A stretch of DNA of 64,000 nucleotides from an uncultured Spirochaetota bacterium (lineage in GTDB: Bacteria; Spirochaetota; Brevinematia; Brevinematales; JAOACQ01). The translations under genes were made by a program, and so were the position numbers. Positions within the stretch are counted from its first letter, which is position 1, and every line of letters begins with the position of its first letter. Shown here piece after piece: positions 1 through 64,000 of the stretch. The notes under the pieces are model-generated. The model was not told the DNA's origin and did no database searches. It was given only the letters and a program-made list of their open reading frames with translations. Location of the stretch: positions 1 to 64,000 of the forward strand of contig CAWAOD010000010.1 in assembly GCA_963783575.1 (NCBI GenBank). Direction: 5' to 3'.

Positions 1-3000
1 CGACTGAAACGCGGAATCCAGCATCGATGGATGAAGTTTGTATTCCACTGCATTCCCCAACACTACATCCGGCATCTTTAGCCTTGCCAGCGCTTCCCCT
101 TCCCCAACATACAGCGCCTCGATCCCGCGATGACCAGGGCCGTATTCTATCCCTTTTGTTTTGAACGCATCATAACATTCTTCCGGCGATAACACTCTCT
201 CCCATTTCCTTTCCTGCTTACCCTTTATATCTATCTTGCTTTCCTCCTGCACTTCTACTATCTCCGCTATCCCCTGGCTGTGCACAACCGTCTCCCCTTC
301 CACGCCCTCGCTATACACTTCGTATGCTATCACGCCGCCTTCTTTGGGGATTAACCCGATATTCACCTTCACCGGTTCTATACCCGCTTCCACCGGCCTC
401 GACCATACCACATTCCTTATCCTTATCCCTGTTTTACTCTCTTTTTCAACTCCACCCGCTTTCTCTACCGCAGCCCTTGCCATCTCAAGGTATGCCGCTC
501 CCGGTAATATCTTCCTTCCATTAATCTTATGGTCGGCAAGAAAGAACTCTTCCCCTGTAAATATACTGCTGTATCTCTGTTCCATTAAATCCGATGTGTT
601 TTCATGCAATAACGGATGAACATACCTTAAGGCTGTGCTTCCCTTATTCCTTTCTCCGCATTTCTTTATCCAATACTTCTCCCCCGCAAACGGATAGCCC
701 GGAAGGCTTATCTTCCCCGGCTTCTTTCCCTCATACAGCCTATTCCATCATATCCACTCCCTTTACCCAGACTTCCAATAGCTTCCCGTATTTCTTCCTC
801 TTGATCCATTTCTCTATCGCTTCCCTCATTTCTTCATCTATTGTAAATAAAGACATTTCATTCTTATCACGCTTCACACGCCCGGAATATATCTCGTTAT
901 TCTTTTCTTCGCTCCTTAAATACCCCGCCATCCTTTCTTTCAACTCCTCCACCGTACCCGCTGTGAACCCCAGTCTCTCTTCCATTTCTTCCCGCCCTAT
1001 CTGCAGGGTGTACGCTATCTCAGCCAGTTTCACGTCCCCATACCCCTCCGCTTCTATCGCCTTCAGAAGGCTTTCCGCCTTTTCCTTCAATCTTGCCTTA
1101 TCTTTTGCTGACAATACTATGACTGCCGGCTTCACTGCCCTCGACTCTACCGCTTCACCAATATATTCCTCTATCACGATATGCGCGTTCGACCCTCCCG
1201 CTCCTAATGATGATATTCCCGCAATCCTGGGGGTTTCGCTCTTCCATTCCGACAACTCCCTCTGCACTACAAACGGGGTTTCACCAAAATCTATATTCGG
1301 ATTTAATTCCTCGCAATGAAGGCTCGGCACCAGTTTACGGTGCTTCATCTGCAGCAGAACCTTCGCTACAGCAGCTATCCCTGCCGCGCTTTCACAATGT
1401 CCTATGTTCGACTTTACAGACCCTATCGCGCAGAATTGCCTGTCCTCTGTATATGCCGGAACGCCTTCGTCAATCCCGCTATCTCTATCGGGTCCCCCAG
1501 CGATGTCCCGGTCCCATGCGCCTCGATGTAACTAATCGACCTCGCATTCACCCCTGCCTTTTCTATCGCTTCCCGTATCAATTCTCCCTGCGCCGCCGGA
1601 TTCGGCACCGTATACCCACTCGTCTTTCCTCCGGAATTCAGCATGCTTCCCCCTGATCACTCCATAAATATGGTCTCCATCCGCTGCCGCCTTGGACAAC
1701 CGTTTCAGAAGTACAGCTCCAACTCCTTCTCCGGGGACATACCCATCCCCACCCTTGCCGAAACTCTCGCATATTCCCTTGCTCGACGCGAACTTTCCCT
1801 GCGACAGCAGCAGGTATTTATTCGGATGGATCGATACGTTTACTCCCCCCGCTATCGCCGCACCGCATTCCTCCTTCTCTATACTCTGGCAGGCCAGATG
1901 AATCGCCGTTAACGACGATGAGCACATCGTATCCACTGCCATACTGGGGCCATCGAAATTAAAGATATATGAGACCCGGTTCGCTACCAATGACGGATTT
2001 CCTCCCAGCGCAAAATTCCTTCCCCTGGCCTGTTCCTGCGCCGCATACAATTGATATTCCTCATACATTACTCCGGCATATACTCCCACTCTTCCGCCCA
2101 GCCCTCCGTTTTCATCCTTCCCCAGCTTTTCACCCGTATATCCAGCATCCTCCAACGTTTGATACGCGCATTCTAAAAACAGCCTCTCCTGCGGATCCAT
2201 AAACTCCGCTTCCCTAGGCGATATATTAAAAAACAACGGATCGAATTCTTCCACTCCATCTAAGAATCCACCCCATTTACTGTAGGTTTTGCCAGCTTTG
2301 TTTCTATCTTCATCATAATATTCCTTCCAATCCCACCTTTCTTCCGGTATCTCCGTTATGCAGTCCTTCCCTTTCTTTAAGTTTTCCAGGTTCTTCCAAG
2401 TTCCTGGAACCCGCATACCTTCCGCTCAACCCTATGATCGCTATCTTATCCCCTTCTTCTTTCTCGGCTGTCTGTGTTTCCGCCAGATTACTCAATTGCC
2501 CGGCCGTTCTCACTGATTTTATGGATGCGTTTATGATTTCTGCTATCATCTCACCGCTTTCTGTCAAGACTACTACATCAAATGACAAGAAATCTTCCTT
2601 CCCGCTTCTTATCTTTTTAATCAGATACGCTTTTTCTGTCATTACCCGGTACAATACTATCTTTTCTATGATCAGCGGGATATATATTTTTTCATTCATC
2701 TTTTCCAGCATTCCCTGATTTACCGTTTCCGGATTGGTTAACGCATAACAGGAATTCAGCAACAGCGGATCAAAGGCCATTTCCGTCACATTCCCTTTCT
2801 TTCGCTTCCCTGTTATATCGACCCTGCCGATCAATGTGCTTTTATCATACTCATACGCGGATTCAATCGTCTGCAGCATCGCTCCGATGGTAAATCCCTT
2901 GATCGTATGATAACTCTTCTCGATGATCTCCCTTTCCAGCGGTTTAGACTCTTTGATGATCGCTTCTATATCTATTTCTTCCGGATCCGCACTTACAGGC

Positions 3001-4524
3001 CCGATATATTCTCCCGTACACCCGGTTTTCTCTTCCCCGGATCCATTGTATCCTTTCACATCATACGTCGTTTCAAATCCGGTTTGCTTTTCCACACCAT
3101 TGAATTTGACCCGTATCTGTACCGCTTCATTTTTATTCAACCCTACAGGCCCTCCGACAAACTGGATATTTCTCATCTCCACAGGATAGCTCTCCGGATT
3201 GTTCCGAAGATAACTCTCCAGCACAAGGCAGGGGTGGGTTATTCCCATTAACGCAGGCCTGCCGTACACCCGATGGTCCCTCAGATACGGCTCATTTTCA
3301 TAAAATTCATAGCTCCCCGCGGTTAATACAGCTTCCACTCTCTCCGGTATCTTTCCCTTTTCCGAATAGCCCCAATCTCCCTCCTTCTCCGCTCTTCCTT
3401 CCAGATATCCGCCCAATTCTTTCAGATTGCTGTATTCAAACAATAAACTTGGGCTTAACGACATTTGAAATCCGTCCTCTATATCCTTTACCAATCCCAA
3501 TAACTGCGATGATTCCAGACCTAATTCAAAAAAGCCCCTTTCCATTGCCGCCTGGTCAAATTCCCTATGGATATATTTTGAAAATATCTTCTTTAACGTT
3601 TCCTCTATTGCAGCTCGTCCCAAACTTTCCGTATTGTTTCTTTCACCCTGCTCCGTTTCTTTCAACTCTTTTCCTTCCCTCAAATCACTTCTCTCCGGGA
3701 GTTTTTGCCCCGGATGCCTGACCCGCTTCGCTGTCAGCCCCTTCAACAACGCTGCTTGTTTCCCTTCCGCATTGAAAAATTCCATGTCCACTGTAAAAAT
3801 ATCATTAATATGACGGATAGACGCCCTCTTTATCCTGACATAGCAGCTATCCTGCAATGGTTCTCTTCCGTAAAACGATTCGTAGGATAACGGCAGGAAC
3901 AGTTTGCCTTTGATCTGCTCCGGATTGGACCGGCTTACGATCGCCATAGACGCCATTCCCGCTCCGTCGATGAGGGCCGGGTGAAATAGAAATTCCTCAC
4001 CCCCTTTCCGGTATGCATGGTTTACCCTGATTTCCGACATACTCTCCGTTTCCGTTTCATAGATGATGCCTTCGGCTTTGATTATTTCCCTGTGGATTAA
4101 ACCCGACTTCCTGGCTTCCGCATACAGTGCCTCGATATCGGTTTTCTGCAGTACATCCTGCTTCATTGCCTCTATATCTATCTTCTCTTCTAACCGCGGC
4201 GCTTCCTTATGCAATTCCACCGTGATATACAGTTCCCCTTTTTTATCTTCTTCCCCGTCTTCCACTTTAATCGCCCAATATTTCTGCTTCTTCTCAAATG
4301 TGATCTTTATCCTTATCCCTTTTTCTTTCCCGACTATTAATGGATTGAATATCATCAGTTTCTTTAAACTATACTCCCTGTATTCCAGCTTCAATCCGTC
4401 TTTCACCAGCTGAAAAAGCATATCAATATAGGCTAACCCCGGCAGCAAGCTCTTCCCTTGGACCTCATGGTTCTTGATGATCGGCTGTTCTATGGTTAAG
4501 TCAGAGTAAAATATTTCTATTCAT
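1..4524 (-). CDS. Trans-AT PKS subunit 3 (3'-truncated by window edge): DH-ACP-DH'-KS-DH..., interrupted by small indels
   Basis: ORFs 2313..4448, 1532..2416, 1423..1644, 740..1348 and an uncalled open frame <1..~750 join into one PKS when frameshifts at ~4519, ~2390, ~1651, ~1456 and ~751 are bridged. Motifs: DH NHEVQGKSLLPG / HPALIDG; ACP GLESS; DH-like DHRVYGRPALMG / DPLLLNS; KS DTMCSSS, EAHGTGT, KSNIGHCE; DH DHKINGRKILPG / HPSMLDS. Probable start ATG at 4524 overlaps the upstream TGA, after GGGGGA. Confidence 0.88.
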
Positions 4525-7500
4525 TGTGTTATCCCCCAAATATTTTGATAAGTTGATGTAAAACTTCTCGTACTCTCCTTATTCTGCTTTTTTCTGAATT
4601 TATTAATGAAATCGCTCATATCAACTTCTTTATTATTAAATGGTGTTTTGCTCTTTTCCGGCAGAGTTTTCTGCGTTAATTCAAATCTTTTTTTATTCAT
4701 AACTGGTACAGGGAGAGAGAAATAGCGCTGTACATAATCATCACCCGCAGTAAATTCTTCCATCACCACATGGCAATTCGTCCCTCCATCGGGAAAGGAA
4801 TTCTGTGCAGTCGCGCGTTTCTTTCCGGACTCTACCTTCCATTCGGCCGCCTCCCGGTTAAACTCAATCCGCGACCCTTTGAAATCATAATACAAAGGCG
4901 TTTCTTCAGCCGATAAAAACGGAGGGATCTGTTTATGATACAGGCTTAACGCACAGCGTATAAACCCCGCAAGCCCTGATGTTAATAATACGTGCCCGAT
5001 ATTCGGCTTTATTGAACCTATCGAGCATCTGCCGATTCCTTTGCCGCTTAATTGATATACTTCCGACAACGCTTTTATTTCTACTGAATCTATCAACGGA
5101 GACCCACCCCCGTTTACCTCGATATAACCTATATCCTCTATCCTCTTCCCGCTCCTTTCCAACGCTTCTCCTATTACCTGCTTCTGCGCGCTCAAGTTCG
5201 GCGAGCCCGGCCCTAACGTCCTTCCGTCATTGTTTACTGCTATCGCTTTTATGACTCCGTAAATTTTATTCCCGTCCCTCACTGCCTCTTTCAACCGTTT
5301 CAACACCACCATCCCGGCCCCTTCGCCCAATACCTCTCCCACGGACCGCCTGTCAAATATATGGAATTCCCCGTTTTTGCTCAATATATTCCTCGCCTCA
5401 AACATTTCATGTGCCAGCGGGTTCATAATCAAACTCACTGATCCAACCATCGCCATTTCTATCCGCCCCGATTTTAATAAATCAGACGCCATCGACATCG
5501 CGGCCAATCCCGACGAACACGCCGTATCTACCACCATACTCGGCCCCGTCAAATTGAAAATCCTCGATAGATTCGATGCCAGATAGTTCTGCCCAAATCC
5601 CAGTATCGGATTGCTCGACTGCAAGGCTTCCTTAACATTCCCGCCGTACTGCAGCCTCCCCCCAATATACACCCCTACCTTTTTCCCGGATAAATCCCTT
5701 TTCTCATATCCCGCGTCATAGGCCGCTTTCAAACCCTCTTCCAAGATGATTCTTGCCTGCGGATCCATAATCGCCGCATCATTGTCCTTGAGTTCAAATA
5801 TCTCCGGGTCAAACATCTCTATATCTTCTATCCAGCCACCATAATCCGCACGGTTTTCCCTTCTCTGCCACCGGCTTTCCGGTACCGGTCTTATCGCCTT
5901 TTTCCCTTCGATTAACAGCTTCCAATATCCTTCTTTGTCCGGCGATCCAGGTAAACGGCAGGATATCCCTACCACCGCTATTTCTTCCCCTTCAATCGTT
6001 TTTACTCCCTCATTCTCTTCCTCTTTACTTTCGCTCTCTTTCTCATCCGGATATTCTTCTGTCACCTGGCCTTGCCCCATCCCCAATATTTCCTCTATTT
6101 CCTTTTCATGGTTCGCTATAAAATATTTCGTTAGATCATTGATCGTACGGTTTTCTATAAAGATTGACGGGGATACCTCCGTCTTTATTTCCTTTTGCAA
6201 TGTCTGCGCCAATTGCGCTATTACTATCGAATCCACTCCATATTCATCAAACGGCTTATCTTCATCTACTTGTTCCTGCGTTAATTTCAATTCCCTCTTA
6301 ATGATCCCTTTCAACCATTCCCTGATGGATCCGGGCAAGTTTGCCGTTTTTACCGCCGCTTTTTTTACAACTGTTTTGGCTCTTTCAGTTCCCCTTTTAT
6401 TCAACCTCTGAATTTCCCGTTTCAGCAATCCCTCTGTTTCAAATTCTTCCGGCATCACGATACATGCCATCATGACTGTATCCGGTATTCTCCTTATCAC
6501 ATCTATATAATCCAGCCCTTCCTTCGTTGTCAATACCTCTATGCCTGTGTTGTTATATGCCGGGCTCTGCTTCCCGCCTGCTCCCGCCGCCATCCCTGAC
6601 TCTCCCCACGACGGCCACTGCACCGACTTCATGTAACTCTTCCCCTCTCCCGCTTCTTTCTCAGCATAGTAATCCATATAGCTGTTCGCCATCGCGTAAT
6701 CGCTTTGTCCTACCGATAACACCGGGACGACGCTCGATATCGATGAGAATAATAGATAGAATGATAACGGCTCCTTCTCAAGCGCTTTATGTAGCAGCAC
6801 CGTCCCTTTTATCTTCGGTTCACAGACCTCTTCTATGTCCTTCATTTCTTTTTTAATAAATGCCGGGTCCTTGCTTACCAGCCCCGCACAATGATAGACC
6901 CCCTTTATCTTCCAGGCTTTCAGGCGGATTTCTTCCGCCATCTTTTTCAATCCTTCTTCGTCCGTTAAATCCGTATGGTAATAAAGTACGTTTACCCCTT
7001 TATCCCTATATCCCCGCAGCCTCTTTATCTTTTCCCTGATCTCAGGCCTTTCCCCGCTTTCCAGGATTTTCTTCCATTCTTCTTCTCCGGGTAATTCTTC
7101 CCTGCCCATCAACACCACGTTTTTTATCCCCCTGCCCACCAGCCTCCCAGCTATCTCCGCCCCTATCCCCCGTGTTCCTCCCGTTATGACCACCGCTTCA
7201 TTGCTTTCATATTTCTCTTCCATCTGCGGCACTGGCATCCATTCTTCCGCCTTCTCCATTGTCATCCGCGGCTCATATCTTTCTCCCTTCCGGTAACAGC
7301 TTTCCGTTAAATTCTCCCTTCCCGCGTTTTCAAACTCCTTTTCTACCTGCCTTATCATTTCATCTTCTTTTTCCAACCCGGCGTCACTGTCCATCACCGA
7401 CGATTCTATCTGCCGATACTCCGCTCCCAGCATCCGGTACAATCCAGCCGTCCTCGCTCCCTGCATCGTCGTTGTATTGATCTGAAAATTGTTTAATCTA

Positions 7501-10500
7501 TATGTCACCTGCAATAGCTTATATCCTTCTTCCCTGTCTTTTTCAATTATTTCCTGCAGGAATTTTATCTTCCCCTTTTCTATTTCCAGCGATTCTTCAT
7601 ATTCTTTATCCAATGCCGTGATATCAATTACTCCCAGCAATTTGCCCTTCCCAACCTTTCTCTTTATCTCCTCGTAAAGCCTTTCCCCCCTGCTTACCGT
7701 ATAAAAATCGGCGCTGATTACCCCTCCTTTTTTCACATCCCCATGCACTGCCGGAATGACCTCTATCCCTTTCCTTGCCTTAAATATTTTCATCGCCGTT
7801 TTCAATGTCGTTTCCGTTCCTAAAATAACGACTGTCCCTTTCAGCTTAGCGTCATTTTCCTTTAACTCTTTCCTCTCCCATTCTTTCTTCAGTATTACTT
7901 TTTCCCTCTCCGCTGTTTCTCTCTCCTCTTTCTTTTCATTCTGTCCTATCCAGTACCTTTCCTTCGCAAACGGATATGAAGGCAGGCTCACCCGGTACGG
8001 CTTATATCCTTCATACAATCTATCCCAATCTATCCTCAAGCCTTTTACCCAAGCTTCCGCTATTTTATTCAACCGCCCTCCACGGAGCCACTCCTCCATT
8101 AATGACTTGATGTCTTCCTCGTTATCTAATATCTTTATCCCTTCCCTGCTATTCTTTACTTCTCCTACCTTTATTTCCGCGCTATATACCCCAGATAGAT
8201 ATTGTCCAAAGCCGCTTATCGCGGTTTCCCTCGTTTCCGCCCAGAATGCCAGCCTGTATTCCATCTCTTCCCTTCCCGTCTGCAGTGTATACGCCACATC
8301 CGCCAGATTTATCCCTTCTTGCTTCTCCAGCCGCTTTTTTATACTTTCGGCATACCTTCTTAACTGCTCCTCCCTTTTAGCCGACAGCACGATTAATACT
8401 TTTTCTAACTCCGCAGGATTTTTCCTTGTCTCCTCTTTGTACTCTTCTATCACGATATGTGCGTTCGTTCCGCTGTATCCAAAGGCGCTCACGCCTGCCC
8501 GTCGCGGTCTTTCTTTTCCGCTTTCCCAGTCCTTTAACTCCGTATTAACATAAAACGGCGATTCCTCGAAATTGAAGTGCTCGTTCGGCGTTTTATAATT
8601 CAGCGTCGGTACAAGCTTTTCATGTTCATGCACAACAATACTTTTTGTATACTCGCTATCCCGGATGCCGCCGATGTATGCCCGATATTGCTTTTTACCG
8701 ACCCTATCGCACAATATTTCTTCCGGTTTGTTCTTTCTCTGTACACCGTAGACAATGCCTCCAATTCAATCGGGTCCCCCAGCTTTGTCCCGGTCCCATG
8801 CATCTCTACATACCCGATGCTTTCCGGCTCTATATGATATTTGTTATAGATTTCCCTTTCCAGCTCTATCTGGCTGTTTACGCTCGGCGCCGTGATCCCG
8901 TTCGTTTTTCCATCCTGGTTGATCCCTCCCCCTATGATCACTCCGTAAATATGGTCCCGGTCCCTCTCCGCGTCCGTCAGCCGCTTCAATACTATCGCGC
9001 CGACTCCCTCTCCGGGCACAAATCCGTTCGCTCCGTTATCAAAGGTTTTACATTGCCCTTCCGGCGACAGCATCCCCGCAGCGCACATCCCTATATATGT
9101 CTGCGGCGTGAGGTATAACGTAACTCCCCCTATCAGCGCCATATCGATTTCATGATCCGCTAATGCCTGCATCCCTAAATACCCCGCAACCAATGACGAC
9201 GAACACGCTGTGTCTATCGGTATCGCAGGCCCTTTCAGGTTGAGAAAATACGGAATCCGCGCCGCTCCTATTGAATAGCTGTTCCCGGTCGCATTCGTTA
9301 CTACCCTCTGGTTTTGATACAGCATCATTCCATACTCGTTACTCATTATTCCTAAATAGACTCCACACTTTTGATCACTTAACATCCGCGGACTATACCC
9401 GGCGTCTTCAAACGCTTTATACCCCTCTTGTATGAATATCCGGTGCTGCGGATCCATCCCTTCCGCTTCCACCGGTGATATATTAAAAAATAAGGGATCG
9501 AAATATTCTATCTCTTCCAGCATTCCCAGCCATTTACAATATATTTTCCCCTCCATATACTGCCTTGGATCCGGATGGTAATACTTTTTCATTTCCCATC
9601 TTTTGCCCGGTATTTCCCTGATCGAATTCTTACCTCCCTCTAAATTCTCCCAATACTGCTCTATGTCCTCCGCCCCAGGATACCTCCCCGACATCCCTAT
9701 GACCGCTATCCCTTCTCTTTCCCCTCCTTTGCTATGCCTCCGTTCCTCCTGCCTCTGCCCTATTGCAATTCGGCTCATTCCTACTCGGCGGGATTTTAAA
9801 ATATTACTTCTATCTTTATTATAAAAAAACAAATTAACATTCTCTGATAAGGATATTGCTGGTTTTGATTGTGCCCTCTCACTTTTAGAGATGTTTGTTT
9901 TATCTTGAAATGAGCTTAATGAAATTTCTTCCGGTTTATTTAAAGAAATATTTTGAAAGCTTTGATCATCTGATGAAAAATCCAGGGATATAGGTGAAGG
10001 AATATTGAATATAGAATTATCCTTGGTTTCTGCAGTATTTTTATTTAATTCATTTCCTAAATAAATTGCAAACTCACGAACACTGGGATAATCATAAACC
10101 TTTGTCGCGCTAATTTGAGTTCCGTATTTCTTATTAATTGTCTTTATCCATTCCACGGCTATGATCGAATCCATTCCCATTTCTATAAATTTCTTGTCCG
10201 GATCGATATCGCTTCGATCCATATATAATGTATCTGCCAAACTTCCTGTCAAATATTCCAGTAAAGTTTCATCTGTTATTACGTTTTGTGTATTGATTGC
10301 TGCTGTATTACTATTGAGTACCAGCAAATTCATGTTTATTCTATTGCCATGTCCCTTAATCTTTATGTAAAGTTTACCTTCTTCATCACATAAATCTATA
10401 TTAAATTTATACTCTTCCTCATCTTTTTTATATTTTAATAAGGCCCACATAGTATGGGAAAATCTGCCTATAATATCCAGCCTATCAATGAAAAATGGCT

Positions 10501-13500
10501 CCACAGATAAATTTTCACCCTGCGTATCAACCAGGCATCGCATTGCTTGAAAAGCTGAATCTACTATGGCTGGATGTAATACGTATTCACCGCTGCTACC
10601 CAAGGTTGATGCAGGTGTCGATATTTTCGCTTGTGCTTCAATTTCTCCAATTTGTAAAACTTCTATTCCACGATACGTTGGGCCATATTCTATATCTAAT
10701 TTATTGAGCAATGCGTAACATTCTTCCGATGTAAGGACTTTAATCCATTTTTTATCATAATATTCTTTTAAATTTAATATTGATATTTCTTTTCCCTCTA
10801 TTATCTCGGCCGTACCAAAACAGCAAGGAATTTCTTTTTTACCCTCTCCCAAACTATATATCTCATAAATGATTTCATTATTTTCACCAATAAAAAGCCT
10901 GATATTAATATAAATATATTTTTTATCTGTTTCAACTGGTTTCAAAAACTCAACATTCTTTAAACAAATTCTGCTGTTTTTATTAATCAATTCTCCCACA
11001 GCATATTCAATCGCGGCTCTTGCCGCTTCAAGATAAACCGCGTTGGTGAAAATATTATGTCCTTTAACTTTATGATCAACTAGAAAGGGCTCTTTTCCGG
11101 AGAATTTAGAACTAAATTTTATTTCCTGTAAAGTAGATGTGTTTCTGTGTATTAAAGGATGCAGATAATGAACTGATGCATTCATATCCTGATAATTTTC
11201 ACTTCTTTCTTCAATCCAAAATCTATCTTTTGCAAACGGATATGTCGGCAGGCTTATCCTTCGAGGCTTCTGTCCCTGATACAATTTATCCCAGTTAAAA
11301 ATAAAACCGTTTACCCATAATTCTATAAGCTTGCCATACTTTCTTTTTTCAATCCAGGCTTCAATTGTTCTTGCCATATCTTCATCTATAGCTAATACTG
11401 ATATAGTCTCTTTATTCTGTTTGATATGTCCTCTATAAATATTTTCTATTAAAATATCTCCATTTAAATATCTGTTGAGCTTTTCTTTCAATTCAACTAT
11501 TGTTCCAGCAGTAAACCCCAACCTTTCTTCCATTTCCTCCCGCCCAACCTGGAGTGTATAGGCGATTTCCATCAGTTTTTCATCTCCAAACGCTTCTTTT
11601 TCTATTGTCTCTAATAGATTTTTTGCGATTTCTTTTAATCTTTCCTCGTTCTTTGCAGATAAAACTATAAGGGAAGGATTATCAAAGCTTGTTATGGCTT
11701 GTTTATATACTTCTTTTCCTATATACTCTTCTATTACCACATGAGCGTTTACCCCTCCGAACCCGAATGAACTCACTCCCGCACGGCGGGGAATATCATA
11801 TCCCCTTATGTCCTTTAGTGGTGCCCATTCTTTTTTTTCCTGTAAAATATAAAATGGACTACCTTCCAGTTCAATATATGGATTAATATTTTCGCAATGA
11901 AGGCTTTTCACTAGGGTTTTATACTTAAGCTGTAATAAAACCTTGATTACTCCAGCCACTCCCGCTGCCAGTTCCAGGTGCCCGATATTGCTCTTCACCG
12001 TCCCAAGCCCGCAATAATGATTTGCAGCATTTCCATTTCCAACCGTCTTGAATAACGTTTCGAACGCCATCTTCAAACCGTTAATTTCTATTGGGTCTCC
12101 CAGGGGTGTCCCAGTCCCATGCGCTTCTACATAGGTTACAGTTCTAGGATCAATTCCCGCTTTTACGTATGCCGATACCAGCAATTCCGCCTGAGCTTTC
12201 GGGTTGGGTGCTGTTAGTGAATTTGCCCGCCCCCCATGGTTCTCCACTGTGCTCCTGATAATACCATAAATGTGGTCTCCATCCTCTTCCGCAGTTCTCA
12301 ACTTTTTCAGAAAAAGCATTCCGACCCCTTCTCCTCTTACATATCCATTCGCTTTATCCGAAAAAGTTTTGCATCGCCCATCTTCACAAAGCATTCCCGC
12401 TTTATAAAAACTGATGTGTATTTCCGGGCTGATGATCGTATTAATCCCTCCAGCTATCGCCATCTCACAGCTGCCATCATGTATTGCGCTCACCGCCCGG
12501 TGTATCGCTACCAGCGAGCTTGAGCATGCCGTCTCTACCGGTTCGCTTGGCCCATGCAGGTTGAGAAAATAACTCATCCGGTTCGGCCCTACTGATGGAA
12601 CAATACCGGTAGAAGAATACCCTTCTATTCCTCGCTTTGTCTTAAATATTAATTCACTATAACCGTTGCTAGCAGTACCGACAAATATACCACTCTTGCT
12701 GCCGGAAAGGGTATCCGCCGAATATCCCGCGTCTTCTATCGCCTTCCACACATATTCCATCAATAATCTCTGCTGAGGGTCCATCAATTCCGCTTCCCTC
12801 GGCGATATCCCGAAGAACAAAGGGTCAAACTCGTCTACCCCTTCGATAAACCCGCCCCACTTGATGTTCGTCTTGTTATTCTCTCTATTCGGGTCTCCGT
12901 AATATTTCCGCCAGTCCCATCTTTTTTCCGGGATCTCTCTGATGCAGTCCTTCTCTTCTACTAAATTCTTCCAGAATTCTTCTATATCCTTCGCTTCGGG
13001 GAATGCCCCGCTCATCCCCACTATCGCAATGGGTTCCTTCTCCGTATTCGCTGTCTGGCCACCCCTGATAAACCTTGGGTGGATGCTCTCTCTCTTTTCC
13101 GGTGTTTCTGCACCGATTTCTACCGTTTCATCCTTTCTTTCTTCGGCTTTTTCCTGATCAAACGCTCTGCGGTGTTCCTTCAGCATATATTCCGATAAAC
13201 TCTTCAGATTTGCATGCTCAAAGAAAATCGCAGGGGTTAGTTCCAGCTTGAATTTATCATTAAGTTCATTCGCAAAGGCTGTTAATGTAATTGAATCAAA
13301 CCCATACTCGTTGAGCTCGCTGTCTACATCTATATCTTCAATTTTTACCTTGAGCAATCCCGATACCTTTTTTCTTAAAACTGTTTGTATTTTCTCCAGT
13401 AGAAACTTATCATTATTCTTAATAATAGAGTCAGATACCGCTCTGTGCTGCACTATTTTTTTCTTATCAAGATAATCATTTAAGAGTAATTTCTTCCTTA

Positions 13501-16500
13501 TCTTTACCATGTCCCCTTCGATAACCATAGCTTGATTTAAATCCAACGATAACCCTTTATACAGAGCTTGGATGCCATTCTCCGTTTCCATTGCAGATAT
13601 TCCTGTCTGCTGATAAAGCATCTTTTCAGTTTCAATATCGATTTTCATTCCACCATCTTTCCACATAGGCCAATCAACCGATATTGTCATCCCATATCTT
13701 TTTTTTAATTTCACATCCTCATTCCGGTAGTGCGCAAAGGCATCCATAAACCCGTTCGCCGCTGCATAGTCCGCTTGTCCCGCGTTTCCCATTACACCGG
13801 TTATGGATGAAAACAAAATGAATATATCGAGTTTTATTTTCCTGCTTGCTTCATCCAGATATATCAATCCATTTACTTTAGGATCCAATACTTCTTTTAC
13901 TTCTTCTCTATTCTTCTTAAACAAGTAATTATCTTTAATCATACCTGCGCTATGGATAATCCCATTCAGTTTTCCATATTTCTCTTCTAAACCTTGAAAT
14001 AGCAATTCCACATCGGCCTTTACTGCAATATCCGCCTTACAGTATTCTACCCTTGCCCCTTTTTCTTCAAGCCCCTTTATCCATAACTTCATTTCTTGAT
14101 TCAGGTCCGACCTTCCAGTCAAAATCAATGTAGCTTTATTTACTTTTTCAGCGATATCCAGGGCGAATAAACGTCCAAGGCCGCCCATACCGCCGGTGAT
14201 CAAATACACCCCGCCATTTTTCCAGGGAATATCCGGTTTATTAATTTCTTTTTTTACTTCCTTCCACTTTTCTACAAGCCTCTTTCCTTCTGAATATTTT
14301 GTGATATAAATCCTGTTGTTCAGGCTGTTTTCTTCCAATATTTTTAATATTGTTTTACTTCCTTCTTTGCCTTCCAATACTATCAAATGACCAATGATTT
14401 TCGGGTTTTCCAGATTCGCTGATTTCAAAATTCCTAAGAGTCCTCTATTCAGTTGTGCTTCTCCTTTCCCTGATCCTAAAATCTGTATTAAAACTTTCCC
14501 GTCAGGCTTCCTCTCGATAATACTCCGGAGTTCTTCAATCATCCTGATGGTATAATCTTGATATCTATCCTCAATACCATTCCCTTTATTTTTAAACTTT
14601 AATTCAATACATTTTACAGCTTTAAGATAGGGTTCAACATCCGCAGCAGTTATATCATCAAGTTCACATAGGAATACCAATCTTTCTGTATACTCTTCCC
14701 CGACGATTCCTTCCGTAATCTTTTCTTCCTCCCATACCGGTTCAAGCATCAAGATTCCAATACTATCTTCTTTATGCATCTCCCGTACTGTTAACCCTTT
14801 TACCCGTATGCATACCTCCCCACTTTCACCGCAAACATCTATATCATACTTCTTTATATCTTTATTTTGATTCAGTTTCACTAATGCCCACATAGATTGG
14901 CTGCAGTCTCCCATAATTTCTAGCCTATCTATAAGATATGGCACCACCGCACTGCCGCTATTCCAATCCATCAAACCGAAAATAGCCTGAAAGGCGGCAT
15001 CCATCAGTGATGGATGGAGTAAATAATCTTCTTGGCCAACTTTAACCGAAACAGGAAGCGAAAGCTTTGCTATTGCCTCAGTATCCCCGGCATAAATGCG
15101 TTCAATCCCGCGGTGCCCCTGCCCATAATCTACTCCAGCTTTTATAAATGCTTCATAACATTCTTCTGCTGTTATTTCTCTAGACCATTTCCTATCGAAC
15201 ATCGTTTGTAAATCTATTTCCACTTTTTCAATCTTATCTACAAACTCCACTATTCCCTGGCTATGAACAACCTCATCTTCGCTGTATACTTCAAACAAGA
15301 TCTCTCTGTTCGCACCCGGAATCAGCCCGATATTTACTTTAACAGGATCATTCTCAACTACTACAGGCGTTTGCCATACTACATTCTTTAGTAAAATCGA
15401 TTTATTTCCGTTGTTTAAATTGCCAGTCGCTGTTGCAACAGCGGCCCTCGCCATCTCCAAATACACAGCACCTGGTAATATCTTCTTCCCGTTGATTCTA
15501 TGATCGTTTAAAAAGAATTCTTCGCCAGAAAATACAGTACTGAAACGCTGTTCCATTAAATCCGAATTATTTTCTTGGAGCAAAGGATGAATAACCTTTA
15601 CACAAGTCGTTTTATGGAAGAGTTTACGGCTGTCATTTTCTACCCAATATCTATCCTTTGCAAAAGGATAAGTGGGCAGGCTAATCCTAATGGGTTTTTT
15701 ATCCGCATACAACCTCTTCCAATTGAAATTTAATCCCTTTACCCAAAGGTCTATCATCTTTTCATATTTTCCTTTGCTAATCCAATTATCAATCGCTTTT
15801 TGAAAATCTTCATCTACCGTAAATAGACTTAACGCCTCTTTATTTTTCTTAACCTGCCCCTGGTATATTCCCACAATCCCATTCTCACCATCAAGAAAAC
15901 CTATCAGTTTCTTTTTCAACTCCTCAATTGAAGATGAAGTAAAACCTAATCTCTCTTCCATATCCTCACGTCCAATCTGCAGGGTATATGCAATATCCGC
16001 CAGACTATCATTTCCATATCCATCACTATCTATTGCTTCTAAAAGGCTTTTCGCCCTTCCTCTCAAACTCGTTATATCTTTAGCTGATAAAACAATAACA
16101 GCCGGATATTCAGCATTTACGACGGTTGGATCCCTTAATCTTTCATCGATGTATTCTTCTATCACCAAATGTGCATTCGCCCCTCCAGCACCAAAAGACG
16201 AAATTCCGGTAATCCTTGGGGTATCACTTTCCCATTCCGACAGTTTGTTTTGCACAACAAAGGGAGTTTCACAAAAATTTATGTTCGGATTTAATTCAGT
16301 AGTATGAAGGCTTGGTACTAATTTCCGGTGTTTAAGCTGTAGAAGTACCTTTGTTACCGAGGCTATCCCGGCAGCACTCTCACAATGGCCAATGTTCGAT
16401 TTAACCGAACCTATTGCGCAAAATTGCTTATCTTCAGTAAATAGTCGGAAAGCCCTTGTTAAACCAGCTATCTCTATAGGATCCCCTAGTACAGTCCCTG

Positions 16501-19500
16501 TCCCATGCGCCTCTATATAGCTAATCGACCTCGCGTTCACTCCTGCCTTATCAATTGCTTCTTTAATCAATTCACCCTGCACAACAGGATTTGGGACCGT
16601 GTAGCCGTTTGTCTTTCCTCCTGAATTAAGCATACTCCCCTTTATCACACCATAGATATGATCTCCATCCGCCACAGCCTTTGCTAAAGGCTTCAACAGT
16701 ATCGCTCCCACTCCCTCTCCATCTACAAATCCATCCGCTTGATCCCCAAAGGCTTTGCAGCGTTCGCCTGGCGTAAGCATTGTCATAGAAGAGAGTCTGA
16801 TATAATGATCCGGCGTTACAATTAAGCTAACTCCGCCGGCAATTGCACAATCGCACAGACCTCCGTGCAGGCCTTCCACAGCAAGGTGTATTGCTGTTAA
16901 TGAGGATGAACATGCTGTATCAACAGCCATGCTTGGGCCTTGAAAATCAAACAAATAAGACAACCGGTTTGCTATCGACCAATAGCTTGCTCCTGTTGGA
17001 TAGTTGCCATTCATCACTCCGACATAGACACCCACTTTTTTATTATCGCAGATGGTTTCCGGAGTATGTCCTGCATCTTCAATACAGGAATAGGCTTCTT
17101 CCATGAATAATCTTTCCTGTGGATCCATTCCCTCGGCTTCCCGTGGTGAAATTTTAAAAAATAAGGGGTCGAATTTATCAAAATCCTCAATAAATCCGCC
17201 CCATTTTGTATATATTTTCCCAGGTTTTCCCTTTTCATCAAAATACGCTTTCCAATCCCACCGTTCTTTAGGTATTTCCGTAATGCAATTCCTTCCTTCT
17301 TTTAAATTATTCCAAAATTCCCTCACATTTTTAGCACATGCATAACGGCCAGAAAGCCCAATGATTGCTATATCCTGTTCCATACAATGTTTATGTTCTT
17401 TTTTTACCGGCTCTGTTTCATATCTTTTTAAAACGCTAATACTTCTTCTAAAGCTTATCACAGAAGGCATTAGCGCTTCCTCTTTTACAGATTTTTTTTC
17501 TGAATGCCCCGTTAGTTTTATCATTTCATTCTTCCGTGTTTTTAAAAAGTAATTCACAAGGGCACTTATTGTTTGGTATTCATAAAACAATGTACTGCTG
17601 ATATTTTCACCGAATACTTTCCTCAAACTATTGTTCAATCGAACCACCAGGATCGAATCAATTCCATATTTTTCCAATGGTTCTAATACGCCTATCCTAC
17701 CTGATGGCATTTTGAGTGTATCCGCTATTAAATTTTTGATAAACCCGATACTTTTTTCTCTTAATCCTTCGTCTTTTATATTCGCAGTTTGATTTGAAAA
17801 TAACTTTTGATTAAAAGATCTGCTCTTAATTCTGCTAATTGCCTCTAATTTTATATTTCGAGTTGCTTTCGTTTCTTTTTTATATCTGATAACACCGTCG
17901 CTCCGTGCAATCATGATAATCCGTCCAAAATCAATCCCTTGTTCAACTGGAAAGATTAGTGACAGAAACCCTTCTCTCTCGATCGCCTTTTTTAATATAT
18001 CAGTATTAAATCCAGGATTACTGGAATTTTGAATACATTTTTCCTGATTTCCCCCAAAACTTTCCAGTAGCCCAAAAGTTAAATGCATAAATACCGACTT
18101 ACCCGCAATCTCGTTAAATAAAGCTATACCATTCTTTTTAAGAAGGGTTTTTATATTCCTTAAAACCATACTGATATCTTTCACTCTGTGTAAAATATTC
18201 GCCGCTATAACTATGTCGTACTTCCCGCCATCTATGCCCTGTTGTTTCACTGGTTCTTCAACATTAAGCATTTTAAAGGTTATATACGGATGATCAATCC
18301 CAAACTCTATTCCTCCATGTTTCAAGAAAGCTCCGGAAGCATCCGTATAGCAATATTCCTTTATATGTCTTTTAAAATCTTTTATCTTTCTAAATACTGC
18401 AGCACTGGTGTCACCGAATCTCGCCCCAACTTCCAGGATTCTGAAAAGTGCCGATGGATCCAATTGTATTCGCTGCTCTATATACCCAATTAATGCATCC
18501 GCGATCACCTCATTAAAATAATCTCTCACTTTGTTATACTTGTATATATCTTCTACAAGCTCAACGGATAAATCGGGGAAAACGAGATCAGCCGCTTGAG
18601 CTTTTCCTCTGATTATTAATGATAAAGACTGCAATGCCGCTTCCGCCAATATTATACGGGTTTTCACTTCCGGGTTTTCCCCCAATTCCTCCTTTAGGCT
18701 TTTCCATTCCTTCCAAACTTCTTCTCCATCAATTAAATCTATTCCTTTTACTGTATCCATTTTATCATCATTCAGATAACCATTCCTCTTTAGAATACCG
18801 ATACTCTCATTAATCCAAGCCTTGTATTTATCTATCAACAAACTTGATGTGTCAACAGCTTTTTCTGAAAAAAATCCCATTTTCTTCATTTCTATCCAGA
18901 GCAATTTGCAGAGAAGATTCTCCATCTTCATCTGAACCTCTGATATTTCTTTCCTTAACGGCTCCAGCAGTGGTTCCCGTAATGTTATATGGCGTTTTAT
19001 TTTTTCTGTATCTATGAAAGGTCCTTCTGGATTTATACCAATCATTTCATCTGCATCAACATTTTTTATAATTAACGGTTTTAAAGTCTTAAAAAATACA
19101 ATCTGGTCAAACGGTCCGGATAGCAGTTTTTCCAGTGCATCCATAGCTTCCGGAGGTTCAATGGAACCTGCGCCATACCTTTCCATCCTTTCCCTGTAAT
19201 CTTCCGAAGCAACTACACCTACACTACCCCAATACCCCCAATTAATTACCTTAATACAACAGTCCCAAATGTGAGACAGCTTTTCAGCAAAGGCATCCTC
19301 AAATGTACTGCCGGACGCATAATTACCCTGCCCTGCCGACTTCAAGAAAGATTGCATGGAAGAAAAAAACAATACAAAATCAAGTTTCTCTTTTTTATAT
19401 ACCTGAGCTAATCTAACACTAATATCAACTTTAGCCGATAGACACGCACGGAAACTATCCTCTTCCATCATTGCAAGACTTCGGTCCTGCAGGACTATCG

Positions 19501-20554
19501 CAGAATGAACAACACCATTGATTTCGTTATATTTCTCCTTTATTTCTTTATAAGCTCCTTCTAAAGCATTCCTATTTTTCGCATCCGCGGCAATATACAA
19601 TGGAGCTTCACCTATTTCTCCAAGCCTGTCCAGTTTCTTTTGTATACCCTCATCTATTGTCCTCCGGCCTATCCAGATGATCTTTGCATGATAGGATCGG
19701 ATCATGTACTCGCTCCAAACTTCCCCTATTCCTCCGCTTCCGCCGATCACTACATAGACTCCGCCTTCACGGTACTTTGATTTAATTTGAGCAGGATAAT
19801 TTACCGGAATAAGCTTTTCTTTATACCATACCCCTCCCCTATAAGCTAAAAACTCGCATTGCACATTATTAGAAACCCCGAATAGAGTATCCACAGGCCA
19901 TTTACAACCTGATTCCAGGTCTATCACCCTTACCTTCCAGGTCGAATACTCATTTGCTGTCGAACCCATCAATCCGTCAACACCTGCATGCGCTGGGTTT
20001 GATACATCATCTTTCCATAAACTTTGAGTCTGATCTATAATTACACTCCAGCATAAATTTTTTACTCCATAACCGAGTTTCAACAATGCCTTAATAGTCC
20101 GGAATAAAAGTATTAAACCTTCCTCCTGTGCGTCTATTAATGCATCATTTTCTATATTATCCGTTTTTTTCTTCGGCAATATCCATATAATATGATTTAT
20201 TTCACCGTTTTTATCCACCTTTTCCGATATGATATCAATGCTTTCTCCCTTTTTAATCTTTAAAAAACGCGCCCCTGGATTATATTCTAGAAGGCTTGCT
20301 CGGTTCTCGTCTGTCCCTCCTATAATAACAACCCTTTCTGTTTTTAAAGGAAACACAGTTGAATTCCTGATTTCTAAAGAATCCCATACCGGGCACATTA
20401 TCATATTTCCAACCGGCAGTTCCATCGAAGATGCCGTAATTATGTCCCTTTCAGAGTTATCATCCTTCTTCTTTAACTTTATCAATTCATCTTTTGCTTC
20501 TTCCAGGCTTATTTTACCTTTTTGCAAAGCAAGCAAAATCTCTTGTGAATTCAT
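4521..20554 (-). CDS. Trans-AT PKS subunit 2 (~5340 aa): KR-cMT*-ACP-KS-DH-KR-ACP-KS-DH-ACP(beta-branch type)-KS-KR-ACP-KS0, one frameshift at ~8625
   Basis: ORFs 8600..20554 and 4521..8714 join mid-KS (KVLLCM-K-HEKLVPTLNY) if one A is restored. KR GGxGG(I/L)G and GGTRGIG motifs; ACP motifs GIDS, GFDS, GMDSIIAVEW, GVDS; three KS with TACSSS/HGTGT/GH; terminal KS has EVNGGGS instead of EAHGTGT. No GHSxG AT domain. Confidence 0.93.
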
Positions 20555-20705
20555 AAACGATCTCCCTTATAACCATATCATAATGATTCAATATTATTTC
20601 CATGTATTTCTTCAAAAATGCTAAGTTCATTCAATAACTGGTCAGCGCTTTGAATATCTATACTGCCATTCTTTACCAAAGAAAGCAAGGAATTTATGGA
20701 CATTT
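20475..20705 (-). other. Complementary short helical docking motifs across a split module (KS-DH | KR-MT-ACP)
   Basis: Subunit 1 ends MSINSLLSLVKNGSIDIQSADQLLNEL; subunit 2 starts MNSQEILLALQKGKISLEEAKDEL. Both fit the LxxLxxGxIxxxxA helix-turn-helix pattern of trans-AT four-helix-bundle docking domains. Confidence 0.75.
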
Positions 20706-23700
20706 CTGAATCCCGCACTGGTAATGTTATATCTCTCACATCTTCGGAATTGAAAAACTGATTTGTATGCTTTCCTTCTGCGTTAATGCTTCTTAAAGAC
20801 AATCCTTTTATTCGGACACAGCCCCTTCCTTTATCATCACATAAATCAATATCAAACTTCTTTATCTTTTCGCTTTCATTATATTTCAGAATTGCCCACA
20901 TTGAAGGCACACAGGTGCTAATAATCTCTACCCTGTCAATGGAAAACTGCATAATCGCTTCAATTTCCCCTTCGATTATTTTTAAACCAATTGCCGCCTG
21001 CATTGCAGAATCCAATATGGACGGATGAAGTATAAATCCGTCGGAGCTATGTATAACCGTTGGCGGCATTTCCAGTTTCGCTAGTAAAATTCCTTCGGAT
21101 ATATAGATAATCTTTATCCCTTGATGCCCAATACCATATACTATCCCGGTTTTACAAAACTCTTCATAACATTCTTCAGCCGATATTACTTCCTGCCATT
21201 GCCTGTTTTGTAAATCATCTATGTTAATTAAGAATTCTTCTTTCACCTGAATAATCTCCGCTGTCCCTTGGCTATGAATTACTGTTTCTGCTGGATTATT
21301 CCCGCTATAAAACTCAAACAAGATTTCACTATTCTCCCCAGGTACCAATCTGATATTGATTTTTACAGGTTTTTCTTCCACTATAAAAGGCCTAATCCAA
21401 ACAATGTTTTTCAGACAGACTACATACCCGGCTGTTTTTTCTGCGGCGGCTTCTACGGCAGCCCTTGCCATTTCTAGATATACTGCACCGGGTAGTACTT
21501 TTTGGCCTTTGACCAAATGATCGGTTAAAAAAAATTCCCTGCCGGTAAATTCTGTATTATATCGCTGTTCCTTTAAAACCGATGTGTTTTCATGGAGCAG
21601 CGGATGAATGCACCTGCTGAATGCAGTATGTCCAATCTGTTTTCTTTCTTCTCCTATCACCTGATACTTTTCTTTAGAAAATGGATATGTAGGCAGGTTC
21701 ATTCTTTCCGGCTCTTTTTCTATATACATTCCACTCCAAGGTATATTATATCCCTGGCAATAAAACTCAGCCAAAGCAAAGAGCTTTTCCTGACAGCTTT
21801 CAGTATTATTCCGCATACTTCTCACCTGGAGAATTAATTCATTTATATATTGCTCAATCGCTTTTTGTCCGTTAAAATTAAAGGAAATTTTCCCATAAAA
21901 CAGATTGGGTAGCTTGTGATTCTCAATGTACTTTTTTAAAGTATTGATAGCTTCAGCACAGTCCCTTACAACAATTGCAATTCTTTCATTAAAATGCTGG
22001 CGACCTTCAAACAGCGTATAACATAATCGTCCCATATTCTTTATATTCCAGTCTTTCTTTTCAAGAAAAATGGCCATATCCGTTATTTTTGTTTTAAGTG
22101 ATTCCAGATTCTTTGCCGAAAGAACCATGAGATAATATGGCAATTCATCATCATAACTATGTTCTTCCGAATAGCTTTCCAATACCATATGGGCATTTGT
22201 GCCGCTCATCCCAAAGGCGCTAATCGCCCCAATACGCCTTTTCCCATTTCTATCCGTCCAAAGTTTATTTGATTTATTCACATAAAAAGGACTCTCAACC
22301 CATTGTATAAATTCGTTTTCCTGTTCAAAGTGAAGGCTGGCTGGTATTGTTTTATATCGAAAAGCCTGAACCATATTGATTAAACTAACCAGGCCGGAAG
22401 CCGCAAATGTATGCCCGAAATTTGTTTTATTTGATGTCAGTGCGCAATATTCTTGTTTTTTTGTATAGGTTTTAAATACTTTATTTAAAGCGTTTACTTC
22501 TACAGGATCGCCCAGCTTGGTTCCCGTTCCATGAGTAATTACATATTCAATATCTTCAGGATTTACTTTCCCTTTCTCATATACTGTTTTCAGAAGTTCG
22601 CCCTGGGCGACTCCGCTGGGTGCCATAATCCCGTTTGTCTTACCATCATAGTTAATTCCGCTACTTCTGATAACAGCGTAAATAGGATCGCCATCCCTTT
22701 CCGCCCGGGACAATTTCTTTAAAACCACCGCGACTACTGCTTCTCCGGCGGCCAATCCATTGGCACGTTTATCAAAAGTATAGCATTTTGCGTCTTGAGA
22801 CAATACATCCGCCTGGTTCATGGATTCAAATAAATCCTTTCTCAGCATTAAATGTATTCCCGCGGCTATTGCGGTATCACATTCTCCGCTGTTTAAGCTT
22901 AAGCACGCTTGATGAGCAGCAACAAGTCCCGATGAACAAGCGGTATTAATCGCCATTACAGGCCCATTAAAATCTAAAAAATAGGCTAATCTCGCCGCTA
23001 ATACCCCTTCATGATTGGATGTCATATTTGTTTCGTCTGAGGGATATTGCTGATGGTTTAGGATTTCATCATGCTCGACGCCGACAAACATTCCCATTTT
23101 ATTCTTTTTTATCTGATTGAGGCCGTATCCGGCATCCTCTAATGCCTTCCACGATTCTTCAAGCAGTAGCCTCTGTCTTGGATCCATCACTTCAGCTTCC
23201 CTAGGGGATATCTCAAAAAACAAAGGATCAAATTCATCGACACCTGGTATACATCCGCATTTCCATTTAAATTTATCCACCTCATTCAAACGATTCTGAG
23301 GGTATTCCTTTACCGTATTGATACCTTCCGAAAGAATATGCCACATATCTTCAATATTCCAAGAATCTGGAAACCTGCCGCTCATTCCTATAATTGCAAT
23401 TGATTCCTGGTCTTTCCTGCCCGGATTGTTGAATGCGAATCTAGGTCTTCTTTTCTCCAGAAGATTTTTTGTATTTTTCCCGGAGTTATTTGTATTTTTT
23501 ATTTCTTCAACAGCATAACTACTGTAGAATGTATTTATCTGTTCTCTATATTCCTGTAGTAAATACCCAGTCAATTTCGACACTGTAGAATATCCGAAAA
23601 ATACAGCCGGAGTTATTTCTAAATTAAAATGCCTGTTTAAAACATGCGCAAATTCTCCCAGGCTGATGGAATCAAATCCAAATTCCGCTAAATTTTCTTC

Positions 23701-26700
23701 TTTCCCGATATTTTCCCGATTAATTTTAAGTATTTGACTGATTTGTTCTATTAATTCCCATTCTAAATTTCTCTCAAGGCTCAAAGACAGAATTCCCGTC
23801 CCAATCTTTTTCAATTCTAAATGTTCAACTTTATTCAAAATAGGCTTGCTTGGATCCTCAATATTGCTGATAAAACTTAAAACGCGTTCTTTTTGCCCCG
23901 CTAAAACCAGATAGTGTGCATTCTTTTGTGCCAATAATTTTTCAAATAGGGCTATTCCTTCTTCCTTTTCTAATAAACGCTGGCCGCTTGATTTTATATA
24001 CATACTAGTTGTCTCAGGTTTACCGAGCCTCATTCCGCCTTCCCTCCAGAGAGGCCAATTAATTACGATAGCATCCCCTTTTCTTCTGCCTTTTTTCTTC
24101 AGTTGATTTCTATATCCGGCATAACTCATTTGATATCTATTCCCAATTGCGTAGTCGCAAGATCCAAAGTCTCCTAAAACCGCAGCTGATGATGAGAAAT
24201 AACAAATAAAATCAATCGAATCATCCTGAATTATTTCATCCAGTACCAGAGTACCCTTAACTTTTGGATCAATAACCTTTTGGAAATCTTTCATGTCTTT
24301 TGAAAGAATATTGTCAGCGCCAGGAATACCGGCCGCATGGATAATTCCCTGTATTCCTCCAAAAAGATTATTTGCTTCACTGTATACTTCTTTCATCCGG
24401 GCAGCATCACAAACATCTGCATCCCGATATAATACTTGACTCCCAGACTCTTCCAATAAACGAATCTTTTTCTTAATATTTTCGTTAATCTTTGACCGGC
24501 CTGTTAAAATGAGATTGACACTCTTTGTTTTCGCCAGATATTCGGCAAATAAAAATCCCAGGCCTCCGCAACCGCCTGTTATCAGATAGGTCCCTTTTCT
24601 TTTGATTATATCATTCCCGGAATTAACATTTATCTGCCGTATACAGCAAACCTGCCTTTTTCCATGACTATAGAATGCACTCCTGCCTTTTGCCGCCTTT
24701 AGTTCTTGCCATACTCTTTCCATCCAGCCTTTTATGCTAAGTTCACCTGCCTGGCTGTTTGAATCTTCAAAAACGCCAGTAATTCGAACTGAGGGCATCA
24801 TAATACCGATAGATCTTTCAAAACCTATCCAGGATTCCAGGAAGCACCGATCCAACCCATTCTTTATTCTTCCCCCCAATATATAACGCTCCGGCCTTAG
24901 CCCAGCAGCGGCAGCTCCCTGGAGAATATACACAATACAGGAATAGTCCTTGATATAAGACCTTTTCTCAATTGGCCATAAATATATAATAACGTCAACT
25001 TCACCAGATTCTTTCCGGATATTCTCAAACGCTTCTTTAAAAGCTCCTGGATCATTTGCTTTAACAGAATATTCGACCTTATTTTTTCTTTGAAATGCTT
25101 TTCCATCATTTATAAATATCACATCTGTATTTTGACCCAGCATCCGGATAAAATCCATAGCTTCCTGTTGATTCTCATCTTTCGATAGAAAACAAACAAT
25201 CCTTTTAATTTCTTTATTTGTTGTTTCCTGTATTTCCGATTCCTGCCATACTTCTTCAAAAGTCATAATGCTATCATTCTCATCTTTATCATTTTTTATA
25301 ATAGTTTGAATACTATTTCCTATGCTCAAATTAGGCAAGACTTCCATACTTTCTCTCAGCTGCAATCCTCTCAAGCTGATATAAATCCTACCATTATTAT
25401 CACATAAATCAATATCGAATTGATTGGATCCATTTTCAACCCTCTTTTTTAATACAGCCCACATGGATTTTAAGCAGTCTCTCATCAATTCCATTTCTTC
25501 CATAACAAAGGGATGCATTCCATCCGCTCTGCTTTCCCCTTTCTGCCAATAAATAACAGCATAGAACGCAGCATCAAGCATCAATGTCTGCGCAACGGAT
25601 TCTCCCGTATTATTAGTAAAAGGAGCAGGTATTGTGAGTTTTACCAAAGCCTCGCTATCCCCAATATAAACCGTCTCAATTCCGCAATTACCCGGATCGT
25701 AAGTGATCCTCACGTTTAGTAATGCTTCATTACACTTTTCCAATGAAAGCGTTTTATCCCATTTCTTTTCCTGTAAAGCTTTCAAGTCAATTATTTTTTC
25801 TTCATTACTTCCATTAATCTCAGCCATTCCATGCCCATATACAACAAACTCGCCCCCCTCTTTTTCACTATATATTTCGAACGATAACCCCCTATCCTCT
25901 TCTGGAATTAAGCTGATATTAACCTTTATGGCCTTATCTCCTACAGTTAAAGGATTAGCCCAAAAATAATTTTTCAACCGAATACCTTTTTTATCTCCAA
26001 TCATAGGCTTTGATGCAAATGTCACCGCGGCCCTAGCCATTTCAAGATAAGCCGCTTCAAGTAGTACCTTATTCCCATTTACCCTATTGCCGGAAAAAAA
26101 TATTTCATCACCGTTAAATACAGAACTAAAGCGCTGTTCAGTAAGATCCGATGTATTCTCCTGCACTAATGGATGGATATACTTTATTTGGGAAGCGGCG
26201 TAACGGTTATTTTCCCCGCTTACATCTATACGGTAAATCTCCCTGGAGAATGGATAGGATGGAAGGCTAATCCTATCGGGTTTTTTCCCTTCATACAATC
26301 TGTTCCAATCAAAGTTCAAACCCTTCACCCATAATTCTAATATTTTTATATATTTCTTTTTACCTATCCAACTTTCTATCGCCTTTTGGATATCCTCATC
26401 CGCCATAAGCATACTAATGGTTTCTTTATTCTTTTTTACCTGTCCAATATAAATATTTTCTGCCTCATGGTCTCCCTTTAGATACAGGGTAAGCTTTTCT
26501 TTCAGTTCTTGTATTGTTCCCGCTGTGAACCCAAGCCTGTCTTCCATAGCCTCCCGCCCAACCTGCAGTGTGTAGGCTATCTCAATTAGCCTGTTATCGC
26601 TAAAATCTTCCGATTCAATCGCCTCTGCCAGGCTTTTCACCATTTCCTTCAGCTTTTCCTCATTTTTTGCAGATAAAACTATCAGCGCTGGATTATCAAG

Positions 26701-29700
26701 AACAGCTTTTAGCTGCTTATTTTCTTCTTTAACTTTATACTCTTCTATCACGATATGAGCATTTACACCACCGAAACCAAAAGAGCTGACACCAGCACGG
26801 CGCGGAATTTCATTTTCATTCGAGTCCTTTAATGCAGTCCATTCTCTTTTCTCACTAACAATATAGAACGGGCTTCCTTTAAGCTCAATATAAGGATTAA
26901 TACTTTCACAATGCAAGCTTTTCACCAGTGTTTTATGTTGTAACTGAAGTAAAACTTTAATCACACCGGCTGCCCCAGCCGCCAATTCCAGATGCCCGAT
27001 ATTACTTTTTACTGCCCCTATTCCGCAATGTCCTTCAATAGTTTCCATATTCCCTGTAGTCTCGTAAAGTTCCTTGAAAGCCGTCTTCAATCCTGTGATT
27101 TCAATTGGATCTCCCAACTGAGTCCCTGTCCCATGAGCTTCTATGTAGGTTACCGTCCTTGGATCAATCCCCGCTTTCAGGTAAGCGGTTTTCAGCAATT
27201 CCGCCTGAGCGTTTGGATTGGGCGCTGTTAAAGAATTGGTCCGCCCGCCATGATTCTCTGCCGTACCCCTGATAACACCATAAATATGGTCACCATCCTC
27301 TTCTGCTGCTTTTAACTTTTTTAGGAAAAGCATTCCCACGCCCTCCCCTCTTACATAACCGTTAGCTTGATCTGAAAATGTCTTGCAATGCCCATCCTCA
27401 CAAAGCATACCGGCTTTATTAAAACTGATATGCAGATCTGGATTGATTATCGTATTAATCCCTCCTGCTATCGCCATTGTGCAACCTTCATTTTCAATTG
27501 CGCAAACCGCGCGGTGAATAGCAACCAAGGAGCTTGAGCAAGCGGTCTCTATTGGTTCACTTGGGCCATGCAGGTTGAGAAAATAGCTCATCCGGTTCGG
27601 TCCTACCGAAGGAACAATGCCTGTGGAGGTATACCCTTCTATAACCTTGTCAGCTTTGGATAACATTTCCCCATAACCGCTTTCCGTCGTTCCAATAAAC
27701 ATTCCAGTCCTACTGCCGGAGAGGCTCTCCGCTGAATATCCTGCGTCCTCAATCACCTTCCAGACATATGTCATCAACAATCTCTGCTGAGGGTCCATCA
27801 ATTCGGCTTCTCTCGGCGATATTCCAAAGAATAGCGGATCAAACTCATAAACACCATCAATTAATCCGCCCCATTTTATATTAGACTTATTTTTTTCCCT
27901 AACTGGATCACCATAATACTTCTTCCAATCCCACCGATCTTCAGAAATTTCAATAATACTGTCTTTTTCCTCTACCAGATTATTCCAAAATTCTTTAATA
28001 TCCCTCGCTCCTGGAAATATTCCACTCATCCCAATTATCGCTATCTTTTCCGGTAAGGTTTTATCTGGTTTCTGAGATGATAAAGAAGCCCCACTAATGA
28101 ATTTCTGTCGCAAACTCTTCCTGGTATTCACTTCTTCATTCTCAATTATAACATCCTGAACCTTATTTTTATCAACAGTTTGTATTGAAAACATTTCCTG
28201 ATATTCCGTCCGTAAATATTGCGAAATACCATGGATTGTAGGATATTCAAAGAATATCGTAGGATTGAGTTCAATCCCAAATTCATGATTGATCTCGTTC
28301 GCGAATGCTGTAAATGTGATGGAATCAAATCCATATTCGCCAATTTCGGTATCTATATCAATGTCGCCAGGCTTTACCTTTAAAATTTTGGATACGTCTT
28401 TTATCAAAACTGTATGAACCCTCTCTATCAGTTCTTGATCATTAAACGTCCCGGCTGAAATTGTCTCATACTTACTTTTTCCTGTTTTTAAATTTTCAGG
28501 TAACTGTTTGATAATCAGTTTCTTTCTGATCAAAGCAATATTACCCGCAAGCACAATTAACTGATCTTTATCCAGTAAAATGCTTTTATACAAGGTATCA
28601 ATCCCATGCTCAGTATCCATCGGTGAAATTCCCATCATATTACGCAATATTTTTTCACCTTCAATACCAGCCTGCATTCCCCCGTTTTTCCAAAGAGGCC
28701 AATTCATTGTTATCGTTTTACCAAATCCCCGGCTCTTTGCTGTTTCTTCATTTCTAAACTTCGCGTATGCATCCATAAAACCATTTGCAGCAGAGTAATC
28801 CGCCTGTCCAGGATTTCCCAAAACCCCGGCTATTGATGAAAACAGAATAAATATATCCAACTTCATATTCCTGCTGGCGATATCGAGGTTTACTAAGCCT
28901 TTTACCTTTGGGCTTAACACCTCTTCTGCCTCTTCCCTTCCTTTTTTCAATAAATAACTGTCCCGAAGAACTCCCGCTATATGAATAATACCATTCAGTT
29001 TTTCATACTTTTCCTCTATCCAACGCATTAAATCTTCCACCTCGCTCTTTACTCTACAATCAACTTTCCGGTATTCTACTTTAGCCCCGTTGTTTTCCAA
29101 TTCTTTTATCCACGATTCTTTCTCAGTACTTATACCGGAACGGCCTGTTAGTATTATAGTGGATTCCTTCGTTTTAACCGATATTTCCTTTGCGAATGTT
29201 CTACCGAGTCCGCCTAACCCTCCGGTGATCAGGTAAACTCCCCCCCGTTTCCAGGGAATAACTGATTTATCTTTTGTAATCTCAACTTCCTTCAATTCCT
29301 CTACAAGTCTTTTTCCCTTTTGATATCTTATCCGGTTTTCTCCTGTTCTTACCGCGTTATCTTCCAGGATTTTCAAGATCACTTCTGTGTTTTTATTTCC
29401 ATCCAATTCAATCAACTGACCAATTATCTTTTGATTCTCCAGATGTGCCGTTTTCAATATCCCCGATAACCCGGCAAACATCTGTTTCTCTCCTTCAACG
29501 GTCACAACCGCCTGGATTAGCACCTTTCCACCGGGTTTTCTTTTAATCACTTGCTGGATTTCCTCTATCATTCTCAAGGCATAGTTCTGATAACGTTCCC
29601 CAATTTTCTGTCCCTTTTTATTAGGTTTCAATATGATACAATTCGCCGTTTTTATGCGGGCGTCGATATCTTCCGAGGTAATCCCATCCAGTTCACAAAG

Positions 29701-32700
29701 AAATACTAGATGTTCAACATACTCTGCAATCTCCTTTTCCTTATCCAAGTTTGTTTCCTTCCAAACCGGTTCCAGAATGAGAATCCCGGAGCTTTCAAAT
29801 TTCTCCATCACCCTCACCGCAAGACCTTTAACCCGGACATATACTTTTCCTTTATCGTCACATATGTCTATATCAAACTTACTGCCTTTACCGCCCTGAA
29901 CCGACTTTACAACAGCCCACATCGATTGAATACAGTTTTCCATTATCTCAAGCCCATCTAAAGCAAAGGGAACAACCGCTCCGCCCCCATCAATGCTTAA
30001 AAGGCCCATAACCGCCTGAAAAGCTGAATCCAGCATTGAAGGGTGAAGATTATATTTTCCGGCGTTGACCGTAACTATCTCCGGCATCGTAATCTTTGCC
30101 AATGCCTCATTATCCGCGACAAACAGCAAGTCAATCCCGCGATGCCCTGGGCCATAATCTATACCAAAACCCTTGAAATCTTTGTAACATTCTTCCGATG
30201 ATAATTTCCGTACCCATTTCCTTTTTTGCACAGTTTTTAAATCTATGATAACTTTTTCATTAACATCTCTGAACTCCACTGTTCCCTGGCTATGAACAAT
30301 GCTCTCCTCCTCTTCCCCCCCACTGTAAACCTCGTACATGATTTCTCCCTTCTCACCGGGAATTAATCCAATATTTACCTTCACGGGCTCATTCTCAACT
30401 ACAACCGGCCTAGCCCAAACCACGTTCTTCAACACTATCCCTGGCTTCTTTTCTTTATTGGACACTGCCGCATTTTCTACCGCCGCTCTTGCCATTTCTA
30501 GATAAGCAACTCCCGGAAGCACCTTCCTTCCATTTATCTGATGATCGCTTAAGAAAAACTCCTCACCGGTAAATATAGAACTGTACTTCTGCTCCAAGAA
30601 ATCAGAGGTATTCTTATGCAGTAAAGGATGAATAAAATCTCCATCAAAACCAGCATTGTTATGATACGATTCACAAGAATAGTTTCTATTTCCATAAATC
30701 CAGTAACTTTCTCCATCAAATGGATATGCCGGTAAAGATACACGATAATATTTTTGATCTTTAAATAGCTTATTCCAGTTCAGATTATAGCCAGAAATAT
30801 ATAAATTGGATAATATTAATAATTTTTCTTTATATTCTTCCGATGTGAAATTCTCTGTTAAGGCTAAATCCTCAATAATTTTTTCACCATATTCTTTTAA
30901 TCCATTCAATATAGGTTCATTTTTACTAGAATTCACCCTCTCATTAAGAAATGCATTTTCCGAAGTATTATTCATTACATCTAAAATACTTTGTTTTAAT
31001 TCATCTAAATCCTTCGCAATAAAAGAACATCTGAAAGAAAAATGATCACGACCTGTTGATAATGTATATGCAACATCTTTTGCTGAACAGGAATGACTGT
31101 TTTTATCCAACCAGCCATTGAAATCAATTAATTTTTGTTTCAGGTCTTTTTTAGTCCTTGCTGAAAAATAAAATAAATAATAGGGTTTTAACTCATTGTT
31201 ATTCAATATCTTCTTTGCCGGCGGTTCTTCGATGATGACATGGCAATTTGTACCGCTAAATCCGAAGGAACTCACACCGGCCCTTAAGGGTATACCATCA
31301 TTAGTTTCCCATTTTTTCAACTCAAAATTGAGGAAAAAAGGGCTATCTTTTAAATCAATATGTTCATTAATAAGATTCACAGGAATGGAGGGAGGAATCT
31401 GCCGATATTTCATTGACATTAAGATTTTGAAAACACCAGCAATACCAGCTGTCATAATAGTATGCCCGAAGTTTGGCTTGTGCGACCCAATTACACAAAA
31501 TTGTTTTTTATTCGTAAACATTCGAAATGATTCAGATAACGCTTTAAATTCAATCGGATCGCCAAGTTTAGTTCCTGTACCATGAGCTTCGATATAAGAC
31601 ACCGTTTCCGGATTAATCCCGACCTTTGTATATGTTTGATAAATCAATTCTTTTTGTGACAACATACTCGGTGCAGTTATACCCTTTGTCCTTCCGTCTT
31701 GATTAATTGATGAGCCTTTTATGATCCCATAGATATGGTCCCCGTCTTCAATGGCGGATTCCAGATGTTTTAAAACTAAAGCGCCAACACCTTCCCCAAC
31801 AACAATGCCATTTGCATCATTATCAAAAGATTTACATTTTCCATCCGGTGAAAGCATTTCAGTCTTTGTCGCCATAATTAGAAATTCAGGGGAGCAGATC
31901 ACAAAAACACCGCCCGCAATAGAGATATCAGATTCACCGCTGTTAATGCATTCACAAGCAAGATGCAGTGCAACTAATGATGAGGAACAGGCCGTGTCAA
32001 CAGCCAGGCTTGGCCCCTTCAGATTTAAATAATAAGATAACCTTGCGGCCAAAATCGACATATCAGTGCCTAAAAATGTCTGCGAATTAATCTCCTGCTC
32101 TGATAATGTCATTTCTTTATAATCAGAAGACCGTCCCCCAACAAATACCCCCACCTTTTTGCCAGATAACTGCTCTGAAGAATATCCCGCGTCTTCCAGT
32201 GCTTTATATGCTTCTTCAAGGAATAACCTCTGCTGGGGGTCCATTCTTTCCGCTTCAATGGGAGAAATATTAAAAAATAAAGCGTCAAATTTATCAATAT
32301 TCTCAAGCATCCCGCCCCATTTGCTAATCGATTTGTTTTTCTTCATAGGATCGGAACTATAATAATCCGATTCTTTCCAGCCCTTCCGGTTGATTTCCTT
32401 TATACAGCTATCACCAGATTGCAAGTGGCTCCAGAATTCTTCCATAGTATTCGAACCGGCAAACCTGCCTGAAATACCGATTACAGCTACTCCAGGTATC
32501 TCATTCTTTATTACATTTTCTGTCTCGGAATTATTATTCGTTTTTTTTGCAGAAGACCATTCTTTTGAACCGGAATTGCTCATTGTTTTTTCTTCACTTT
32601 TGATGATCCCATATTGACTAGCTATTTGTTCTGCTAATTCCTTCGCCCCTTTATAATCGAAAACCGCATCCACTCCTAAATCAATACCCAATTTTTGATT

Positions 32701-32853
32701 GACAGCTTCTATCAGGTCAACCGATAAAACTGAGTTGATGCCCAATTCTAAGAAACTCGCTTCTTCTATCAATGAGTTATCCTGAACATTTAATAAACCG
32801 GCAATAATCGCTTTTATCGCATTTTCAATATCCTTAACATCATGAAATATCAT
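20578..32853 (-). CDS. Trans-AT PKS subunit 1 (~4090 aa): ACP-KS-DH-KR-ACP-KS-DH*-KR-ACP-KS-DH
   Basis: Uninterrupted ORF (track start 32868; ATG at 32853 follows GGAG). ACP GINSV and two GFDSI; KS DTACSSS, ETACSSS, NTACSSG, each with HGTGT; DH HQINGRKVLPG and HLVKGQKVLPG; KR GGLGGLG (LRD) and GGCGGLG. No AT domain. Confidence 0.95.
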   Translation of the reverse strand: MIFHDVKDIENAIKAIIAGLLNVQDNSLIEEASFLELGINSVLSVDLIEAVNQKLGIDLGVDAVFDYKGAKELAEQIASQYGIIKSEEKTMSNSGSKEWSSAKKTNNNSETENVIKNEIPGVAVIGISGRFAGSNTMEEFWSHLQSGDSCIKEINRKGWKESDYYSSDPMKKNKSISKWGGMLENIDKFDALFFNISPIEAERMDPQQRLFLEEAYKALEDAGYSSEQLSGKKVGVFVGGRSSDYKEMTLSEQEINSQTFLGTDMSILAARLSYYLNLKGPSLAVDTACSSSLVALHLACECINSGESDISIAGGVFVICSPEFLIMATKTEMLSPDGKCKSFDNDANGIVVGEGVGALVLKHLESAIEDGDHIYGIIKGSSINQDGRTKGITAPSMLSQKELIYQTYTKVGINPETVSYIEAHGTGTKLGDPIEFKALSESFRMFTNKKQFCVIGSHKPNFGHTIMTAGIAGVFKILMSMKYRQIPPSIPVNLINEHIDLKDSPFFLNFELKKWETNDGIPLRAGVSSFGFSGTNCHVIIEEPPAKKILNNNELKPYYLFYFSARTKKDLKQKLIDFNGWLDKNSHSCSAKDVAYTLSTGRDHFSFRCSFIAKDLDELKQSILDVMNNTSENAFLNERVNSSKNEPILNGLKEYGEKIIEDLALTENFTSEEYKEKLLILSNLYISGYNLNWNKLFKDQKYYRVSLPAYPFDGESYWIYGNRNYSCESYHNNAGFDGDFIHPLLHKNTSDFLEQKYSSIFTGEEFFLSDHQINGRKVLPGVAYLEMARAAVENAAVSNKEKKPGIVLKNVVWARPVVVENEPVKVNIGLIPGEKGEIMYEVYSGGEEEESIVHSQGTVEFRDVNEKVIIDLKTVQKRKWVRKLSSEECYKDFKGFGIDYGPGHRGIDLLFVADNEALAKITMPEIVTVNAGKYNLHPSMLDSAFQAVMGLLSIDGGGAVVPFALDGLEIMENCIQSMWAVVKSVQGGKGSKFDIDICDDKGKVYVRVKGLAVRVMEKFESSGILILEPVWKETNLDKEKEIAEYVEHLVFLCELDGITSEDIDARIKTANCIILKPNKKGQKIGERYQNYALRMIEEIQQVIKRKPGGKVLIQAVVTVEGEKQMFAGLSGILKTAHLENQKIIGQLIELDGNKNTEVILKILEDNAVRTGENRIRYQKGKRLVEELKEVEITKDKSVIPWKRGGVYLITGGLGGLGRTFAKEISVKTKESTIILTGRSGISTEKESWIKELENNGAKVEYRKVDCRVKSEVEDLMRWIEEKYEKLNGIIHIAGVLRDSYLLKKGREEAEEVLSPKVKGLVNLDIASRNMKLDIFILFSSIAGVLGNPGQADYSAANGFMDAYAKFRNEETAKSRGFGKTITMNWPLWKNGGMQAGIEGEKILRNMMGISPMDTEHGIDTLYKSILLDKDQLIVLAGNIALIRKKLIIKQLPENLKTGKSKYETISAGTFNDQELIERVHTVLIKDVSKILKVKPGDIDIDTEIGEYGFDSITFTAFANEINHEFGIELNPTIFFEYPTIHGISQYLRTEYQEMFSIQTVDKNKVQDVIIENEEVNTRKSLRQKFISGASLSSQKPDKTLPEKIAIIGMSGIFPGARDIKEFWNNLVEEKDSIIEISEDRWDWKKYYGDPVREKNKSNIKWGGLIDGVYEFDPLFFGISPREAELMDPQQRLLMTYVWKVIEDAGYSAESLSGSRTGMFIGTTESGYGEMLSKADKVIEGYTSTGIVPSVGPNRMSYFLNLHGPSEPIETACSSSLVAIHRAVCAIENEGCTMAIAGGINTIINPDLHISFNKAGMLCEDGHCKTFSDQANGYVRGEGVGMLFLKKLKAAEEDGDHIYGVIRGTAENHGGRTNSLTAPNPNAQAELLKTAYLKAGIDPRTVTYIEAHGTGTQLGDPIEITGLKTAFKELYETTGNMETIEGHCGIGAVKSNIGHLELAAGAAGVIKVLLQLQHKTLVKSLHCESINPYIELKGSPFYIVSEKREWTALKDSNENEIPRRAGVSSFGFGGVNAHIVIEEYKVKEENKQLKAVLDNPALIVLSAKNEEKLKEMVKSLAEAIESEDFSDNRLIEIAYTLQVGREAMEDRLGFTAGTIQELKEKLTLYLKGDHEAENIYIGQVKKNKETISMLMADEDIQKAIESWIGKKKYIKILELWVKGLNFDWNRLYEGKKPDRISLPSYPFSREIYRIDVSGENNRYAASQIKYIHPLVQENTSDLTEQRFSSVFNGDEIFFSGNRVNGNKVLLEAAYLEMARAAVTFASKPMIGDKKGIRLKNYFWANPLTVGDKAIKVNISLIPEEDRGLSFEIYSEKEGGEFVVYGHGMAEINGSNEEKIIDLKALQEKKWDKTLSLEKCNEALLNVRITYDPGNCGIETVYIGDSEALVKLTIPAPFTNNTGESVAQTLMLDAAFYAVIYWQKGESRADGMHPFVMEEMELMRDCLKSMWAVLKKRVENGSNQFDIDLCDNNGRIYISLRGLQLRESMEVLPNLSIGNSIQTIIKNDKDENDSIMTFEEVWQESEIQETTNKEIKRIVCFLSKDENQQEAMDFIRMLGQNTDVIFINDGKAFQRKNKVEYSVKANDPGAFKEAFENIRKESGEVDVIIYLWPIEKRSYIKDYSCIVYILQGAAAAGLRPERYILGGRIKNGLDRCFLESWIGFERSIGIMMPSVRITGVFEDSNSQAGELSIKGWMERVWQELKAAKGRSAFYSHGKRQVCCIRQINVNSGNDIIKRKGTYLITGGCGGLGFLFAEYLAKTKSVNLILTGRSKINENIKKKIRLLEESGSQVLYRDADVCDAARMKEVYSEANNLFGGIQGIIHAAGIPGADNILSKDMKDFQKVIDPKVKGTLVLDEIIQDDSIDFICYFSSSAAVLGDFGSCDYAIGNRYQMSYAGYRNQLKKKGRRKGDAIVINWPLWREGGMRLGKPETTSMYIKSSGQRLLEKEEGIALFEKLLAQKNAHYLVLAGQKERVLSFISNIEDPSKPILNKVEHLELKKIGTGILSLSLERNLEWELIEQISQILKINRENIGKEENLAEFGFDSISLGEFAHVLNRHFNLEITPAVFFGYSTVSKLTGYLLQEYREQINTFYSSYAVEEIKNTNNSGKNTKNLLEKRRPRFAFNNPGRKDQESIAIIGMSGRFPDSWNIEDMWHILSEGINTVKEYPQNRLNEVDKFKWKCGCIPGVDEFDPLFFEISPREAEVMDPRQRLLLEESWKALEDAGYGLNQIKKNKMGMFVGVEHDEILNHQQYPSDETNMTSNHEGVLAARLAYFLDFNGPVMAINTACSSGLVAAHQACLSLNSGECDTAIAAGIHLMLRKDLFESMNQADVLSQDAKCYTFDKRANGLAAGEAVVAVVLKKLSRAERDGDPIYAVIRSSGINYDGKTNGIMAPSGVAQGELLKTVYEKGKVNPEDIEYVITHGTGTKLGDPVEVNALNKVFKTYTKKQEYCALTSNKTNFGHTFAASGLVSLINMVQAFRYKTIPASLHFEQENEFIQWVESPFYVNKSNKLWTDRNGKRRIGAISAFGMSGTNAHMVLESYSEEHSYDDELPYYLMVLSAKNLESLKTKITDMAIFLEKKDWNIKNMGRLCYTLFEGRQHFNERIAIVVRDCAEAINTLKKYIENHKLPNLFYGKISFNFNGQKAIEQYINELILQVRSMRNNTESCQEKLFALAEFYCQGYNIPWSGMYIEKEPERMNLPTYPFSKEKYQVIGEERKQIGHTAFSRCIHPLLHENTSVLKEQRYNTEFTGREFFLTDHLVKGQKVLPGAVYLEMARAAVEAAAEKTAGYVVCLKNIVWIRPFIVEEKPVKINIRLVPGENSEILFEFYSGNNPAETVIHSQGTAEIIQVKEEFLINIDDLQNRQWQEVISAEECYEEFCKTGIVYGIGHQGIKIIYISEGILLAKLEMPPTVIHSSDGFILHPSILDSAMQAAIGLKIIEGEIEAIMQFSIDRVEIISTCVPSMWAILKYNESEKIKKFDIDLCDDKGRGCVRIKGLSLRSINAEGKHTNQFFNSEDVRDITLPVRDSEMSINSLLSLVKNGSIDIQSADQLLNELSIFEEIHGNNIESL

Positions 32854-32868
32854 ATACAATTTCTCCAA

Positions 32869-33690
32869 TTACATTATCTTTTCACCATAACACATAAACA
32901 ATTGCCGGACGATCGCATGTGTCCCGCTTTTCAGCATATCTCGCCATTCTATAGATATTTTAGCCAGGGCTTTACTGGACAAATAACCATCCTTAACCAA
33001 TTTTGAGGGTATGCCTATCCCTTCAGATTTCTGGAATATTTCTTCTCCCAAAATCTCGCTATGAGCGCTAATAATTTCAAAATCAATATGAGAAAAACCG
33101 CCCTTTTTTAGGATAACGGGCAGTTCCCTTCCAATTTTTGGGTTTCCACCTTCAGCATATCTCGACTCACAATAAGCATCATAGAGATCTCTCAACATTA
33201 AAATTTGAGGATAGGTCATAATATGCATTTCAAAATCATTATCAATAAAAATGGCTTTCCCACCCGGTTTCAATATCCGGTATACTTCCCGGATTGCGCC
33301 AACCGGATCAGGCAAGTGTTCCAATAATAACCGAATAATAGCAAAATCAAAGGTATTATCCTCTAAACCTGTTTCCATAATCGATTTCTGAATAATTTTA
33401 AATCTATCATATTTCTTTTCTTTCAAATAGTTGTTAGCGTAATCAACGAGTATCGGCTCTATCTCGACTGAGGTTATATTCATGTTTTTAAACTTATCCA
33501 TCAAATTCTTAGTAATAAAACCAGGACCGGACCCAAGCTCAACTAAAACCATACCATCCTTTAACCCATACTCGATATAATGCTTTAATTCTTTACCCCA
33601 AAATAAATCCACCTGGGACTTTAGCCTCTCAATTTCCTTATTAATACTACTAGCGATTGTTTTAATTTGGTACGAACCCGGATTATTCAT
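32869..33690 (-). CDS. Class I SAM-dependent methyltransferase
   Basis: Motif I LVELGSGPG, FDFAIIRLLLEH, RILKPGGKAIFID; abuts the PKS subunit 1 start. Confidence 0.88.
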   Translation of the reverse strand: MNNPGSYQIKTIASSINKEIERLKSQVDLFWGKELKHYIEYGLKDGMVLVELGSGPGFITKNLMDKFKNMNITSVEIEPILVDYANNYLKEKKYDRFKIIQKSIMETGLEDNTFDFAIIRLLLEHLPDPVGAIREVYRILKPGGKAIFIDNDFEMHIMTYPQILMLRDLYDAYCESRYAEGGNPKIGRELPVILKKGGFSHIDFEIISAHSEILGEEIFQKSEGIGIPSKLVKDGYLSSKALAKISIEWRDMLKSGTHAIVRQLFMCYGEKIM

Positions 33691-33709
33691 TTTTATTCAT
33701 CCCCTCGTT

Positions 33710-34491
33710 TTAATTCATATTTCCATTTAAAAAAGAAAGAATTTGATCGGCCGCTATAATCCAATTGGGATCCAGCATCATATCATGGGAAATATCAGGA
33801 AAAATAACCGGATTTGTATTGTAAACTCGCCCTATTCCGATGATTCTTTTTTCTGGCAGTAGCCAGTCTTTTCTGCTCCCAAGAATTAATATTGGTAATG
33901 TTGTAATTAAAGCCTCAGGCACTATTCTTTTCAAAGATTCCATTATGACAAGGTTGGATTCAGGTTGTAGCTGCCAGGTATATTTTTCTCTTTTTTCAAC
34001 CGACAGTTTTTTAGAAAAAAAACTCCTGTCGGAAAACTAATATTTTTACCCTGATTAAATAAATAGGCTTGTACGATCTTCTTAAAATGAATAAAAAATA
34101 ACCGAATAAAATCTTTCATCATACCTTCAGGTGGAAGAGGTGCCATTAAAACAATCGCCTTTATCTTATCCTGATGAAATTGTAATAGCTTTTGAACAAT
34201 CCCTCCGCCCAGAGAATGCCCAATTAAAACCGGTTTTTCGTTCATACTTTTCATAACATTAAGAACATCCAGCATATAATGATTGATTGTATAAGAATGA
34301 AGATCATTATACCCGGTGCTGTTTCCATGACCCCGTAAACTGAGAGCATAGGATGGAAAACCTTTAGATGAGAAATAGGGAAGAAAATTCTCCTTCCAGC
34401 ACCATGCCCCATGATTGATACCATGGATGAATAATAAAGAAGATTTCTTCGATTCTTTCTTGGGTAAATCTTTTATTACTTCCAATCCCAT
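33710..34491 (-). CDS. Alpha/beta-fold hydrolase (possible thioesterase/esterase), frameshifted at a T8 run
   Basis: LLFIHG, SLRGHGNS, nucleophile GHSLG in ORF 33943..34557; acid/His region (GSRKD, SHDMMLD) in ORF 33710..33943. One extra T in the run at 34015-34022 joins them. Likely start ATG at 34491. Confidence 0.85.
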
Positions 34492-34569
34492 ATATTCCCA
34501 ACCCTTTTTCATCATACACTGGAGAATTTTTAAATTTACAAAAGGATAATTAATCACTACTTCTTTAAT

Positions 34570-36117
34570 CTAAACGATTTCATTATGGAAACGGTTAAAT
34601 CGTTGATTGAGAATATCTGCGGTTTCATTTAATAGCTTTAACGCTATTTCATCCACATGCCTATTCCTCCAGTTTTCTAAATCAGTTCCTTTAACCCATT
34701 GATTAAATGCCCCTAAAGAAGGTCCGCAATGGATTTGATAATCGACTTTACTTTCCTCGCTGCCGGTAAGTGCAAGTTGAGTAGAATATCCAAAATACCA
34801 TCTAAAAATGATAGCCATTTTCATCTTTGGATTCTTTTCCGCTTTTTCAATTTCATTGGAATCTTGAGATTTAAAATAGGCTTTACAATCTTCATATATA
34901 CTGCTAAAACTTTTTTTAAAGTACTTTTCTTGTATCTGCGTTTTCGTCTTTTCATCAATCTCTTCCAGTGAATTGTATTGTCTGTAAAGATCATACAACT
35001 TGTTTGCCCTAGCCGGAAAAAACAAACCTTTTTTTAAAACCTGGACTTTAGCCCCGATTTCAAACATATCTCCAGCCGGAGCATAGTCTGTATCTTGAAC
35101 GTTCATCTGCTGAAGTAAATCTTTTGCTGCATCGCTCGTCCCTGCCTCAACGGTACATTGGTTTATTGATCCAGTGGTAATAAAGTCGGCTCCCAGAATA
35201 AAAGCTGCCGCAGCAGCCTCGGGAGTTCCAATCCCTCCAGCCGCTCCAATGTGAACTTTTTTTTGATTCGGATATTTTTTCATCATATCATCGCGCAGTT
35301 TAATCATAGCTGGCATTAATACATAAGCGATACCACCGTCTGTATGCCCTCCTGAATCAGCCTCAACACAAATATCATCCGCAATGGGAATTTCTTTTGA
35401 CAACTCGGCTTCTTCCTTTGTTATTTTATTTTCAGTTAAGAGTTTATTCAGAATCTGCTCGGACGCAGGGTTTAAAAAAAATTCTGCCACTTCCGGCCTT
35501 GACAATTTTGCAATAATCTTATTCGAAGAAGTTATCCTTCCAGATTGATCTTTTGATAACCCCTTTGCATGATATTTGACTAAAGCCGGAGTAACCATTA
35601 AATAAGCAGAAGCTTCAACATTCTTTACCCCATATTTTAGATAAAGGTCAACTGTTTTTTCTTCCATACTGGGATTATTTGGATTATGCAATAAGTTCAA
35701 TCCATAGGACTGACCGCCGGCAAGTTCTTTCTGTAAATATTGAATTGCATCTTCAATCTCGGATAGATTCATACCGCCTGTCCCAAGGAAACCCATCATA
35801 CCGGCTTTACCCATTTTTACAACCATTTGCTTTGATGCTATTCCGCGAACCATGCTCCCGGTAATATAGGGATATTTCAGACAGTATTCATTCTTAAAGT
35901 CTTGATCACCCAGAGAAGCAGCTGTTATACCCATTACTTTGGGAACTGGTATCATTTCACTTTGCATGAATTGTTTGTCCTGATTTTTTTCTACAACATC
36001 CGTAACATTCTGTTTTATTTTCACGGATTCGGAATTAACATCATTAATATCTTGGATATTTCTCATTTCTTTTTTAGCGCCTTCTATCATATCCTTCAGA
36101 ATTTCTGACCGTTTCAT
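34570..36117 (-). CDS. Trans-acting enoylreductase (PfaD/FabK-like, PksE C-terminal type) with ~60 aa unrelated N-terminal extension
   Basis: [60 protein letters not shown] at 36117 has RBS GGAGG and sits 1 nt after the parA stop. Confidence 0.92.
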
Positions 36118-36118
36118 T

Positions 36119-36871
36119 TTATTCCTCCATAATCCCTTTTGAAATTTCAGCAAAAACAGGAATTGATTTTGATTTTGGAAAAACATCATAAAGCGGTTTT
36201 CCAAGAAGCTGAGAATCTTTTATCTTACTGTCTTGCGGAATAGTATATAATTTATAATTCATTTCATTAAACAACTCGCTCACTATATCATGCGAACTCA
36301 TTGAAGAATTTTTATTATTGATGATAACCTTCTCATGTTTCACATTTCGCCTTTCATATTTATTCAGATTTTTAATATCAATTGAAAGAGCGGATAAACC
36401 GGAAATACCATATTTTTCTGGTATAAATGGGCTTATAATTTCATCCAAAGTGATCGCTATCCCCTTCTCAAGAATTCCGAAATTTGGGGATAAATCGTAA
36501 AACACATACTCAAAACCTTGTTTCTCGAGGTCCTCATTTAATTCCTCAAAGAAATACCGTTGTTTATTAATCACTATATCCGAATCTTCCCTCAGTTCAG
36601 AGCCTTTTCCCTCTGTTTTTATAAAAAATAAATACTCATTATAACGGGATAAAGACTCCGCCGGACTCGCCTTATCATTAATGATATCCAGTAGCTGGTA
36701 TTGGCTGATATCCGCGCCTTTATATAGGCCATCCGTCGCATTCCCTTGAGGGTCAGCGTCAATTAAAACCGTTTTCTTTTTAAATTTTGTCGCAATGTAA
36801 TGTGCGACGGTCACTGTAAGGCTTGTTTTACCTACCCCGCCTTTTTTACAGAAGAATGAGATTTTTTTCAT
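36119..36871 (-). CDS. parA: ParA/MinD-family ATPase
   Basis: Deviant Walker [19 protein letters not shown], Walker B VFYDLSP, 250 aa, RBS AAGGAG. Confidence 0.92.
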
Positions 36872-36912
36872 GATAATTCTCCTTCATACTGCCTATCAAA
36901 TATTAGTTTTCC

Positions 36913-37263
36913 TTATTTTTTAACATAAGTCACCAGAACCGGTAATACTTTTACGACATAGGGTAGAACAGAAATTGCGTAAACGCAAACGCTTAATGAC
37001 GTCAAGCTGAAAAGTATCCAAGAAACAGTTTTCTGGCTGATTTTTTTCGCTTCTTTCTGCTTATTGAACTGTCTTAAACTAAGAAAAACACCGATCACAA
37101 TTTCTATTGCAAAAGTGAGCATTAATAATATGGTCAATAGAAACTTTTCAGAAGTATACCCAATATATACAAACAAAAACATATAGATAGGCCAGGGAAA
37201 CAATAAAATATACAAAATAGTGCTTCCAACTACTACTGAGTTTAAAAATGATTTCATATTCAA
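36913..37263 (-). CDS. Small hypothetical membrane protein (about 3 TM helices)
   Basis: Three hydrophobic stretches with a Lys-rich loop; RBS GGAGG; co-oriented between the radical SAM gene and parA. Confidence 0.7.
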   Translation of the reverse strand: MNMKSFLNSVVVGSTILYILLFPWPIYMFLFVYIGYTSEKFLLTILLMLTFAIEIVIGVFLSLRQFNKQKEAKKISQKTVSWILFSLTSLSVCVYAISVLPYVVKVLPVLVTYVKK

Positions 37264-37277
37264 TCCTCCATTAATTT

Positions 37278-38849
37278 TTATATCAATAATTCGGACAAAA
37301 ACTGTGAGGTTATGTCTTGAAAAATCTCATCATTCCAATAATCTTCGTCCACCACTTGTTTTTTGACTATTTTAGTATTTGCAAAAACAGGAGCTTCTAA
37401 AATTTTATTCAAAATGTTTTGCATAAATTCGCAAAGGCAGGTATTTGAACGTTCCAATGATAGAAAAAAATATTCCCGGAGAGGAGAGTTGATGATTCTA
37501 AATAATACCGATGTTAGTTTTGATAAATAATTCAATTCCTCTTCATCGATTGTACTTGTTGAATAAACGGTATGAGGCGCATTGAATGAATATTTTATTT
37601 CATATTTTTCACACAATCTCTCAAGATCGGAACCAGGCAATATTTGAAGACGGTGGATATTTAAAATATGGTCTGTATTCCTCAGGTAAGGTAAAATAAT
37701 CCCCAATCCATTAAAATAAGATCCAAATGTCTCCAAAGGCAAACCCAAAATCAGGTCAATTTTTAATACGATATTATATTTATTAATATTCGACATGAAC
37801 AGTTTAAATTTATTATCATCTATCTTATATCTACTGACAGCATTTAATGCTTCTTTATGAAAAGACTGTAATCCGATACAATTAATGACATTATAATCTT
37901 TAAGTAAATCTGAGTAATGTTGTGCCAAATCCAAAGGTATGGTATTGTTGGTATTAATAATCACTTCACGGTTTTTTAATTCTGCAGTTAATTGGATAAA
38001 CTCCTCGTCACAATCATAGCATGTAATTTCCCAATAAATCCAGGGAAGTTTTATACCGCTCTTTTTAATATGTATCAAATGCTTCATTATTTCTTTTGCT
38101 CTGGTAACATCAGACATAAAATCTGAATCAAATATTCTTAATGCAGAAATCTGTTTCTGAATAATGAGATGATCTATTTCTCTTTTGACTCTATCCAGAG
38201 AATTATAAGCGATTTTTTGGACGCCTTTATGATACAGGCAATACTTGCATTTAAAACGGCATCCCCTTTGAGTTTCCAAAAATGCCTGCTGCCTTGAATA
38301 TAATCTGTCTTCAATAATATTATCCAGGTATATTGATGGAATATCATCCAAATTGGTTATCTGGCCGCCATTTCCATTATAAATTAATTTTTCATCTTTC
38401 CAATACGCAAGGCCTTTTATCTCTTTTAATATTTCTTCATTTTGATGATTCATCAAATACTGCATTAGCCTTAATAATGTCCTTTCGCCCTCACCGATAA
38501 CATAGAAATCGCCCCTCTGTTTTTTTTCAAATTTTTCTACCCTTGTCGGATAGATTTCCGGGCCCCCTAGAAGATGTAATGCGTTTGTCATACCCTTTAA
38601 TTCTTCAATAAGCTTTAAAATGGTTTCAATATTCCAGATATAGGAACTATACCCAATAAAATCTGGATCAAGATATGCGATTTTTTCCATCATTTTTTTT
38701 AGAGGATATGTTTCATTAAAATTAAGAACATCCACATTTAATTCTTCGTTACCGATGTTTTTTTCTAAATATCCTTTTAAAATATAGGAAGAAATAAGAT
38801 ATTGTGCTATCGTGTTTACAGGGTAGATATTTACCAGAACCAATTCCAT
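37278..38849 (-). CDS. Cobalamin-binding radical SAM enzyme (class B methyltransferase-like)
   Basis: N-terminal B12-binding-like motifs (IGYSSYIWN, LGGPE, VIGEGE), ETQRGCRFKCKYC (CxxxCxxC), DLILGLPLET. Confidence 0.9.
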   Translation of the reverse strand: MELVLVNIYPVNTIAQYLISSYILKGYLEKNIGNEELNVDVLNFNETYPLKKMMEKIAYLDPDFIGYSSYIWNIETILKLIEELKGMTNALHLLGGPEIYPTRVEKFEKKQRGDFYVIGEGERTLLRLMQYLMNHQNEEILKEIKGLAYWKDEKLIYNGNGGQITNLDDIPSIYLDNIIEDRLYSRQQAFLETQRGCRFKCKYCLYHKGVQKIAYNSLDRVKREIDHLIIQKQISALRIFDSDFMSDVTRAKEIMKHLIHIKKSGIKLPWIYWEITCYDCDEEFIQLTAELKNREVIINTNNTIPLDLAQHYSDLLKDYNVINCIGLQSFHKEALNAVSRYKIDDNKFKLFMSNINKYNIVLKIDLILGLPLETFGSYFNGLGIILPYLRNTDHILNIHRLQILPGSDLERLCEKYEIKYSFNAPHTVYSTSTIDEEELNYLSKLTSVLFRIINSPLREYFFLSLERSNTCLCEFMQNILNKILEAPVFANTKIVKKQVVDEDYWNDEIFQDITSQFLSELLI

Positions 38850-38887
38850 ATTTATTTCTCCATTTTCATACAGATAATTATTAAATC

Positions 38888-41800
38888 TTATTTTCTTAAA
38901 CCCATGATACGTTGCCTCTGAAGTTCCCCTCTTTCTTTCATTTTCTTTAATTTATTATCAACCTCGCCTTTTGTTAAGAATTCCGCGAGTTTCCTGATGG
39001 TGGTATATTGAAATAAATCTGTTATTTGCAGCGCCTGATCAAACTCATTTTGTATTTTGCTTAAAAATTGAACCAATTGAATAGAATGCCCACCAAGATC
39101 GAAAAAGTTGTCGTCAATCCCGATTGAATCTTTATTTAAAACTTCCTTGATCAATCCTACAATTTTTTCCTGAACATCATTTGCCGGTTCAGCACTGGAT
39201 GAGGGAATTTCTGCGATCACAGGTCCTTTAATATTAATTTTATCAATACTATTGTAATTATTTAATATATCCAGTAATATTTCCTGATCATGTCTTTTGG
39301 TGCTACTTATTGTTTTCTTATCTTTAAGCTCTAAATTTTCTTCTTTGTTTAAAGAGGTTGGATTAAATTTTAAATCAATCATTTTTCCAGAAGAGTAATA
39401 AAATATTTCACTATCATTCACCTTGTCATTTTTTAAATACTCAATACTATTCAAGAAATTATATACAGGAATATTTTTTGATGTGGAGTGATAGGGTATC
39501 ATAATATCTTCAATATTACTCTTTTTTGCCAGTTCCGCGATTCCGCTCATAATTCTATGCTCAACCCCTTTCCCCAAAGTCCTGCAGCTTAGGATAAAGG
39601 ATTCAACTTTTAAATATTTGCCAATTAGAATATAGAAAACCGCCCCAACCAACCCGTATGAACCAAACCGGTCGCTCACTTTTACAGTTAAACATTTATT
39701 CTGCTTATTTGATATAAATTCGCTAATCTCTTGTTCCGTACGGCGCAAAGTGGTTGTATTAAATTGATTGGTCCTCAAAGTCAGCTGGCTAACCCTTAAC
39801 AGATCTTCATTTTTGATTTCCTCAATATCGATTTTCAGTTGTAGCGAATTTACAAACTCTTCAAACGAGATGTGTTTTTCGATTTCCTTATTGCGTAAGA
39901 TATCCTGTTTATACATAACAGTCCTAGCCCTGTCCTCTTCAGTGATCTTCAGATGGTCCCAGAACCAGCCATGTTTAATTAAATTATGAATGCTTTCCGG
40001 TTCCTGCGGAAATTGTAATGTAAGCACTTCCGGAATAGCGCCGGATACTTCCGCGCATTCCAGAGGATTATCATCAATAAAAATAAAACTGTCCAGGCCA
40101 AGATTCAGTTCTTTTGAAATCTTTATTATATTTTCAGACTTAGATTCCCAGTTAGCTTTGATTAACGTGATATGGTCAGCAGTTAAAATCATTCCGGATT
40201 TTTCCTGTAATGCTTTTAATATATCCGATTCTTCATTTTTGCTAACCAAACAAAGGACCATACCATTTCCCTTCTGTTCAGCCATCCATTTTTGAAATTC
40301 TGCCCTTTCGGGATCGATCTCAATTTTATCGATTCCGTCTTCACCGATAACACCTTTCCAGAGAGTATTATCACAATCTAATACAATCACTTTAAACGGT
40401 TTTCTTTTTATTGCATAGATTTTCCTGGAAATAGCTGTCCCCAGGGTTTTATAAAAGTCCACAGTATAGGGTAAATGCCCTTCTTTATCAGTCAACTCAT
40501 CGAAAATATGGGTGATTGGAAATGGGGTAAGTACTTCCTCATCTTTTAATAAATATATATTACTTAGTGGCATGATTCCTTTAATTATTTTTTCTTTTAG
40601 AATTTCAACATCTTCCTCTGCTATTAAGTTTGCTTCATTTCTCGAAGGTAAAATACTTAATATAACCGGGACTGTAAAGCTATTTGCAGCTTTCTGCAGG
40701 GACTTAATAAAATCATCACATATACTAAATATCTTTTCCTTAATATCTGAATTATTCCTATCATCCGTGCTATATCTGATCCAATCTTCCAACCTAATCA
40801 ATAAAACATTAATTCCATCCTTATTCATCATCATAAGTTGAGAGGGGTCTAAAAGCTGGTTAAACACTTGATTATAATCAGCGAGTTCAATGGAGGAAGG
40901 CATTTTCAGCTTATTCATCCAGAATGATAAGATTTCTTTAACCGGTTGATCGGAAAATGTTGAAGAAATAATGATCCTCTGTTTATAATTCTTTATGCTA
41001 TAATCATCAACTTTCTTTTGTAAGTCATCCGGAATCACTAATTCTTTTATTTTTATATCCGGTTTTTTTACAATTTGCTCGATTATGGATACATACCCCG
41101 ATATTATGGCTTGTGCGGTGCTGTCCAGAAATAATTCTTTTGAATAATCAAATGCGCCGACAATCCTTTGATTATTCACCCCCATTGATAAAAAGATATC
41201 ATAATCGGAATACCCGGAAAACAAATATAAATCTTCAACAGAAATATCATCTACAACAGGATATTCGCGGATTTGTATCAAATTAAACATAACTTGAAAC
41301 AATGGATTCATATTAAATTCATTCTTATTTGTTAGATTTTGAACTAAATTAAAGAACGGTATATCAGAATGATTAAACGCATTATTGCTGATATCTAAAT
41401 TAACTTTCATGAGATTCACAATATTTTGATCTGGGAAAAATTGATTCTTTAGAACCAGGGCATTGGCAAAATTACCAATTATTTTCTGAAAATCCGGTAA
41501 TTTACGATTTGCCATAGCACAGCCGATTAAAAATTCATTCTGCCTGCTAATAATGTAAAGCAAACTGGCAAATGCCGAATAGAGAAAATTAAATATGGTA
41601 ACTTTTAATTCCATGGTCAGTTTTATTATAGCTTGAACCGTTTCTTTATTTAAATCAAATACAATTTCTTCGGCCTGATAGGTTAAAGTTTTCGGCCTAT
41701 CAAAATCATAAGGCAAACTAATAGTAGTTGGGACATTTTTAAGTGTTTCTATCCAATATTCAACCAGCTGTTTTTCAGTTTTTCCCATTAATGCATTATG

Positions 41801-42649
41801 ATAATTAATATATTCCAGAAAATTGCTTTTTAATGGAACCAGTTCCATTCCCTGTTTTCCGCAAAGCTTAAAATATGTTTTAATTAAATCAGACAAAATT
41901 ATTTCAATCGACCAGAAATCAGAGATAATATGGTGGATATTAACAAATAAAATTTGATCATTTTCATTGATCCTAAAGATTTTAATTTTGATCAAATCAC
42001 CTTCAAAAAGGTTCATTCCTTTTTTGGCTTCAGTTTTTACTTTTATTTCAATTTCGCTTTCTTTAATTTCCTCAATAGGGACAATAACAGGTTCGGCATC
42101 TTTTATCATTTGAAACATTTTGTTGTTTTCAATAACAAAGTAAGCTCTTAACAATTCATGTCTGTTTAAAAGAAAATTGTAGCTTACATTTAGTAAATCT
42201 ATTTTAAATTTCCCTTTTATCCTCATAGCGGAATAGATATTAAATATAGGGGTCCCTGGATACAACCGGTCCAAGAAAAAAATCCTTTCCTGGTCGGATG
42301 ATATGGGCCATTTTTTATTATCTTGCATCATCGGTTTTGTATTTTGAATTATTGATCCGTAACTGGCATTATTTCCTTTACTTAAAATTTTATGGGTCGC
42401 ATATTCAATAAACTCAGCTATACTGCTGGTATCAACCAGTTTACCCGCATTGATCTCTATCGTAAATTTCTGATTAATTTCCCCAATTATCAAGGCTGCC
42501 GCGATGGAATTCCCTCCTAATTCTAAAAAATTTGCCTTTGGGTCTATTTTCATACCAGTCTTTTGTTCCATTATTAAAACAATATCATTAAAAATTTTTT
42601 CTTTATCCCCTAAAATTGCAGCGGAATAATTTTGATTAAAATCTTCCAT
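38888..42649 (-). CDS. NRPS-like protein: carrier - condensation - FkbH-like glyceryl transferase - carrier (T-C-FkbH-T)
   Basis: LGGNSI carrier; C domain with RHELLRA and HHIISD; FkbH/HAD-IIIC motifs VLDCDNTLWKG, FIFIDDNPLE, RTNQFN, DRFGSYG, LSCRTLGKGVE; C-terminal LGGHSI carrier. Confidence 0.92.
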   Translation of the reverse strand: MEDFNQNYSAAILGDKEKIFNDIVLIMEQKTGMKIDPKANFLELGGNSIAAALIIGEINQKFTIEINAGKLVDTSSIAEFIEYATHKILSKGNNASYGSIIQNTKPMMQDNKKWPISSDQERIFFLDRLYPGTPIFNIYSAMRIKGKFKIDLLNVSYNFLLNRHELLRAYFVIENNKMFQMIKDAEPVIVPIEEIKESEIEIKVKTEAKKGMNLFEGDLIKIKIFRINENDQILFVNIHHIISDFWSIEIILSDLIKTYFKLCGKQGMELVPLKSNFLEYINYHNALMGKTEKQLVEYWIETLKNVPTTISLPYDFDRPKTLTYQAEEIVFDLNKETVQAIIKLTMELKVTIFNFLYSAFASLLYIISRQNEFLIGCAMANRKLPDFQKIIGNFANALVLKNQFFPDQNIVNLMKVNLDISNNAFNHSDIPFFNLVQNLTNKNEFNMNPLFQVMFNLIQIREYPVVDDISVEDLYLFSGYSDYDIFLSMGVNNQRIVGAFDYSKELFLDSTAQAIISGYVSIIEQIVKKPDIKIKELVIPDDLQKKVDDYSIKNYKQRIIISSTFSDQPVKEILSFWMNKLKMPSSIELADYNQVFNQLLDPSQLMMMNKDGINVLLIRLEDWIRYSTDDRNNSDIKEKIFSICDDFIKSLQKAANSFTVPVILSILPSRNEANLIAEEDVEILKEKIIKGIMPLSNIYLLKDEEVLTPFPITHIFDELTDKEGHLPYTVDFYKTLGTAISRKIYAIKRKPFKVIVLDCDNTLWKGVIGEDGIDKIEIDPERAEFQKWMAEQKGNGMVLCLVSKNEESDILKALQEKSGMILTADHITLIKANWESKSENIIKISKELNLGLDSFIFIDDNPLECAEVSGAIPEVLTLQFPQEPESIHNLIKHGWFWDHLKITEEDRARTVMYKQDILRNKEIEKHISFEEFVNSLQLKIDIEEIKNEDLLRVSQLTLRTNQFNTTTLRRTEQEISEFISNKQNKCLTVKVSDRFGSYGLVGAVFYILIGKYLKVESFILSCRTLGKGVEHRIMSGIAELAKKSNIEDIMIPYHSTSKNIPVYNFLNSIEYLKNDKVNDSEIFYYSSGKMIDLKFNPTSLNKEENLELKDKKTISSTKRHDQEILLDILNNYNSIDKINIKGPVIAEIPSSSAEPANDVQEKIVGLIKEVLNKDSIGIDDNFFDLGGHSIQLVQFLSKIQNEFDQALQITDLFQYTTIRKLAEFLTKGEVDNKLKKMKERGELQRQRIMGLRK

Positions 42650-42720
42650 AAAACATCTCCAATTTATTAAACTGTGGTATTTTTTTCAAATCTTTTTTTA
42701 TTTCATTCAAAATAATGAAT

Positions 42721-45700
42721 TTAGACTATATCCCTGATTTTATCACACATTTCCTTTTTTAATTCTTCAAAAATTTCCAGAATTTTATTGTTGCTGTTTT
42801 CACACATGGAATAGATTGAAAAATTAATATTCTTATCTGTAGTTCTAATATCCACATAAAATAAAAGCTTTTGCGCATCTATAGCCGATTCTTTTCTTCT
42901 TTCATCATCTAAGATGGATTCTTCTATAGAATAAATACGATAATTCCCTAAATAGTTGAATGCCATTAAAGCAGGTTGTTTCGTATGCTGTTGTTGAATT
43001 TTATCAGCATTTAACCTGGCATACGCATTATTGATGAAAACTAATCCTTCTTTAAATAAATAATTTATTTTCGCAAAAGCGTCTTCTGCCATTTTCATAG
43101 GGTCTTCTCTATTAATTGGAATGAGAAACGGTATGAAATCAAGGAAAAGCCCTATTGTCTTAAAATAGTATTTATTTTGATAATATCTTCCAAAATTAAC
43201 TATTTCAACAGGGATTTTATCTATCTGGAAATATTGAGATAAAAACAGCATATAAAAAATCAATGAATGCTTCCATAAAACATCTTCTTCCATGCTGTTT
43301 TTATATTTTAAATTATATTCCACTTTGAAAGCCTTATCCTGATTGGGAAGGACAATATTATTTTTAATAAATTGCTTAATTTTAACCTGGTATTGATAAA
43401 TTTCATAAAGATTAAATAATTTATTTAATTCATTAAAATCTGATAATCTATTGTCATTCTGTATACTGAAAACATATTCGTCATAAGTGTTTATTTTCTC
43501 GTTAATTATTTCTTTATGATTCAGGTAAGCATTATAATATTTAACAATATATCCCCTCAGTACATTTTCGCTAAGTACATCAAATATCAAATGAGATATA
43601 GATAAAAATAAACAATAATCCTTTAGATTCTTTTTAATTAAAATAAACTGGTATAAAAGCTCATTACTTTCATACATTCTCTTAAATACATCTTCAATGA
43701 TATTGTAAATAAAAAATGACTGCCTGTTGCTGTCATACATGGAAATATCGATTACCGGAATTTTAATGGAAGCAGGAGGAGAAAATACAGCCCATTGATT
43801 CCCTTCCTTATTTAGCATACTTCGAAAAACAAGCTGTTCTGAAATAATGATTAGTAAGGTCTGTTCAAGAATTTTAACATCAACAAAATAATCGAAAGAA
43901 AATACACTGCACATAGTTAAAGAGTCAAAAAGCTGCTTTTGACAAGGAGTAACAGGGTATTCAAGGACAATATCGTTTTTTTTAAAATATCCATTAAACT
44001 CTTTTTTATGTAACTCTATTTCTTGCCTTATCACATTATAGGTTGCTATACTATCTACATTTTTACATCCAATGATATCTTTTAAAATCGTATAACTTAT
44101 CTCCTGATTATCAGTTAATGCTTCAGGATAATAAGATAACGGCAGTATATAATTTGGAAAATTATTATTTGATATCTTATCTTTGAGTGTTTCAATGATT
44201 GAATCTATTAAAGGCTCATCCGCAAATAATAAATGGATTTTTTTGTTATTATTTTCAAGCTTCAATCTTAATTCTTTTGAAGTGAAATGACAGTTTTCAT
44301 GGATTAAACTGATTAAATCATTTGAATATGGATTATTTTTTTCGATTATTTTATTACTTTCAATAAAATTGCTCAACTCAACAGTAGACGGATGGTTAAA
44401 TATATCGCTAAATGATATTTTAAATCCGTGTTTCTGTAACTTATTTACAATTTTAATATTATGCAATGAGTTCAACCCCAATTCAATTACGGATTGGTCT
44501 ATACTAATCGGTTTAAAATTTAAGGATTCTTCAAAAACCTGATTAATAATTTTATGCAATTCGGTTTCAGGCAGCTTAATTTTTTCATTATAAATATATA
44601 AAGTTAATGGATCCGGAAGCATTTTTCTATCAATTTTTCCATTCCGGTTTAATGGAAGTTTTTCTAAATGGATAAAATAAGAAGGAACCATATAAACCGG
44701 CAGCTTTAAAGATAGAAAATCCCTCAATTCTTTGTTCGGAATATCCATATCCGACACATAGTATGCCGTTAGGAATTTATTCCCTTCACTATCTTCCCTC
44801 GTGAGTACAACCGCTTCCCAAATATCCTCATGCTTTAACATCTGGCTCTCTATATCTCCCAGTTCAATTCTGAAGCCTCTGATTTTCACCTGTTGGTCAA
44901 TTCTTCCTAAATACTCGATATTCCCATCCGGCATCCACCTTGCAAGATCTCCTGTCCGGTACATTTTTTCCCCTTTTTCATACGGGTTATCTACAAATTT
45001 CTCTGCCGTTATTACCGGACTATTCAAATACCCTCGTGCCAACCCATCTCCAGCTATGCATAATTCTCCGCTGACGCTTTTAGGCAAAAGATTCCCCGAT
45101 TGATCTAAGATATAAAGCCGGATATTATCTATCGGTTTCCCTATTGGCACTATTTCCGTTTCGTTATCTTTTTCACAATTGTAATATGTAACGTCGATTG
45201 CTGCTTCTGTAGGGCCGTATAAATTAATTAATCTTACGGCTTTTCTTTTTAGTAGCTTATTAAACAGATTTACATGTTTTGGAGTCAGCGGTTCTCCGCT
45301 CGAAAATACCTGTTTTAAACTGCCGAGCTGATCTATTGCTTTCTTTTCTTCCATTTGCTCTAAGAAAGCCCCCAGCATCGACGGGACAAAATGTATAGTA
45401 GTGACGCTATTCTTCTCTATCGCTTCCACAATCATTATCGGGTCCTTTTCTCCTCCCGGCTGTAGGCATCCAAACCCCTGCCCCGGTGAGCGACCACCAT
45501 ATCAATTCCCAGACCGACACATCAAAAGTATACGGTGTTTTTTGAAGAATAATATCAGTATCCCTGATAGGATATTTTTTTTGCATCCAATTGAGCCTGT
45601 TTATCAATGAATAATGTTCAATCATAACACCCTTGGGATTCCCAGTAGAACCGGACGTATAGATTACATACGCCAAATTCCTAGGCCCAGCTTTTTCTAG

Positions 45701-47749
45701 GGATTTATTGCTGACGTAATTTTCAAAGCTGTCGGAACCATACTGGAATTTATGTCTTTTAGTTGTTTCTTTCTCTTTAATTGATTGGTCCATTTCCATA
45801 ATACAATCATATCTATAAGTTGTTAATTCATTTACTATGGTATGGATTTTTTTAGAAAAAGTCACCTCTTTTACTACCTTCAAATCTAAAGCCAAATCCT
45901 CAAAAAAACCTTTTGAATAGAATAATTCATTGTTAAATTCTGTCTTTGTTCTTAATCCAGGGTTATTCTTCTTAAAATCGATGATTGAATTAATAAGCTC
46001 TGCTTTTCGATCGAGGTCCATTATATCGCCAACATATATAATACCTTTATCTCGTAAAAGAGAAACAATTTTCGATACAACATCTCTCAGGTAGTTATAT
46101 CCTGGAAATAATTGTATCACACTATTAATAATGACTATATCAAAATCTTTTTCACGGATTTTATCGATATCATGCGCTGCGAGGTATTCTAATTCTATAT
46201 TATTTATACCATTTTCTTTTATTTTAATTCTATTATTTTCAATCATTACCTTTGATAAATCGGTCCCATAATACATCTCAACATCTTGCGCAACCCTATA
46301 CATCGTTATACCTGATGCGCATCCTATTTCAAGTACTCTTGTCTTATTATTCAGGTAAGGCTTCAGCTTCTCGTATGTATTTTGTGCGTATTCTTCCATC
46401 TCTAGTTTTGAGAATTCTTCTCCCGTATAACTGCTTTTCCATCCCCCTTCACCGATTTCATTGGATGCTTCCTTCCCTATAGAATCCCAAAGCTTTTCAT
46501 CCATCAAACCGAATTCCTCTGCTTCTTCAGGCTGGTATATATCCGTACTATCTATACAAATAAATGAATTAAAAGCACTGCACTCCCATTGCAATTTATT
46601 AATTTTATTAATATCTTTTTTATCAATCACAACAACTTCAATTCCCGCATTATCTATAATAGATTTTATCCGCTCAATGGGAAACTCCGGGTCTATCGGC
46701 ACGTAAGCCCCTCCCGCTTTGAGTATACTGAGTATTCCTACAATCATATTTTCCGATCTTCTCATAAATAAACCGACAAGCGATTCCGGTTTTATCCCAT
46801 TTTTATCACTTAAAAAACCAGCTAATTTATTAACTTTTTCATTTAATTCCTGATATGTCAGTTTCCTGTCTTCAAAAACAACCGCAATATTTTCTGGCGT
46901 TCTCTGGACTTGTTCTTCAAATAATTCAACTACGGTCTTGTCCCTTGGGTAATCTTCTTTCGTATTATTGAATGTACTAAGCAGCTCTTCTTTTTCACTA
47001 TTTGTTAAAATATCAATCTCTGATAATTTCATAATTGGATTCATTATAGCCATCTCAATAAATCTCAATATATGTTCAACTATCTGGCTAACAAACTGGC
47101 TTTCATATTTATTCTTATTGTATTTAAGGTTTAGAACTTGTATGTTTTCCTGAATTGAAAAGAAAAAGCACATATCACATTTCAAATCGTCAAAATTTAC
47201 CTTGGTATGCATTTGCTCGAGCAATATAATAGTTTTGAAAAAAGATAACGGATCTGAAGAATCCTCAAGATTTAACAATACAGGAAGATTTTTATATGAA
47301 AAATGAGAATATATTCCAGATTCAGTGACATTATTTTCAATTTCTGTAAGGTAGTCTTGAATAGAAATATTCTCATGAATTAAACTTCTTAATAAAATGA
47401 GATTGTCATTAGTTTTAATGTCGGATTTACTATTTAAAACAGGCATACCTATATTGATATCTTGATTACCAGTATACCGAAATAACAAATAGTTCACTGC
47501 CGCCAATAAAACGATAAAGATATCCTGTAAAGAATTTTTATTTAAATCGAATAACGGTTCATCTTCTTTTCTATTAAGATGAAAGAACCGGGATATGTAT
47601 TCATAATCATAAATTGTATTTTTGTTTCGACTGGCTGGGAAAGTACTGATAACAATCTCCCCTTGAAGCTTTTCATGCCAATATTTTTTATCATCTTCAA
47701 ACTGAGAGTTTGATGCCGGAGTATTTTTTAAATTTTGATACATATACAT
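42721..47749 (-). CDS. NRPS: partial C - A(Ser-type, interrupted by a methyltransferase) - PCP - C-like; frameshift at ~45465
   Basis: ORFs 45407..47764 and 42721..45435 join (GAGVWM-L-QPGGEKDP) on removing one C. A cores LKAGGAYVPIDP, YTSGSTGNPKG, FDVSVW, NLYGPTE, GELCIAGDGLARGY, YRTGDL, NGKIDR; MT VLEIGCASG; PCP LGLNSL; terminal SHLIFD. ATG at 47749 follows AAGGAG. Confidence 0.9.
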
Positions 47750-47825
47750 CCGAGTCTCCTTCACAAAATTATTTATAAACTACCCCATCTTCTTATGTTA
47801 TTAAAAAACGGATTATACTATATCT

Positions 47826-50800
47826 CTAGTTTTTATTTAAACTAATATATTCTGATATATCTGCGCTGTTTTGATGGTTCATTAAGAAATCAAGCCCTAT
47901 ATCTATTTGAGCAGTTTCTCTAATTTTTGTTACAAGCTGTATTGCCAGTAAAGAATGGCCTCCTAAATCAAAAAAACTATCCTTTCTTCCGATTGGTTGA
48001 ATATTTAAAAGCTTTTCCATCATAGCTATGATCTTTTTTTCATTTTCAGATATTGGAGCCTCATATGGTGTTGCCAATTCCGGACGCGGTTTTAATTTAT
48101 CGCTTTCATGCGAATTACTATCGACCTGCCCGGGATCCATTTTTATCCATATATCATAACGTTTGTAGAGGTCTGAACAGGAAATAATCATAGGATTAAA
48201 CTGCGCTTCAACACCTGACAATTTTTCCAAACATATATTTCCCTCATAGGTAGTTATCAAGCCTTCCAATATTCTTTCCGAACCTAATTGAAAACCGGCA
48301 GCCATGTTTTCTTCTACCAGGTCTTCAAACCATTCTGATTCAAGGGAATCCCAATTGAATACGGCCCAGGGCTTTTGTAAATAATTGTTTGCATCGAGGG
48401 CAGCACTTACCGCGATAGAATCTGCCGAACAGTAGGCGAAGAAACCCGGACCAGCCAGGACTGTACTTATAGATGTCCATAAATATCTGAAATCCAGCTC
48501 CTTATTCTTAAAAATCTCATTTATGATAACAAATGATCCTCCGATGGAAGAGAGATTATAATGGCATAATTTTTTTATCATATCAGCAGGATAAGAAAGA
48601 GTAGCTATTCTGCCAGCCGCGTATCCTCCGGCGGCATGTACAACTCCGTTAATAGGGCCAAACTGTTTTTCAAGATATTCTATCTTCTTTTCAAGTTTAT
48701 CTTTATCGTTGATAATATCCAGCTCATCTATAAATTCCGCACCTAAAGCTTTTAGTTTTTTTACTGTTTTAATCTTCAAGCTTTTAATTTCATTCGGACC
48801 ATGATTTTTCAGCCAATCTTCCCAATCTTTTTCTTTCGGAAGAGTAGGATCATCCATTATAATCAGCTGAGCTTGATATTTCCCAATAATATATTCATAT
48901 ATTGCGGGTATCCCGCCGGTTAAACCCCCAAAAGCAAAATAAACGCCTTTTTGCTTAAATACACTATTTTGTTTTATATTTTCATTCAATTTAATCTGGT
49001 TAAAATTCAGAACCCAGCGTTTATTACTACGATAGGAACAAACAATATCTTTATTGTCCGATAGAATTTCATTTACAACAAGATTAACCCTGTCTTTATA
49101 GGCTAGAAATTCTTTATTTATTTCTATTAACCGATTCCGGAAATTCGGATATTCCTGCTGAATTACTTTCAACGCGCTTACAATGGTTGATTTTTCAGGA
49201 TATACTTTTTCATTTCCATAAATATCAAAAACATTATTTACAAAAGAAAATAATTGAATGTTTCTTGTGATATTATGCGTATTAACTGCTTTAATTAAAT
49301 ATAAAAATGAATATAGTCCAAATTTCTGAAAGGATAAAATAGAATCTATTTGTTGAACAAAATTCTCATTTTTTAAATCAAATAAACTAAAAAAATGTAA
49401 GATTGAATCCGGTATATTATGATTCAATTCCAAGTCATTAAATAATAATAGATAGGATTCCGGGTTTTCCAAATCAATTTCGTAAGTATTGCTACTGGTT
49501 TTCAAGTATTCCTTACCGGCATATACATAAAAGGCCTTTTCTCCCCTATTTTTTAATTCCTCTCCAATAGAATACCCAAAGTTTAGATGGTCTACAAATA
49601 TCAGTCTCTTCAATACGGTTTTATTATCAGATTGGATAATAAAAGGAAGGGCGGTTTGATTCCATTTATTATAATAAAACCATTCATCCATATTATTAAT
49701 TTTATGAGCAATTGAATTGTCCTCTTGAATTTTGTCTTTATTTTTTGATTCAATCCAATAATAATCTTTTTCCAACGGATAAGTCGGAAGGCTTACCCGT
49801 TTCCTTTTTTCATCTTTATTAATATTTTTCCAATCGGCAATTCCTTCTTTAAACCAATCTCTCAGCTTATTGTTTGGTTCATTGCCATTGTTTACAATTT
49901 TTTCTTGGTAGTTATGGTTGTCAATCATTTTTTCCGGGTTCTTGCCTTTTAATATATCAATGGCATTTTCAATAGAATTTGTATAAAATGCAAGCTTGTT
50001 TTTAAAATCACGCCTTCCAACCTGCAGGGTATATGCAATATCCTGTACAGAAGAATTTCTGTGTTCTTCCATATATTTCAGTAAATTGTTTTTAACTTCA
50101 TTCAATTGTTTATCATTTTTTGCAGACAAAATAATAACCGATTCTTTTTCCGTTTTTTCTCCAACACTATCATCACAATATTCTTCCAAAATGATATGGG
50201 CATTGGTTCCTCCGACCCCAAGAGAACTCACTCCCATTCTTAACGGAGAAGATTTTGACTGCATATCACAAAGTTCCGTATTCACATAAAACGGCGAATT
50301 CTCGAAATTTATATTTTTATTTCCCTTTTTAAAATGAAGGCTGGCCGGAACCTGTTTTTTTTCTAAGGCTAAAACAGTTTTTATAAAACTAGCTATCCCT
50401 GCTGCCGCTCCCAGGTGCCCAAAGTTAGTTTTTACCGAACCTAATCCGCAAAATCTATCCTTCGTTGTAAATTCCCTGAAAGCCTTTGTTAAAGCTGCGA
50501 CTTCGATCGGATCGCCAATTTTTGTACCGGTGCCATGGGCTTCAATATAATCTATTGTTTCAGGAGACACTCCGGAAGAAGCATAAGCCTGTACAATCAC
50601 TTCAGATTGGCCTTCAATACTCGGCGCTGTATAACCTGCTTTGTTTGAACCATCATTATTTAATGCGGACCCTTTAATCACAGCCCTGATATGGTCCCCA
50701 TCCGCAACAGCATCGCTCAATCTCTTTAAAAGGACTACACCGCTCCCACTGCCCCATATAGTCCCATCCGAATCATCATCAAAAGCCCTGCAATAACCAT

Positions 50801-51491
50801 CGCGGGATAAAATACTATCTCTTTCATAAAAATATCCAACATTTTCAGGAATTATTATTGCTGCTCCTCCGGCTAAAACCATATCCGCATCTCCAAAAAG
50901 AAGCGCCTGCCTGGCCAGATGAATCGCAACCAAACTGGATGAGCATGCGGTGTTTACGTTAATGCTTGGGCCGGTCAAATTTAAAAGATAAGATGTTTGA
51001 GTAGGGAGACCGTCTTTTTCATTGCCTGTGATAATTTGAAGAGGTCCTACCATATTGACTATATCCGGATTATTATAAAGATTTTTGATATAAAAGTTGA
51101 TACCCGCGCTGCCGAATACCCCAATCTTACCATTATACTTTTCCGGGACATACCCGGCGTCTTCCAGCGCCTGCCAGCAGTTTTCTATAAACAACCTGCG
51201 TTGTGGGTCTAAAATACTTGCTTCGCTTGGATTCACATTAAAAAAAGAAGCATCGAAATATTTACTTCTGGAAAAATAAGGTGAAGCTTTGACATAATTC
51301 GGATGGTTAATCATTTCTTTATCAATGCCCCGATTCAATAACTCTTCATCAGAATAAAGCTTAACCGAGCAGATACCTTTAGACAGGTTATTCCAATACT
51401 CATCTATGTTATCCGCTTCCGGAAAATAACAAGCCATTCCAATGACGGCAATATCTAAAGGATTTATTTCATTCACAATTAATACCCTCAC
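47826..51491 (-). CDS. AT-less PKS module of NRPS-hybrid type: KS - degenerate KR - carrier
   Basis: KS NTACSSS, EAHGTGT, KTNFGHL; no AT GHSxG; KR-like region GGLTGG, GVVHAAG, YCSAD; carrier FFDLGGHSLL. True start may be GTG at 51476. Confidence 0.9.
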   Translation of the reverse strand: MRVLIVNEINPLDIAVIGMACYFPEADNIDEYWNNLSKGICSVKLYSDEELLNRGIDKEMINHPNYVKASPYFSRSKYFDASFFNVNPSEASILDPQRRLFIENCWQALEDAGYVPEKYNGKIGVFGSAGINFYIKNLYNNPDIVNMVGPLQIITGNEKDGLPTQTSYLLNLTGPSINVNTACSSSLVAIHLARQALLFGDADMVLAGGAAIIIPENVGYFYERDSILSRDGYCRAFDDDSDGTIWGSGSGVVLLKRLSDAVADGDHIRAVIKGSALNNDGSNKAGYTAPSIEGQSEVIVQAYASSGVSPETIDYIEAHGTGTKIGDPIEVAALTKAFREFTTKDRFCGLGSVKTNFGHLGAAAGIASFIKTVLALEKKQVPASLHFKKGNKNINFENSPFYVNTELCDMQSKSSPLRMGVSSLGVGGTNAHIILEEYCDDSVGEKTEKESVIILSAKNDKQLNEVKNNLLKYMEEHRNSSVQDIAYTLQVGRRDFKNKLAFYTNSIENAIDILKGKNPEKMIDNHNYQEKIVNNGNEPNNKLRDWFKEGIADWKNINKDEKRKRVSLPTYPLEKDYYWIESKNKDKIQEDNSIAHKINNMDEWFYYNKWNQTALPFIIQSDNKTVLKRLIFVDHLNFGYSIGEELKNRGEKAFYVYAGKEYLKTSSNTYEIDLENPESYLLLFNDLELNHNIPDSILHFFSLFDLKNENFVQQIDSILSFQKFGLYSFLYLIKAVNTHNITRNIQLFSFVNNVFDIYGNEKVYPEKSTIVSALKVIQQEYPNFRNRLIEINKEFLAYKDRVNLVVNEILSDNKDIVCSYRSNKRWVLNFNQIKLNENIKQNSVFKQKGVYFAFGGLTGGIPAIYEYIIGKYQAQLIIMDDPTLPKEKDWEDWLKNHGPNEIKSLKIKTVKKLKALGAEFIDELDIINDKDKLEKKIEYLEKQFGPINGVVHAAGGYAAGRIATLSYPADMIKKLCHYNLSSIGGSFVIINEIFKNKELDFRYLWTSISTVLAGPGFFAYCSADSIAVSAALDANNYLQKPWAVFNWDSLESEWFEDLVEENMAAGFQLGSERILEGLITTYEGNICLEKLSGVEAQFNPMIISCSDLYKRYDIWIKMDPGQVDSNSHESDKLKPRPELATPYEAPISENEKKIIAMMEKLLNIQPIGRKDSFFDLGGHSLLAIQLVTKIRETAQIDIGLDFLMNHQNSADISEYISLNKN

Positions 51492-51537
51492 TATTATTAT
51501 AAAATCTTCAATCCTTATCTTTTTTTATCATATCCCA

Positions 51538-52239
51538 TTACAAAACACACAAAGCCGCTATAAAATCGTATGAATAACCATAGCTGGAAGCCAATTTTTT
51601 AATTTTTAATTTACGTTCATCTAAAACTTTTATGAATTCGTTTTTATTTAAAAGCTCTCTGTAACCCAAATTCAATTCCGGATTTATTTCAAAATACGCC
51701 CTGGTTAACGGCGTATCTAAAGGCACAATAATCAACAGCTTCCCATCCGGTTTCATGAATTTTATATGGCAGTTGATCACCTCTTTTTTATCCGAAAAAT
51801 GCTCTATTAAACCAAAACTGCATACAATATCAAATCTATCTTTGATATCCAGTTGAAATAAATCCCGGATGATATATTTAATATTCGTTTTTTCCTTATC
51901 ATTCAATTTATCAAATTGATGATAAGACTCCTCGTTTTTATCCACCAGAACTCCTGACCCTTTATAAAGGCTTAAAACGCTCCGGGTAAGAAAACCGGAC
52001 CCTGCCCCTAGCTCTAAAACAGAAAGAGATACAATCTGTTCACCGGCAAATACTTCTTTTAAAACCTTATATAAAACCCCGCCCATTTTAAAATTATCTT
52101 CTTTGAGAAACAGTCTTACCTTTTGATAGATTTCTTCTATATTGATTTGAGCTGAAAATTCACGCTGCCTATTCTCGTTAAAATACTGTGGCCAATTAAA
52201 TCCGTCTTGCAATTCCAAAAAGTCTTTGGTGATATACAT
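51538..52239 (-). CDS. Class I SAM-dependent methyltransferase
   Basis: VLELGAGSG, FDIVCSFGLIEHF, KPDGKLLIIVP. Confidence 0.85.
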   Translation of the reverse strand: MYITKDFLELQDGFNWPQYFNENRQREFSAQINIEEIYQKVRLFLKEDNFKMGGVLYKVLKEVFAGEQIVSLSVLELGAGSGFLTRSVLSLYKGSGVLVDKNEESYHQFDKLNDKEKTNIKYIIRDLFQLDIKDRFDIVCSFGLIEHFSDKKEVINCHIKFMKPDGKLLIIVPLDTPLTRAYFEINPELNLGYRELLNKNEFIKVLDERKLKIKKLASSYGYSYDFIAALCVL

Positions 52240-52259
52240 GAAAACCTCTAATACTTTCT

Positions 52260-53234
52260 TTAAAACAAATCATGAATTAACTGTTTCGCCAGGAGAAACC
52301 GGATAATTTTTTCTCTATCTTCTTTATCATCAAACGAATAACATCTTATCTTTTTTGTGTTTTCGTTAAACAACCCTTTCATAGAACTTTGCGGTCCGAT
52401 CTCAAATGCAAAAGAAACATCCTGTCTTTCAAAATAGGAAACTGCTTGCCGCCATCTCACCGGAGTTACTAATTGAACCATCAGGTTTTTCTCGATTTCA
52501 TTATGGGAATTATAGGGAAGCCCGGTTACTGTAGATACAACATCCCATTTTAAAGGATGATAAACAAACGCTGTTAATTCTTTTTTAATGTCTTCTTCGA
52601 TAAAACTCATTAAAGTACTATGAAAAGGCGCGTCAACTTTCATCGGCATCATACTAAAGGGCACAAATTCTCCGTTAACTTTTTTAACAGATTTATCTAA
52701 AGCCTTCAGGGCATTTTCATCTCCTGAAACGACGAACTGCCTGGGTGAATTATAACAGCAAATTGAGGCAAAACCTATTTGGTCATTCACTTCCTTCACT
52801 GTCTTCTCGACAATTTCCTCTGTAATGTCCAAAATTAACGCCGTCCTTCCTTTTTTTTCACTGTATGCCCTCTGCATAATCGAACCCCTTTCCCTCGCAA
52901 ACCTAACCCCATCGTAAAATGCTATTCCTCCTGCTGCGATTAAAGCAGATATTTCACCTAGGCTATGTCCGGTACCGTAGTCCGGTAAAAAACCCGTTTC
53001 TTCAGTGAGCACTTTATATAAAGCATAACTCGCGGTAACCACAGCCGGCTGGGCATTTGCCAAATGCGTCAATTCCTGCATGTCCCCATCATTGATCATT
53101 TTTTGGATGTTATATCCGAGAGAATCATTCGCTTCTTTAAAAACCTGCGCCGCCGCAGGATAATTTTTAACCATGTCTTTACACATACCAATATATTGCG
53201 CTCCCTGCCCGGGAAAAAGCATAGCGATCTTCAA
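52260..53234 (-). CDS. Discrete acyltransferase (FabD-like trans-AT)
   Basis: FPGQGAQ, AQPA, GHSLGE, ERGSIMQ, NSPRQFVVSG, APFHS, PVRW, EIGP. Confidence 0.93.
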   Translation of the reverse strand: MKIAMLFPGQGAQYIGMCKDMVKNYPAAAQVFKEANDSLGYNIQKMINDGDMQELTHLANAQPAVVTASYALYKVLTEETGFLPDYGTGHSLGEISALIAAGGIAFYDGVRFARERGSIMQRAYSEKKGRTALILDITEEIVEKTVKEVNDQIGFASICCYNSPRQFVVSGDENALKALDKSVKKVNGEFVPFSMMPMKVDAPFHSTLMSFIEEDIKKELTAFVYHPLKWDVVSTVTGLPYNSHNEIEKNLMVQLVTPVRWRQAVSYFERQDVSFAFEIGPQSSMKGLFNENTKKIRCYSFDDKEDREKIIRFLLAKQLIHDLF

Positions 53235-53235
53235 T

Positions 53236-54381
53236 TTATTTTTTCCTTATATAATATTTGTTTAACCCAAAAGCCGCAATCATTTCCTGCTGAATTTGAG
53301 ATGTTCCTTCTATAATTTCCAGTACCTTTGCCTCCCGATACAATCGCTCTACCGTATAATGGTCTGTAAAACCATTTGCTCCATATACCTGCAGCGCATC
53401 ATTAGCCACTTCAACCGCTATCTTCGAAGTAAAATACTTCGCGATATTGGTTTCCATAATATTTTCCGGATCTTTTTCTTTCCTTAACTCGCCAGCCCTC
53501 AAACAAATCGCCTTGGCCGCGTGTACTTTTGTGACAGCGTCGCCGATTATACCCCTGATCAATTGAAAAGACCTCAGTTTTTCCCCAAATTGTTCCCGGT
53601 TTCTAGAATAGGAAACCATAGCTTCCATCGCTTCTTCAGCAATCGCGGCACCGCCCCAGGCTACACTGTACCTTCCATTATCAAGCGCGGTATTGACTAC
53701 ATATTCAAAACCATTATCAATCTTACCCAGGATATTCTCTTCCGGAACTTCAACATGATTCAATTCGATCTCCGCAAGATAGGTCGCCCTTCCCGCCATC
53801 AAACCTTCGATTTGCTTTGTTTTTAAACCAATGGATTTTCTTTCAACCAGGAATGCAGTCGCTTTCCCATTATTTGCCGCTATCACAATAAACAATTCAG
53901 CAATATGCCCAAAGGTAATCCATTTTTTTGTTCCATTAATAATGAATTTGTCTCCTTTTTTTATATAGGTTGTTTTTACACTTTTTGTATTCGAACCAAC
54001 TAGAGGTTCCGACAAAGCAAATGCCGCTATCACCTCTCCTTTCACTATTAAAGGAAGCCATTTATTCTTTTGTTCCTCATTACCCCATCTTAATAAAGTT
54101 TCTCCAACCAATGAAGTGTGCACAGTTAATAGGCTTCTAGTTGCAACACATGCTTTCCCAATCTCTTTCGTAAATAATCCATAGTATACTGGATCCAAAC
54201 CTAACCCACCGTATTTCGAAGGTATAGGAGCGCCTAAATACCCGTTAGATGCCAATTTATTAATTAAACTTCTTGAAACTCCTCCATTTTTTTCAAACTC
54301 CTGAACAAACGGCCTTATTTCACAGTCAGAAAACAATTTTACTTCGTTAATAATCCTTTCTTGCCTTTCATCCTTTACCAC
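53236..54381 (-). CDS. Acyl-CoA/acyl-ACP dehydrogenase (FkbI/ZmaE-like)
   Basis: AFALSEPLVGS, INGTKKWITFG, REQFG, QVYGANG, YREAKVLEIIEGTSQIQ; adjacent to ACP and fkbH/fkbK remnants. Confidence 0.9.
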   Translation of the reverse strand: MVKDERQERIINEVKLFSDCEIRPFVQEFEKNGGVSRSLINKLASNGYLGAPIPSKYGGLGLDPVYYGLFTKEIGKACVATRSLLTVHTSLVGETLLRWGNEEQKNKWLPLIVKGEVIAAFALSEPLVGSNTKSVKTTYIKKGDKFIINGTKKWITFGHIAELFIVIAANNGKATAFLVERKSIGLKTKQIEGLMAGRATYLAEIELNHVEVPEENILGKIDNGFEYVVNTALDNGRYSVAWGGAAIAEEAMEAMVSYSRNREQFGEKLRSFQLIRGIIGDAVTKVHAAKAICLRAGELRKEKDPENIMETNIAKYFTSKIAVEVANDALQVYGANGFTDHYTVERLYREAKVLEIIEGTSQIQQEMIAAFGLNKYYIRKK

Positions 54382-54436
54382 ACTATCTCCTAATTACATG
54401 CCCAATAATACATCAATCCGATATCAATCTTCTTAC

Positions 54437-54676
54437 TTATTTCCTGTTGATTAAACTGATAATATTATTCACAGTATTAAAATTATTAATGTCCAGGTCA
54501 TCATTTTCAATTGCAATATTAAATTCTTTCTCAAGAAAATTTACTAATTTCATAGCAAATAATGAATTTACAAATCCAAGGGCAAAGAAATTATCACCAT
54601 CTGAAAATTCTATATTATCATCTGCTATAATAAAATTATTCTTAATAAATTCCCTAATTTTTTCTCTTTGTTCCAT
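54437..54676 (-). CDS. Stand-alone acyl carrier protein (FkbJ/ZmaD-like)
   Basis: 79 aa, FALGFVNSLFAMKLV motif typical of extender-unit ACPs; RBS GGAG. Confidence 0.9.
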   Translation of the reverse strand: MEQREKIREFIKNNFIIADDNIEFSDGDNFFALGFVNSLFAMKLVNFLEKEFNIAIENDDLDINNFNTVNNIISLINRK

Positions 54677-54678
54677 TT

Positions 54679-55089
54679 TTATTCTCCATTCCTAATTATA
54701 ATTTTTACTTCAATATGACTTGGAAATTCCAAATTATGAGTTAACTAATTTCCAAATATATAATTACCCTGCCCATTCGATGAAATCTCTTTAAAATTTG
54801 ATAACCGGAAGATCATATTAAAAATCAGCCCTGATTGGTCCTGATAGTTAACTCTTCCTCTCTTTTTAAATCCCCCTCCTCAGCTTCTTTAATAATAAAT
54901 TTCATATTTAAAGAAGCTAAAAAAGATTCCTTTGGGCCGACATAATTCCAATCAATTTCCGGATAAAGAAAATTCTCATGAATACCAAACTCCTTAATTC
55001 CATAGCAGTGGAGAAATCATTTTTATTGGATGGAATTTAAAATACAAATCCCAAACTACTCATTTGATTTCTTTATTTTTTTCATCCAT
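54679..55089 (-). pseudogene. Remnant of stand-alone FkbH-like (HAD-IIIC) glyceryl transferase
   Basis: Manual translation gives MDEKNKEIK*VVWDL, EFGIHENFLYPEIDWN and YVGPKESFLASLNMKFIIKEAEEGDLKREEELTIRTNQ: FkbH segments in the right order with large internal deletions, a stop and frameshifts. Confidence 0.8.
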
Positions 55090-55106
55090 AAATTTATCTG
55101 CCTAAT

Positions 55107-55222
55107 CTAATATATGTAAAATCTCTGGCCAGATTTCTCCCTAAAAGACCAGCATCCATCCCTTCCCTCAGTAAGGAACAGCATCAAAATTTGGAATCCT
55201 GATAACTTTCATAAAGAATATC
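55107..55222 (-). pseudogene. C-terminal remnant of 3-hydroxyacyl-CoA dehydrogenase (FkbK/ZmaG-like)
   Basis: Reads DILYESYQDSKF*CCSLLREGMDAGLLGR then (frameshift) SGQRFYIY*, matching the family's C-terminal ...AGLLGRKSGxGFYxY; sits directly behind an orphan GGAGGTG RBS. Confidence 0.72.
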
Positions 55223-55260
55223 ACCTCCAATTTTTAGCCGATCAGATTTTTTCGACATTA

Positions 55261-55784
55261 TCATAATTCCAAGAAAGACCGATAATTAACGCATTCCATT
55301 TTTTCTAGTATTGGTAGGCAATCGGGATTCATCCCTCCTTTTATGCTTGAAACTATTGATAATACATAATTTCCATCTTTTATATGAACGTCTTCTAAAA
55401 TCCAATGTTCACCATTTAAACTATCGTTACGAGCTTCTATCGGCTTCATATTTGGATTAGGCGATACAGAAAAGTAGTCAAAGGACATATACAACCCTTC
55501 ACCAGTTGCTTAATAAAGGCTTCTTTCCATGTTCACCAAGTATTAAACACTCTTTTTCTTTTATCAGCAGGTACTTTTAGGTATTCCTCTATTTCTTTTT
55601 TATTTGCAAACCGTTTAATATCAAAAATAAACTGATTCACCTTGCCAATTTCTTGCCTTGATAAGATGTTCAGTAATAATGGCTTGTCATGTATAACTTT
55701 ATCCATATTGAATAACCAAATATGAACATTGTCATCACTAATATGAATTCTTTTTTGATAATAATTTCTGAACACTCTTTCCAT
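55261..55784 (-). pseudogene. Sfp-type 4'-phosphopantetheinyl transferase pseudogene
   Basis: VHIW...LSRQE N-terminus joined directly to ...VFNTW*TWKEAFIK / TGEGL...FSV. The WxxKEAxxKxxGxGL motif has a TGA and a 1-nt deletion, and the central region is missing. Confidence 0.8.
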
Positions 55785-55939
55785 TTGTAATTCTACTTTT
55801 TTTATGGCATACCTATTTATAAAACAAAATACAGTGTTTAATATTTACCCAACTTTCCTGTTTCAGAGGTAAAAAAAGCAATAGAATAATTCGAGAAAGT
55901 AAGAAAGGCGGACAGATATCATTATTAACTTTTTTCATT

Positions 55940-55968
55940 ATTCTATCATTTATTAATCAATTTGTCAA
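55940..55968 (-). promoter_or_regulatory. Sigma70-type promoter for the cluster
   Basis: Minus strand TTGACA-17 nt-TAGAAT with extended -10 TG, ~155 nt upstream of the first cluster gene. Confidence 0.7.
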
Positions 55969-55970
55969 TA

Positions 55971-55992
55971 GAACAAATTTGAACAAATTTGA
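55971..55992. repeat. Tandem 10-bp direct repeat GAACAAATTT
   Basis: GAACAAATTT GAACAAATTT GA directly upstream of the -35 box. Confidence 0.7.
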
Positions 55993-55997
55993 TTATG

Positions 55998-56050
55998 TGT
56001 CAAGCAAATTAAAATGTCCCCTTTTTTATTTATTTTAAAATGTCCCTTTT
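55998..56050. mobile_element. Orphan IS terminus (IS1202/ISNCY- or IS21-like)
   Basis: Starts TGT and carries TTAAAATGTCCC twice (56009-56020, 56035-56046); no matching transposase nearby. Confidence 0.45.
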
Positions 56051-56443
56051 ATTAAGCAACTTTTGATGCTTTCTGTCGCCAAAGCATTATATTACTATTT
56101 GTAAAGTCAGTAAAAAAGATTACTTTTCATGAAAATACACAAAATATCTAAAAAAGCTTATGCTTGAAATATCCACAGGCTGTACGTAGGAATTAACATG
56201 TTATCATAAAATTATTTGCTTTATATTAATAAATCTTTTAGTTTTGAAGAATGTTTGATATGAGATAACTACAGAATATCTTTAAATAAATAAGAAGATG
56301 ACAGCTCTCTTAAAAATTTAATTCTATCATTTCATTCACCATTAATCATTTCATCCGGAAGATGACCTCGTAAAAGAAAAACCTATTCCGAAACGGTGGA
56401 AAGTAGGTTCAATTCATAAAAGGTTAGAATTTGGTACTTTTTA

Positions 56444-58152
56444 CCTAAACTGAGCGATTCTTAACTATCCATAAAAATAAAACCATGCTAAAATAAAATG
56501 GGGTAAGGAAATGGTTACAGCCATCCTTACCCCGGAATAACACCCATTGGGTGCAAAAGCAGGTAAATTATGACTGAAAAAAATAAAAATCGCAAAATTC
56601 AGGGAAATGAGATTCAAAAAATCGGCATAACGAAAGATTGTCTTACCAGCCGCGGCGGGCTTACGTTTGTCCTGAGATATCTCAAGAATATTAAAGTTAT
56701 TCCCCTGATCAGCGAAGTATTTCAGGGAATTCGCAAGAGCCGCAAAGGTAAAGATATAGAAAAAATTATTTCTCAATTGATGCTGTTTTTCATAGATGGA
56801 AGCAAATTTACCATGACCCGGTTTGATGAATTGGCAAATGATATCGGGCACAGAAAGGCCATTGAATGCAGCAAAGACAATATGTGCTCATCCCATGTGA
56901 TAAAGAGATTTTTTTCAGTGGTAAAAAAGACAATGTTTAAAGAGCTTCAAAAGATTCTAATTAAGCTTTTTGTCTGGCGTCTCAAGATAAAGAACCCGAA
57001 AGTTATTATTCTCGGACTTGATACGATGGTACTGAATAATGATGACGCTAAAAAGCGAAACGGCGTGACTTATACCTACAAAAAGGTTAACGGGTATCAT
57101 CCGCTGCATATGTATTGGAATGGTTTTATCGTGAACCTGGCGTTCCACGAAGGAAGCGAATCCCCGAATCACGGTGACGATCTGTTTACAATGCTGGAAG
57201 AAACAGTGAAGGAAATCCGGAAATGCTATGACAAAGAGGTGCCGATTATCGTTGTGTCTGATAGCGGGTTTTTTGACCAAAAGTATTTTAAGAAGCTGGA
57301 AGACCTGAAACTGTTCTTTATATGCGGCGGGAGAATACTGGATTCAATCAAACTCGATTTGATGAAGCGATTGCCGGAAGAATGGAGAAGGTTTGAGAAA
57401 AAAGGAGATGTAATTGAATACCTGGACTTTCGGGACAGACGGGATAGCTGGGAAAAGGGATACCGTGCCATTTATACCAAATATGAATGTGAAGACGGGG
57501 TTTTCAGATTAGCGTTCGACAGGCCTGAAAATATTATTTATACAAATCTTGAAGAAGCGGAAGTATTGAAAGAAAAGGGGCTTGTGAAATATATGACGGC
57601 AGAGGAAATAGTGAGGCTCTATCATCTGAGGGCAAAAGATGAACTGGTGAACCGTGGAATAAAAGAATTCGTGGATGAAACACTGCCGTTTAAGAGTTTT
57701 GTATCAAACGGTGTATATTATTTTTTATCGATAATAGCGTATAATCTGCTGTCGGCTTATCAGGCGGATATGGATATACCGGAAATACCAGTGGAAAGTT
57801 ATCCGGATACGGTCAGGCGAATATTTATTGATATTGCGGGAAAGATTGTTAAAACAGGCGGGCGGGCTATTTTAAAATTCAGGGAAGAAGTAGTTGACAG
57901 GTTTAAATTGTTAGATTTGTGGGAGAAATGCGGAACGGTTACCCCGATTTAAAGATGCGCTCTGTTTTCATGGATTAATAAGGGGGTATTGCGCCAAAAA
58001 TTGAAAATATCTCAGAGATTGATGATTTTAGTGCTTTCAAACGCATAAATTCGGCAAATTAACCGGTGACAAAAAAATATATCCAAATTTTTATAAATTT
58101 TGGCTTTTATAAACCTGTTTTTGGTATTTATTAAAAAATCGCTCAGTTTGGG
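56444..58152 (+). mobile_element. Complete IS1380-family insertion sequence (1709 bp)
   Basis: Terminal inverted repeats CCTAAACTGAGCGATT / CCCAAACTGAGCGATT, flanked by direct repeat TTTTA (56439-56443 and 58153-58157), enclosing one transposase. Confidence 0.92.
56570..57952 (+). CDS. IS1380-family DDE transposase
   Basis: 460 aa; LTSRGGL, ILGLDTMVL, TYKKVNGYHPL, SDSGFFD, YHLRAKDELVNR; lies between the inverted repeats. Confidence 0.9.
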   Translation: MTEKNKNRKIQGNEIQKIGITKDCLTSRGGLTFVLRYLKNIKVIPLISEVFQGIRKSRKGKDIEKIISQLMLFFIDGSKFTMTRFDELANDIGHRKAIECSKDNMCSSHVIKRFFSVVKKTMFKELQKILIKLFVWRLKIKNPKVIILGLDTMVLNNDDAKKRNGVTYTYKKVNGYHPLHMYWNGFIVNLAFHEGSESPNHGDDLFTMLEETVKEIRKCYDKEVPIIVVSDSGFFDQKYFKKLEDLKLFFICGGRILDSIKLDLMKRLPEEWRRFEKKGDVIEYLDFRDRRDSWEKGYRAIYTKYECEDGVFRLAFDRPENIIYTNLEEAEVLKEKGLVKYMTAEEIVRLYHLRAKDELVNRGIKEFVDETLPFKSFVSNGVYYFLSIIAYNLLSAYQADMDIPEIPVESYPDTVRRIFIDIAGKIVKTGGRAILKFREEVVDRFKLLDLWEKCGTVTPI

Positions 58153-58233
58153 TTTTAGGAATTATAATTGATACTTCCCTCTTATTTGTTTTTTATTGTA
58201 AATTATTATATGTATCTTTATAATTATTTTAAA

Positions 58234-58858
58234 GTATTATTAAAAGATTCATTCAGTCCAGTACTTCGTAATATCGCAATAAAAAATGGCGTAGAATACA
58301 CCAGGGAACTTGAAAGAAATGTATTTTCACGAGGACTTGCTGAAACAGCAGAATACATTAAAAAAAACTTTAATGTTAAAATTAATAAATTAAAACTATG
58401 GCGGGATTTTATAAAAGAAAGAAAACGATTGTGCAGTAATTCAAGGGGTTCCGGATTTTCTAGAATTATTAACCTCACTCAAAGTTAAATTAATCTGTTA
58501 TGGGGGAATGCCTAAATCAATGATAATAAAAGAATTTAGAAAGAAATATATGAAATATTTTGATCGCTATGTTTGTACCAGAGATATTAGACTAGGAATA
58601 AAAAAAATTGTTAAAGATATCTATAAACTTGATTATAATCAAGTTTTATTTCTGGATGATGTAAATACTTTTGCTGAAAATGCAAAAAAGCTGAATGTCT
58701 CTTTTATAGGGATACCGGCTTCTTTTCCCTGGGGTTTCCAGAAACAAGATATAATAGAATCAAAAGTACCATACATTCTAAATTCCGTAACGGATATAAC
58801 AAAGGAATTGTTGGAGAAAATTGATATCGAGGCAGGACTAGGTTCTTTTTGGAATTAA
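58234..58858 (+). pseudogene. HAD-like hydrolase pseudogene
   Basis: VLLKDSFSPV...; frameshift near 58430 into VIQGVPDFLELL...LICYGG...VLFLDDVN. The N-terminal DxD motif is missing. Confidence 0.55.
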
Positions 58859-59257
58859 ATAGATAATCACTACATTAAACATTTAAGGGCAGTTCCAAAA
58901 ACCGCCGATTTTAAAAACGCTTCCTAAAAATCAGGAAAAATTGCGAAATTTTCCTGTCATTAAGTTAAAAAATCTGGCTCTATCACCAAAATCTATCAAA
59001 ACACGAGCAATTTTATCCGCATTTTCAGCATATTAAGCCTTACTGGACGCAATTTGAGTCTGAATCGTTTCGTTGCGAGAAAGATTATAAACCAGATTCT
59101 TTATGCTGATTTGTCCTTTTGCCCTTTCTATTCCTATCGTCCATATCGCACTTTCATTCATACTGTTTTCAACAAAACCAAAAATATACTCTAACCGGAC
59201 CTGGATACGGCTTTTTCTCTTATTCTTAATTTTTTGTTTCTCTATAATGTTGAAAAA

Positions 59258-59690
59258 TGGTCTTTAATCTTATTCCTACATGGGACGGGTAATCATGGAA
59301 CAAATGTATTGCTGCTGGCAAAGGAAAGCCCATATATGATGATCCTGGAAAAAGGCCCGCTCCCCTTTATTATTATTGTCCCGCTTTTAAAGCTATCAAA
59401 AGATTTATCGTTGTTTCCCGGACATTATCTCGAAGACGTGCTTGATGAAGTCATTGACAATTATAAGGTTGATGATAAGAGGGTTTATCTGACAGGGATT
59501 AATATAGGCGGTGAGACAAGTTATCGCTTTGCGCTGGAACACCCTGAAAAATTTACTGCAATTGCGTCTTTATTGGGATATATGGCAAAATATTTTTCCG
59601 CTTTTTATCGAGAAGAAACTGAGATGAAAGGCACTCCGATAAGCCGGTTAAAGTGAGTTCCGATCTGGGAGATACATGGATCGGAATAAG
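59258..59690 (+). pseudogene. Esterase/peptidase (alpha/beta hydrolase) pseudogene
   Basis: LILFLHG, VDDKRVYLTGINIGG (nucleophile Ser position is Asn), then in-frame stops around VPIWEIHG; no convincing start. Confidence 0.65.
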
Positions 59691-59902
59691 CAGTCGGTAA
59701 CAATTAAACACCTGCTGACTACCCGCAAGCAATTCCAAACTGTAAAAGCTACGGCTACTTGTGGTAGAACCTACCAAATAATTAGTATAATGCGCGGTTA
59801 TATTTTTGATAAGATTAATTTTTTGATTTTATTTTTCAGAAGGTTTATTATTTACCGGATTATCTTTACATTTAAAATATTTAAAAATGATAAGAAGAAG
59901 CT

Positions 59903-61153
59903 ATGAGTAAATATACGATTATTTCATTCTTTATCTCATTTTTATACATATATCTGGGAATAAAAACCCTCTTGAATGACCACAGGAATAAATTGAATAT
60001 CCTATTCAGTCTCATCTGCCTGTCCATATTAATCTGGACTTTATTGGGTGGTTTAGGGTATTCGCAAAAAAACAAAGAAATGATTTTTAATTTTCTTAAA
60101 TTCGCGTATATAGGCGCGTACCTTTATTACCCTATCAGCCTTCATTTTTATTTAACCCTCAGCAAAACGAAAACAAGATTATGGATACTCGTACTCAATT
60201 ATATACCGGCATTAATTCTAATAATAGCATGCTTTTTCGGGTATACATACGTATCGTATTTTATTATTTATAAGGATGAATGGCTTGGGCTCATTGATTT
60301 TAACAGCATTTGGGTATATTTATTTATTTTTTTCATATTGTTCTATCTGACCATTGTATTTTTGATCATTTTCAATTGGGGCAAGCGGTCAGGAATAAAT
60401 AAAGAAAAAATATATTCGATTTTTATTCTCATATCATATTTCATAACAACCGTGGGTTCCTTAATATTAACGATCCTGCTGCTTTATTTTAAGATTTATG
60501 ATTACCAGGGCATCGGCGGAGTCTTATTCAGTCTTTATATAATCGGATTATTTTACATTATTGTCAGATTAAGATTTATGAATATCAATTATTCCTTGAT
60601 GGCGAACGAAATCATATCCAAAATCAATGATATCGTGATACTACTGGATACCGAACTGAAAGTGATAGATATAAATAATAAATATACTGAGATTTTATCA
60701 ACAAAAATTAAAGAAATAAGGAAGAAAAGCTTTTTTGACCTGATTACTGAAAATGAATATTTAAAAAGTAAAATAAGGGATGTCATTGAATGCAGGATTG
60801 GGAATTTTAACCTGAATATAAATTATAAAAAAGATAAGGAATATATTATCACAAAATCATATTTTTCAGAGATAAAAGACAGGTTTGGAGATTTAACCGG
60901 ATTTTTGGTAATATCCACAGAAATAAAAGAGGTAAAACAATTTCAAAAATACTTTAAGATAACAAACAAGGAGTTGGAAATCATCGAATTGATTATTTCA
61001 GGTTTCACCTACATAGATACTTCAAGAAAATTGAATGTAACCGAAAAAACAATAGAAGCCCATTTAAATAATATTTATAATAAACTCAACATCAAAAATA
61101 AAATCGATCTTATCAGAATATCCGGCGTTTTCAATATTAAGCCTTATCATTAA
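59903..61153 (+). CDS. Membrane-anchored one-component regulator: ~7 TM sensor - PAS-like - LuxR-type HTH
   Basis: Hydrophobic N-terminal ~225 aa; EIISKINDIVILLD PAS-like start; C-terminal ITNKELEIIELIISG...TEKTIEAHLNNIYNKL. Confidence 0.88.
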   Translation: MSKYTIISFFISFLYIYLGIKTLLNDHRNKLNILFSLICLSILIWTLLGGLGYSQKNKEMIFNFLKFAYIGAYLYYPISLHFYLTLSKTKTRLWILVLNYIPALILIIACFFGYTYVSYFIIYKDEWLGLIDFNSIWVYLFIFFILFYLTIVFLIIFNWGKRSGINKEKIYSIFILISYFITTVGSLILTILLLYFKIYDYQGIGGVLFSLYIIGLFYIIVRLRFMNINYSLMANEIISKINDIVILLDTELKVIDINNKYTEILSTKIKEIRKKSFFDLITENEYLKSKIRDVIECRIGNFNLNINYKKDKEYIITKSYFSEIKDRFGDLTGFLVISTEIKEVKQFQKYFKITNKELEIIELIISGFTYIDTSRKLNVTEKTIEAHLNNIYNKLNIKNKIDLIRISGVFNIKPYH

Positions 61154-61183
61154 AATTGACCTTTTACAAAAAAAATCAAAACT

Positions 61184-61200
61184 TAGGGTTTTCCCCGATG
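61184..61200. promoter_or_regulatory. Possible operator for the LuxR-type regulator
   Basis: Imperfect palindrome TAGGG-TTTT-CCCCGATG, the only GC-rich spot in an AT-rich spacer between regulator and lipoprotein gene. Confidence 0.35.
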
Positions 61201-61281
61201 ACAAAAACTTTGAAAAAAGTTAAACTTTCATGATTCCTTATTAAATTTTTCAAAATATCCTATTAACCGGGAGGCAAAATT

Positions 61282-64000
61282 ATGAAAAGGGGAAATATTG
61301 TAGTAGTATCGGGGATCATTTTTATTCTGGGCCTTATCATTTATGCCTGTTCCACGGCGCCGACCGGGAACCGCAGTAATGATAGTAATAGTACAAGCAG
61401 CAGTGGAGGCGGAAGTGGATCTTTGGCCGGAATAAGCGGCTCTGTAAATTTACCAAACGGTGCTCCAGATGGCGACAATAACAGTGCAACGGTATATGTT
61501 ATCGGTCAGGAAAGCAGCGGAACAACTACCGACCCGAACGGAAATTATAATCTCAAAGTGGATTTAAATTCGAGTTTGAAGCTCGGTTTGAAAAGCATGT
61601 CAACAAAAGTAACAGTCACCGCGGTTTCAAACCTTCAATTAGTTGTTATAACACGCAGTAAAACATTCGGGATCAAGCATGACGGGATTATTGTAAACAA
61701 TGGCCAGACTACTTCTTTAGGGCCCCTGACGGTTAAAAAAATGGGATTGATTTCGGGTAAAATAACGCTGCAGAATGCTCCCAGTAATGATAATAGTTTT
61801 ATTCTGGTCGGTATACCGGGGACATCCTTCATGGCCAATACTGCGGCTGATGGAACCTATACCATTTCCGGAATACCAGAGGGCAATTATGATTATCTGC
61901 GTGCAGAAAAAGACGCCTATAATTATGGGATGCTGTCAGGCATAACCGTGACTGCGGACACCACTATGCAAGTCCAAAGCATGTACCTGCTCCTCTCGTC
62001 GGGGGCAAGCGGCAGTGTTGTTATTAACGGCGGCGATACCTACACTCCCTACCTTAAAGTTCATGTGGCACTCGCGGCTTCATCAAACGCAGTATTGATG
62101 AAAGTGGATGACAATGTCAACTTTACCAATGCATCAGCAATTTCCTGGTCTGCTCTTCAGTCTTCATTCGACTATACGTTTAATGCCCCCGGCAGTAGAA
62201 CACTGTATGTTGAGTTCAATGATATCAACGGATTGTCAAGTTCGCCTGTTCAGGCCTCAATCACCATTGACACCAATCCCCTTGTAATCCTGAACACACC
62301 GACAGGCACCATCAATGACACAAAGCCGGTATTCGACTGGACGGCGACACCCTTAAAGAATTCAACATACAAATTCCAACTTTCGGGCTATTCGTCTTTT
62401 GCGTCGACCATTGTAAGCACAAACTACCTCACAACAAACAGCTTCGCGCTTACGTCTTTCGCCTTGAGCAACAATACAACCAACTATTACAGGGTTGCCA
62501 TAGTCGGACCTGACGGTACAAACTGGAACTACACATCCCCGCAGAGCTTTATCATCGATTTGAGCGCTGTCTCGCTGACTAATCCGGTGAATAATGCTGT
62601 TATATCAAAGGTTCAGCCCTCATTCTCTTGGACAGCGACGAGTTTAGCAGGTGCGACATATGAATTCGTTCTTGCCGGTGACAGCAACTTTATTTCTATC
62701 ATAATGGATACCACCAATTCAACGCCTTCCGCGAATCTGACGCATACTTCGGTTGCCAACAACTCAACAAATTACTGGCGTGTCCGTGTATTCGATGCAT
62801 TCGGCATACCCGGAAGCTGGGCTGGTCCGGATAAATTCATTGTTGATACTGCCGGTCCATCGGTTACCGTCACATCTCCTGTAAACGGCTCAACGAACAA
62901 CAGTACATCTATAACCTACAATATATTGACCAATGACAATCAATCATCGATGGCTTCAGCATATTATAAAATAAACGGCGGTTCTTATACTGCGATCACG
63001 GGCTTAAGCTTTATCGCCAGTTTAACAAACGGCTGGAATACCATTTCGGTTTACGGCGTCGACTCCCTAGGTAACATCGGTCTCACAAATGCTTACACCA
63101 ACTTTGTGGATTCCATAGCTCCTGCATTAACTCTTAATATTTCGGACGGTGCTTTTACTAACGTAAATAGCTTTGTCATCGGCGGCACGACAAACGACGC
63201 GCTTCCTTCGTCCGGGATCAAGACATTCTGGATCAAGACAAACGGCACGCTGATCTCAAACTCGTACTGGAATGGAACTGTATTCAGTTTCGGTGCGGAT
63301 GGAGCATATACCATCAGCGTATACATAGAAGACAACGCCGGAAATAGTTCTAATATCAGCAAGACGATCACTGTGGACACGACACCTCCCAGTCTTTCAT
63401 TCCAGCCAAGCTTGAGCAATACATTCCAGAGCGGTTTAGGATCGGGATTAGCAGTGACGGTAACAGGAAGCGACGGAAGCGGCAGCGGCATCAGGCGCTG
63501 CTGGCTGGCGACAAATACCGGCCCATTCATCACATTCAATTATCCCTCAACAAATATTAAATTACATGAGGGGAGTTATCTCCTGAGGGTTAAAATCGAG
63601 GATAATGTCGGTAATGTGAGCGCTGAAATAAGCAATGATAATGTGACCATAATATCCAATACGGTTTATGTTTCAACAACAGGCAGCGATGCAAATTCCG
63701 GTATAAAATCCGCTCCTTTGAAAACAATACAGATAGCATTGGACAGGGCTGCAATGGTGAATGCTTCCAATGTTTACGTCGGAGCAGGACCATATACACC
63801 GGATAACGGACTTCTCGACCAATCGAATGAAGCGGGAATTATCTTGTCCAACAGCTACAACGGAATCAACCTGACCGGCGGATGGGACAGCAGCTTTACA
63901 GCTCATACCGGCTACAGCGAGCTCAATGGACAGTGGATTCTTATACACATCCTGCTCTTCGGATCGAGCCCGACCAATAACAATGTCGGTGCTATCTCGA
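61282..64000 (+). CDS. Large surface lipoprotein (3'-truncated): carboxypeptidase-regulatory-like, Ig/FN3-like repeats, then start of a DUF1565/beta-helix-like domain
   Basis: Not in the ORF track because it has no stop in the window. RBS GGAGG; MKRGNIVVVSGIIFILGLIIYA-C signal and lipobox; S/G linker; GTYTISGIPEGNY, NYWRVRVFD, EDNAGN, VDTTPP, VYVSTTGSDANSG..APLKTIQ. Confidence 0.88.
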   Translation, partial: MKRGNIVVVSGIIFILGLIIYACSTAPTGNRSNDSNSTSSSGGGSGSLAGISGSVNLPNGAPDGDNNSATVYVIGQESSGTTTDPNGNYNLKVDLNSSLKLGLKSMSTKVTVTAVSNLQLVVITRSKTFGIKHDGIIVNNGQTTSLGPLTVKKMGLISGKITLQNAPSNDNSFILVGIPGTSFMANTAADGTYTISGIPEGNYDYLRAEKDAYNYGMLSGITVTADTTMQVQSMYLLLSSGASGSVVINGGDTYTPYLKVHVALAASSNAVLMKVDDNVNFTNASAISWSALQSSFDYTFNAPGSRTLYVEFNDINGLSSSPVQASITIDTNPLVILNTPTGTINDTKPVFDWTATPLKNSTYKFQLSGYSSFASTIVSTNYLTTNSFALTSFALSNNTTNYYRVAIVGPDGTNWNYTSPQSFIIDLSAVSLTNPVNNAVISKVQPSFSWTATSLAGATYEFVLAGDSNFISIIMDTTNSTPSANLTHTSVANNSTNYWRVRVFDAFGIPGSWAGPDKFIVDTAGPSVTVTSPVNGSTNNSTSITYNILTNDNQSSMASAYYKINGGSYTAITGLSFIASLTNGWNTISVYGVDSLGNIGLTNAYTNFVDSIAPALTLNISDGAFTNVNSFVIGGTTNDALPSSGIKTFWIKTNGTLISNSYWNGTVFSFGADGAYTISVYIEDNAGNSSNISKTITVDTTPPSLSFQPSLSNTFQSGLGSGLAVTVTGSDGSGSGIRRCWLATNTGPFITFNYPSTNIKLHEGSYLLRVKIEDNVGNVSAEISNDNVTIISNTVYVSTTGSDANSGIKSAPLKTIQIALDRAAMVNASNVYVGAGPYTPDNGLLDQSNEAGIILSNSYNGINLTGGWDSSFTAHTGYSELNGQWILIHILLFGSSPTNNNVGAIS

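Follow-up and report, generated by a model that had tools for sequence, protein, structure and literature searches.

What does an uncultured spirochaete build with a gene cluster that combines a polyketide synthase (PKS) of the trans-AT type, a non-ribosomal peptide synthetase (NRPS) and an FkbH protein, and can the cluster still build it? The window analysed, a stretch of 64 000 nucleotides at the start of contig C10, carries such a cluster, and a literature search, with comparison to MIBiG outside its scope, found no described cluster of the same gene order and domain string. We put the chances at about even that the genes belong to a trans-AT PKS–NRPS system that builds two chains and then joins them. 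A methyl-masked acid is the probable starting point of the assembly line, and a small polar head is probably added to the product; the system was probably taken up from Bacillota by the spirochaete. Domains, motifs, synteny and ketosynthase (KS) clades are observed directly, and the join of C10 to contig C11, the start, the release and the joining of the chains are inferred.

An earlier note on this DNA had described the genes as co-oriented from the promoter to the left edge, and the cluster as incomplete. ORF analysis agrees: every gene from position 55968 down to base 1 lies on the minus strand, as do all features below, and contig position 1 cuts through the cluster. The sigma-70-like site (55940–55968; TTGACA-17-TAGAAT, 11 of 12 matches) is a consensus match, one of 16 such sites against 13.9 in shuffles. 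The inventory of the note was likewise recovered: at least seven elongating trans-AT modules, T-C-FkbH-T, a methylating Ser-type NRPS, an AT-less hybrid KS protein, a B12 radical SAM enzyme, two free methyltransferases and a trans-acting enoylreductase (ER). The note did not include a 114-aa membrane protein, a ParA ATPase (nor the cassette that it forms), a BioH-like hydrolase, three decayed 5′ genes, eight frame breaks, the Art28/Art9 methyl-ester start, the reductase end or the dependence on a second cluster.

There are nine KSs in the window: one hybrid KS, seven elongating trans-AT KSs with Cys-His-His and one non-elongating KS (5987–4833), in which NGGGS stands instead of HGTGT. The modules of PKS1–3 and of C11 contain no acyltransferase (AT) domains, the architecture of trans-AT PKSs, and the cluster contains a trans-acting ER, split modules and a non-elongating KS. 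PKS1 (20578–32868) reads ACP-KS-DH-KR-ACP-KS-DH0-KR-ACP-KS-DH; its first KS pairs with the first KS of an uncharacterised trans-AT PKS–NRPS cluster of Bacillus thuringiensis on pBT62A (NZ_CP044979; support 100/100). PKS2 (4521–20554; KR-MT0-ACP-KS-DH-KR-ACP-KS-DH0-ACP(W)-KS-KR-ACP-KS0) has one frame break near 8640. Its in-line methyltransferase has a degenerate SAM motif, yet the next KS groups with alpha-methyl acceptors. PKS3 (1–4515; DH-ACP-DH*-KS-DH) is cut by the contig end and has five frame breaks, one of them, near 4515, presumed; its enoyl-isomerase-like DH* best matches PDB 4U3V (PksR), with Asn replacing the catalytic Asp. The bacillaene PKS (B. velezensis NZ_CP083716) shares the KS-KR-ACP-KS0/DH-ACP bimodule, the KS-DH/KR splits, KS clades and a PksR-like DH*, but its start, domain string and end are all different.

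In the KS tree, the third and sixth KSs of the window and the second of C11 cluster with KSs that follow reduced or shifted units. The clades are based on two reference clusters and were read with what we take to be the chemistry of bacillaene. They predict a partly saturated, branched chain and not the polyene suggested earlier: short olefin runs stand, and these three KSs, a beta-branch position and a hydroxyl speak against a polyene. The only full-length ECH is of the dehydratase type and the decarboxylase type occurs as a 61-aa fragment on contig C15, so part or all of the beta-branch may be missing.

Next to PKS1, an 822-bp gene (32869–33690), equal in length to art28, encodes a predicted Art28-like malonyl-ACP O-methyltransferase of 273 aa, both ends of which match the primer-encoded ends of Art28; the comparison covers length and ends. 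It is accompanied by a predicted Art9/BioH-like methyl esterase (33710–34491; GHSLG, terminal HDMM, one frame break near 33990), the start of which resembles the primer-encoded Art9 start, and by the N-terminal ACP of PKS1. The order ER–hydrolase–methyltransferase–ACP–KS is the same in pBT62A (65, 42, 67 and 70% identity). The B. thuringiensis methyltransferase forms a singleton cluster, with no tie by accession to an assayed Art28 homologue. On these sequence features, methyltransferase, hydrolase and ACP very probably constitute a methyl-ester start of the aurantinin type. The aurantinin cluster (Art28/Art9/Art10; PMC8302727) shares the 822-bp gene with matching ends, the BioH-like esterase and the N-terminal ACP on the first trans-AT PKS, whereas the reductase end, FkbH module, N-methyl-Ser NRPS and ParA cassette are particular to the present cluster. 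Spirochaetes are not represented among the 13 published clusters for on-line methyl esterification, which belong to Firmicutes, Proteobacteria, Actinobacteria and Chloroflexi (PMC8302727); this cluster would extend the reaction to a fifth phylum.

Two contigs, C11 and C4, are candidate continuations of the line, and both finish in a reductase. No sequence overlap exists between C10 and C11, but their summed DNA similarity reaches 54 kb, against 3.5 kb for C10 and C4, and their purine bias matches. The main line likely continues onto C11, where it probably ends in KS0-ACP-reductase after at least 14 extensions. The C11 reductase (251 bits, cut-off 213) follows an in-cis ACP, and its NAD(P)H-binding and YxxxK motifs are undamaged; we judge reductive release of the chain as likely as the contig join.

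The remaining modules would form a short hybrid line. The NRPS (42721–47764; one frame break near 45470) comprises half an N-terminal C domain (Pfam positions 187–456), a Ser-type A domain with an N-methyltransferase between a2 and a3, a T domain and a terminal C domain. The code residues of the A domain are identical to those of ZmaJ (51–73% identity to annotated ZmaJ). The inserted backbone N-methyltransferase has all five type V Mb(a2–a3) motifs in the set of PMC8341866 (GGWxSxY, VLEIGCASG, YxGTDLS, NSVIQxFPGxNYL and ELxxYRY), an arrangement that corresponds to family 4 interrupted A domains (A2-Mb-A3). The terminal C domain keeps His-x-x-x-Asp, as do all 21 aligned homologues; the T-C end has no relative above 32% among the 50% representatives, where close orthologues could hide within its own sequence cluster. 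The AT-less KS-KR-T protein (47826–51491) has a KS that groups with aminoacyl-accepting KSs downstream of NRPS modules (support 100/99); it is 39% identical over its full length to a pBT62A protein and 55% over 474 aa to a protein of locus L099.

The T-C-FkbH-T protein (38888–42649; TIGR01686, 283 bits against a cut-off of 147) is predicted to load and esterify glycerate. It has four full-length orthologues (50–58%), in which the carrier Ser, HHxxxD and DxDxT are conserved, and no full-length match in 40 relatives. Adjacent lies the B12-dependent radical SAM enzyme (37278–38849; CxxxCxxC intact), without a match at 1e-30 in 400 genomes of the phylum. Atlas searches with this enzyme and with the free class I methyltransferase of 233 aa (51538–52239) returned generic families only. 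T-C-FkbH-T and the radical SAM enzyme together resemble, in a comparison of architecture, the glycerate starter of vioprolide and corramycin, FAAL-ACP-C-HAD-T with the radical SAM enzyme ComJ (PMC10099666); the ACP-C-HAD-T architecture is present with intact motifs. Unlike those systems, T-C-FkbH-T is a stand-alone protein with no long NRPS behind it, and a FAAL for its first carrier domain is absent from the protein and the cluster. A complete C-A-T module to accept a glyceryl ester downstream was not found, the NRPS opening with half a C domain.

A free ACP of hydroxy/methoxymalonyl type (54437–54676) is 54% identical to the first zwittermicin ACP and 51%, over a shorter stretch, to the second; the acyl-ACP dehydrogenase (53236–54381; Pfam) is 51% and 39% identical to the two zwittermicin dehydrogenases. 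The zwittermicin gene labels, except zmaJ, we take from gene order, and an N-terminal half-C is also present in the gene presumed to be ZmaB. These are the ACP and acyl-ACP dehydrogenase of a zwittermicin-type hydroxymalonyl-ACP cassette; its free FkbH and 3-hydroxyacyl dehydrogenase are represented in the cluster by remnants and occur intact on C4. The stand-alone AT (52260–53234; GHSLG and PFHS) shares 38–41% identity with ATs that neighbour AT-less NRPS-PKS hybrids, 30% with the zwittermicin AT and 29% with BaeC; the genome's 57% match to BaeC is on C4. The earlier note compared the parts with bacillaene, zwittermicin and vioprolide machinery. ACP, dehydrogenase, Ser A domain (ZmaJ) and T-C-HAD-T with radical SAM bear the comparison out; the AT does not look PksE/PksC-like. 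The zwittermicin A cassette (pCH_181-a, L232) also has an AT-less KS-KR-T; here, however, Ser would be N-methylated on the NRPS rather than oxidised on a free ACP.

Chain A would begin when the Art28-like enzyme O-methylates a malonyl unit bound to the N-terminal ACP of PKS1; at least 14 extensions across the window and C11 would follow, with partial saturation by the trans-ER. Besides short olefin runs, the chain would have alpha-methyls, a hydroxyl and one position with a beta-branch. The terminal reductase would release it as an aldehyde or alcohol of C31 or longer, and the Art9-like esterase would later free its acid end. For chain B, the NRPS would be loaded with N-methyl-Ser, to which the KS-KR-T would add a single hydroxy- or methoxymalonyl unit. 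FkbH would load glycerate; its C-methylation by the B12 enzyme is possible, and its acylation would fall to the C domain. In a step like that of zeamine, though here probably forming an ester, the terminal C domain would link this polar unit to chain A. Malonyl-AT, free FkbH, dehydrogenase and HMGS would be supplied by the second cluster, on C4.

The two-chain model is based on the hybrid KS grouping with aminoacyl acceptors, the A code shared with ZmaJ and the N-methyltransferase motifs, with precedents in corramycin (C-HAD-T and radical SAM; PMC10099666) and zeamine (reductase release and C-domain joining; PMC5811116). If C10 continues on C11, the cluster would share with the convergent assembly of zeamine and fabclavine a long chain released by a reductase, a short product of an NRPS-PKS line and a C domain that joins the two; here the long chain would come from a modular trans-AT PKS, not a PUFA synthase, and the C domain is terminal on the NRPS. 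The PUFA-type synthase of those systems goes with an aminotransferase, and none was found in the stretches scanned. The hybrid line is probably joined to the main line by C domains; the order and chemistry proposed for the joining are tentative, with chances somewhat below even. Counted against the model are the lack of an evident acyl donor for the first T domain, with no FAAL in the cluster, the half C domain, the decayed 5′ genes, the degenerate PKS2 methyltransferase, the clustered breaks and the absence of the radical SAM enzyme and Ser NRPS from these positions in L098 and L099 (the former also from L100). Taken together, the methyl-masked start, the reductive end, N-methyl-serine and the glycerate ester module lead us to predict a long amphiphile with two ends; no description of such a compound was found in the literature searched.

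An unlikely alternative is one linear line, in which the last KS0 would pass the chain to the first T of T-C-FkbH-T, followed by an ester to glycerate (in place of the serine of the B. thuringiensis relative), extension by KS-KR-T and an N-methyl-Ser cap, with the reductase as a side exit. This would provide the missing donor for the first T. The pBT62A PKS runs into C-A(Ser)-T, with the same Ser code, and then into the orthologous KS-KR-T, and in L099 the KS-KR-T, a type II thioesterase and T-C-FkbH-T adjoin with no NRPS between. The pBT62A cluster differs in its module string and its own AT-AT-ER and beta-branch cassette, and has no FkbH, radical SAM, reductase or ParA. The intact C11 reductase behind its in-cis ACP and the place of the hybrid KS among aminoacyl acceptors argue against a linear line.

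Less probable still is that the cluster is a decaying relic with no complete product in this genome. The 5′ end carries what, from their sequences, are true remnants: a 4′-phosphopantetheinyl transferase (PPTase; 55261–55784; weak HetI match, E 3e-4, in several frames), a 3-hydroxyacyl-CoA dehydrogenase of FkbK/ZmaG type (55110–55222; interrupted by a stop, 66% identical to the intact C4 copy across 35 aa) and a free FkbH (54700–55089; four pieces, 43–67% to the C4 FkbH, with large internal deletions and stops). An IS1380 element lies immediately upstream; it, the degenerate in-line methyltransferase, the fragmentary decarboxylating ECH and four breaks in the last 2.5 kb, near base 1 (above background, P 0.0003), would also fit a relic. 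However, two reading frames of some 4000 aa run uninterrupted, and elsewhere the genome has intact versions of FkbH, dehydrogenase and malonyl-AT (all three on C4) as well as an Sfp-type PPTase. Single-base gaps separate near-identical IS copies and PKS repeats. A genome-wide control, with 229 query ORFs from two relatives, gave 20 frame breaks in 141 conserved genes (162.5 kb) of the same assembly, from which 6.7 are expected in the cluster against the eight found (P 0.36); the breaks match the background error rate of the assembly, and cluster-specific decay was rejected as their cause. Genes with breaks at this rate include ones that we name, from sequence, SecA-, Smc- and PcrA-like.

The two-chain model treats C4 as a separate cluster. 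The least probable reading is that window and C4 are one super-cluster (C10 to C4, C9 to C11), with the C4 tailoring genes its own and a shorter chain. In its favour, C4 carries exactly what the window misses (malonyl-AT, FkbH, dehydrogenase, HMGS), the sole W-flag ACP seen is in the window, with none among five C4/C9 ACPs examined, and C9 stops within the KS linker roughly where C11 starts. Against it, the C10 modules are far more similar to C11 than to C4, and what precedes the C11 repeat is no match for the end of C9 (67%).

Within the cluster lies a cassette of a hydrophobic 114-aa membrane protein (36913–37257; no Pfam or NCBIfam match, 32% to the L099 gene in the same place), a ParA-family ATPase (36119–36871; KGGVGKT, DADPQG and Walker B intact; six orthologues at 65–78%) and the AT-less trans-ER (34570–36117; TIGR02814, 702 bits against 449), which begins 1 nt past the ParA stop. 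The cassette is seen in contigs of one relative and presumed in others; the ER directly follows ParA here and in L098 and L100. The ATPase has the deviant Walker A of type Ib plasmid partition, but the ER occupies the next position, and no small DNA-binding partner or nearby replication gene was found there. The distant ParAs of L103–L105 are followed by genes of 74–77 aa, with Rep3 in L105. At the N-terminus of the ER, a tag of 16 aa carried on a variable linker is conserved (invariant in four sequences: tag 12 of 16, linker 1 of 50, core 265 of 434 positions).

The reductase in the partner's slot and the conserved tag suggest PKS positioning: the cluster's own ParA-type ATPase may determine where in the cell the enzyme complex lies. 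It is possible, though doubtful, that a plasmid-type ParA was co-opted to organise the PKS megacomplex, with a ParA-engaging tag on the ER, an enzyme that has to dock on the PKS modules, and the membrane protein as anchor, so that the assembly line would be a ParA/MinD cargo and a factory for a membrane-length amphiphile would be distributed along the long spirochaete cell. Complex prediction for residues 1–40 of the ER with a ParA dimer, ATP and Mg gave a score of 0.01, the mark being 0.32, which counts neither for nor against the model. In a profile comparison, the ER alignment showed no similarity to the small L103 partner (probability 0.2), so descent of the tag from that partner is not shown. 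One position has Ser in all seven PKS-linked ParAs and Arg in 22 of 26 distant homologues; loss of DNA binding is not concluded from it, as the column does not align with what we take to be the DNA-binding Arg of Soj. Cargo-positioning systems (McdAB, ParC-ParP, BcsQ; PMC11407121) and type Ib plasmid ParAs share the intact deviant Walker A, a next gene 1 nt past the stop and a short conserved N-terminal tag on its product, but here that gene is an enoylreductase; the word 'polyketide' is absent from the review (PMC11407121). A cassette that positions the synthase would offer a direct genetic handle on the placement and inheritance of giant PKS complexes.

Scans for orthologous loci in GTDB contigs gave none or, among the matches listed, only generic NRPS, and those in viral contigs none or ParAs at 33% or less; three short loci were found in metagenomes. 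Trans-AT systems seem to be rare in this phylum: among the 401 genomes searched, the trans-ER family is present in four, and in two of the three besides this one it has a PfaD-like look.

The cluster is a variant of the trans-AT PKS–NRPS hybrids. The window lies at the beginning of contig C10, in a genome of 4.9 Mb and 18 contigs that is 89.85% complete. Four FlaA hits exceed the cut-off in this genome, against none in 14 control genomes, which identifies it as a spirochaete, and its 16S sequence suggests a position close to Brevinematia. The minus strand carries, over about 54.7 kb to base 1, 20 open reading frames of at least 100 aa and one small ACP, in the order ACP, acyl-ACP dehydrogenase, AT, methyltransferase (MT, 233 aa), KS-KR-T, NRPS (half-C, A with an inserted MT, T and C), T-C-FkbH-T, B12 radical SAM enzyme, membrane protein, ParA, trans-enoylreductase (ER), hydrolase, a second MT (273 aa) and three PKS genes (PKS1–PKS3). 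Cys-His-His is kept in seven trans-AT KSs, and one further KS is a KS0. This survey of reading frames, domains and motifs bore out the gene list of the earlier note.

KS searches located further KSs at the start of C11 (7), at the end of C4 (3) and at the start of C9 (2), and KS-ACP-reductase is the terminus of both the C11 and C4 lines. No sequence overlap was found between any two of the PKS contig ends. The PKS DNA of C10 aligns over a summed 54 kb to C11 versus 3.5 kb to C4, and the purine bias is 0.65 at the C10 end, 0.66 at the C11 start and 0.58 on C4. On the basis of these sequence properties, we infer that C10 and C11 form a single assembly line, which probably ends reductively, and that C9 and C4 hold a second cluster. 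The C10–C11 join would imply at least 14 extensions, a count that may be off because of near-identical module repeats on C11 (99.3–99.9% identity over 2.6–5.4 kb; C11:1-33019, L003 and L004). These repeats are either a very recent module duplication or an assembly artefact.

The second trans-AT cluster (C9:7229-1 and C4:322055-290822; L006–L008) has a reductase at its end, and one of its modules contains an in-line AT. Its other genes encode free FkbH, ACP, dehydrogenases, an acyl hydrolase-like AT, an ER, HMGS and a single ECH, and an IS1380 copy is also present. A third cluster (C11:551485-569868, L009) includes a cis-AT PKS, a penicillin amidase and two NRPSs, one of which has a TubC-type docking domain and carries a ThiF domain between C and A. 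A genome of the same genus (G001) has NRPS/PKS matches on its own contig C7.

Sequence comparison gives good support to a methyl-ester start of the Art28/Art9 type. The aurantinin study (PMC8302727) describes Art28 as methylating malonyl-ACP and Art9 as taking the methyl off at the end, and the ER-hydrolase-MT-ACP-first arrangement of the window is that of the aurantinin start. The window MT gene, like art28, is 822 bp long; the art28 primers encode the start MNSSGSY and the end VGEKTV, where the window MT has MNNPGSY and YGEKIM, and the art9 primer encodes MGELEVI, where the window hydrolase begins MGLEVI (PMC8302727), the comparison covering primer-encoded ends and gene length. The closest plasmid-borne relative, an uncharacterized cluster on the Bacillus thuringiensis plasmid pBT62A, has ER, hydrolase, MT and ACP-first PKS in the same order (65, 42, 67 and 50% identity, respectively), and the first KSs of the two clusters pair at 70% identity with a support of 100/100. 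The pBT62A cluster (NZ_CP044979 292431-365223; L127, L131 and L133) is Art28-type trans-AT and ends with KS-ACP-C-A(Ser)-T and KS-KR-T; no release domain was found within it. Elsewhere, a 401-aa protein in genome G291 (L147:17216-18421) matches the Art28-like MT at 43% and adjoins an NRPS-PKS, and genome G196 (L151) carries a trans-AT PKS with AT-AT-ER.

The KS tree was built from 46 rows (window, C11, C4, C9, pBT62A and bacillaene), excluding the first KS of C9 and including KS9 of the window as its N-half. KS3, KS6 and C11 KS2 group with the BaeN KSs. The partner of KS5 and C11 KS5 in the tree is the KS downstream of the methylating BaeM module; KS7 falls among KSs preceded by beta-branching ACPs, and KS8 joins the KS0 of the dehydrating bimodule. 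The ACP preceding KS7 contains the Trp flag. In the DH following KS3 the His is missing; the enoyl-isomerase-like second DH of PKS3 has PksR (4U3V) as its best match and Asn in place of the catalytic Asp; the in-line MT of PKS2 has GARFGD in place of GAGTGG. Bacillaene chemistry underlies the reading of the clades, which predicts a chain with saturated units and short olefin stretches that also bears methyl groups, a hydroxyl and a branch. No continuous polyene is predicted, so that the 'polyene' of the earlier note holds only in part.

The ten code residues of the NRPS A domain are identical to those of annotated ZmaJ, presumably indicating Ser. The MT inserted in this domain shows every one (5/5) of the type V motifs that PMC8341866 tabulates for backbone N-methyltransferases. 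In the KS tree, the KS of the AT-less KS-KR-T clusters with KSs following NRPS modules. The free ACP and dehydrogenase are closer to the first zwittermicin pair, and the FkbH remnant next to them suggests that the extender is hydroxy- or methoxymalonyl. Sequence comparisons of the AT and the 233-aa MT gave no assignment of role. Among 159 matches to T-C-FkbH-T, four are full-length orthologues, the best labelled 'Spirochaetales bacterium', and the remaining ones listed cover at most 45%. According to PMC10099666, corramycin, like vioprolide, uses FAAL-ACP-C-HAD-T, with a radical SAM enzyme proposed to C-methylate glycerate; the window cluster, in contrast, has no FAAL. The C-terminal C domain of the NRPS is divergent and keeps His-x-x-x-Asp. 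In zeamine, a C domain couples the chain released by a reductase to an NRPS-PKS product (PMC5811116), and by analogy the terminal C domain might join the polar unit to the reductase-released chain here. An ester would be the likelier bond, since no aminotransferase was found in the stretches scanned.

Three metagenome loci (L098–L100), probably from one organism, carry KS-KR-T, thioesterase II, T-C-FkbH-T, membrane protein, ParA and ER; the radical SAM gene is absent. Further orthologues can be linked indirectly by an identical length of the longest contig: T-C-FkbH-T, ParA and ER at 28806, T-C-FkbH-T and ParA at 36188, ParA and ER at 16866, and T-C-FkbH-T and ER at 19851. Both in the window and in L098, a single base separates the ParA stop from the ER start. 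Of the 16 N-terminal ER residues, 12 are invariant, against 1/50 in the linker (four sequences); this tag occurs in 4/74 ER matches, with a pattern derived from the same four and a search for which that region was the seed. Next to the distant ParAs of three relatives (L103–L105) lies a gene of 74–77 aa, not named by Pfam, which in L103 and L104 shows the same one-base spacing from the ParA stop; Rep3 is present at one locus, and these genes look like plasmid partition pairs. The window ParA might similarly be a plasmid relic that travelled with the cluster, but the usual partner gene is missing and ParA is strongly conserved among orthologues (six at 65–78% identity, the next matches at most 40%). 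Judged by sequence, ParA, ER and membrane protein are a candidate positioning module for the PKS.

Every part of the cluster has a precedent; none was found for the way the parts are combined, for the host or for the ParA cassette. The full-text literature, with subscription journals mostly outside it, yielded no trans-AT cluster of this kind in spirochaetes, which are named in PMC10308959 for enediyne KSs. Searches of mostly open-access literature likewise returned no trans-AT cluster with FkbH, glycerate and condensation, no report of ParA positioning of a PKS and no such cluster in Brevinema.

Eight frame breaks were counted in the window, the one near 4515 being inferred. The background was gauged by aligning 229 ORFs of two relatives to the genome; the 141 usable matches (162.5 kb) contain 20 frame shifts, a rate predicting 6.7 breaks in 54.7 kb versus the 8 counted (P = 0.36 for at least 8). 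The last 2.5 kb holds 4/8 breaks, above background (P = 0.0003), and the C11 start has three single-base gaps relative to its intact repeat, a pattern that fits poor contig ends. Other IS1380 copies show single-base gap differences in 5/12.

At the 5' end of the cluster, all that is left of a PPTase, a 3-hydroxyacyl-CoA dehydrogenase and a free FkbH are pieces interrupted by stops and shortened by deletions. Intact FkbH and dehydrogenase genes, HMGS and the only PksC-type AT are on C4, and a Sfp-type PPTase is on C11; the cluster must borrow PPTase, FkbH, dehydrogenase, malonyl-AT-type and HMGS functions. The PPTase is followed by a metallo-beta-lactamase-fold hydrolase-like gene (C11:406814-408291 for the two genes), and the same pair heads the pBT62A cluster. 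A lone 61-aa piece of a decarboxylating ECH (C15:79895-80080), 59% identical to the B. thuringiensis one, lies far from any PKS.

Tn7-like TnsA, TnsB, TnsC and TnsD/TniQ genes with DNA methylases (C11:57770-69090, L239) are found 21–32 kb past the PKS end, and a Tn3 transposase and an N6 methylase are nearer to it. In the window, an IS1380 transposase (56570-57952; 13 near-identical genome copies, one split) lies upstream of the promoter. Two 20-nt direct repeats, 90% alike and 26 nt apart (56009-56054), just upstream of the promoter consensus, are a possible operator. At 59903-63999, a 7TM-PAS-LuxR regulator is followed by a large Ig-like lipoprotein, and a similar pair begins at C10:65087.

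Follow-up and report, generated by a model that had tools for sequence, protein, structure and literature searches.

Why does an intact gene for a ParA-type ATPase lie in the middle of a polyketide synthase operon, one base ahead of the gene for a trans-acting enoylreductase (ER), and what could the ATPase do there? Here we analyse this arrangement in a trans-AT PKS/NRPS cluster that occupies the minus strand of 1-54.7 kb of the window, the whole 64,000-nucleotide stretch of DNA from an uncultured Spirochaetota bacterium (contig CAWAOD010000010.1, positions 1 to 64,000). The best explanation, to which we give a probability of about 0.5, is that the ER took over the slot of a plasmid partition partner and that ParA and an N-terminal helix of the ER form a positioning system. 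The features on which the analysis draws, among them those of a related metagenomic locus (L014), are as follows.

36119-36871, minus strand: parA, encoding a short (type Ib-like) ParA/Soj-fold ATPase of 250 aa
36124-36128, minus strand: Shine-Dalgarno-like GGAGG within the last parA codons, 6 nt ahead of the ER ATG
34570-36117, minus strand: trans-acting ER gene, 515 aa, composed of peptide, linker and a PfaD/DfnA-type ER
36046-36117, minus strand: ER residues 1-24, amphipathic helix and candidate ParA-binding arm, delimited by conservation
35929-36045, minus strand: ER residues 25-63, linker, length kept and sequence free, predicted to be disordered
34600-35928, minus strand: ER residues 64-506, catalytic core, above the TIGR02814 cut-off
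36913-37254, minus strand: small hydrophobic ORF, 113 aa from ATG, no family
37278-38849, minus strand: B12-dependent radical SAM gene, absent at the same place in L014
38888-42649, minus strand: ACP-C-FkbH-ACP protein, its FkbH domain suggesting glyceryl transfer; 618 of 1238 residues (50%) identical to the upstream homolog in L014
33710-34557, minus strand: alpha/beta hydrolase as two ORFs, probably a frameshift
20578-32868, minus strand: trans-AT PKS subunit of 4096 aa with three KS, candidate cargo
8600-20554, minus strand: trans-AT PKS subunit of 3984 aa with three KS, candidate cargo

The parA gene is intact and lies mid-operon. Its stop codon (TAA, 36121-36119) is separated by the single base 36118 from the ER start codon at 36117, exactly as the initial annotation had described, and the GGAGG motif in the end of parA suggests that the two genes are translationally coupled. 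The GC3 of parA (0.335) matches that of its neighbours (0.30-0.37). The protein carries the deviant Walker A motif K10-GGVG-K15-T16 with the signature lysine, which conforms to the KGGxxK[S/T] pattern of ParA/MinD ATPases (PMC11407121), and D38, D40 and the Walker B residue D126 are intact; these catalytic motifs, including Walker A, are invariant in 7/7 close homologs. The predicted model (pLDDT 92.5) superimposes on Soj/ParA structures with TM-scores of 0.85-0.88 and has no membrane-targeting tail, as nothing extends past the last helix. Its C-terminal face is basic (K187, K216, K218, K233 and K235), with basic residues at positions 216, 218 and 235 in all eight sequences compared and at position 233 in seven of them. 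By our reading of the alignment, two of the four DNA-binding lysines of HpSoj (PMC6393308) have basic equivalents in this ParA (K230 and K247 are kept, K199 and K227 are not), to which the conserved K187, K218 and K235 are added. A basic pair at positions 192-193 is present in 4/10 plasmid relatives, and the same positions are mostly Ser-Ser in the ParAs of PKS clusters. The incomplete match to HpSoj and the Ser-Ser positions count against nucleoid binding by this ParA, which is nevertheless plausible.

The catalytic part of the ER is unambiguous: the profile TIGR02814 (PfaD family; positions 1-444) matches residues 64-506 with 701.8 bits at a cut-off of 449.25, and the alignment to DfnA (PDB 4cw5) begins at residue 67 (E 9e-197). 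Residues 1-63 therefore lie outside the ER fold, in agreement with the earlier remark that the first 60 or so residues do not belong to it. That remark had treated the whole stretch as one extra peptide, of which residues 1-24 hold up as a conserved element and residues 25-63 are a free linker. Across the five ERs that carry the peptide, residues 1-24 are on average 72% identical and residues 64-506 75%; the linker of 39 residues between them (residues 25-63) reaches 20%. Eleven peptide residues are invariant (M1, K2, R3, S4, L7, K8, I11, G13, A14, K15 and K16), and all five sequences have six K/R among residues 1-24. Residues 2-27 are predicted, at low confidence (pLDDT about 50), to form one continuous helix, which is followed by the disordered linker. 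An alternative, longer reading of the ER from TTG 36204 finds no equivalent in L014, where the ORF begins at the corresponding ATG.

The peptide is rare. Among the 120 best ER matches, obtained with a query profile that included two peptide-bearing sequences, it is present in 5 (query included) and absent from 115; 20 of the 25 stand-alone ERs in this set are without it. The second ER of the genome (locus L185, G000:C4:301156-302604) has neither the peptide nor a parA; its N-terminus looks like the beginning of an AT domain, and its frame is cut short by stops close to the C-terminus. Neither a ParA nor the peptide was found within 1.5 kb of any of 34 ER control loci (30 of 41 ER matches and 4 from another search), which is a weak control, as 26 of 30 are multidomain ORFs whose upstream flank is intragenic. 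A search with the peptide region returned solely the ER protein itself among 3 candidates, and comparison with PDB and Pfam gave nothing meaningful. A peptide profile run against 1.84 billion representatives yielded a single match, a tandem-repeat protein, and was insensitive in that it missed the known peptide-bearing ERs too.

Whether parA stands beside a trans-ER in other clusters had been put forward as the first check, and it does. In L014 the order is ACP-C-FkbH-ACP gene, small membrane ORF, parA (protein P0242, 76% identity), a gap of again 1 nt, and the peptide-bearing ER (P0122). The small hydrophobic ORF, which lies directly upstream of parA in both loci (36 of 96 aligned residues identical), is possibly an anchor, an exporter helper or a third component. 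The flanks of the two loci differ: L014 is missing the radical SAM gene upstream and has no ORF of at least 50 aa in the 385 bp past the ER, so that the neighbours have changed and the parA-ER pair has stayed. Directly past the ER (L014:6776-6910), some 28 nt occur as a repeat which, read by eye, is possibly the end of an insertion sequence. Besides the query, the 120 best ParA matches include 6 close homologs at 65-78% identity; the remainder are at or below 39%. Adjacency of parA and ER was read as DNA at two loci (window and L014), and three further ParA/ER pairs were matched indirectly by shared source and longest contig (P0002/P0123, 28806; P0004/P0124, 36188; P0006/P0125, 16866). ParA and ER identities run in parallel across the pairs. 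For P0003, P0005 and P0007 (3 of the 7 close ParA homologs; contigs of 1.7-5.9 kb), no matching ER is among the 120 listed. An orphan ParA encoded with candidate cargo genes in a conserved neighbourhood is thus read directly in the window and L014 and indirectly in three pairs.

In quick trees the eight ParAs form one group (SH-aLRT 95) on a stem of 0.72, and the five peptide-bearing ERs form one group with a support of 92 (40 of 121 sequences). One ParA clade and one ER clade point to a single origin inherited by several lineages, not to convergence or repeated recruitment. The close ParA clade has no member in genome_contigs (best 31%), in viral_contigs or in the 400 genomes of the phylum; in metagenome_contigs it accounts for 1/80 among the matches listed, namely L014. 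ParAs from phage records reach at most 28% identity among the best 10 of 54.

The two loci are far enough apart for their synonymous distance to be saturated. Among the four genes that they have in common, parA shows the highest conservation. For ParA, pS is 0.80 and pN 0.14 (pN/pS 0.17); for ER residues 1-24, of which 18/24 are identical, pS is about 1.0 and pN 0.11 (pN/pS 0.11). The ER core is similar (pS 0.80, pN 0.17), the membrane ORF is less constrained (pN 0.43, pN/pS 0.5), the C-FkbH gene has a pN of 0.31, and the linker evolves at a ratio of about 1 (pS 0.54, pN 0.53). These substitution patterns indicate purifying selection on both ParA and the ER peptide, and conservation of the peptide as protein and not as DNA. 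The parA-peptide-ER arrangement is real, conserved and under selection.

Several observations concern the cluster as a whole. The genome contains 25 KS-family matches, most of them at the ends of four contigs (G000 C4:290000-322055, C9:1-7300, C10:1-54700 and C11:1-37000), which we read as one trans-AT cluster, or two, of very large size that the assembly has split. An NRPS at 42721-47764, read as two ORFs, has an adenylation domain interrupted by a methyltransferase. The many frameshifts in PKS genes (window 740-8714), in the hydrolase (33710-34557) and in the chromosomal soj (G000:C18:129824-130590) are probably uncorrected indel errors, not decay. Copies of an IS1380 transposase are present at the cluster edge (window 56570-57952) and inside the PKS region of another contig (G000:C4:298215-299597).

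The ancestry of this ParA leads to plasmids. Its best annotated matches are ParAs of Brachyspira and Borreliella plasmids (32-35% identity), and of 400 genomes searched in the phylum, 10 contain a relative outside PKS clusters at 34-40%; these 10 span four genera, one of which accounts for six. In 10/10 of these plasmid-type relatives a partner gene of 74-82 aa directly follows parA, with a gap after the stop codon of 1 nt in five, of 2-4 nt in three and an overlap in two; the Brachyspira plasmid pBHWA1 shares this layout, with parA, a gap of 1 nt and a gene of 78 aa. A profile of the partner genes matches best PDB 2kel (E 0.004), which we take to be a ribbon-helix-helix (RHH) protein, and ParG (1p94) weakly (E 1.1). 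By position, the ER occupies the slot of this ParG-like partner. The plasmid relatives had been named beforehand as a point against positioning if the arrangement were also unique to this genome: the nearest non-PKS relatives are indeed plasmid ParAs, but the arrangement recurs in L014, and the relatives speak to origin, not to decay. The peptide has no homology to the N-termini of the plasmid partners (hhalign probability 0.3%); partner arms are short and variable, so this comparison neither shows nor excludes descent of the peptide from them. The genome also contains five related elements (L002-L004, L006 and L007; G000 C5 and C15) with an HTH repressor, an ORF of 91-101 aa and a parA. Their ParAs are unrelated to that of the PKS cluster (27-30%), and in at least one copy parA is followed by a short ORF, presumably a primase-like zinc-finger protein.

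The parA gene is an orphan, as first described: neither a parB nor an RHH partner gene was found in the window, a soj-spo0J pair on a separate contig (C18) is accompanied by sites that resemble what we take to be the parS consensus, and no such site was recognised beside parA. The profile of plasmid partners has no match in the whole genome at E<=5, and no iteron or repeat array was found near parA (33000-40000) or at 54000-57000. Of the elements of type Ib partition, an RHH centromere-binding partner (the ER is in its slot) and centromere-like repeats are thus missing at the locus.

These findings suggest the following scheme. A plasmid-type cassette, composed of parA and a gene for a small ribbon-helix-helix partner, would have entered the trans-AT PKS/NRPS cluster, where the enoylreductase took the place of the partner, contributing a 24-residue N-terminal helix and a flexible linker and no DNA-binding domain. 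In step 1, ParA-ATP dimers would coat the nucleoid via the basic C-terminal face. In step 2, the ER helix would bind the dimers and trigger hydrolysis and release, as the arms of ParG, McdB and ParB do. In step 3, ACP-bound intermediates on many modules would recruit the ER, and the ER would couple the ParA gradient to the assembly line; the synthase clusters would be distributed along the cell and passed on when it divides. The first two steps have precedents: the ATP dimers of ParA/MinD ATPases bind a matrix and are released by the N-terminal region of a partner (PMC11407121; 10.1101/2022.06.09.495121), which is generally basic (PMC11407121), 20 residues of McdB are necessary and sufficient (PMC12139897), and encapsulins and other foreign cargo fused to the McdB peptide are distributed by McdA (10.1101/2025.09.22.677801). 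For step 3, trans-AT PKSs assemble into clusters and filaments some 0.2 um in size, with megacomplexes built through lateral KS contacts by LINKS (PMC9491710), and a megacomplex may form in this cluster. Recruitment of a trans-ER is ACP-dependent and is not known to be stable (10.1101/2023.11.30.569433), so the ER may be a weak tether and the link between ER and synthase is the weakest step. We consider it probable that ParA and the peptide are partners (steps 1 and 2) and that the ER helix is a natural ParA "luggage tag". For the complete scheme of three steps, in which a domesticated plasmid ATPase would position a PKS megasynthase with a 24-residue arm on a catalytic subunit as its tag, the odds appear slightly short of even. 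The proposal in the initial annotation that the ER is an adaptor between ParA and the assembly line thus gains from the partner slot and from the restriction of the peptide to this ER lineage (5/120), and it is binding, attachment of the ER to the PKS and positioning that we infer.

The plainer alternative offered at the outset, a plasmid or phage scar with an accidental fusion, has the plasmid ancestry of ParA on its side and is nevertheless very improbable. L014 shows the arrangement again at a synonymous distance that is saturated, and the low pN/pS of ParA and peptide between the two loci contrasts with a ratio of about 1 in the adjacent linker, a pattern that a scar cannot explain; invariant catalytic motifs and a GC3 like that of the neighbours also argue against it. 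The plasmid ParAs of Brachyspira and Borreliella, together with the IS1380 copy at the cluster edge, might instead suggest that this ParA still acts on DNA, either partitioning the cluster as part of a plasmid, chromid or island or tethering the locus, with a partner encoded elsewhere. The genome, however, has no homolog of the RHH partner and no iterons near parA; past 90 kb the contig has genes of housekeeping type, as judged from their translations, and soj-spo0J-parS is present as a set of its own. The peptide, too, would be left unexplained, and a role on DNA is improbable.

Two alternatives remain. ParA and the peptide could be partners with the ER alone as cargo, or in a regulatory role, the ER being sequestered, spread or gated and the set of reduced modules and the product mix being altered. 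The same conservation and slot evidence would be explained, in gladiolin biosynthesis the association of the ER with a module governs both the iteration of modules and the skeleton of the product (10.1101/2023.11.30.569433), and FlhG sequesters a partner besides positioning (PMC11407121). A small diffusible enzyme, however, should need no positioning system, and the ParA cargos in the part of the review covered are large assemblies (PMC11407121), so that we regard this reading as unlikely. For the peptide itself, the main rival is a role as PKS docking helix, by which the ER would be anchored on a synthase subunit, with ParA working through another partner, such as the membrane ORF retained beside parA, or at a polar or export site like BcsQ. 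Trans-AT termini commonly bear docking domains some 25 residues long, among which are types with a single helix (PMC9113145); moreover, peptide residues 1-13 resemble the helix-turn-helix termini of the PKS proteins of this genome (M1, E5, I6, L7, a hydrophobic residue at 10, and G13). Against this, the turn G-x-I-S/T/D-xxx-A, a pattern defined here with the examples in this genome that matches five PKS motifs and not the ER, is replaced in the peptide by the invariant A-K-K. The peptide is also predicted as an uninterrupted helix, unlike the helix-turn-helix of a four-helix-bundle docking domain. A SHOCT-like profile weakly matches the PKS termini (2/2) and not the peptide (0/2), 115/120 related ERs work without the peptide, and the partner-slot geometry would have no explanation. 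A docking helix is therefore a rather unlikely account, and we retain a ParA-ER positioning system as the best explanation.

In the literature covered, mostly freely accessible and judged from titles and the openings of abstracts, we found no paper in which a ParA acts for a PKS, although a gene table may mention one. The cargos of ParA/MinD ATPases named in the part covered of a 2024 review are DNA, the divisome, microcompartments, flagella, chemoreceptor arrays, and secretion and cellulose machines, and PKS/NRPS are absent there (PMC11407121). A new ParA partner architecture with a new cargo is plausible. If true, multi-megadalton PKS clusters would be a new ParA cargo, set out at intervals over the nucleoid and passed on as an organelle would be, and there would be a dedicated mechanism for the placement and inheritance of giant synthase clusters. 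The engineered peptide tags would have a precedent in nature, the path by which plasmid segregation turns into the positioning of enzymes would be visible, and a 250-aa ATPase and a 24-aa tag would form a new two-part toolkit.

Comparison with known systems places the locus between several of them. It resembles the type Ib cassettes, such as ParF-ParG of TP228 (PMC9178275), pBHWA1 and Borreliella PF32, in its short ParA without N-terminal HTH, in the next gene 1 nt downstream and in sequence, as these are its nearest relatives (32-40%); it differs in that the downstream gene encodes a metabolic enzyme without RHH domain, in that there is no centromere, and in that this ParA branches off on a long stem as a separate clade. 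With the DfnA, MlnA and PfaD family of trans-ERs (and with GbnE/EtnL by function) the ER shares the complete catalytic core, whereas the conserved N-terminal helix and the coupling to parA are absent from 115/120 related ERs and from 34/34 control loci (the weak control described above). BcsQ, ParC/PpfA (for chemoreceptor arrays) and VirC1 are likewise ParA/MinD ATPases encoded in the operon of a large machine, and BcsQ has been suggested to localise the cellulose biosynthetic apparatus (PMC11407121); these belong to other ATPase lineages (13% structural identity to BcsQ) and have dedicated adaptors, and no PKS is listed among their cargos. As in McdA-McdB, an orphan ParA stands beside cargo genes, and the interaction unit of McdB is an N-terminal helix of about 20 residues with lysines (PMC12139897). 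Here, however, a catalytic subunit bears the putative arm as a fusion, the 25 ORFs of the window compared with Pfam include no McdB-like protein and no carboxysome or BMC shell genes, and ParA resembles McdA no more closely than it does Soj. The engineered MapTag (10.1101/2025.09.22.677801), a ParA-binding peptide placed N-terminally on unrelated cargo, has the very architecture that we propose, but is synthetic, whereas the present pair would be natural, with another ATPase lineage and an assembly line as cargo. A member of neither McdAB nor type Ib, the ParA-ER pair would, if our reading holds, work like McdAB or the engineered MapTag.

Follow-up and report, generated by a model that had tools for sequence, protein, structure and literature searches.

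The T1-C-FkbH-T2 gene occupies positions 38888..42649 of the minus strand in the window, that is, the whole 64-kb stretch of DNA that we analyzed, as a single open reading frame (ORF) with an ATG start, and encodes a protein of 1,253 aa (P0001). From its N terminus, this protein consists of a carrier, T1 (residues 15-95, 42365..42607; a PP-binding stretch with Ser48 in the motif GGNS); a condensation (C) domain (residues 113-546, 41012..42313; Pfam PF00668, E 1.8e-74) with His240 in HHIISD; an FkbH N-terminal extension (residues 551-745, 40415..40999); an FkbH core (residues 753-1069, 39443..40393), in which a HAD phosphatase (DCDNT) is joined to an acyltransferase-like part with Cys1022; a second carrier, T2 (residues 1161-1225, 38975..39169; Pfam PP-binding), with Ser1189 in GGHS; and a basic C-terminal tail (residues 1229-1253, 38891..38965), conserved in relatives and predicted to be a docking element. 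The extension aligns in all C-FkbH-T homologues and corresponds to the segment preceding the phosphatase part in other FkbH proteins, described as NEX in PMC12304814. In the translation, the motifs read LELGGNS (Ser48), NIHHIISDF (His239/His240/Asp244), VLDCDNTLW (Asp758/Asp760/Thr762), LSCRTLGKG (Cys1022), and FFDLGGHS (Ser1189), and the protein ends in KMKERGELQRQRIMGLRK. The domain-match scores are far beyond chance: Pfam found two PP-binding stretches (E 2.5e-29), and NCBIfam matched TIGR01686 at 753-1069 with 283 bits (cut-off 146.65) and HAD-IIIC at 753-870. Every motif named in the initial annotation, which had read a T-C-FkbH-T protein with HHIISD, DCDNT and a basic tail, was therefore found.

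Within the FkbH part, all residues conserved at 95% or more among 236 homologues were kept, bar three conservative changes. D758, D760, T762, K837, D859, D860, S1021, C1022 and R1023, each at least 95% conserved in that set, were all present; the HAD DxDxT, the Lys and DD motifs, and the thioester Cys in S-C-R are all intact. The C domain kept HHxxxD, as did 93 of 94 C domains of C-FkbH-T proteins; the Gly after the Asp of this motif is replaced in 49 of the 94, as in P0001, and the nearest solved chains (5u89 and 2jgp) are ordinary elongation C domains. Ser1189 was invariant in all five aligned sequences (P0001 and four relatives), as were tail residues K1238, R1240, G1241, E1242, Q1244 and R1245, while Ser48 was kept in all four sequences that have T1 (P0001 and three of the relatives). 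FkbH thus lies between a C domain and a carrier, at the position of an A domain, with a phosphopantetheine-accepting Ser in the carriers on both sides, which places P0001 in the C-FkbH-T module class. The earlier proposal that FkbH replaces the A domain holds, since the domain order was confirmed by Pfam and NCBIfam and the active-site residues are intact.

The module type itself is ordinary. A pattern search of species-representative genomes gave 612 matches, of which 586 encode relatives; the initial annotation had overrated the rarity of the C-FkbH-T module, and P0001 adds a spirochaete case to a module type that is already known and widespread. Among 120 near-length homologues, 97 have the C-FkbH-T order (three of them with a partial C domain, 94 with a complete one), and FkbH was N-terminal in the remaining 23. 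The four relatives of P0001 (50-58% identity) share its architecture and basic tail, with T1 in three of them. The closest nonorthologous relatives of the whole protein were P0329 (39%) and P0006 and P0007 (both 36%), in all of which a ketosynthase (KS) stands before T-C-FkbH-T; tails resembling that of P0001 also occur in these three and in the protein of genome G291. Through such modules, assembly-line products acquire an ester bond and a sugar-derived unit that is not an amino acid; compounds have been assigned to only a few of these modules. Our literature search found no paper on FkbH in spirochaetes and none on trans-AT clusters in spirochaetes, to which this locus adds a large hybrid cluster.

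The genes of the cluster are all on the minus strand. Upstream of the module gene, a free-standing 79-aa carrier (54437..54676; PP-binding, E 1.8e-7) is followed by an acyl-CoA dehydrogenase-like gene (53236-54381), a free-standing FabD-like acyltransferase (AT), i.e., a trans-AT (52260..53234; Pfam; TIGR00128, 248 bits, slightly below the cut-off of 260.9), and a KS-KR-T module that lacks a built-in AT (P0123, 47826..51491; Pfam and KS tree). Two nonribosomal peptide synthetase (NRPS) genes then stand before the module gene, separated from each other by a frameshift at about 45440-45480. The first (45407..47764), compared with P0130 and P0133, has the C-terminal half of a C domain (only 187-456 of the Pfam Condensation profile), the start of an A domain (AMP-binding 1-141), and a methyltransferase (Methyltransf) inserted after A2. 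In the second (42721..45435), a domain scan found the remainder of the A domain, a T domain and a terminal C-like domain, C* (SHLIFD, 42724..44025), whose 396 relatives, with the motif [D/S/N]HxxxD, are nearly always at a protein C terminus.

Downstream, a gene for a B12-binding radical SAM enzyme (37278..38849; Pfam), partially matching the KedN5 family of C-methyltransferases and absent from the metagenomic relative, starts 38 nt after the module gene. Two further genes are conserved beside the module: one for a hydrophobic, likely membrane protein of 116 aa (36913..37263), which matches a 107-aa ORF in the related loci L093-L095 at 31% and for which profile searches found no family, and one for a ParA/MinD-like P-loop ATPase (36119..36871; Pfam AAA_31, CbiA), 76% identical in L093-L095. 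A PfaD-family trans-acting enoyl reductase (34570..36204; TIGR02814, 701 bits) is 68% identical in L093 and L095. Beyond it lies the first large trans-AT polyketide synthase (PKS) protein (20578-32868), whose N-terminal carrier (32605..32835; motif and Pfam) stands directly before the first KS of the large PKS without a docking region.

We placed the C domain in a phylogeny of 94 such domains, all taken from C-FkbH-T proteins, with SH-aLRT support. The P0001 group was sister to the C domains of P0006 and P0007 (KS-AT-T-C-FkbH-T; SH-aLRT 100), and it sits in a 31-row clade (SH-aLRT 99) with 15 modules fed by AMP ligases, mostly of the fatty-acyl type. By sequence, then, its relatives are C domains that receive their chain from a fatty-acyl or polyketide carrier, and the phylogenetic check proposed in the initial annotation places it beside C domains that follow a PKS carrier. 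According to the literature passages on vioprolide biosynthesis, C-FkbH-T there incorporates glycerate and forms an ester, in agreement with the precedent for O-acylation of glycerate that had been invoked earlier; such passages also place the C-FkbH-T architecture in corramycin and cystomanamide, and PKS-ACP-C-FkbH in foxicin. The kept HHxxxD, the C-domain tree and the vioprolide precedent are consistent with the previously suggested ester between glycerate and a chain on T1. In line with the initial annotation, which saw no evident donor for the first carrier, a domain scan of the ORFs found no fatty-acyl-AMP ligase before T1 or elsewhere in the window, and the only clear one in the genome lies in another cluster (contig C11, 562-564 kb). 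Lipo-initiation of the vioprolide type (FAAL-ACP-C-FkbH-T) was considered and set aside, as no ligase is adjacent to, or fused upstream of, the donor carrier.

The predicted receiver of the T2 chain is the KS-KR-T protein. Its KS triad (C178, H314 and H354) is invariant with the orthologues, and in a tree of 47 KS rows, within which clade membership was judged, it falls in a 10-row clade (SH-aLRT 99) with all six KS directly behind C-FkbH-T, two KS behind NRPS carriers, and that of P0006; eight of the nine other members sit behind an NRPS-type carrier. Clade and Cys-His-His triad mark it as a hybrid KS accepting from NRPS-type carriers, and since the clade also includes KS fed by ordinary NRPS carriers, this placement shows the type of donor rather than its identity. 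Its best identity in the tree alignment (55%) was to the KS of P0366 (C-FkbH-T-KS-T-C-A-T); by BLAST it was 46-50% identical to the KS of five fused C-FkbH-T-KS proteins and 45% to that of G291. The order C-FkbH-T, KS-x-T, C-A-T, release recurs in five fused proteins and in G291. The P0123 KS is also the only one in the window that stands at a protein N terminus without a carrier upstream in cis.

The two genes also seem to be inherited together. Exactly four KS-KR-T orthologues were found (52-57% identity; next match 26-30%), and the lengths of their longest contigs (36188, 35346, 28806 and 19851) are identical to the values for the four orthologues of T-C-FkbH-T, so that in all four relatives the pair appears to lie on one contig; in L094 the two genes are adjacent.

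To the docking prediction that the initial annotation had proposed as a check, we submitted KS residues 1-610 and T2 with its tail, together with three controls and alignments made for this analysis. The T2-tail/KS complex scored 0.69, part of which may reflect likeness to known structures, since carrier-KS complexes have been solved before; the best of the three controls, which were unrelated proteins and not other KS domains, scored 0.00. Among solved complexes, 116 of 157 reach this mark, against two of 215 mismatched pairs. Contacts agreed to at least 84% between runs, and the partner pLDDT was at least 75. The conserved tail is placed on the KS, with an interface predicted between tail residues 1233-1253 and KS residues 6-7 and 278-302, both sides including orthologue-invariant residues. 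KS tree, co-inheritance and complex prediction together support the hand-off to the KS at 47826-51491 that had been suggested earlier.

On sequence and model evidence, we put it at about an even chance that T1-C-FkbH-T2 loads glycerate on T2, likely esterifies it with an acyl group from T1, and likely passes it to KS-KR-T. FkbH would take phosphoglycerate, its HAD part (Asp758/Asp760) would remove the phosphate, and Cys1022 would hold the glyceryl group as a thioester before passing it on to T2, whose phosphopantetheine would sit on Ser1189; this loading mechanism comes from passages of the FkbH-domain literature and is read in P0001 from its residues. T1 would bear a fatty-acyl or polyketide-type thioester on Ser48, which a glycerate hydroxyl would attack in the C domain (His240) to give O-acyl-glyceryl-S-T2, a step suggested by vioprolide-type modules and the C-domain tree. 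The basic tail behind T2 is predicted to dock on the KS, which would extend the chain with malonate from the free-standing AT, the KR reducing the keto group. The NRPS module would then act, and its terminal C-like domain would release or transfer the chain; here this module has its methyltransferase inside the A domain, whereas in the metagenomic relative a thioesterase gene follows KS-KR-T. More speculatively, C-methylation of the glycerate unit may fall to the neighbouring radical SAM enzyme, a role proposed for ComJ in corramycin. Because the first NRPS gene has a C domain without its catalytic half and the frameshift follows, the line may not reach completion in this genome.

Action from T-C-FkbH-T to KS-KR-T and on to the NRPS parts is not gene order. 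Since all cluster genes are on the minus strand, the KS gene lies upstream of the T-C-FkbH-T gene, and the reversal, here and in L094, counts against the proposal, as do the 79-aa carrier, a possible alternative donor to the KS, the KS-first order of P0329, P0006 and P0007, and the failure of the domain scan to find a loader for T1. The initial annotation had not raised this opposition of T2-to-KS transfer and gene order.

A co-linear flow, in which KS-KR-T is fed by the 79-aa carrier or another starter, makes a 3-hydroxyacyl donor for the C domain, and O-acyl-glycerate on T2 goes to the downstream large trans-AT PKS, would match that gene order, and we consider it unlikely. Fused homologues run the same way: KS-(AT)-T-C-FkbH-T occurs in P0006, P0007 and P0329, in five of 120 near-length matches and, among the 120 longer matches listed, in 13 of the 19 that carry a KS. 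The sister position of the P0006 and P0007 C domains fits as well, and the operon begins with carrier, dehydrogenase, AT and methyltransferase genes ahead of the KS. However, 15 of the 19 KS domains preceding C-FkbH-T form a separate clade, outside which the P0123 KS groups with KS that follow C-FkbH-T. This flow would also require the chain to pass from the KS-KR-T carrier straight to T1, a transfer for which no domain is present, and it would have to enter a large PKS whose first KS already has its N-terminal carrier. Both contig ends able to continue the large PKS finish in a carrier-reductase, so this line looks self-contained, and the predicted tail-KS docking likewise speaks against co-linear order.

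Very unlikely, in our judgment, is that FkbH acts in trans on the 79-aa carrier, as its main or an extra target, and that the dehydrogenase-like enzyme and a methyltransferase turn the glyceryl-carrier into a modified starter or extender comparable to hydroxymalonyl- or methoxymalonyl-ACP. According to the literature passages, known pathways include FkbH proteins that stand alone and charge a carrier on another protein, and no other FkbH is present in the window; the products of 54437-54676 and 53236-54381 resemble, at 50% and 60% identity, two proteins encoded directly after a free-standing FkbH on contig C4. An FkbK-type 3-hydroxyacyl-CoA dehydrogenase was, however, not found in the window, the methyltransferases match no family specific for that role, and FkbH is built into P0001 between C and T2, an arrangement shared by hundreds of C-FkbH-T modules. 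Such charging can coexist with passage of the chain from T2 to KS-KR-T. Equally improbable is a decaying cluster in which the module no longer contributes to any product: the frameshift in the A domain, the truncated C domain at the start of 45407-47764, a split hydrolase gene, a frameshift within a KS at about 8600-8650, fragmented PKS ORFs in 1-8714, and a multicopy IS element flanking the cluster would fit, but neither the T-C-FkbH-T nor the KS-KR-T gene is broken and both keep every conserved residue, two (A domain; KS near 8600) of three inspected frame breaks are at short homopolymer runs, like assembly errors, and P0133 starts at the same point within its C domain, so that this truncation may be real architecture.

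Returning to transfer from T2 to KS-KR-T, T-C-FkbH-T with its docking tail and the KS-KR-T partner make a small, conserved and testable pair, which would also offer engineering work a defined docking pair; action apparently against gene order is a useful warning for automated pathway prediction. A wider picture, which we offer as a long shot, is that two lines converge: a short, horizontally mobile glycerate line (T1-C-FkbH-T2, then KS-KR-T, then A(MT)-T) would start from O-acylated glycerate, C* would link its chain, through an ester or amide, to the large trans-AT polyketide at the alcohol or amine end left by reductive release, and the conserved ParA-like ATPase would, with the small membrane protein, tether the complex to the membrane.

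The methoxymalonyl/hydroxymalonyl-ACP set (FkbG, H, I, J, K) comprises a free-standing FkbH, a discrete carrier, an FkbK-type 3-hydroxyacyl-CoA dehydrogenase, an FkbI-type dehydrogenase and an FkbG-type O-methyltransferase. The window has a discrete carrier and an acyl-CoA dehydrogenase-like gene; no 3-hydroxyacyl-CoA dehydrogenase was found in any ORF, and FkbH is fused to C and T, so this pathway was rejected. So was the tetronate pathway, in which, according to the literature, a FabH-like enzyme joins a beta-ketoacyl chain to glyceryl-ACP; no free-standing FabH-like ORF was present among those scanned. Free-standing FkbH loaders (FkbH/OzmB type; the suomilide SuoB loading module) belong to the same TIGR01686 family, with the same predicted glyceryl transfer to a carrier; as the excerpts describe them, they supply a starter or extender and, unlike P0001, have no C domain using the glyceryl-carrier as acceptor.

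In the passages on vioprolide module 2 (FAAL-ACP-C-FkbH-T) and the corramycin ComK modules, FkbH has the A position between C and carrier and a carrier stands directly ahead of the C domain, as in P0001; their C domain ester-links an acyl thioester to glycerate, as predicted by analogy here, and the radical SAM methyltransferase ComJ, proposed to C-methylate glycerate in corramycin, has a possible counterpart in the B12 radical SAM gene. In contrast to both systems, P0001 has no fatty-acyl-AMP ligase before T1, stands alone with its chain predicted to go to a KS and not to a further NRPS module, and is hosted by a spirochaete with a trans-AT PKS. Cystomanamide module 4 (C-FkbH-PCP) is likewise described as an internal C-FkbH-carrier that brings glycerate into a growing chain, whereas its donor is a peptidyl chain from C-A-PCP-E and the P0001 C domain groups with acyl- or polyketide-fed ones. 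For foxicin, FoxBII/FoxBIII are given as ACP-KS-AT-DH-KR-ACP-KS-AT-DH-KR-ACP-C-FkbH and, separately, PCP-TE: here too a polyketide carrier feeds C-FkbH in a PKS/NRPS hybrid, but the cis-AT PKS is fused upstream, the carrier after FkbH is on a separate protein with a TE, and no KS follows in that description.

Our literature search found no paper on the fused lines TubC-dock-C-FkbH-T-KS-AT-T-C-A-T(-TE) (P0356, P0363, P0364, P0366 and P0381; G291), whose KS domains are the closest relatives of the P0123 KS. These lines have an N-terminal docking domain where P0001 has a fused T1, a cis AT where KS-KR-T has a KR, and TE release where the present line has a terminal C-like domain. The G291 protein shares with P0001 a basic tail behind T, and the module order of all these lines is the one proposed here.

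The T-C-FkbH-T protein is encoded by a single open reading frame of 1,253 amino acids with an ATG start (38888–42649, minus strand), and its translation contained every motif named in the initial annotation, including the conserved basic tail KMKERGELQRQRIMGLRK (residues 1229–1253) behind the C-terminal carrier (T2). Pfam detected a Condensation domain at residues 113–546 (E 1.8e-74) plus two PP-binding stretches, and the NCBIfam FkbH domain TIGR01686 covered residues 753–1069, with 283 bits against a cut-off of 146.65; the N-terminal extension of FkbH proteins aligned to residues 551–745. When 236 homologous FkbH regions were aligned, all residues conserved in at least 95% of them were kept in the query except for three conservative differences, those kept including D758, D760, T762, K837, D859, D860, and S1021-C1022-R1023. 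The reading frame, both profile searches, and the alignment confirm the annotated architecture, motifs, and tail. Judged by its sequence, the protein is a real, intact member of a known and common module type.

Architecture and tail are common to four proteins with 50–58% identity to the query, one of which (P0003) lacks the N-terminal carrier (T1) as called. Neither the 40 relatives searched nor a sample of 400 genomes of the phylum yielded an orthologue; one genome among them encoded a C-FkbH-T protein at 30% identity. The 50%-identical form is present on three metagenome contigs (L093–L095), whose combined order is KR-T (5′-open), thioesterase, T-C-FkbH-T, a 107-aa ORF, ParA-like ATPase, PfaD-like reductase, and IS66. 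Identity to the window genes is 55% for KR-T, 50% for T-C-FkbH-T, 31% for the 107-aa ORF, 76% for the ParA-like protein, and 68% for the PfaD-like protein; these three contigs lack both the NRPS and the radical SAM gene. Using the KR-T part of the KS-KR-T protein as query, we recovered exactly four orthologues at 52–57% identity, with the next match at 26–30%. Since the longest-contig values (36188, 35346, 28806, and 19851 nt) are the same for the four KS-KR-T and the four T-C-FkbH-T orthologues, we read the two genes as sharing one contig in 4/4 relatives.

All cluster genes lie on the minus strand. In transcription order, they are a 79-aa free-standing carrier (54437–54676), an acyl-CoA dehydrogenase-like gene, a FabD-like AT, a methyltransferase, KS-KR-T (gene 4; 47826–51491), an NRPS divided by a frameshift (genes 5/6; 45407–47764 and 42721–45435), T-C-FkbH-T (gene 7), a B12 radical SAM gene, a gene for a 116-aa hydrophobic protein, the ParA-like ATPase, a PfaD-family enoyl reductase, a split hydrolase, a second methyltransferase, and, last, the large trans-AT PKS genes, which run past the contig start. 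The ParA/MinD-like P-loop ATPase and the small hydrophobic, likely membrane protein (36119–37263) accompany the T-C-FkbH-T gene and may anchor the complex at the membrane; the 116-aa protein belonged to unnamed clusters only in the Atlas. The alpha/beta hydrolase (33691–34557) carries on in another frame. Directly ahead of the large PKS lies a methyltransferase (32869–33690) with 42% identity to one beside the C-FkbH-T gene of G291 (L096/L102), a genome of the spirochaete phylum, and this neighborhood makes the glycerate unit its possible substrate. The window covers the initial 64 kb of contig C10 in a genome of 4.9 Mb and 18 contigs, and the closest named relatives of two proteins from this genome come from a Spirochaetales MAG. 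G+C content is 45–50% in 1–10000 vs. 28–34% around the T-C-FkbH-T, NRPS, and KS-KR-T genes (36000–50000), the genome standing at ~37%; the cluster may be mosaic, its parts drawn from different sources. It is flanked by an IS element with a DDE transposase (56438–58163), of which at least 12 more copies occur genome-wide at 99.7–100% identity. A phosphopantetheinyl transferase remnant suspected at 55261–55784 was dropped, as Pfam gave no family.

We then considered where T2 delivers its chain, for which the initial annotation had named the KS at 47826–51491. In a KS tree of 47 rows, from which one long-branch window KS and KS matches with fewer than 330 aligned residues were excluded, this KS fell within a 10-row clade (support 99) holding all six KS that directly follow C-FkbH-T (those of five fused C-FkbH-T-KS-T-C-A-T proteins and of G291), two KS behind NRPS carriers, and P0006. 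A separate clade was formed by 15 of the 19 KS that precede C-FkbH-T, and the other window KS domains fell among trans-AT KS. In the tree alignment, the gene-4 KS came closest to that of P0366 (55% identity), and BLAST gave 46–50% identity with the KS domains of the five fused proteins and 45% with the G291 KS; G291 and G196 were the two genomes among the fetched loci with a KS near C-FkbH-T. The recurring module order (C-FkbH-T, KS-x-T, C-A-T, release) corresponds to genes 7, 4, and 5/6, and in the L093–L095 relative a thioesterase gene follows KS-KR-T. The gene-4 KS is also the only window KS at a protein N-terminus.

The initial annotation had further proposed a docking prediction. Run on our own alignments, a complex of KS residues 1–610 with T2 plus tail scored 0.69, against 0.00 for the best of three controls, none of which contained another KS. 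Of 157 solved complexes, 116 scored this high, as did 2 of 215 mismatched pairs, and likeness to existing solved carrier–KS complexes may contribute to the result. The runs shared at least 84% of their contacts, the partner pLDDT was 75 or higher, and the predicted interface places tail residues 1233–1253 against KS residues 6–7 and 278–302, with invariant residues on both sides. Together, the tree, the recurring order, the N-terminal position, and the complex prediction support a hand-off in which T2 would pass its chain to the gene-4 KS, with predicted docking via the tail, and from there to genes 5/6.

Several observations stand against this order: gene order runs in reverse, and a KS lies in front in the nearest nonorthologous relatives (P0329 at 39%, P0006 and P0007 at 36%) and, among the matches listed, in 13 of the 19 longer homologues that carry one. 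The gene-4 KS could possibly be fed instead by the 79-aa carrier, a homologue of which on contig C4 sits directly after a free-standing FkbH. The operon opens with this carrier and the dehydrogenase-like gene (53236–54676), and homologues of both (50% and 60% identical) lie directly behind that FkbH, in a second PKS cluster of the same genome (C4:303647–306077), which suggests from sequence comparison a pair that modifies a glyceryl-carrier. The downstream large PKS was initially preferred as acceptor because the KS gene sits upstream of T-C-FkbH-T, and was displaced by the four lines of evidence that favor delivery from T2 to the gene-4 KS.

On the donor side, an acyl or polyketide chain on T1 had been proposed. 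A tree of 94 full C domains from 120 near-length proteins, built without the vioprolide C domain (the locus fetched from the vioprolide producer Archangium violaceum Cb vi76, L075, was rejected as the FkbH module, its architecture being A-T-C-A), placed the query group (5 rows) as sister to P0006 and P0007, both KS-AT-T-C-FkbH-T (SH-aLRT 100). The group sits within a 31-row clade (support 99) of 15 AMP-ligase-fed, 9 C-starting, 4 carrier-only, and 3 PKS-fed modules, and most of the modules that receive their chain from ordinary A-T pairs are in the opposite half. Because the C domain groups away from most of the latter, we infer an acyl or polyketide rather than peptidyl donor, in agreement with the proposal. 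No loader for T1 was recognized: there is no fatty-acyl-AMP ligase in the window, and the genome's sole strong match lies in a different cluster. The first large PKS protein (20578–32868) opens, as a loading module would, with a carrier of its own immediately ahead of the first KS. Pairwise carrier scores did not reveal which carrier corresponds to the one present in the fused homologues, and we also considered that FkbH might charge T1 besides T2, which would give a glycerate–glycerate ester. Hand-over from the large PKS to T1 as a split module was rejected as the main reading because both candidate continuations, the C11 start and the C4 end (L105, L106), finish in KS-carrier-thioester reductase; for the same reason, the large PKS line looks self-contained and reductively released, probably as an aldehyde or alcohol. 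The mechanism proposed in the initial annotation is supported by comparison and prediction.

The PKS reading frames are fragmented in 1–4448, with frame breaks within 1–8714, and a KS is broken by a frame change near an AAAA run at ~8600–8650. The contig ends within a DH domain that has a 73%-identical paralogue at the C11 start, a pair that probably caused the assembly break.

The NRPS gene starts with the C-terminal half of a C domain (46960–47764; Pfam profile 187–456), preceded by a good ribosome-binding site and lacking roughly the first 170–197 residues of its full analogue P0130. Because P0133, an unrelated database protein, starts at the same point, the half domain may be a recurring architecture. 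The A domain is split over two ORFs by a one-base frame change near a GGGGTTTG run (45407–45480), its protein sequence carrying on in the other frame (…GGEKDPIMIVEAIEKN…); the break may be genuine or an artifact of assembly. Between its motifs A2 and A3, the A domain carries a SAM methyltransferase insert (45900–46400). Methyltransferases inserted here are known to O-methylate serine or threonine, and the FDVSVWE and TTIHFVPS stretches presumably resemble serine-activating domains. The last NRPS domain is a divergent condensation-like domain (C*; 42724–44025) with the motif SHLIFD. Its 396 relatives carry it nearly always at the extreme C-terminus, with at most 120 residues beyond the alignment end in 89 of 147 aligned and more than 300 in only 4; of the 147, 112 have DH, SH, or NH-xxxD as their motif. 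A solved-structure search gave a best E of only 0.3 and NCBIfam gave no match. Given this common terminal position, C* looks like a bacterial chain-ending condensation-like domain.

Finally, we assessed how common the module type is. Homologue searches returned 776 matches among near-length and 800 among longer proteins. For the 120 near-length proteins listed of the 776 (query counted), the domains before FkbH start at a C domain in 51, with AMP-binding in 30, and with a KS in 5; 8 have a carrier or other small domain only, 23 an N-terminal FkbH, and 3 a partial C domain. Among 612 pattern matches in species-representative genomes, 586 encode relatives, from cyanobacteria, Acidobacteriota, Chloroflexota, and other groups; a genome-contig scan recovered relatives with an alignment query and none with a single-protein query. 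KS-T-C-FkbH-T-TE also exists as single proteins (P0088, P0095), where a beta-ketoacyl ester on the glyceryl-carrier plus the TE could form a condensation-domain route to acyl-glycerates or tetronate-like rings. Our literature searches found no paper on such proteins or such a route, on FkbH in spirochaetes, or joining FkbH, glyceric acid, and ketosynthase. Published accounts describe FAAL-ACP-C-FkbH-T with an ester-forming C domain for vioprolide and corramycin, an internal C-FkbH-T module for cystomanamide, and ACP-C-FkbH for foxicin; with C-FkbH-T published for several compounds and its relatives numerous, the kind of module found here is therefore known and widespread.
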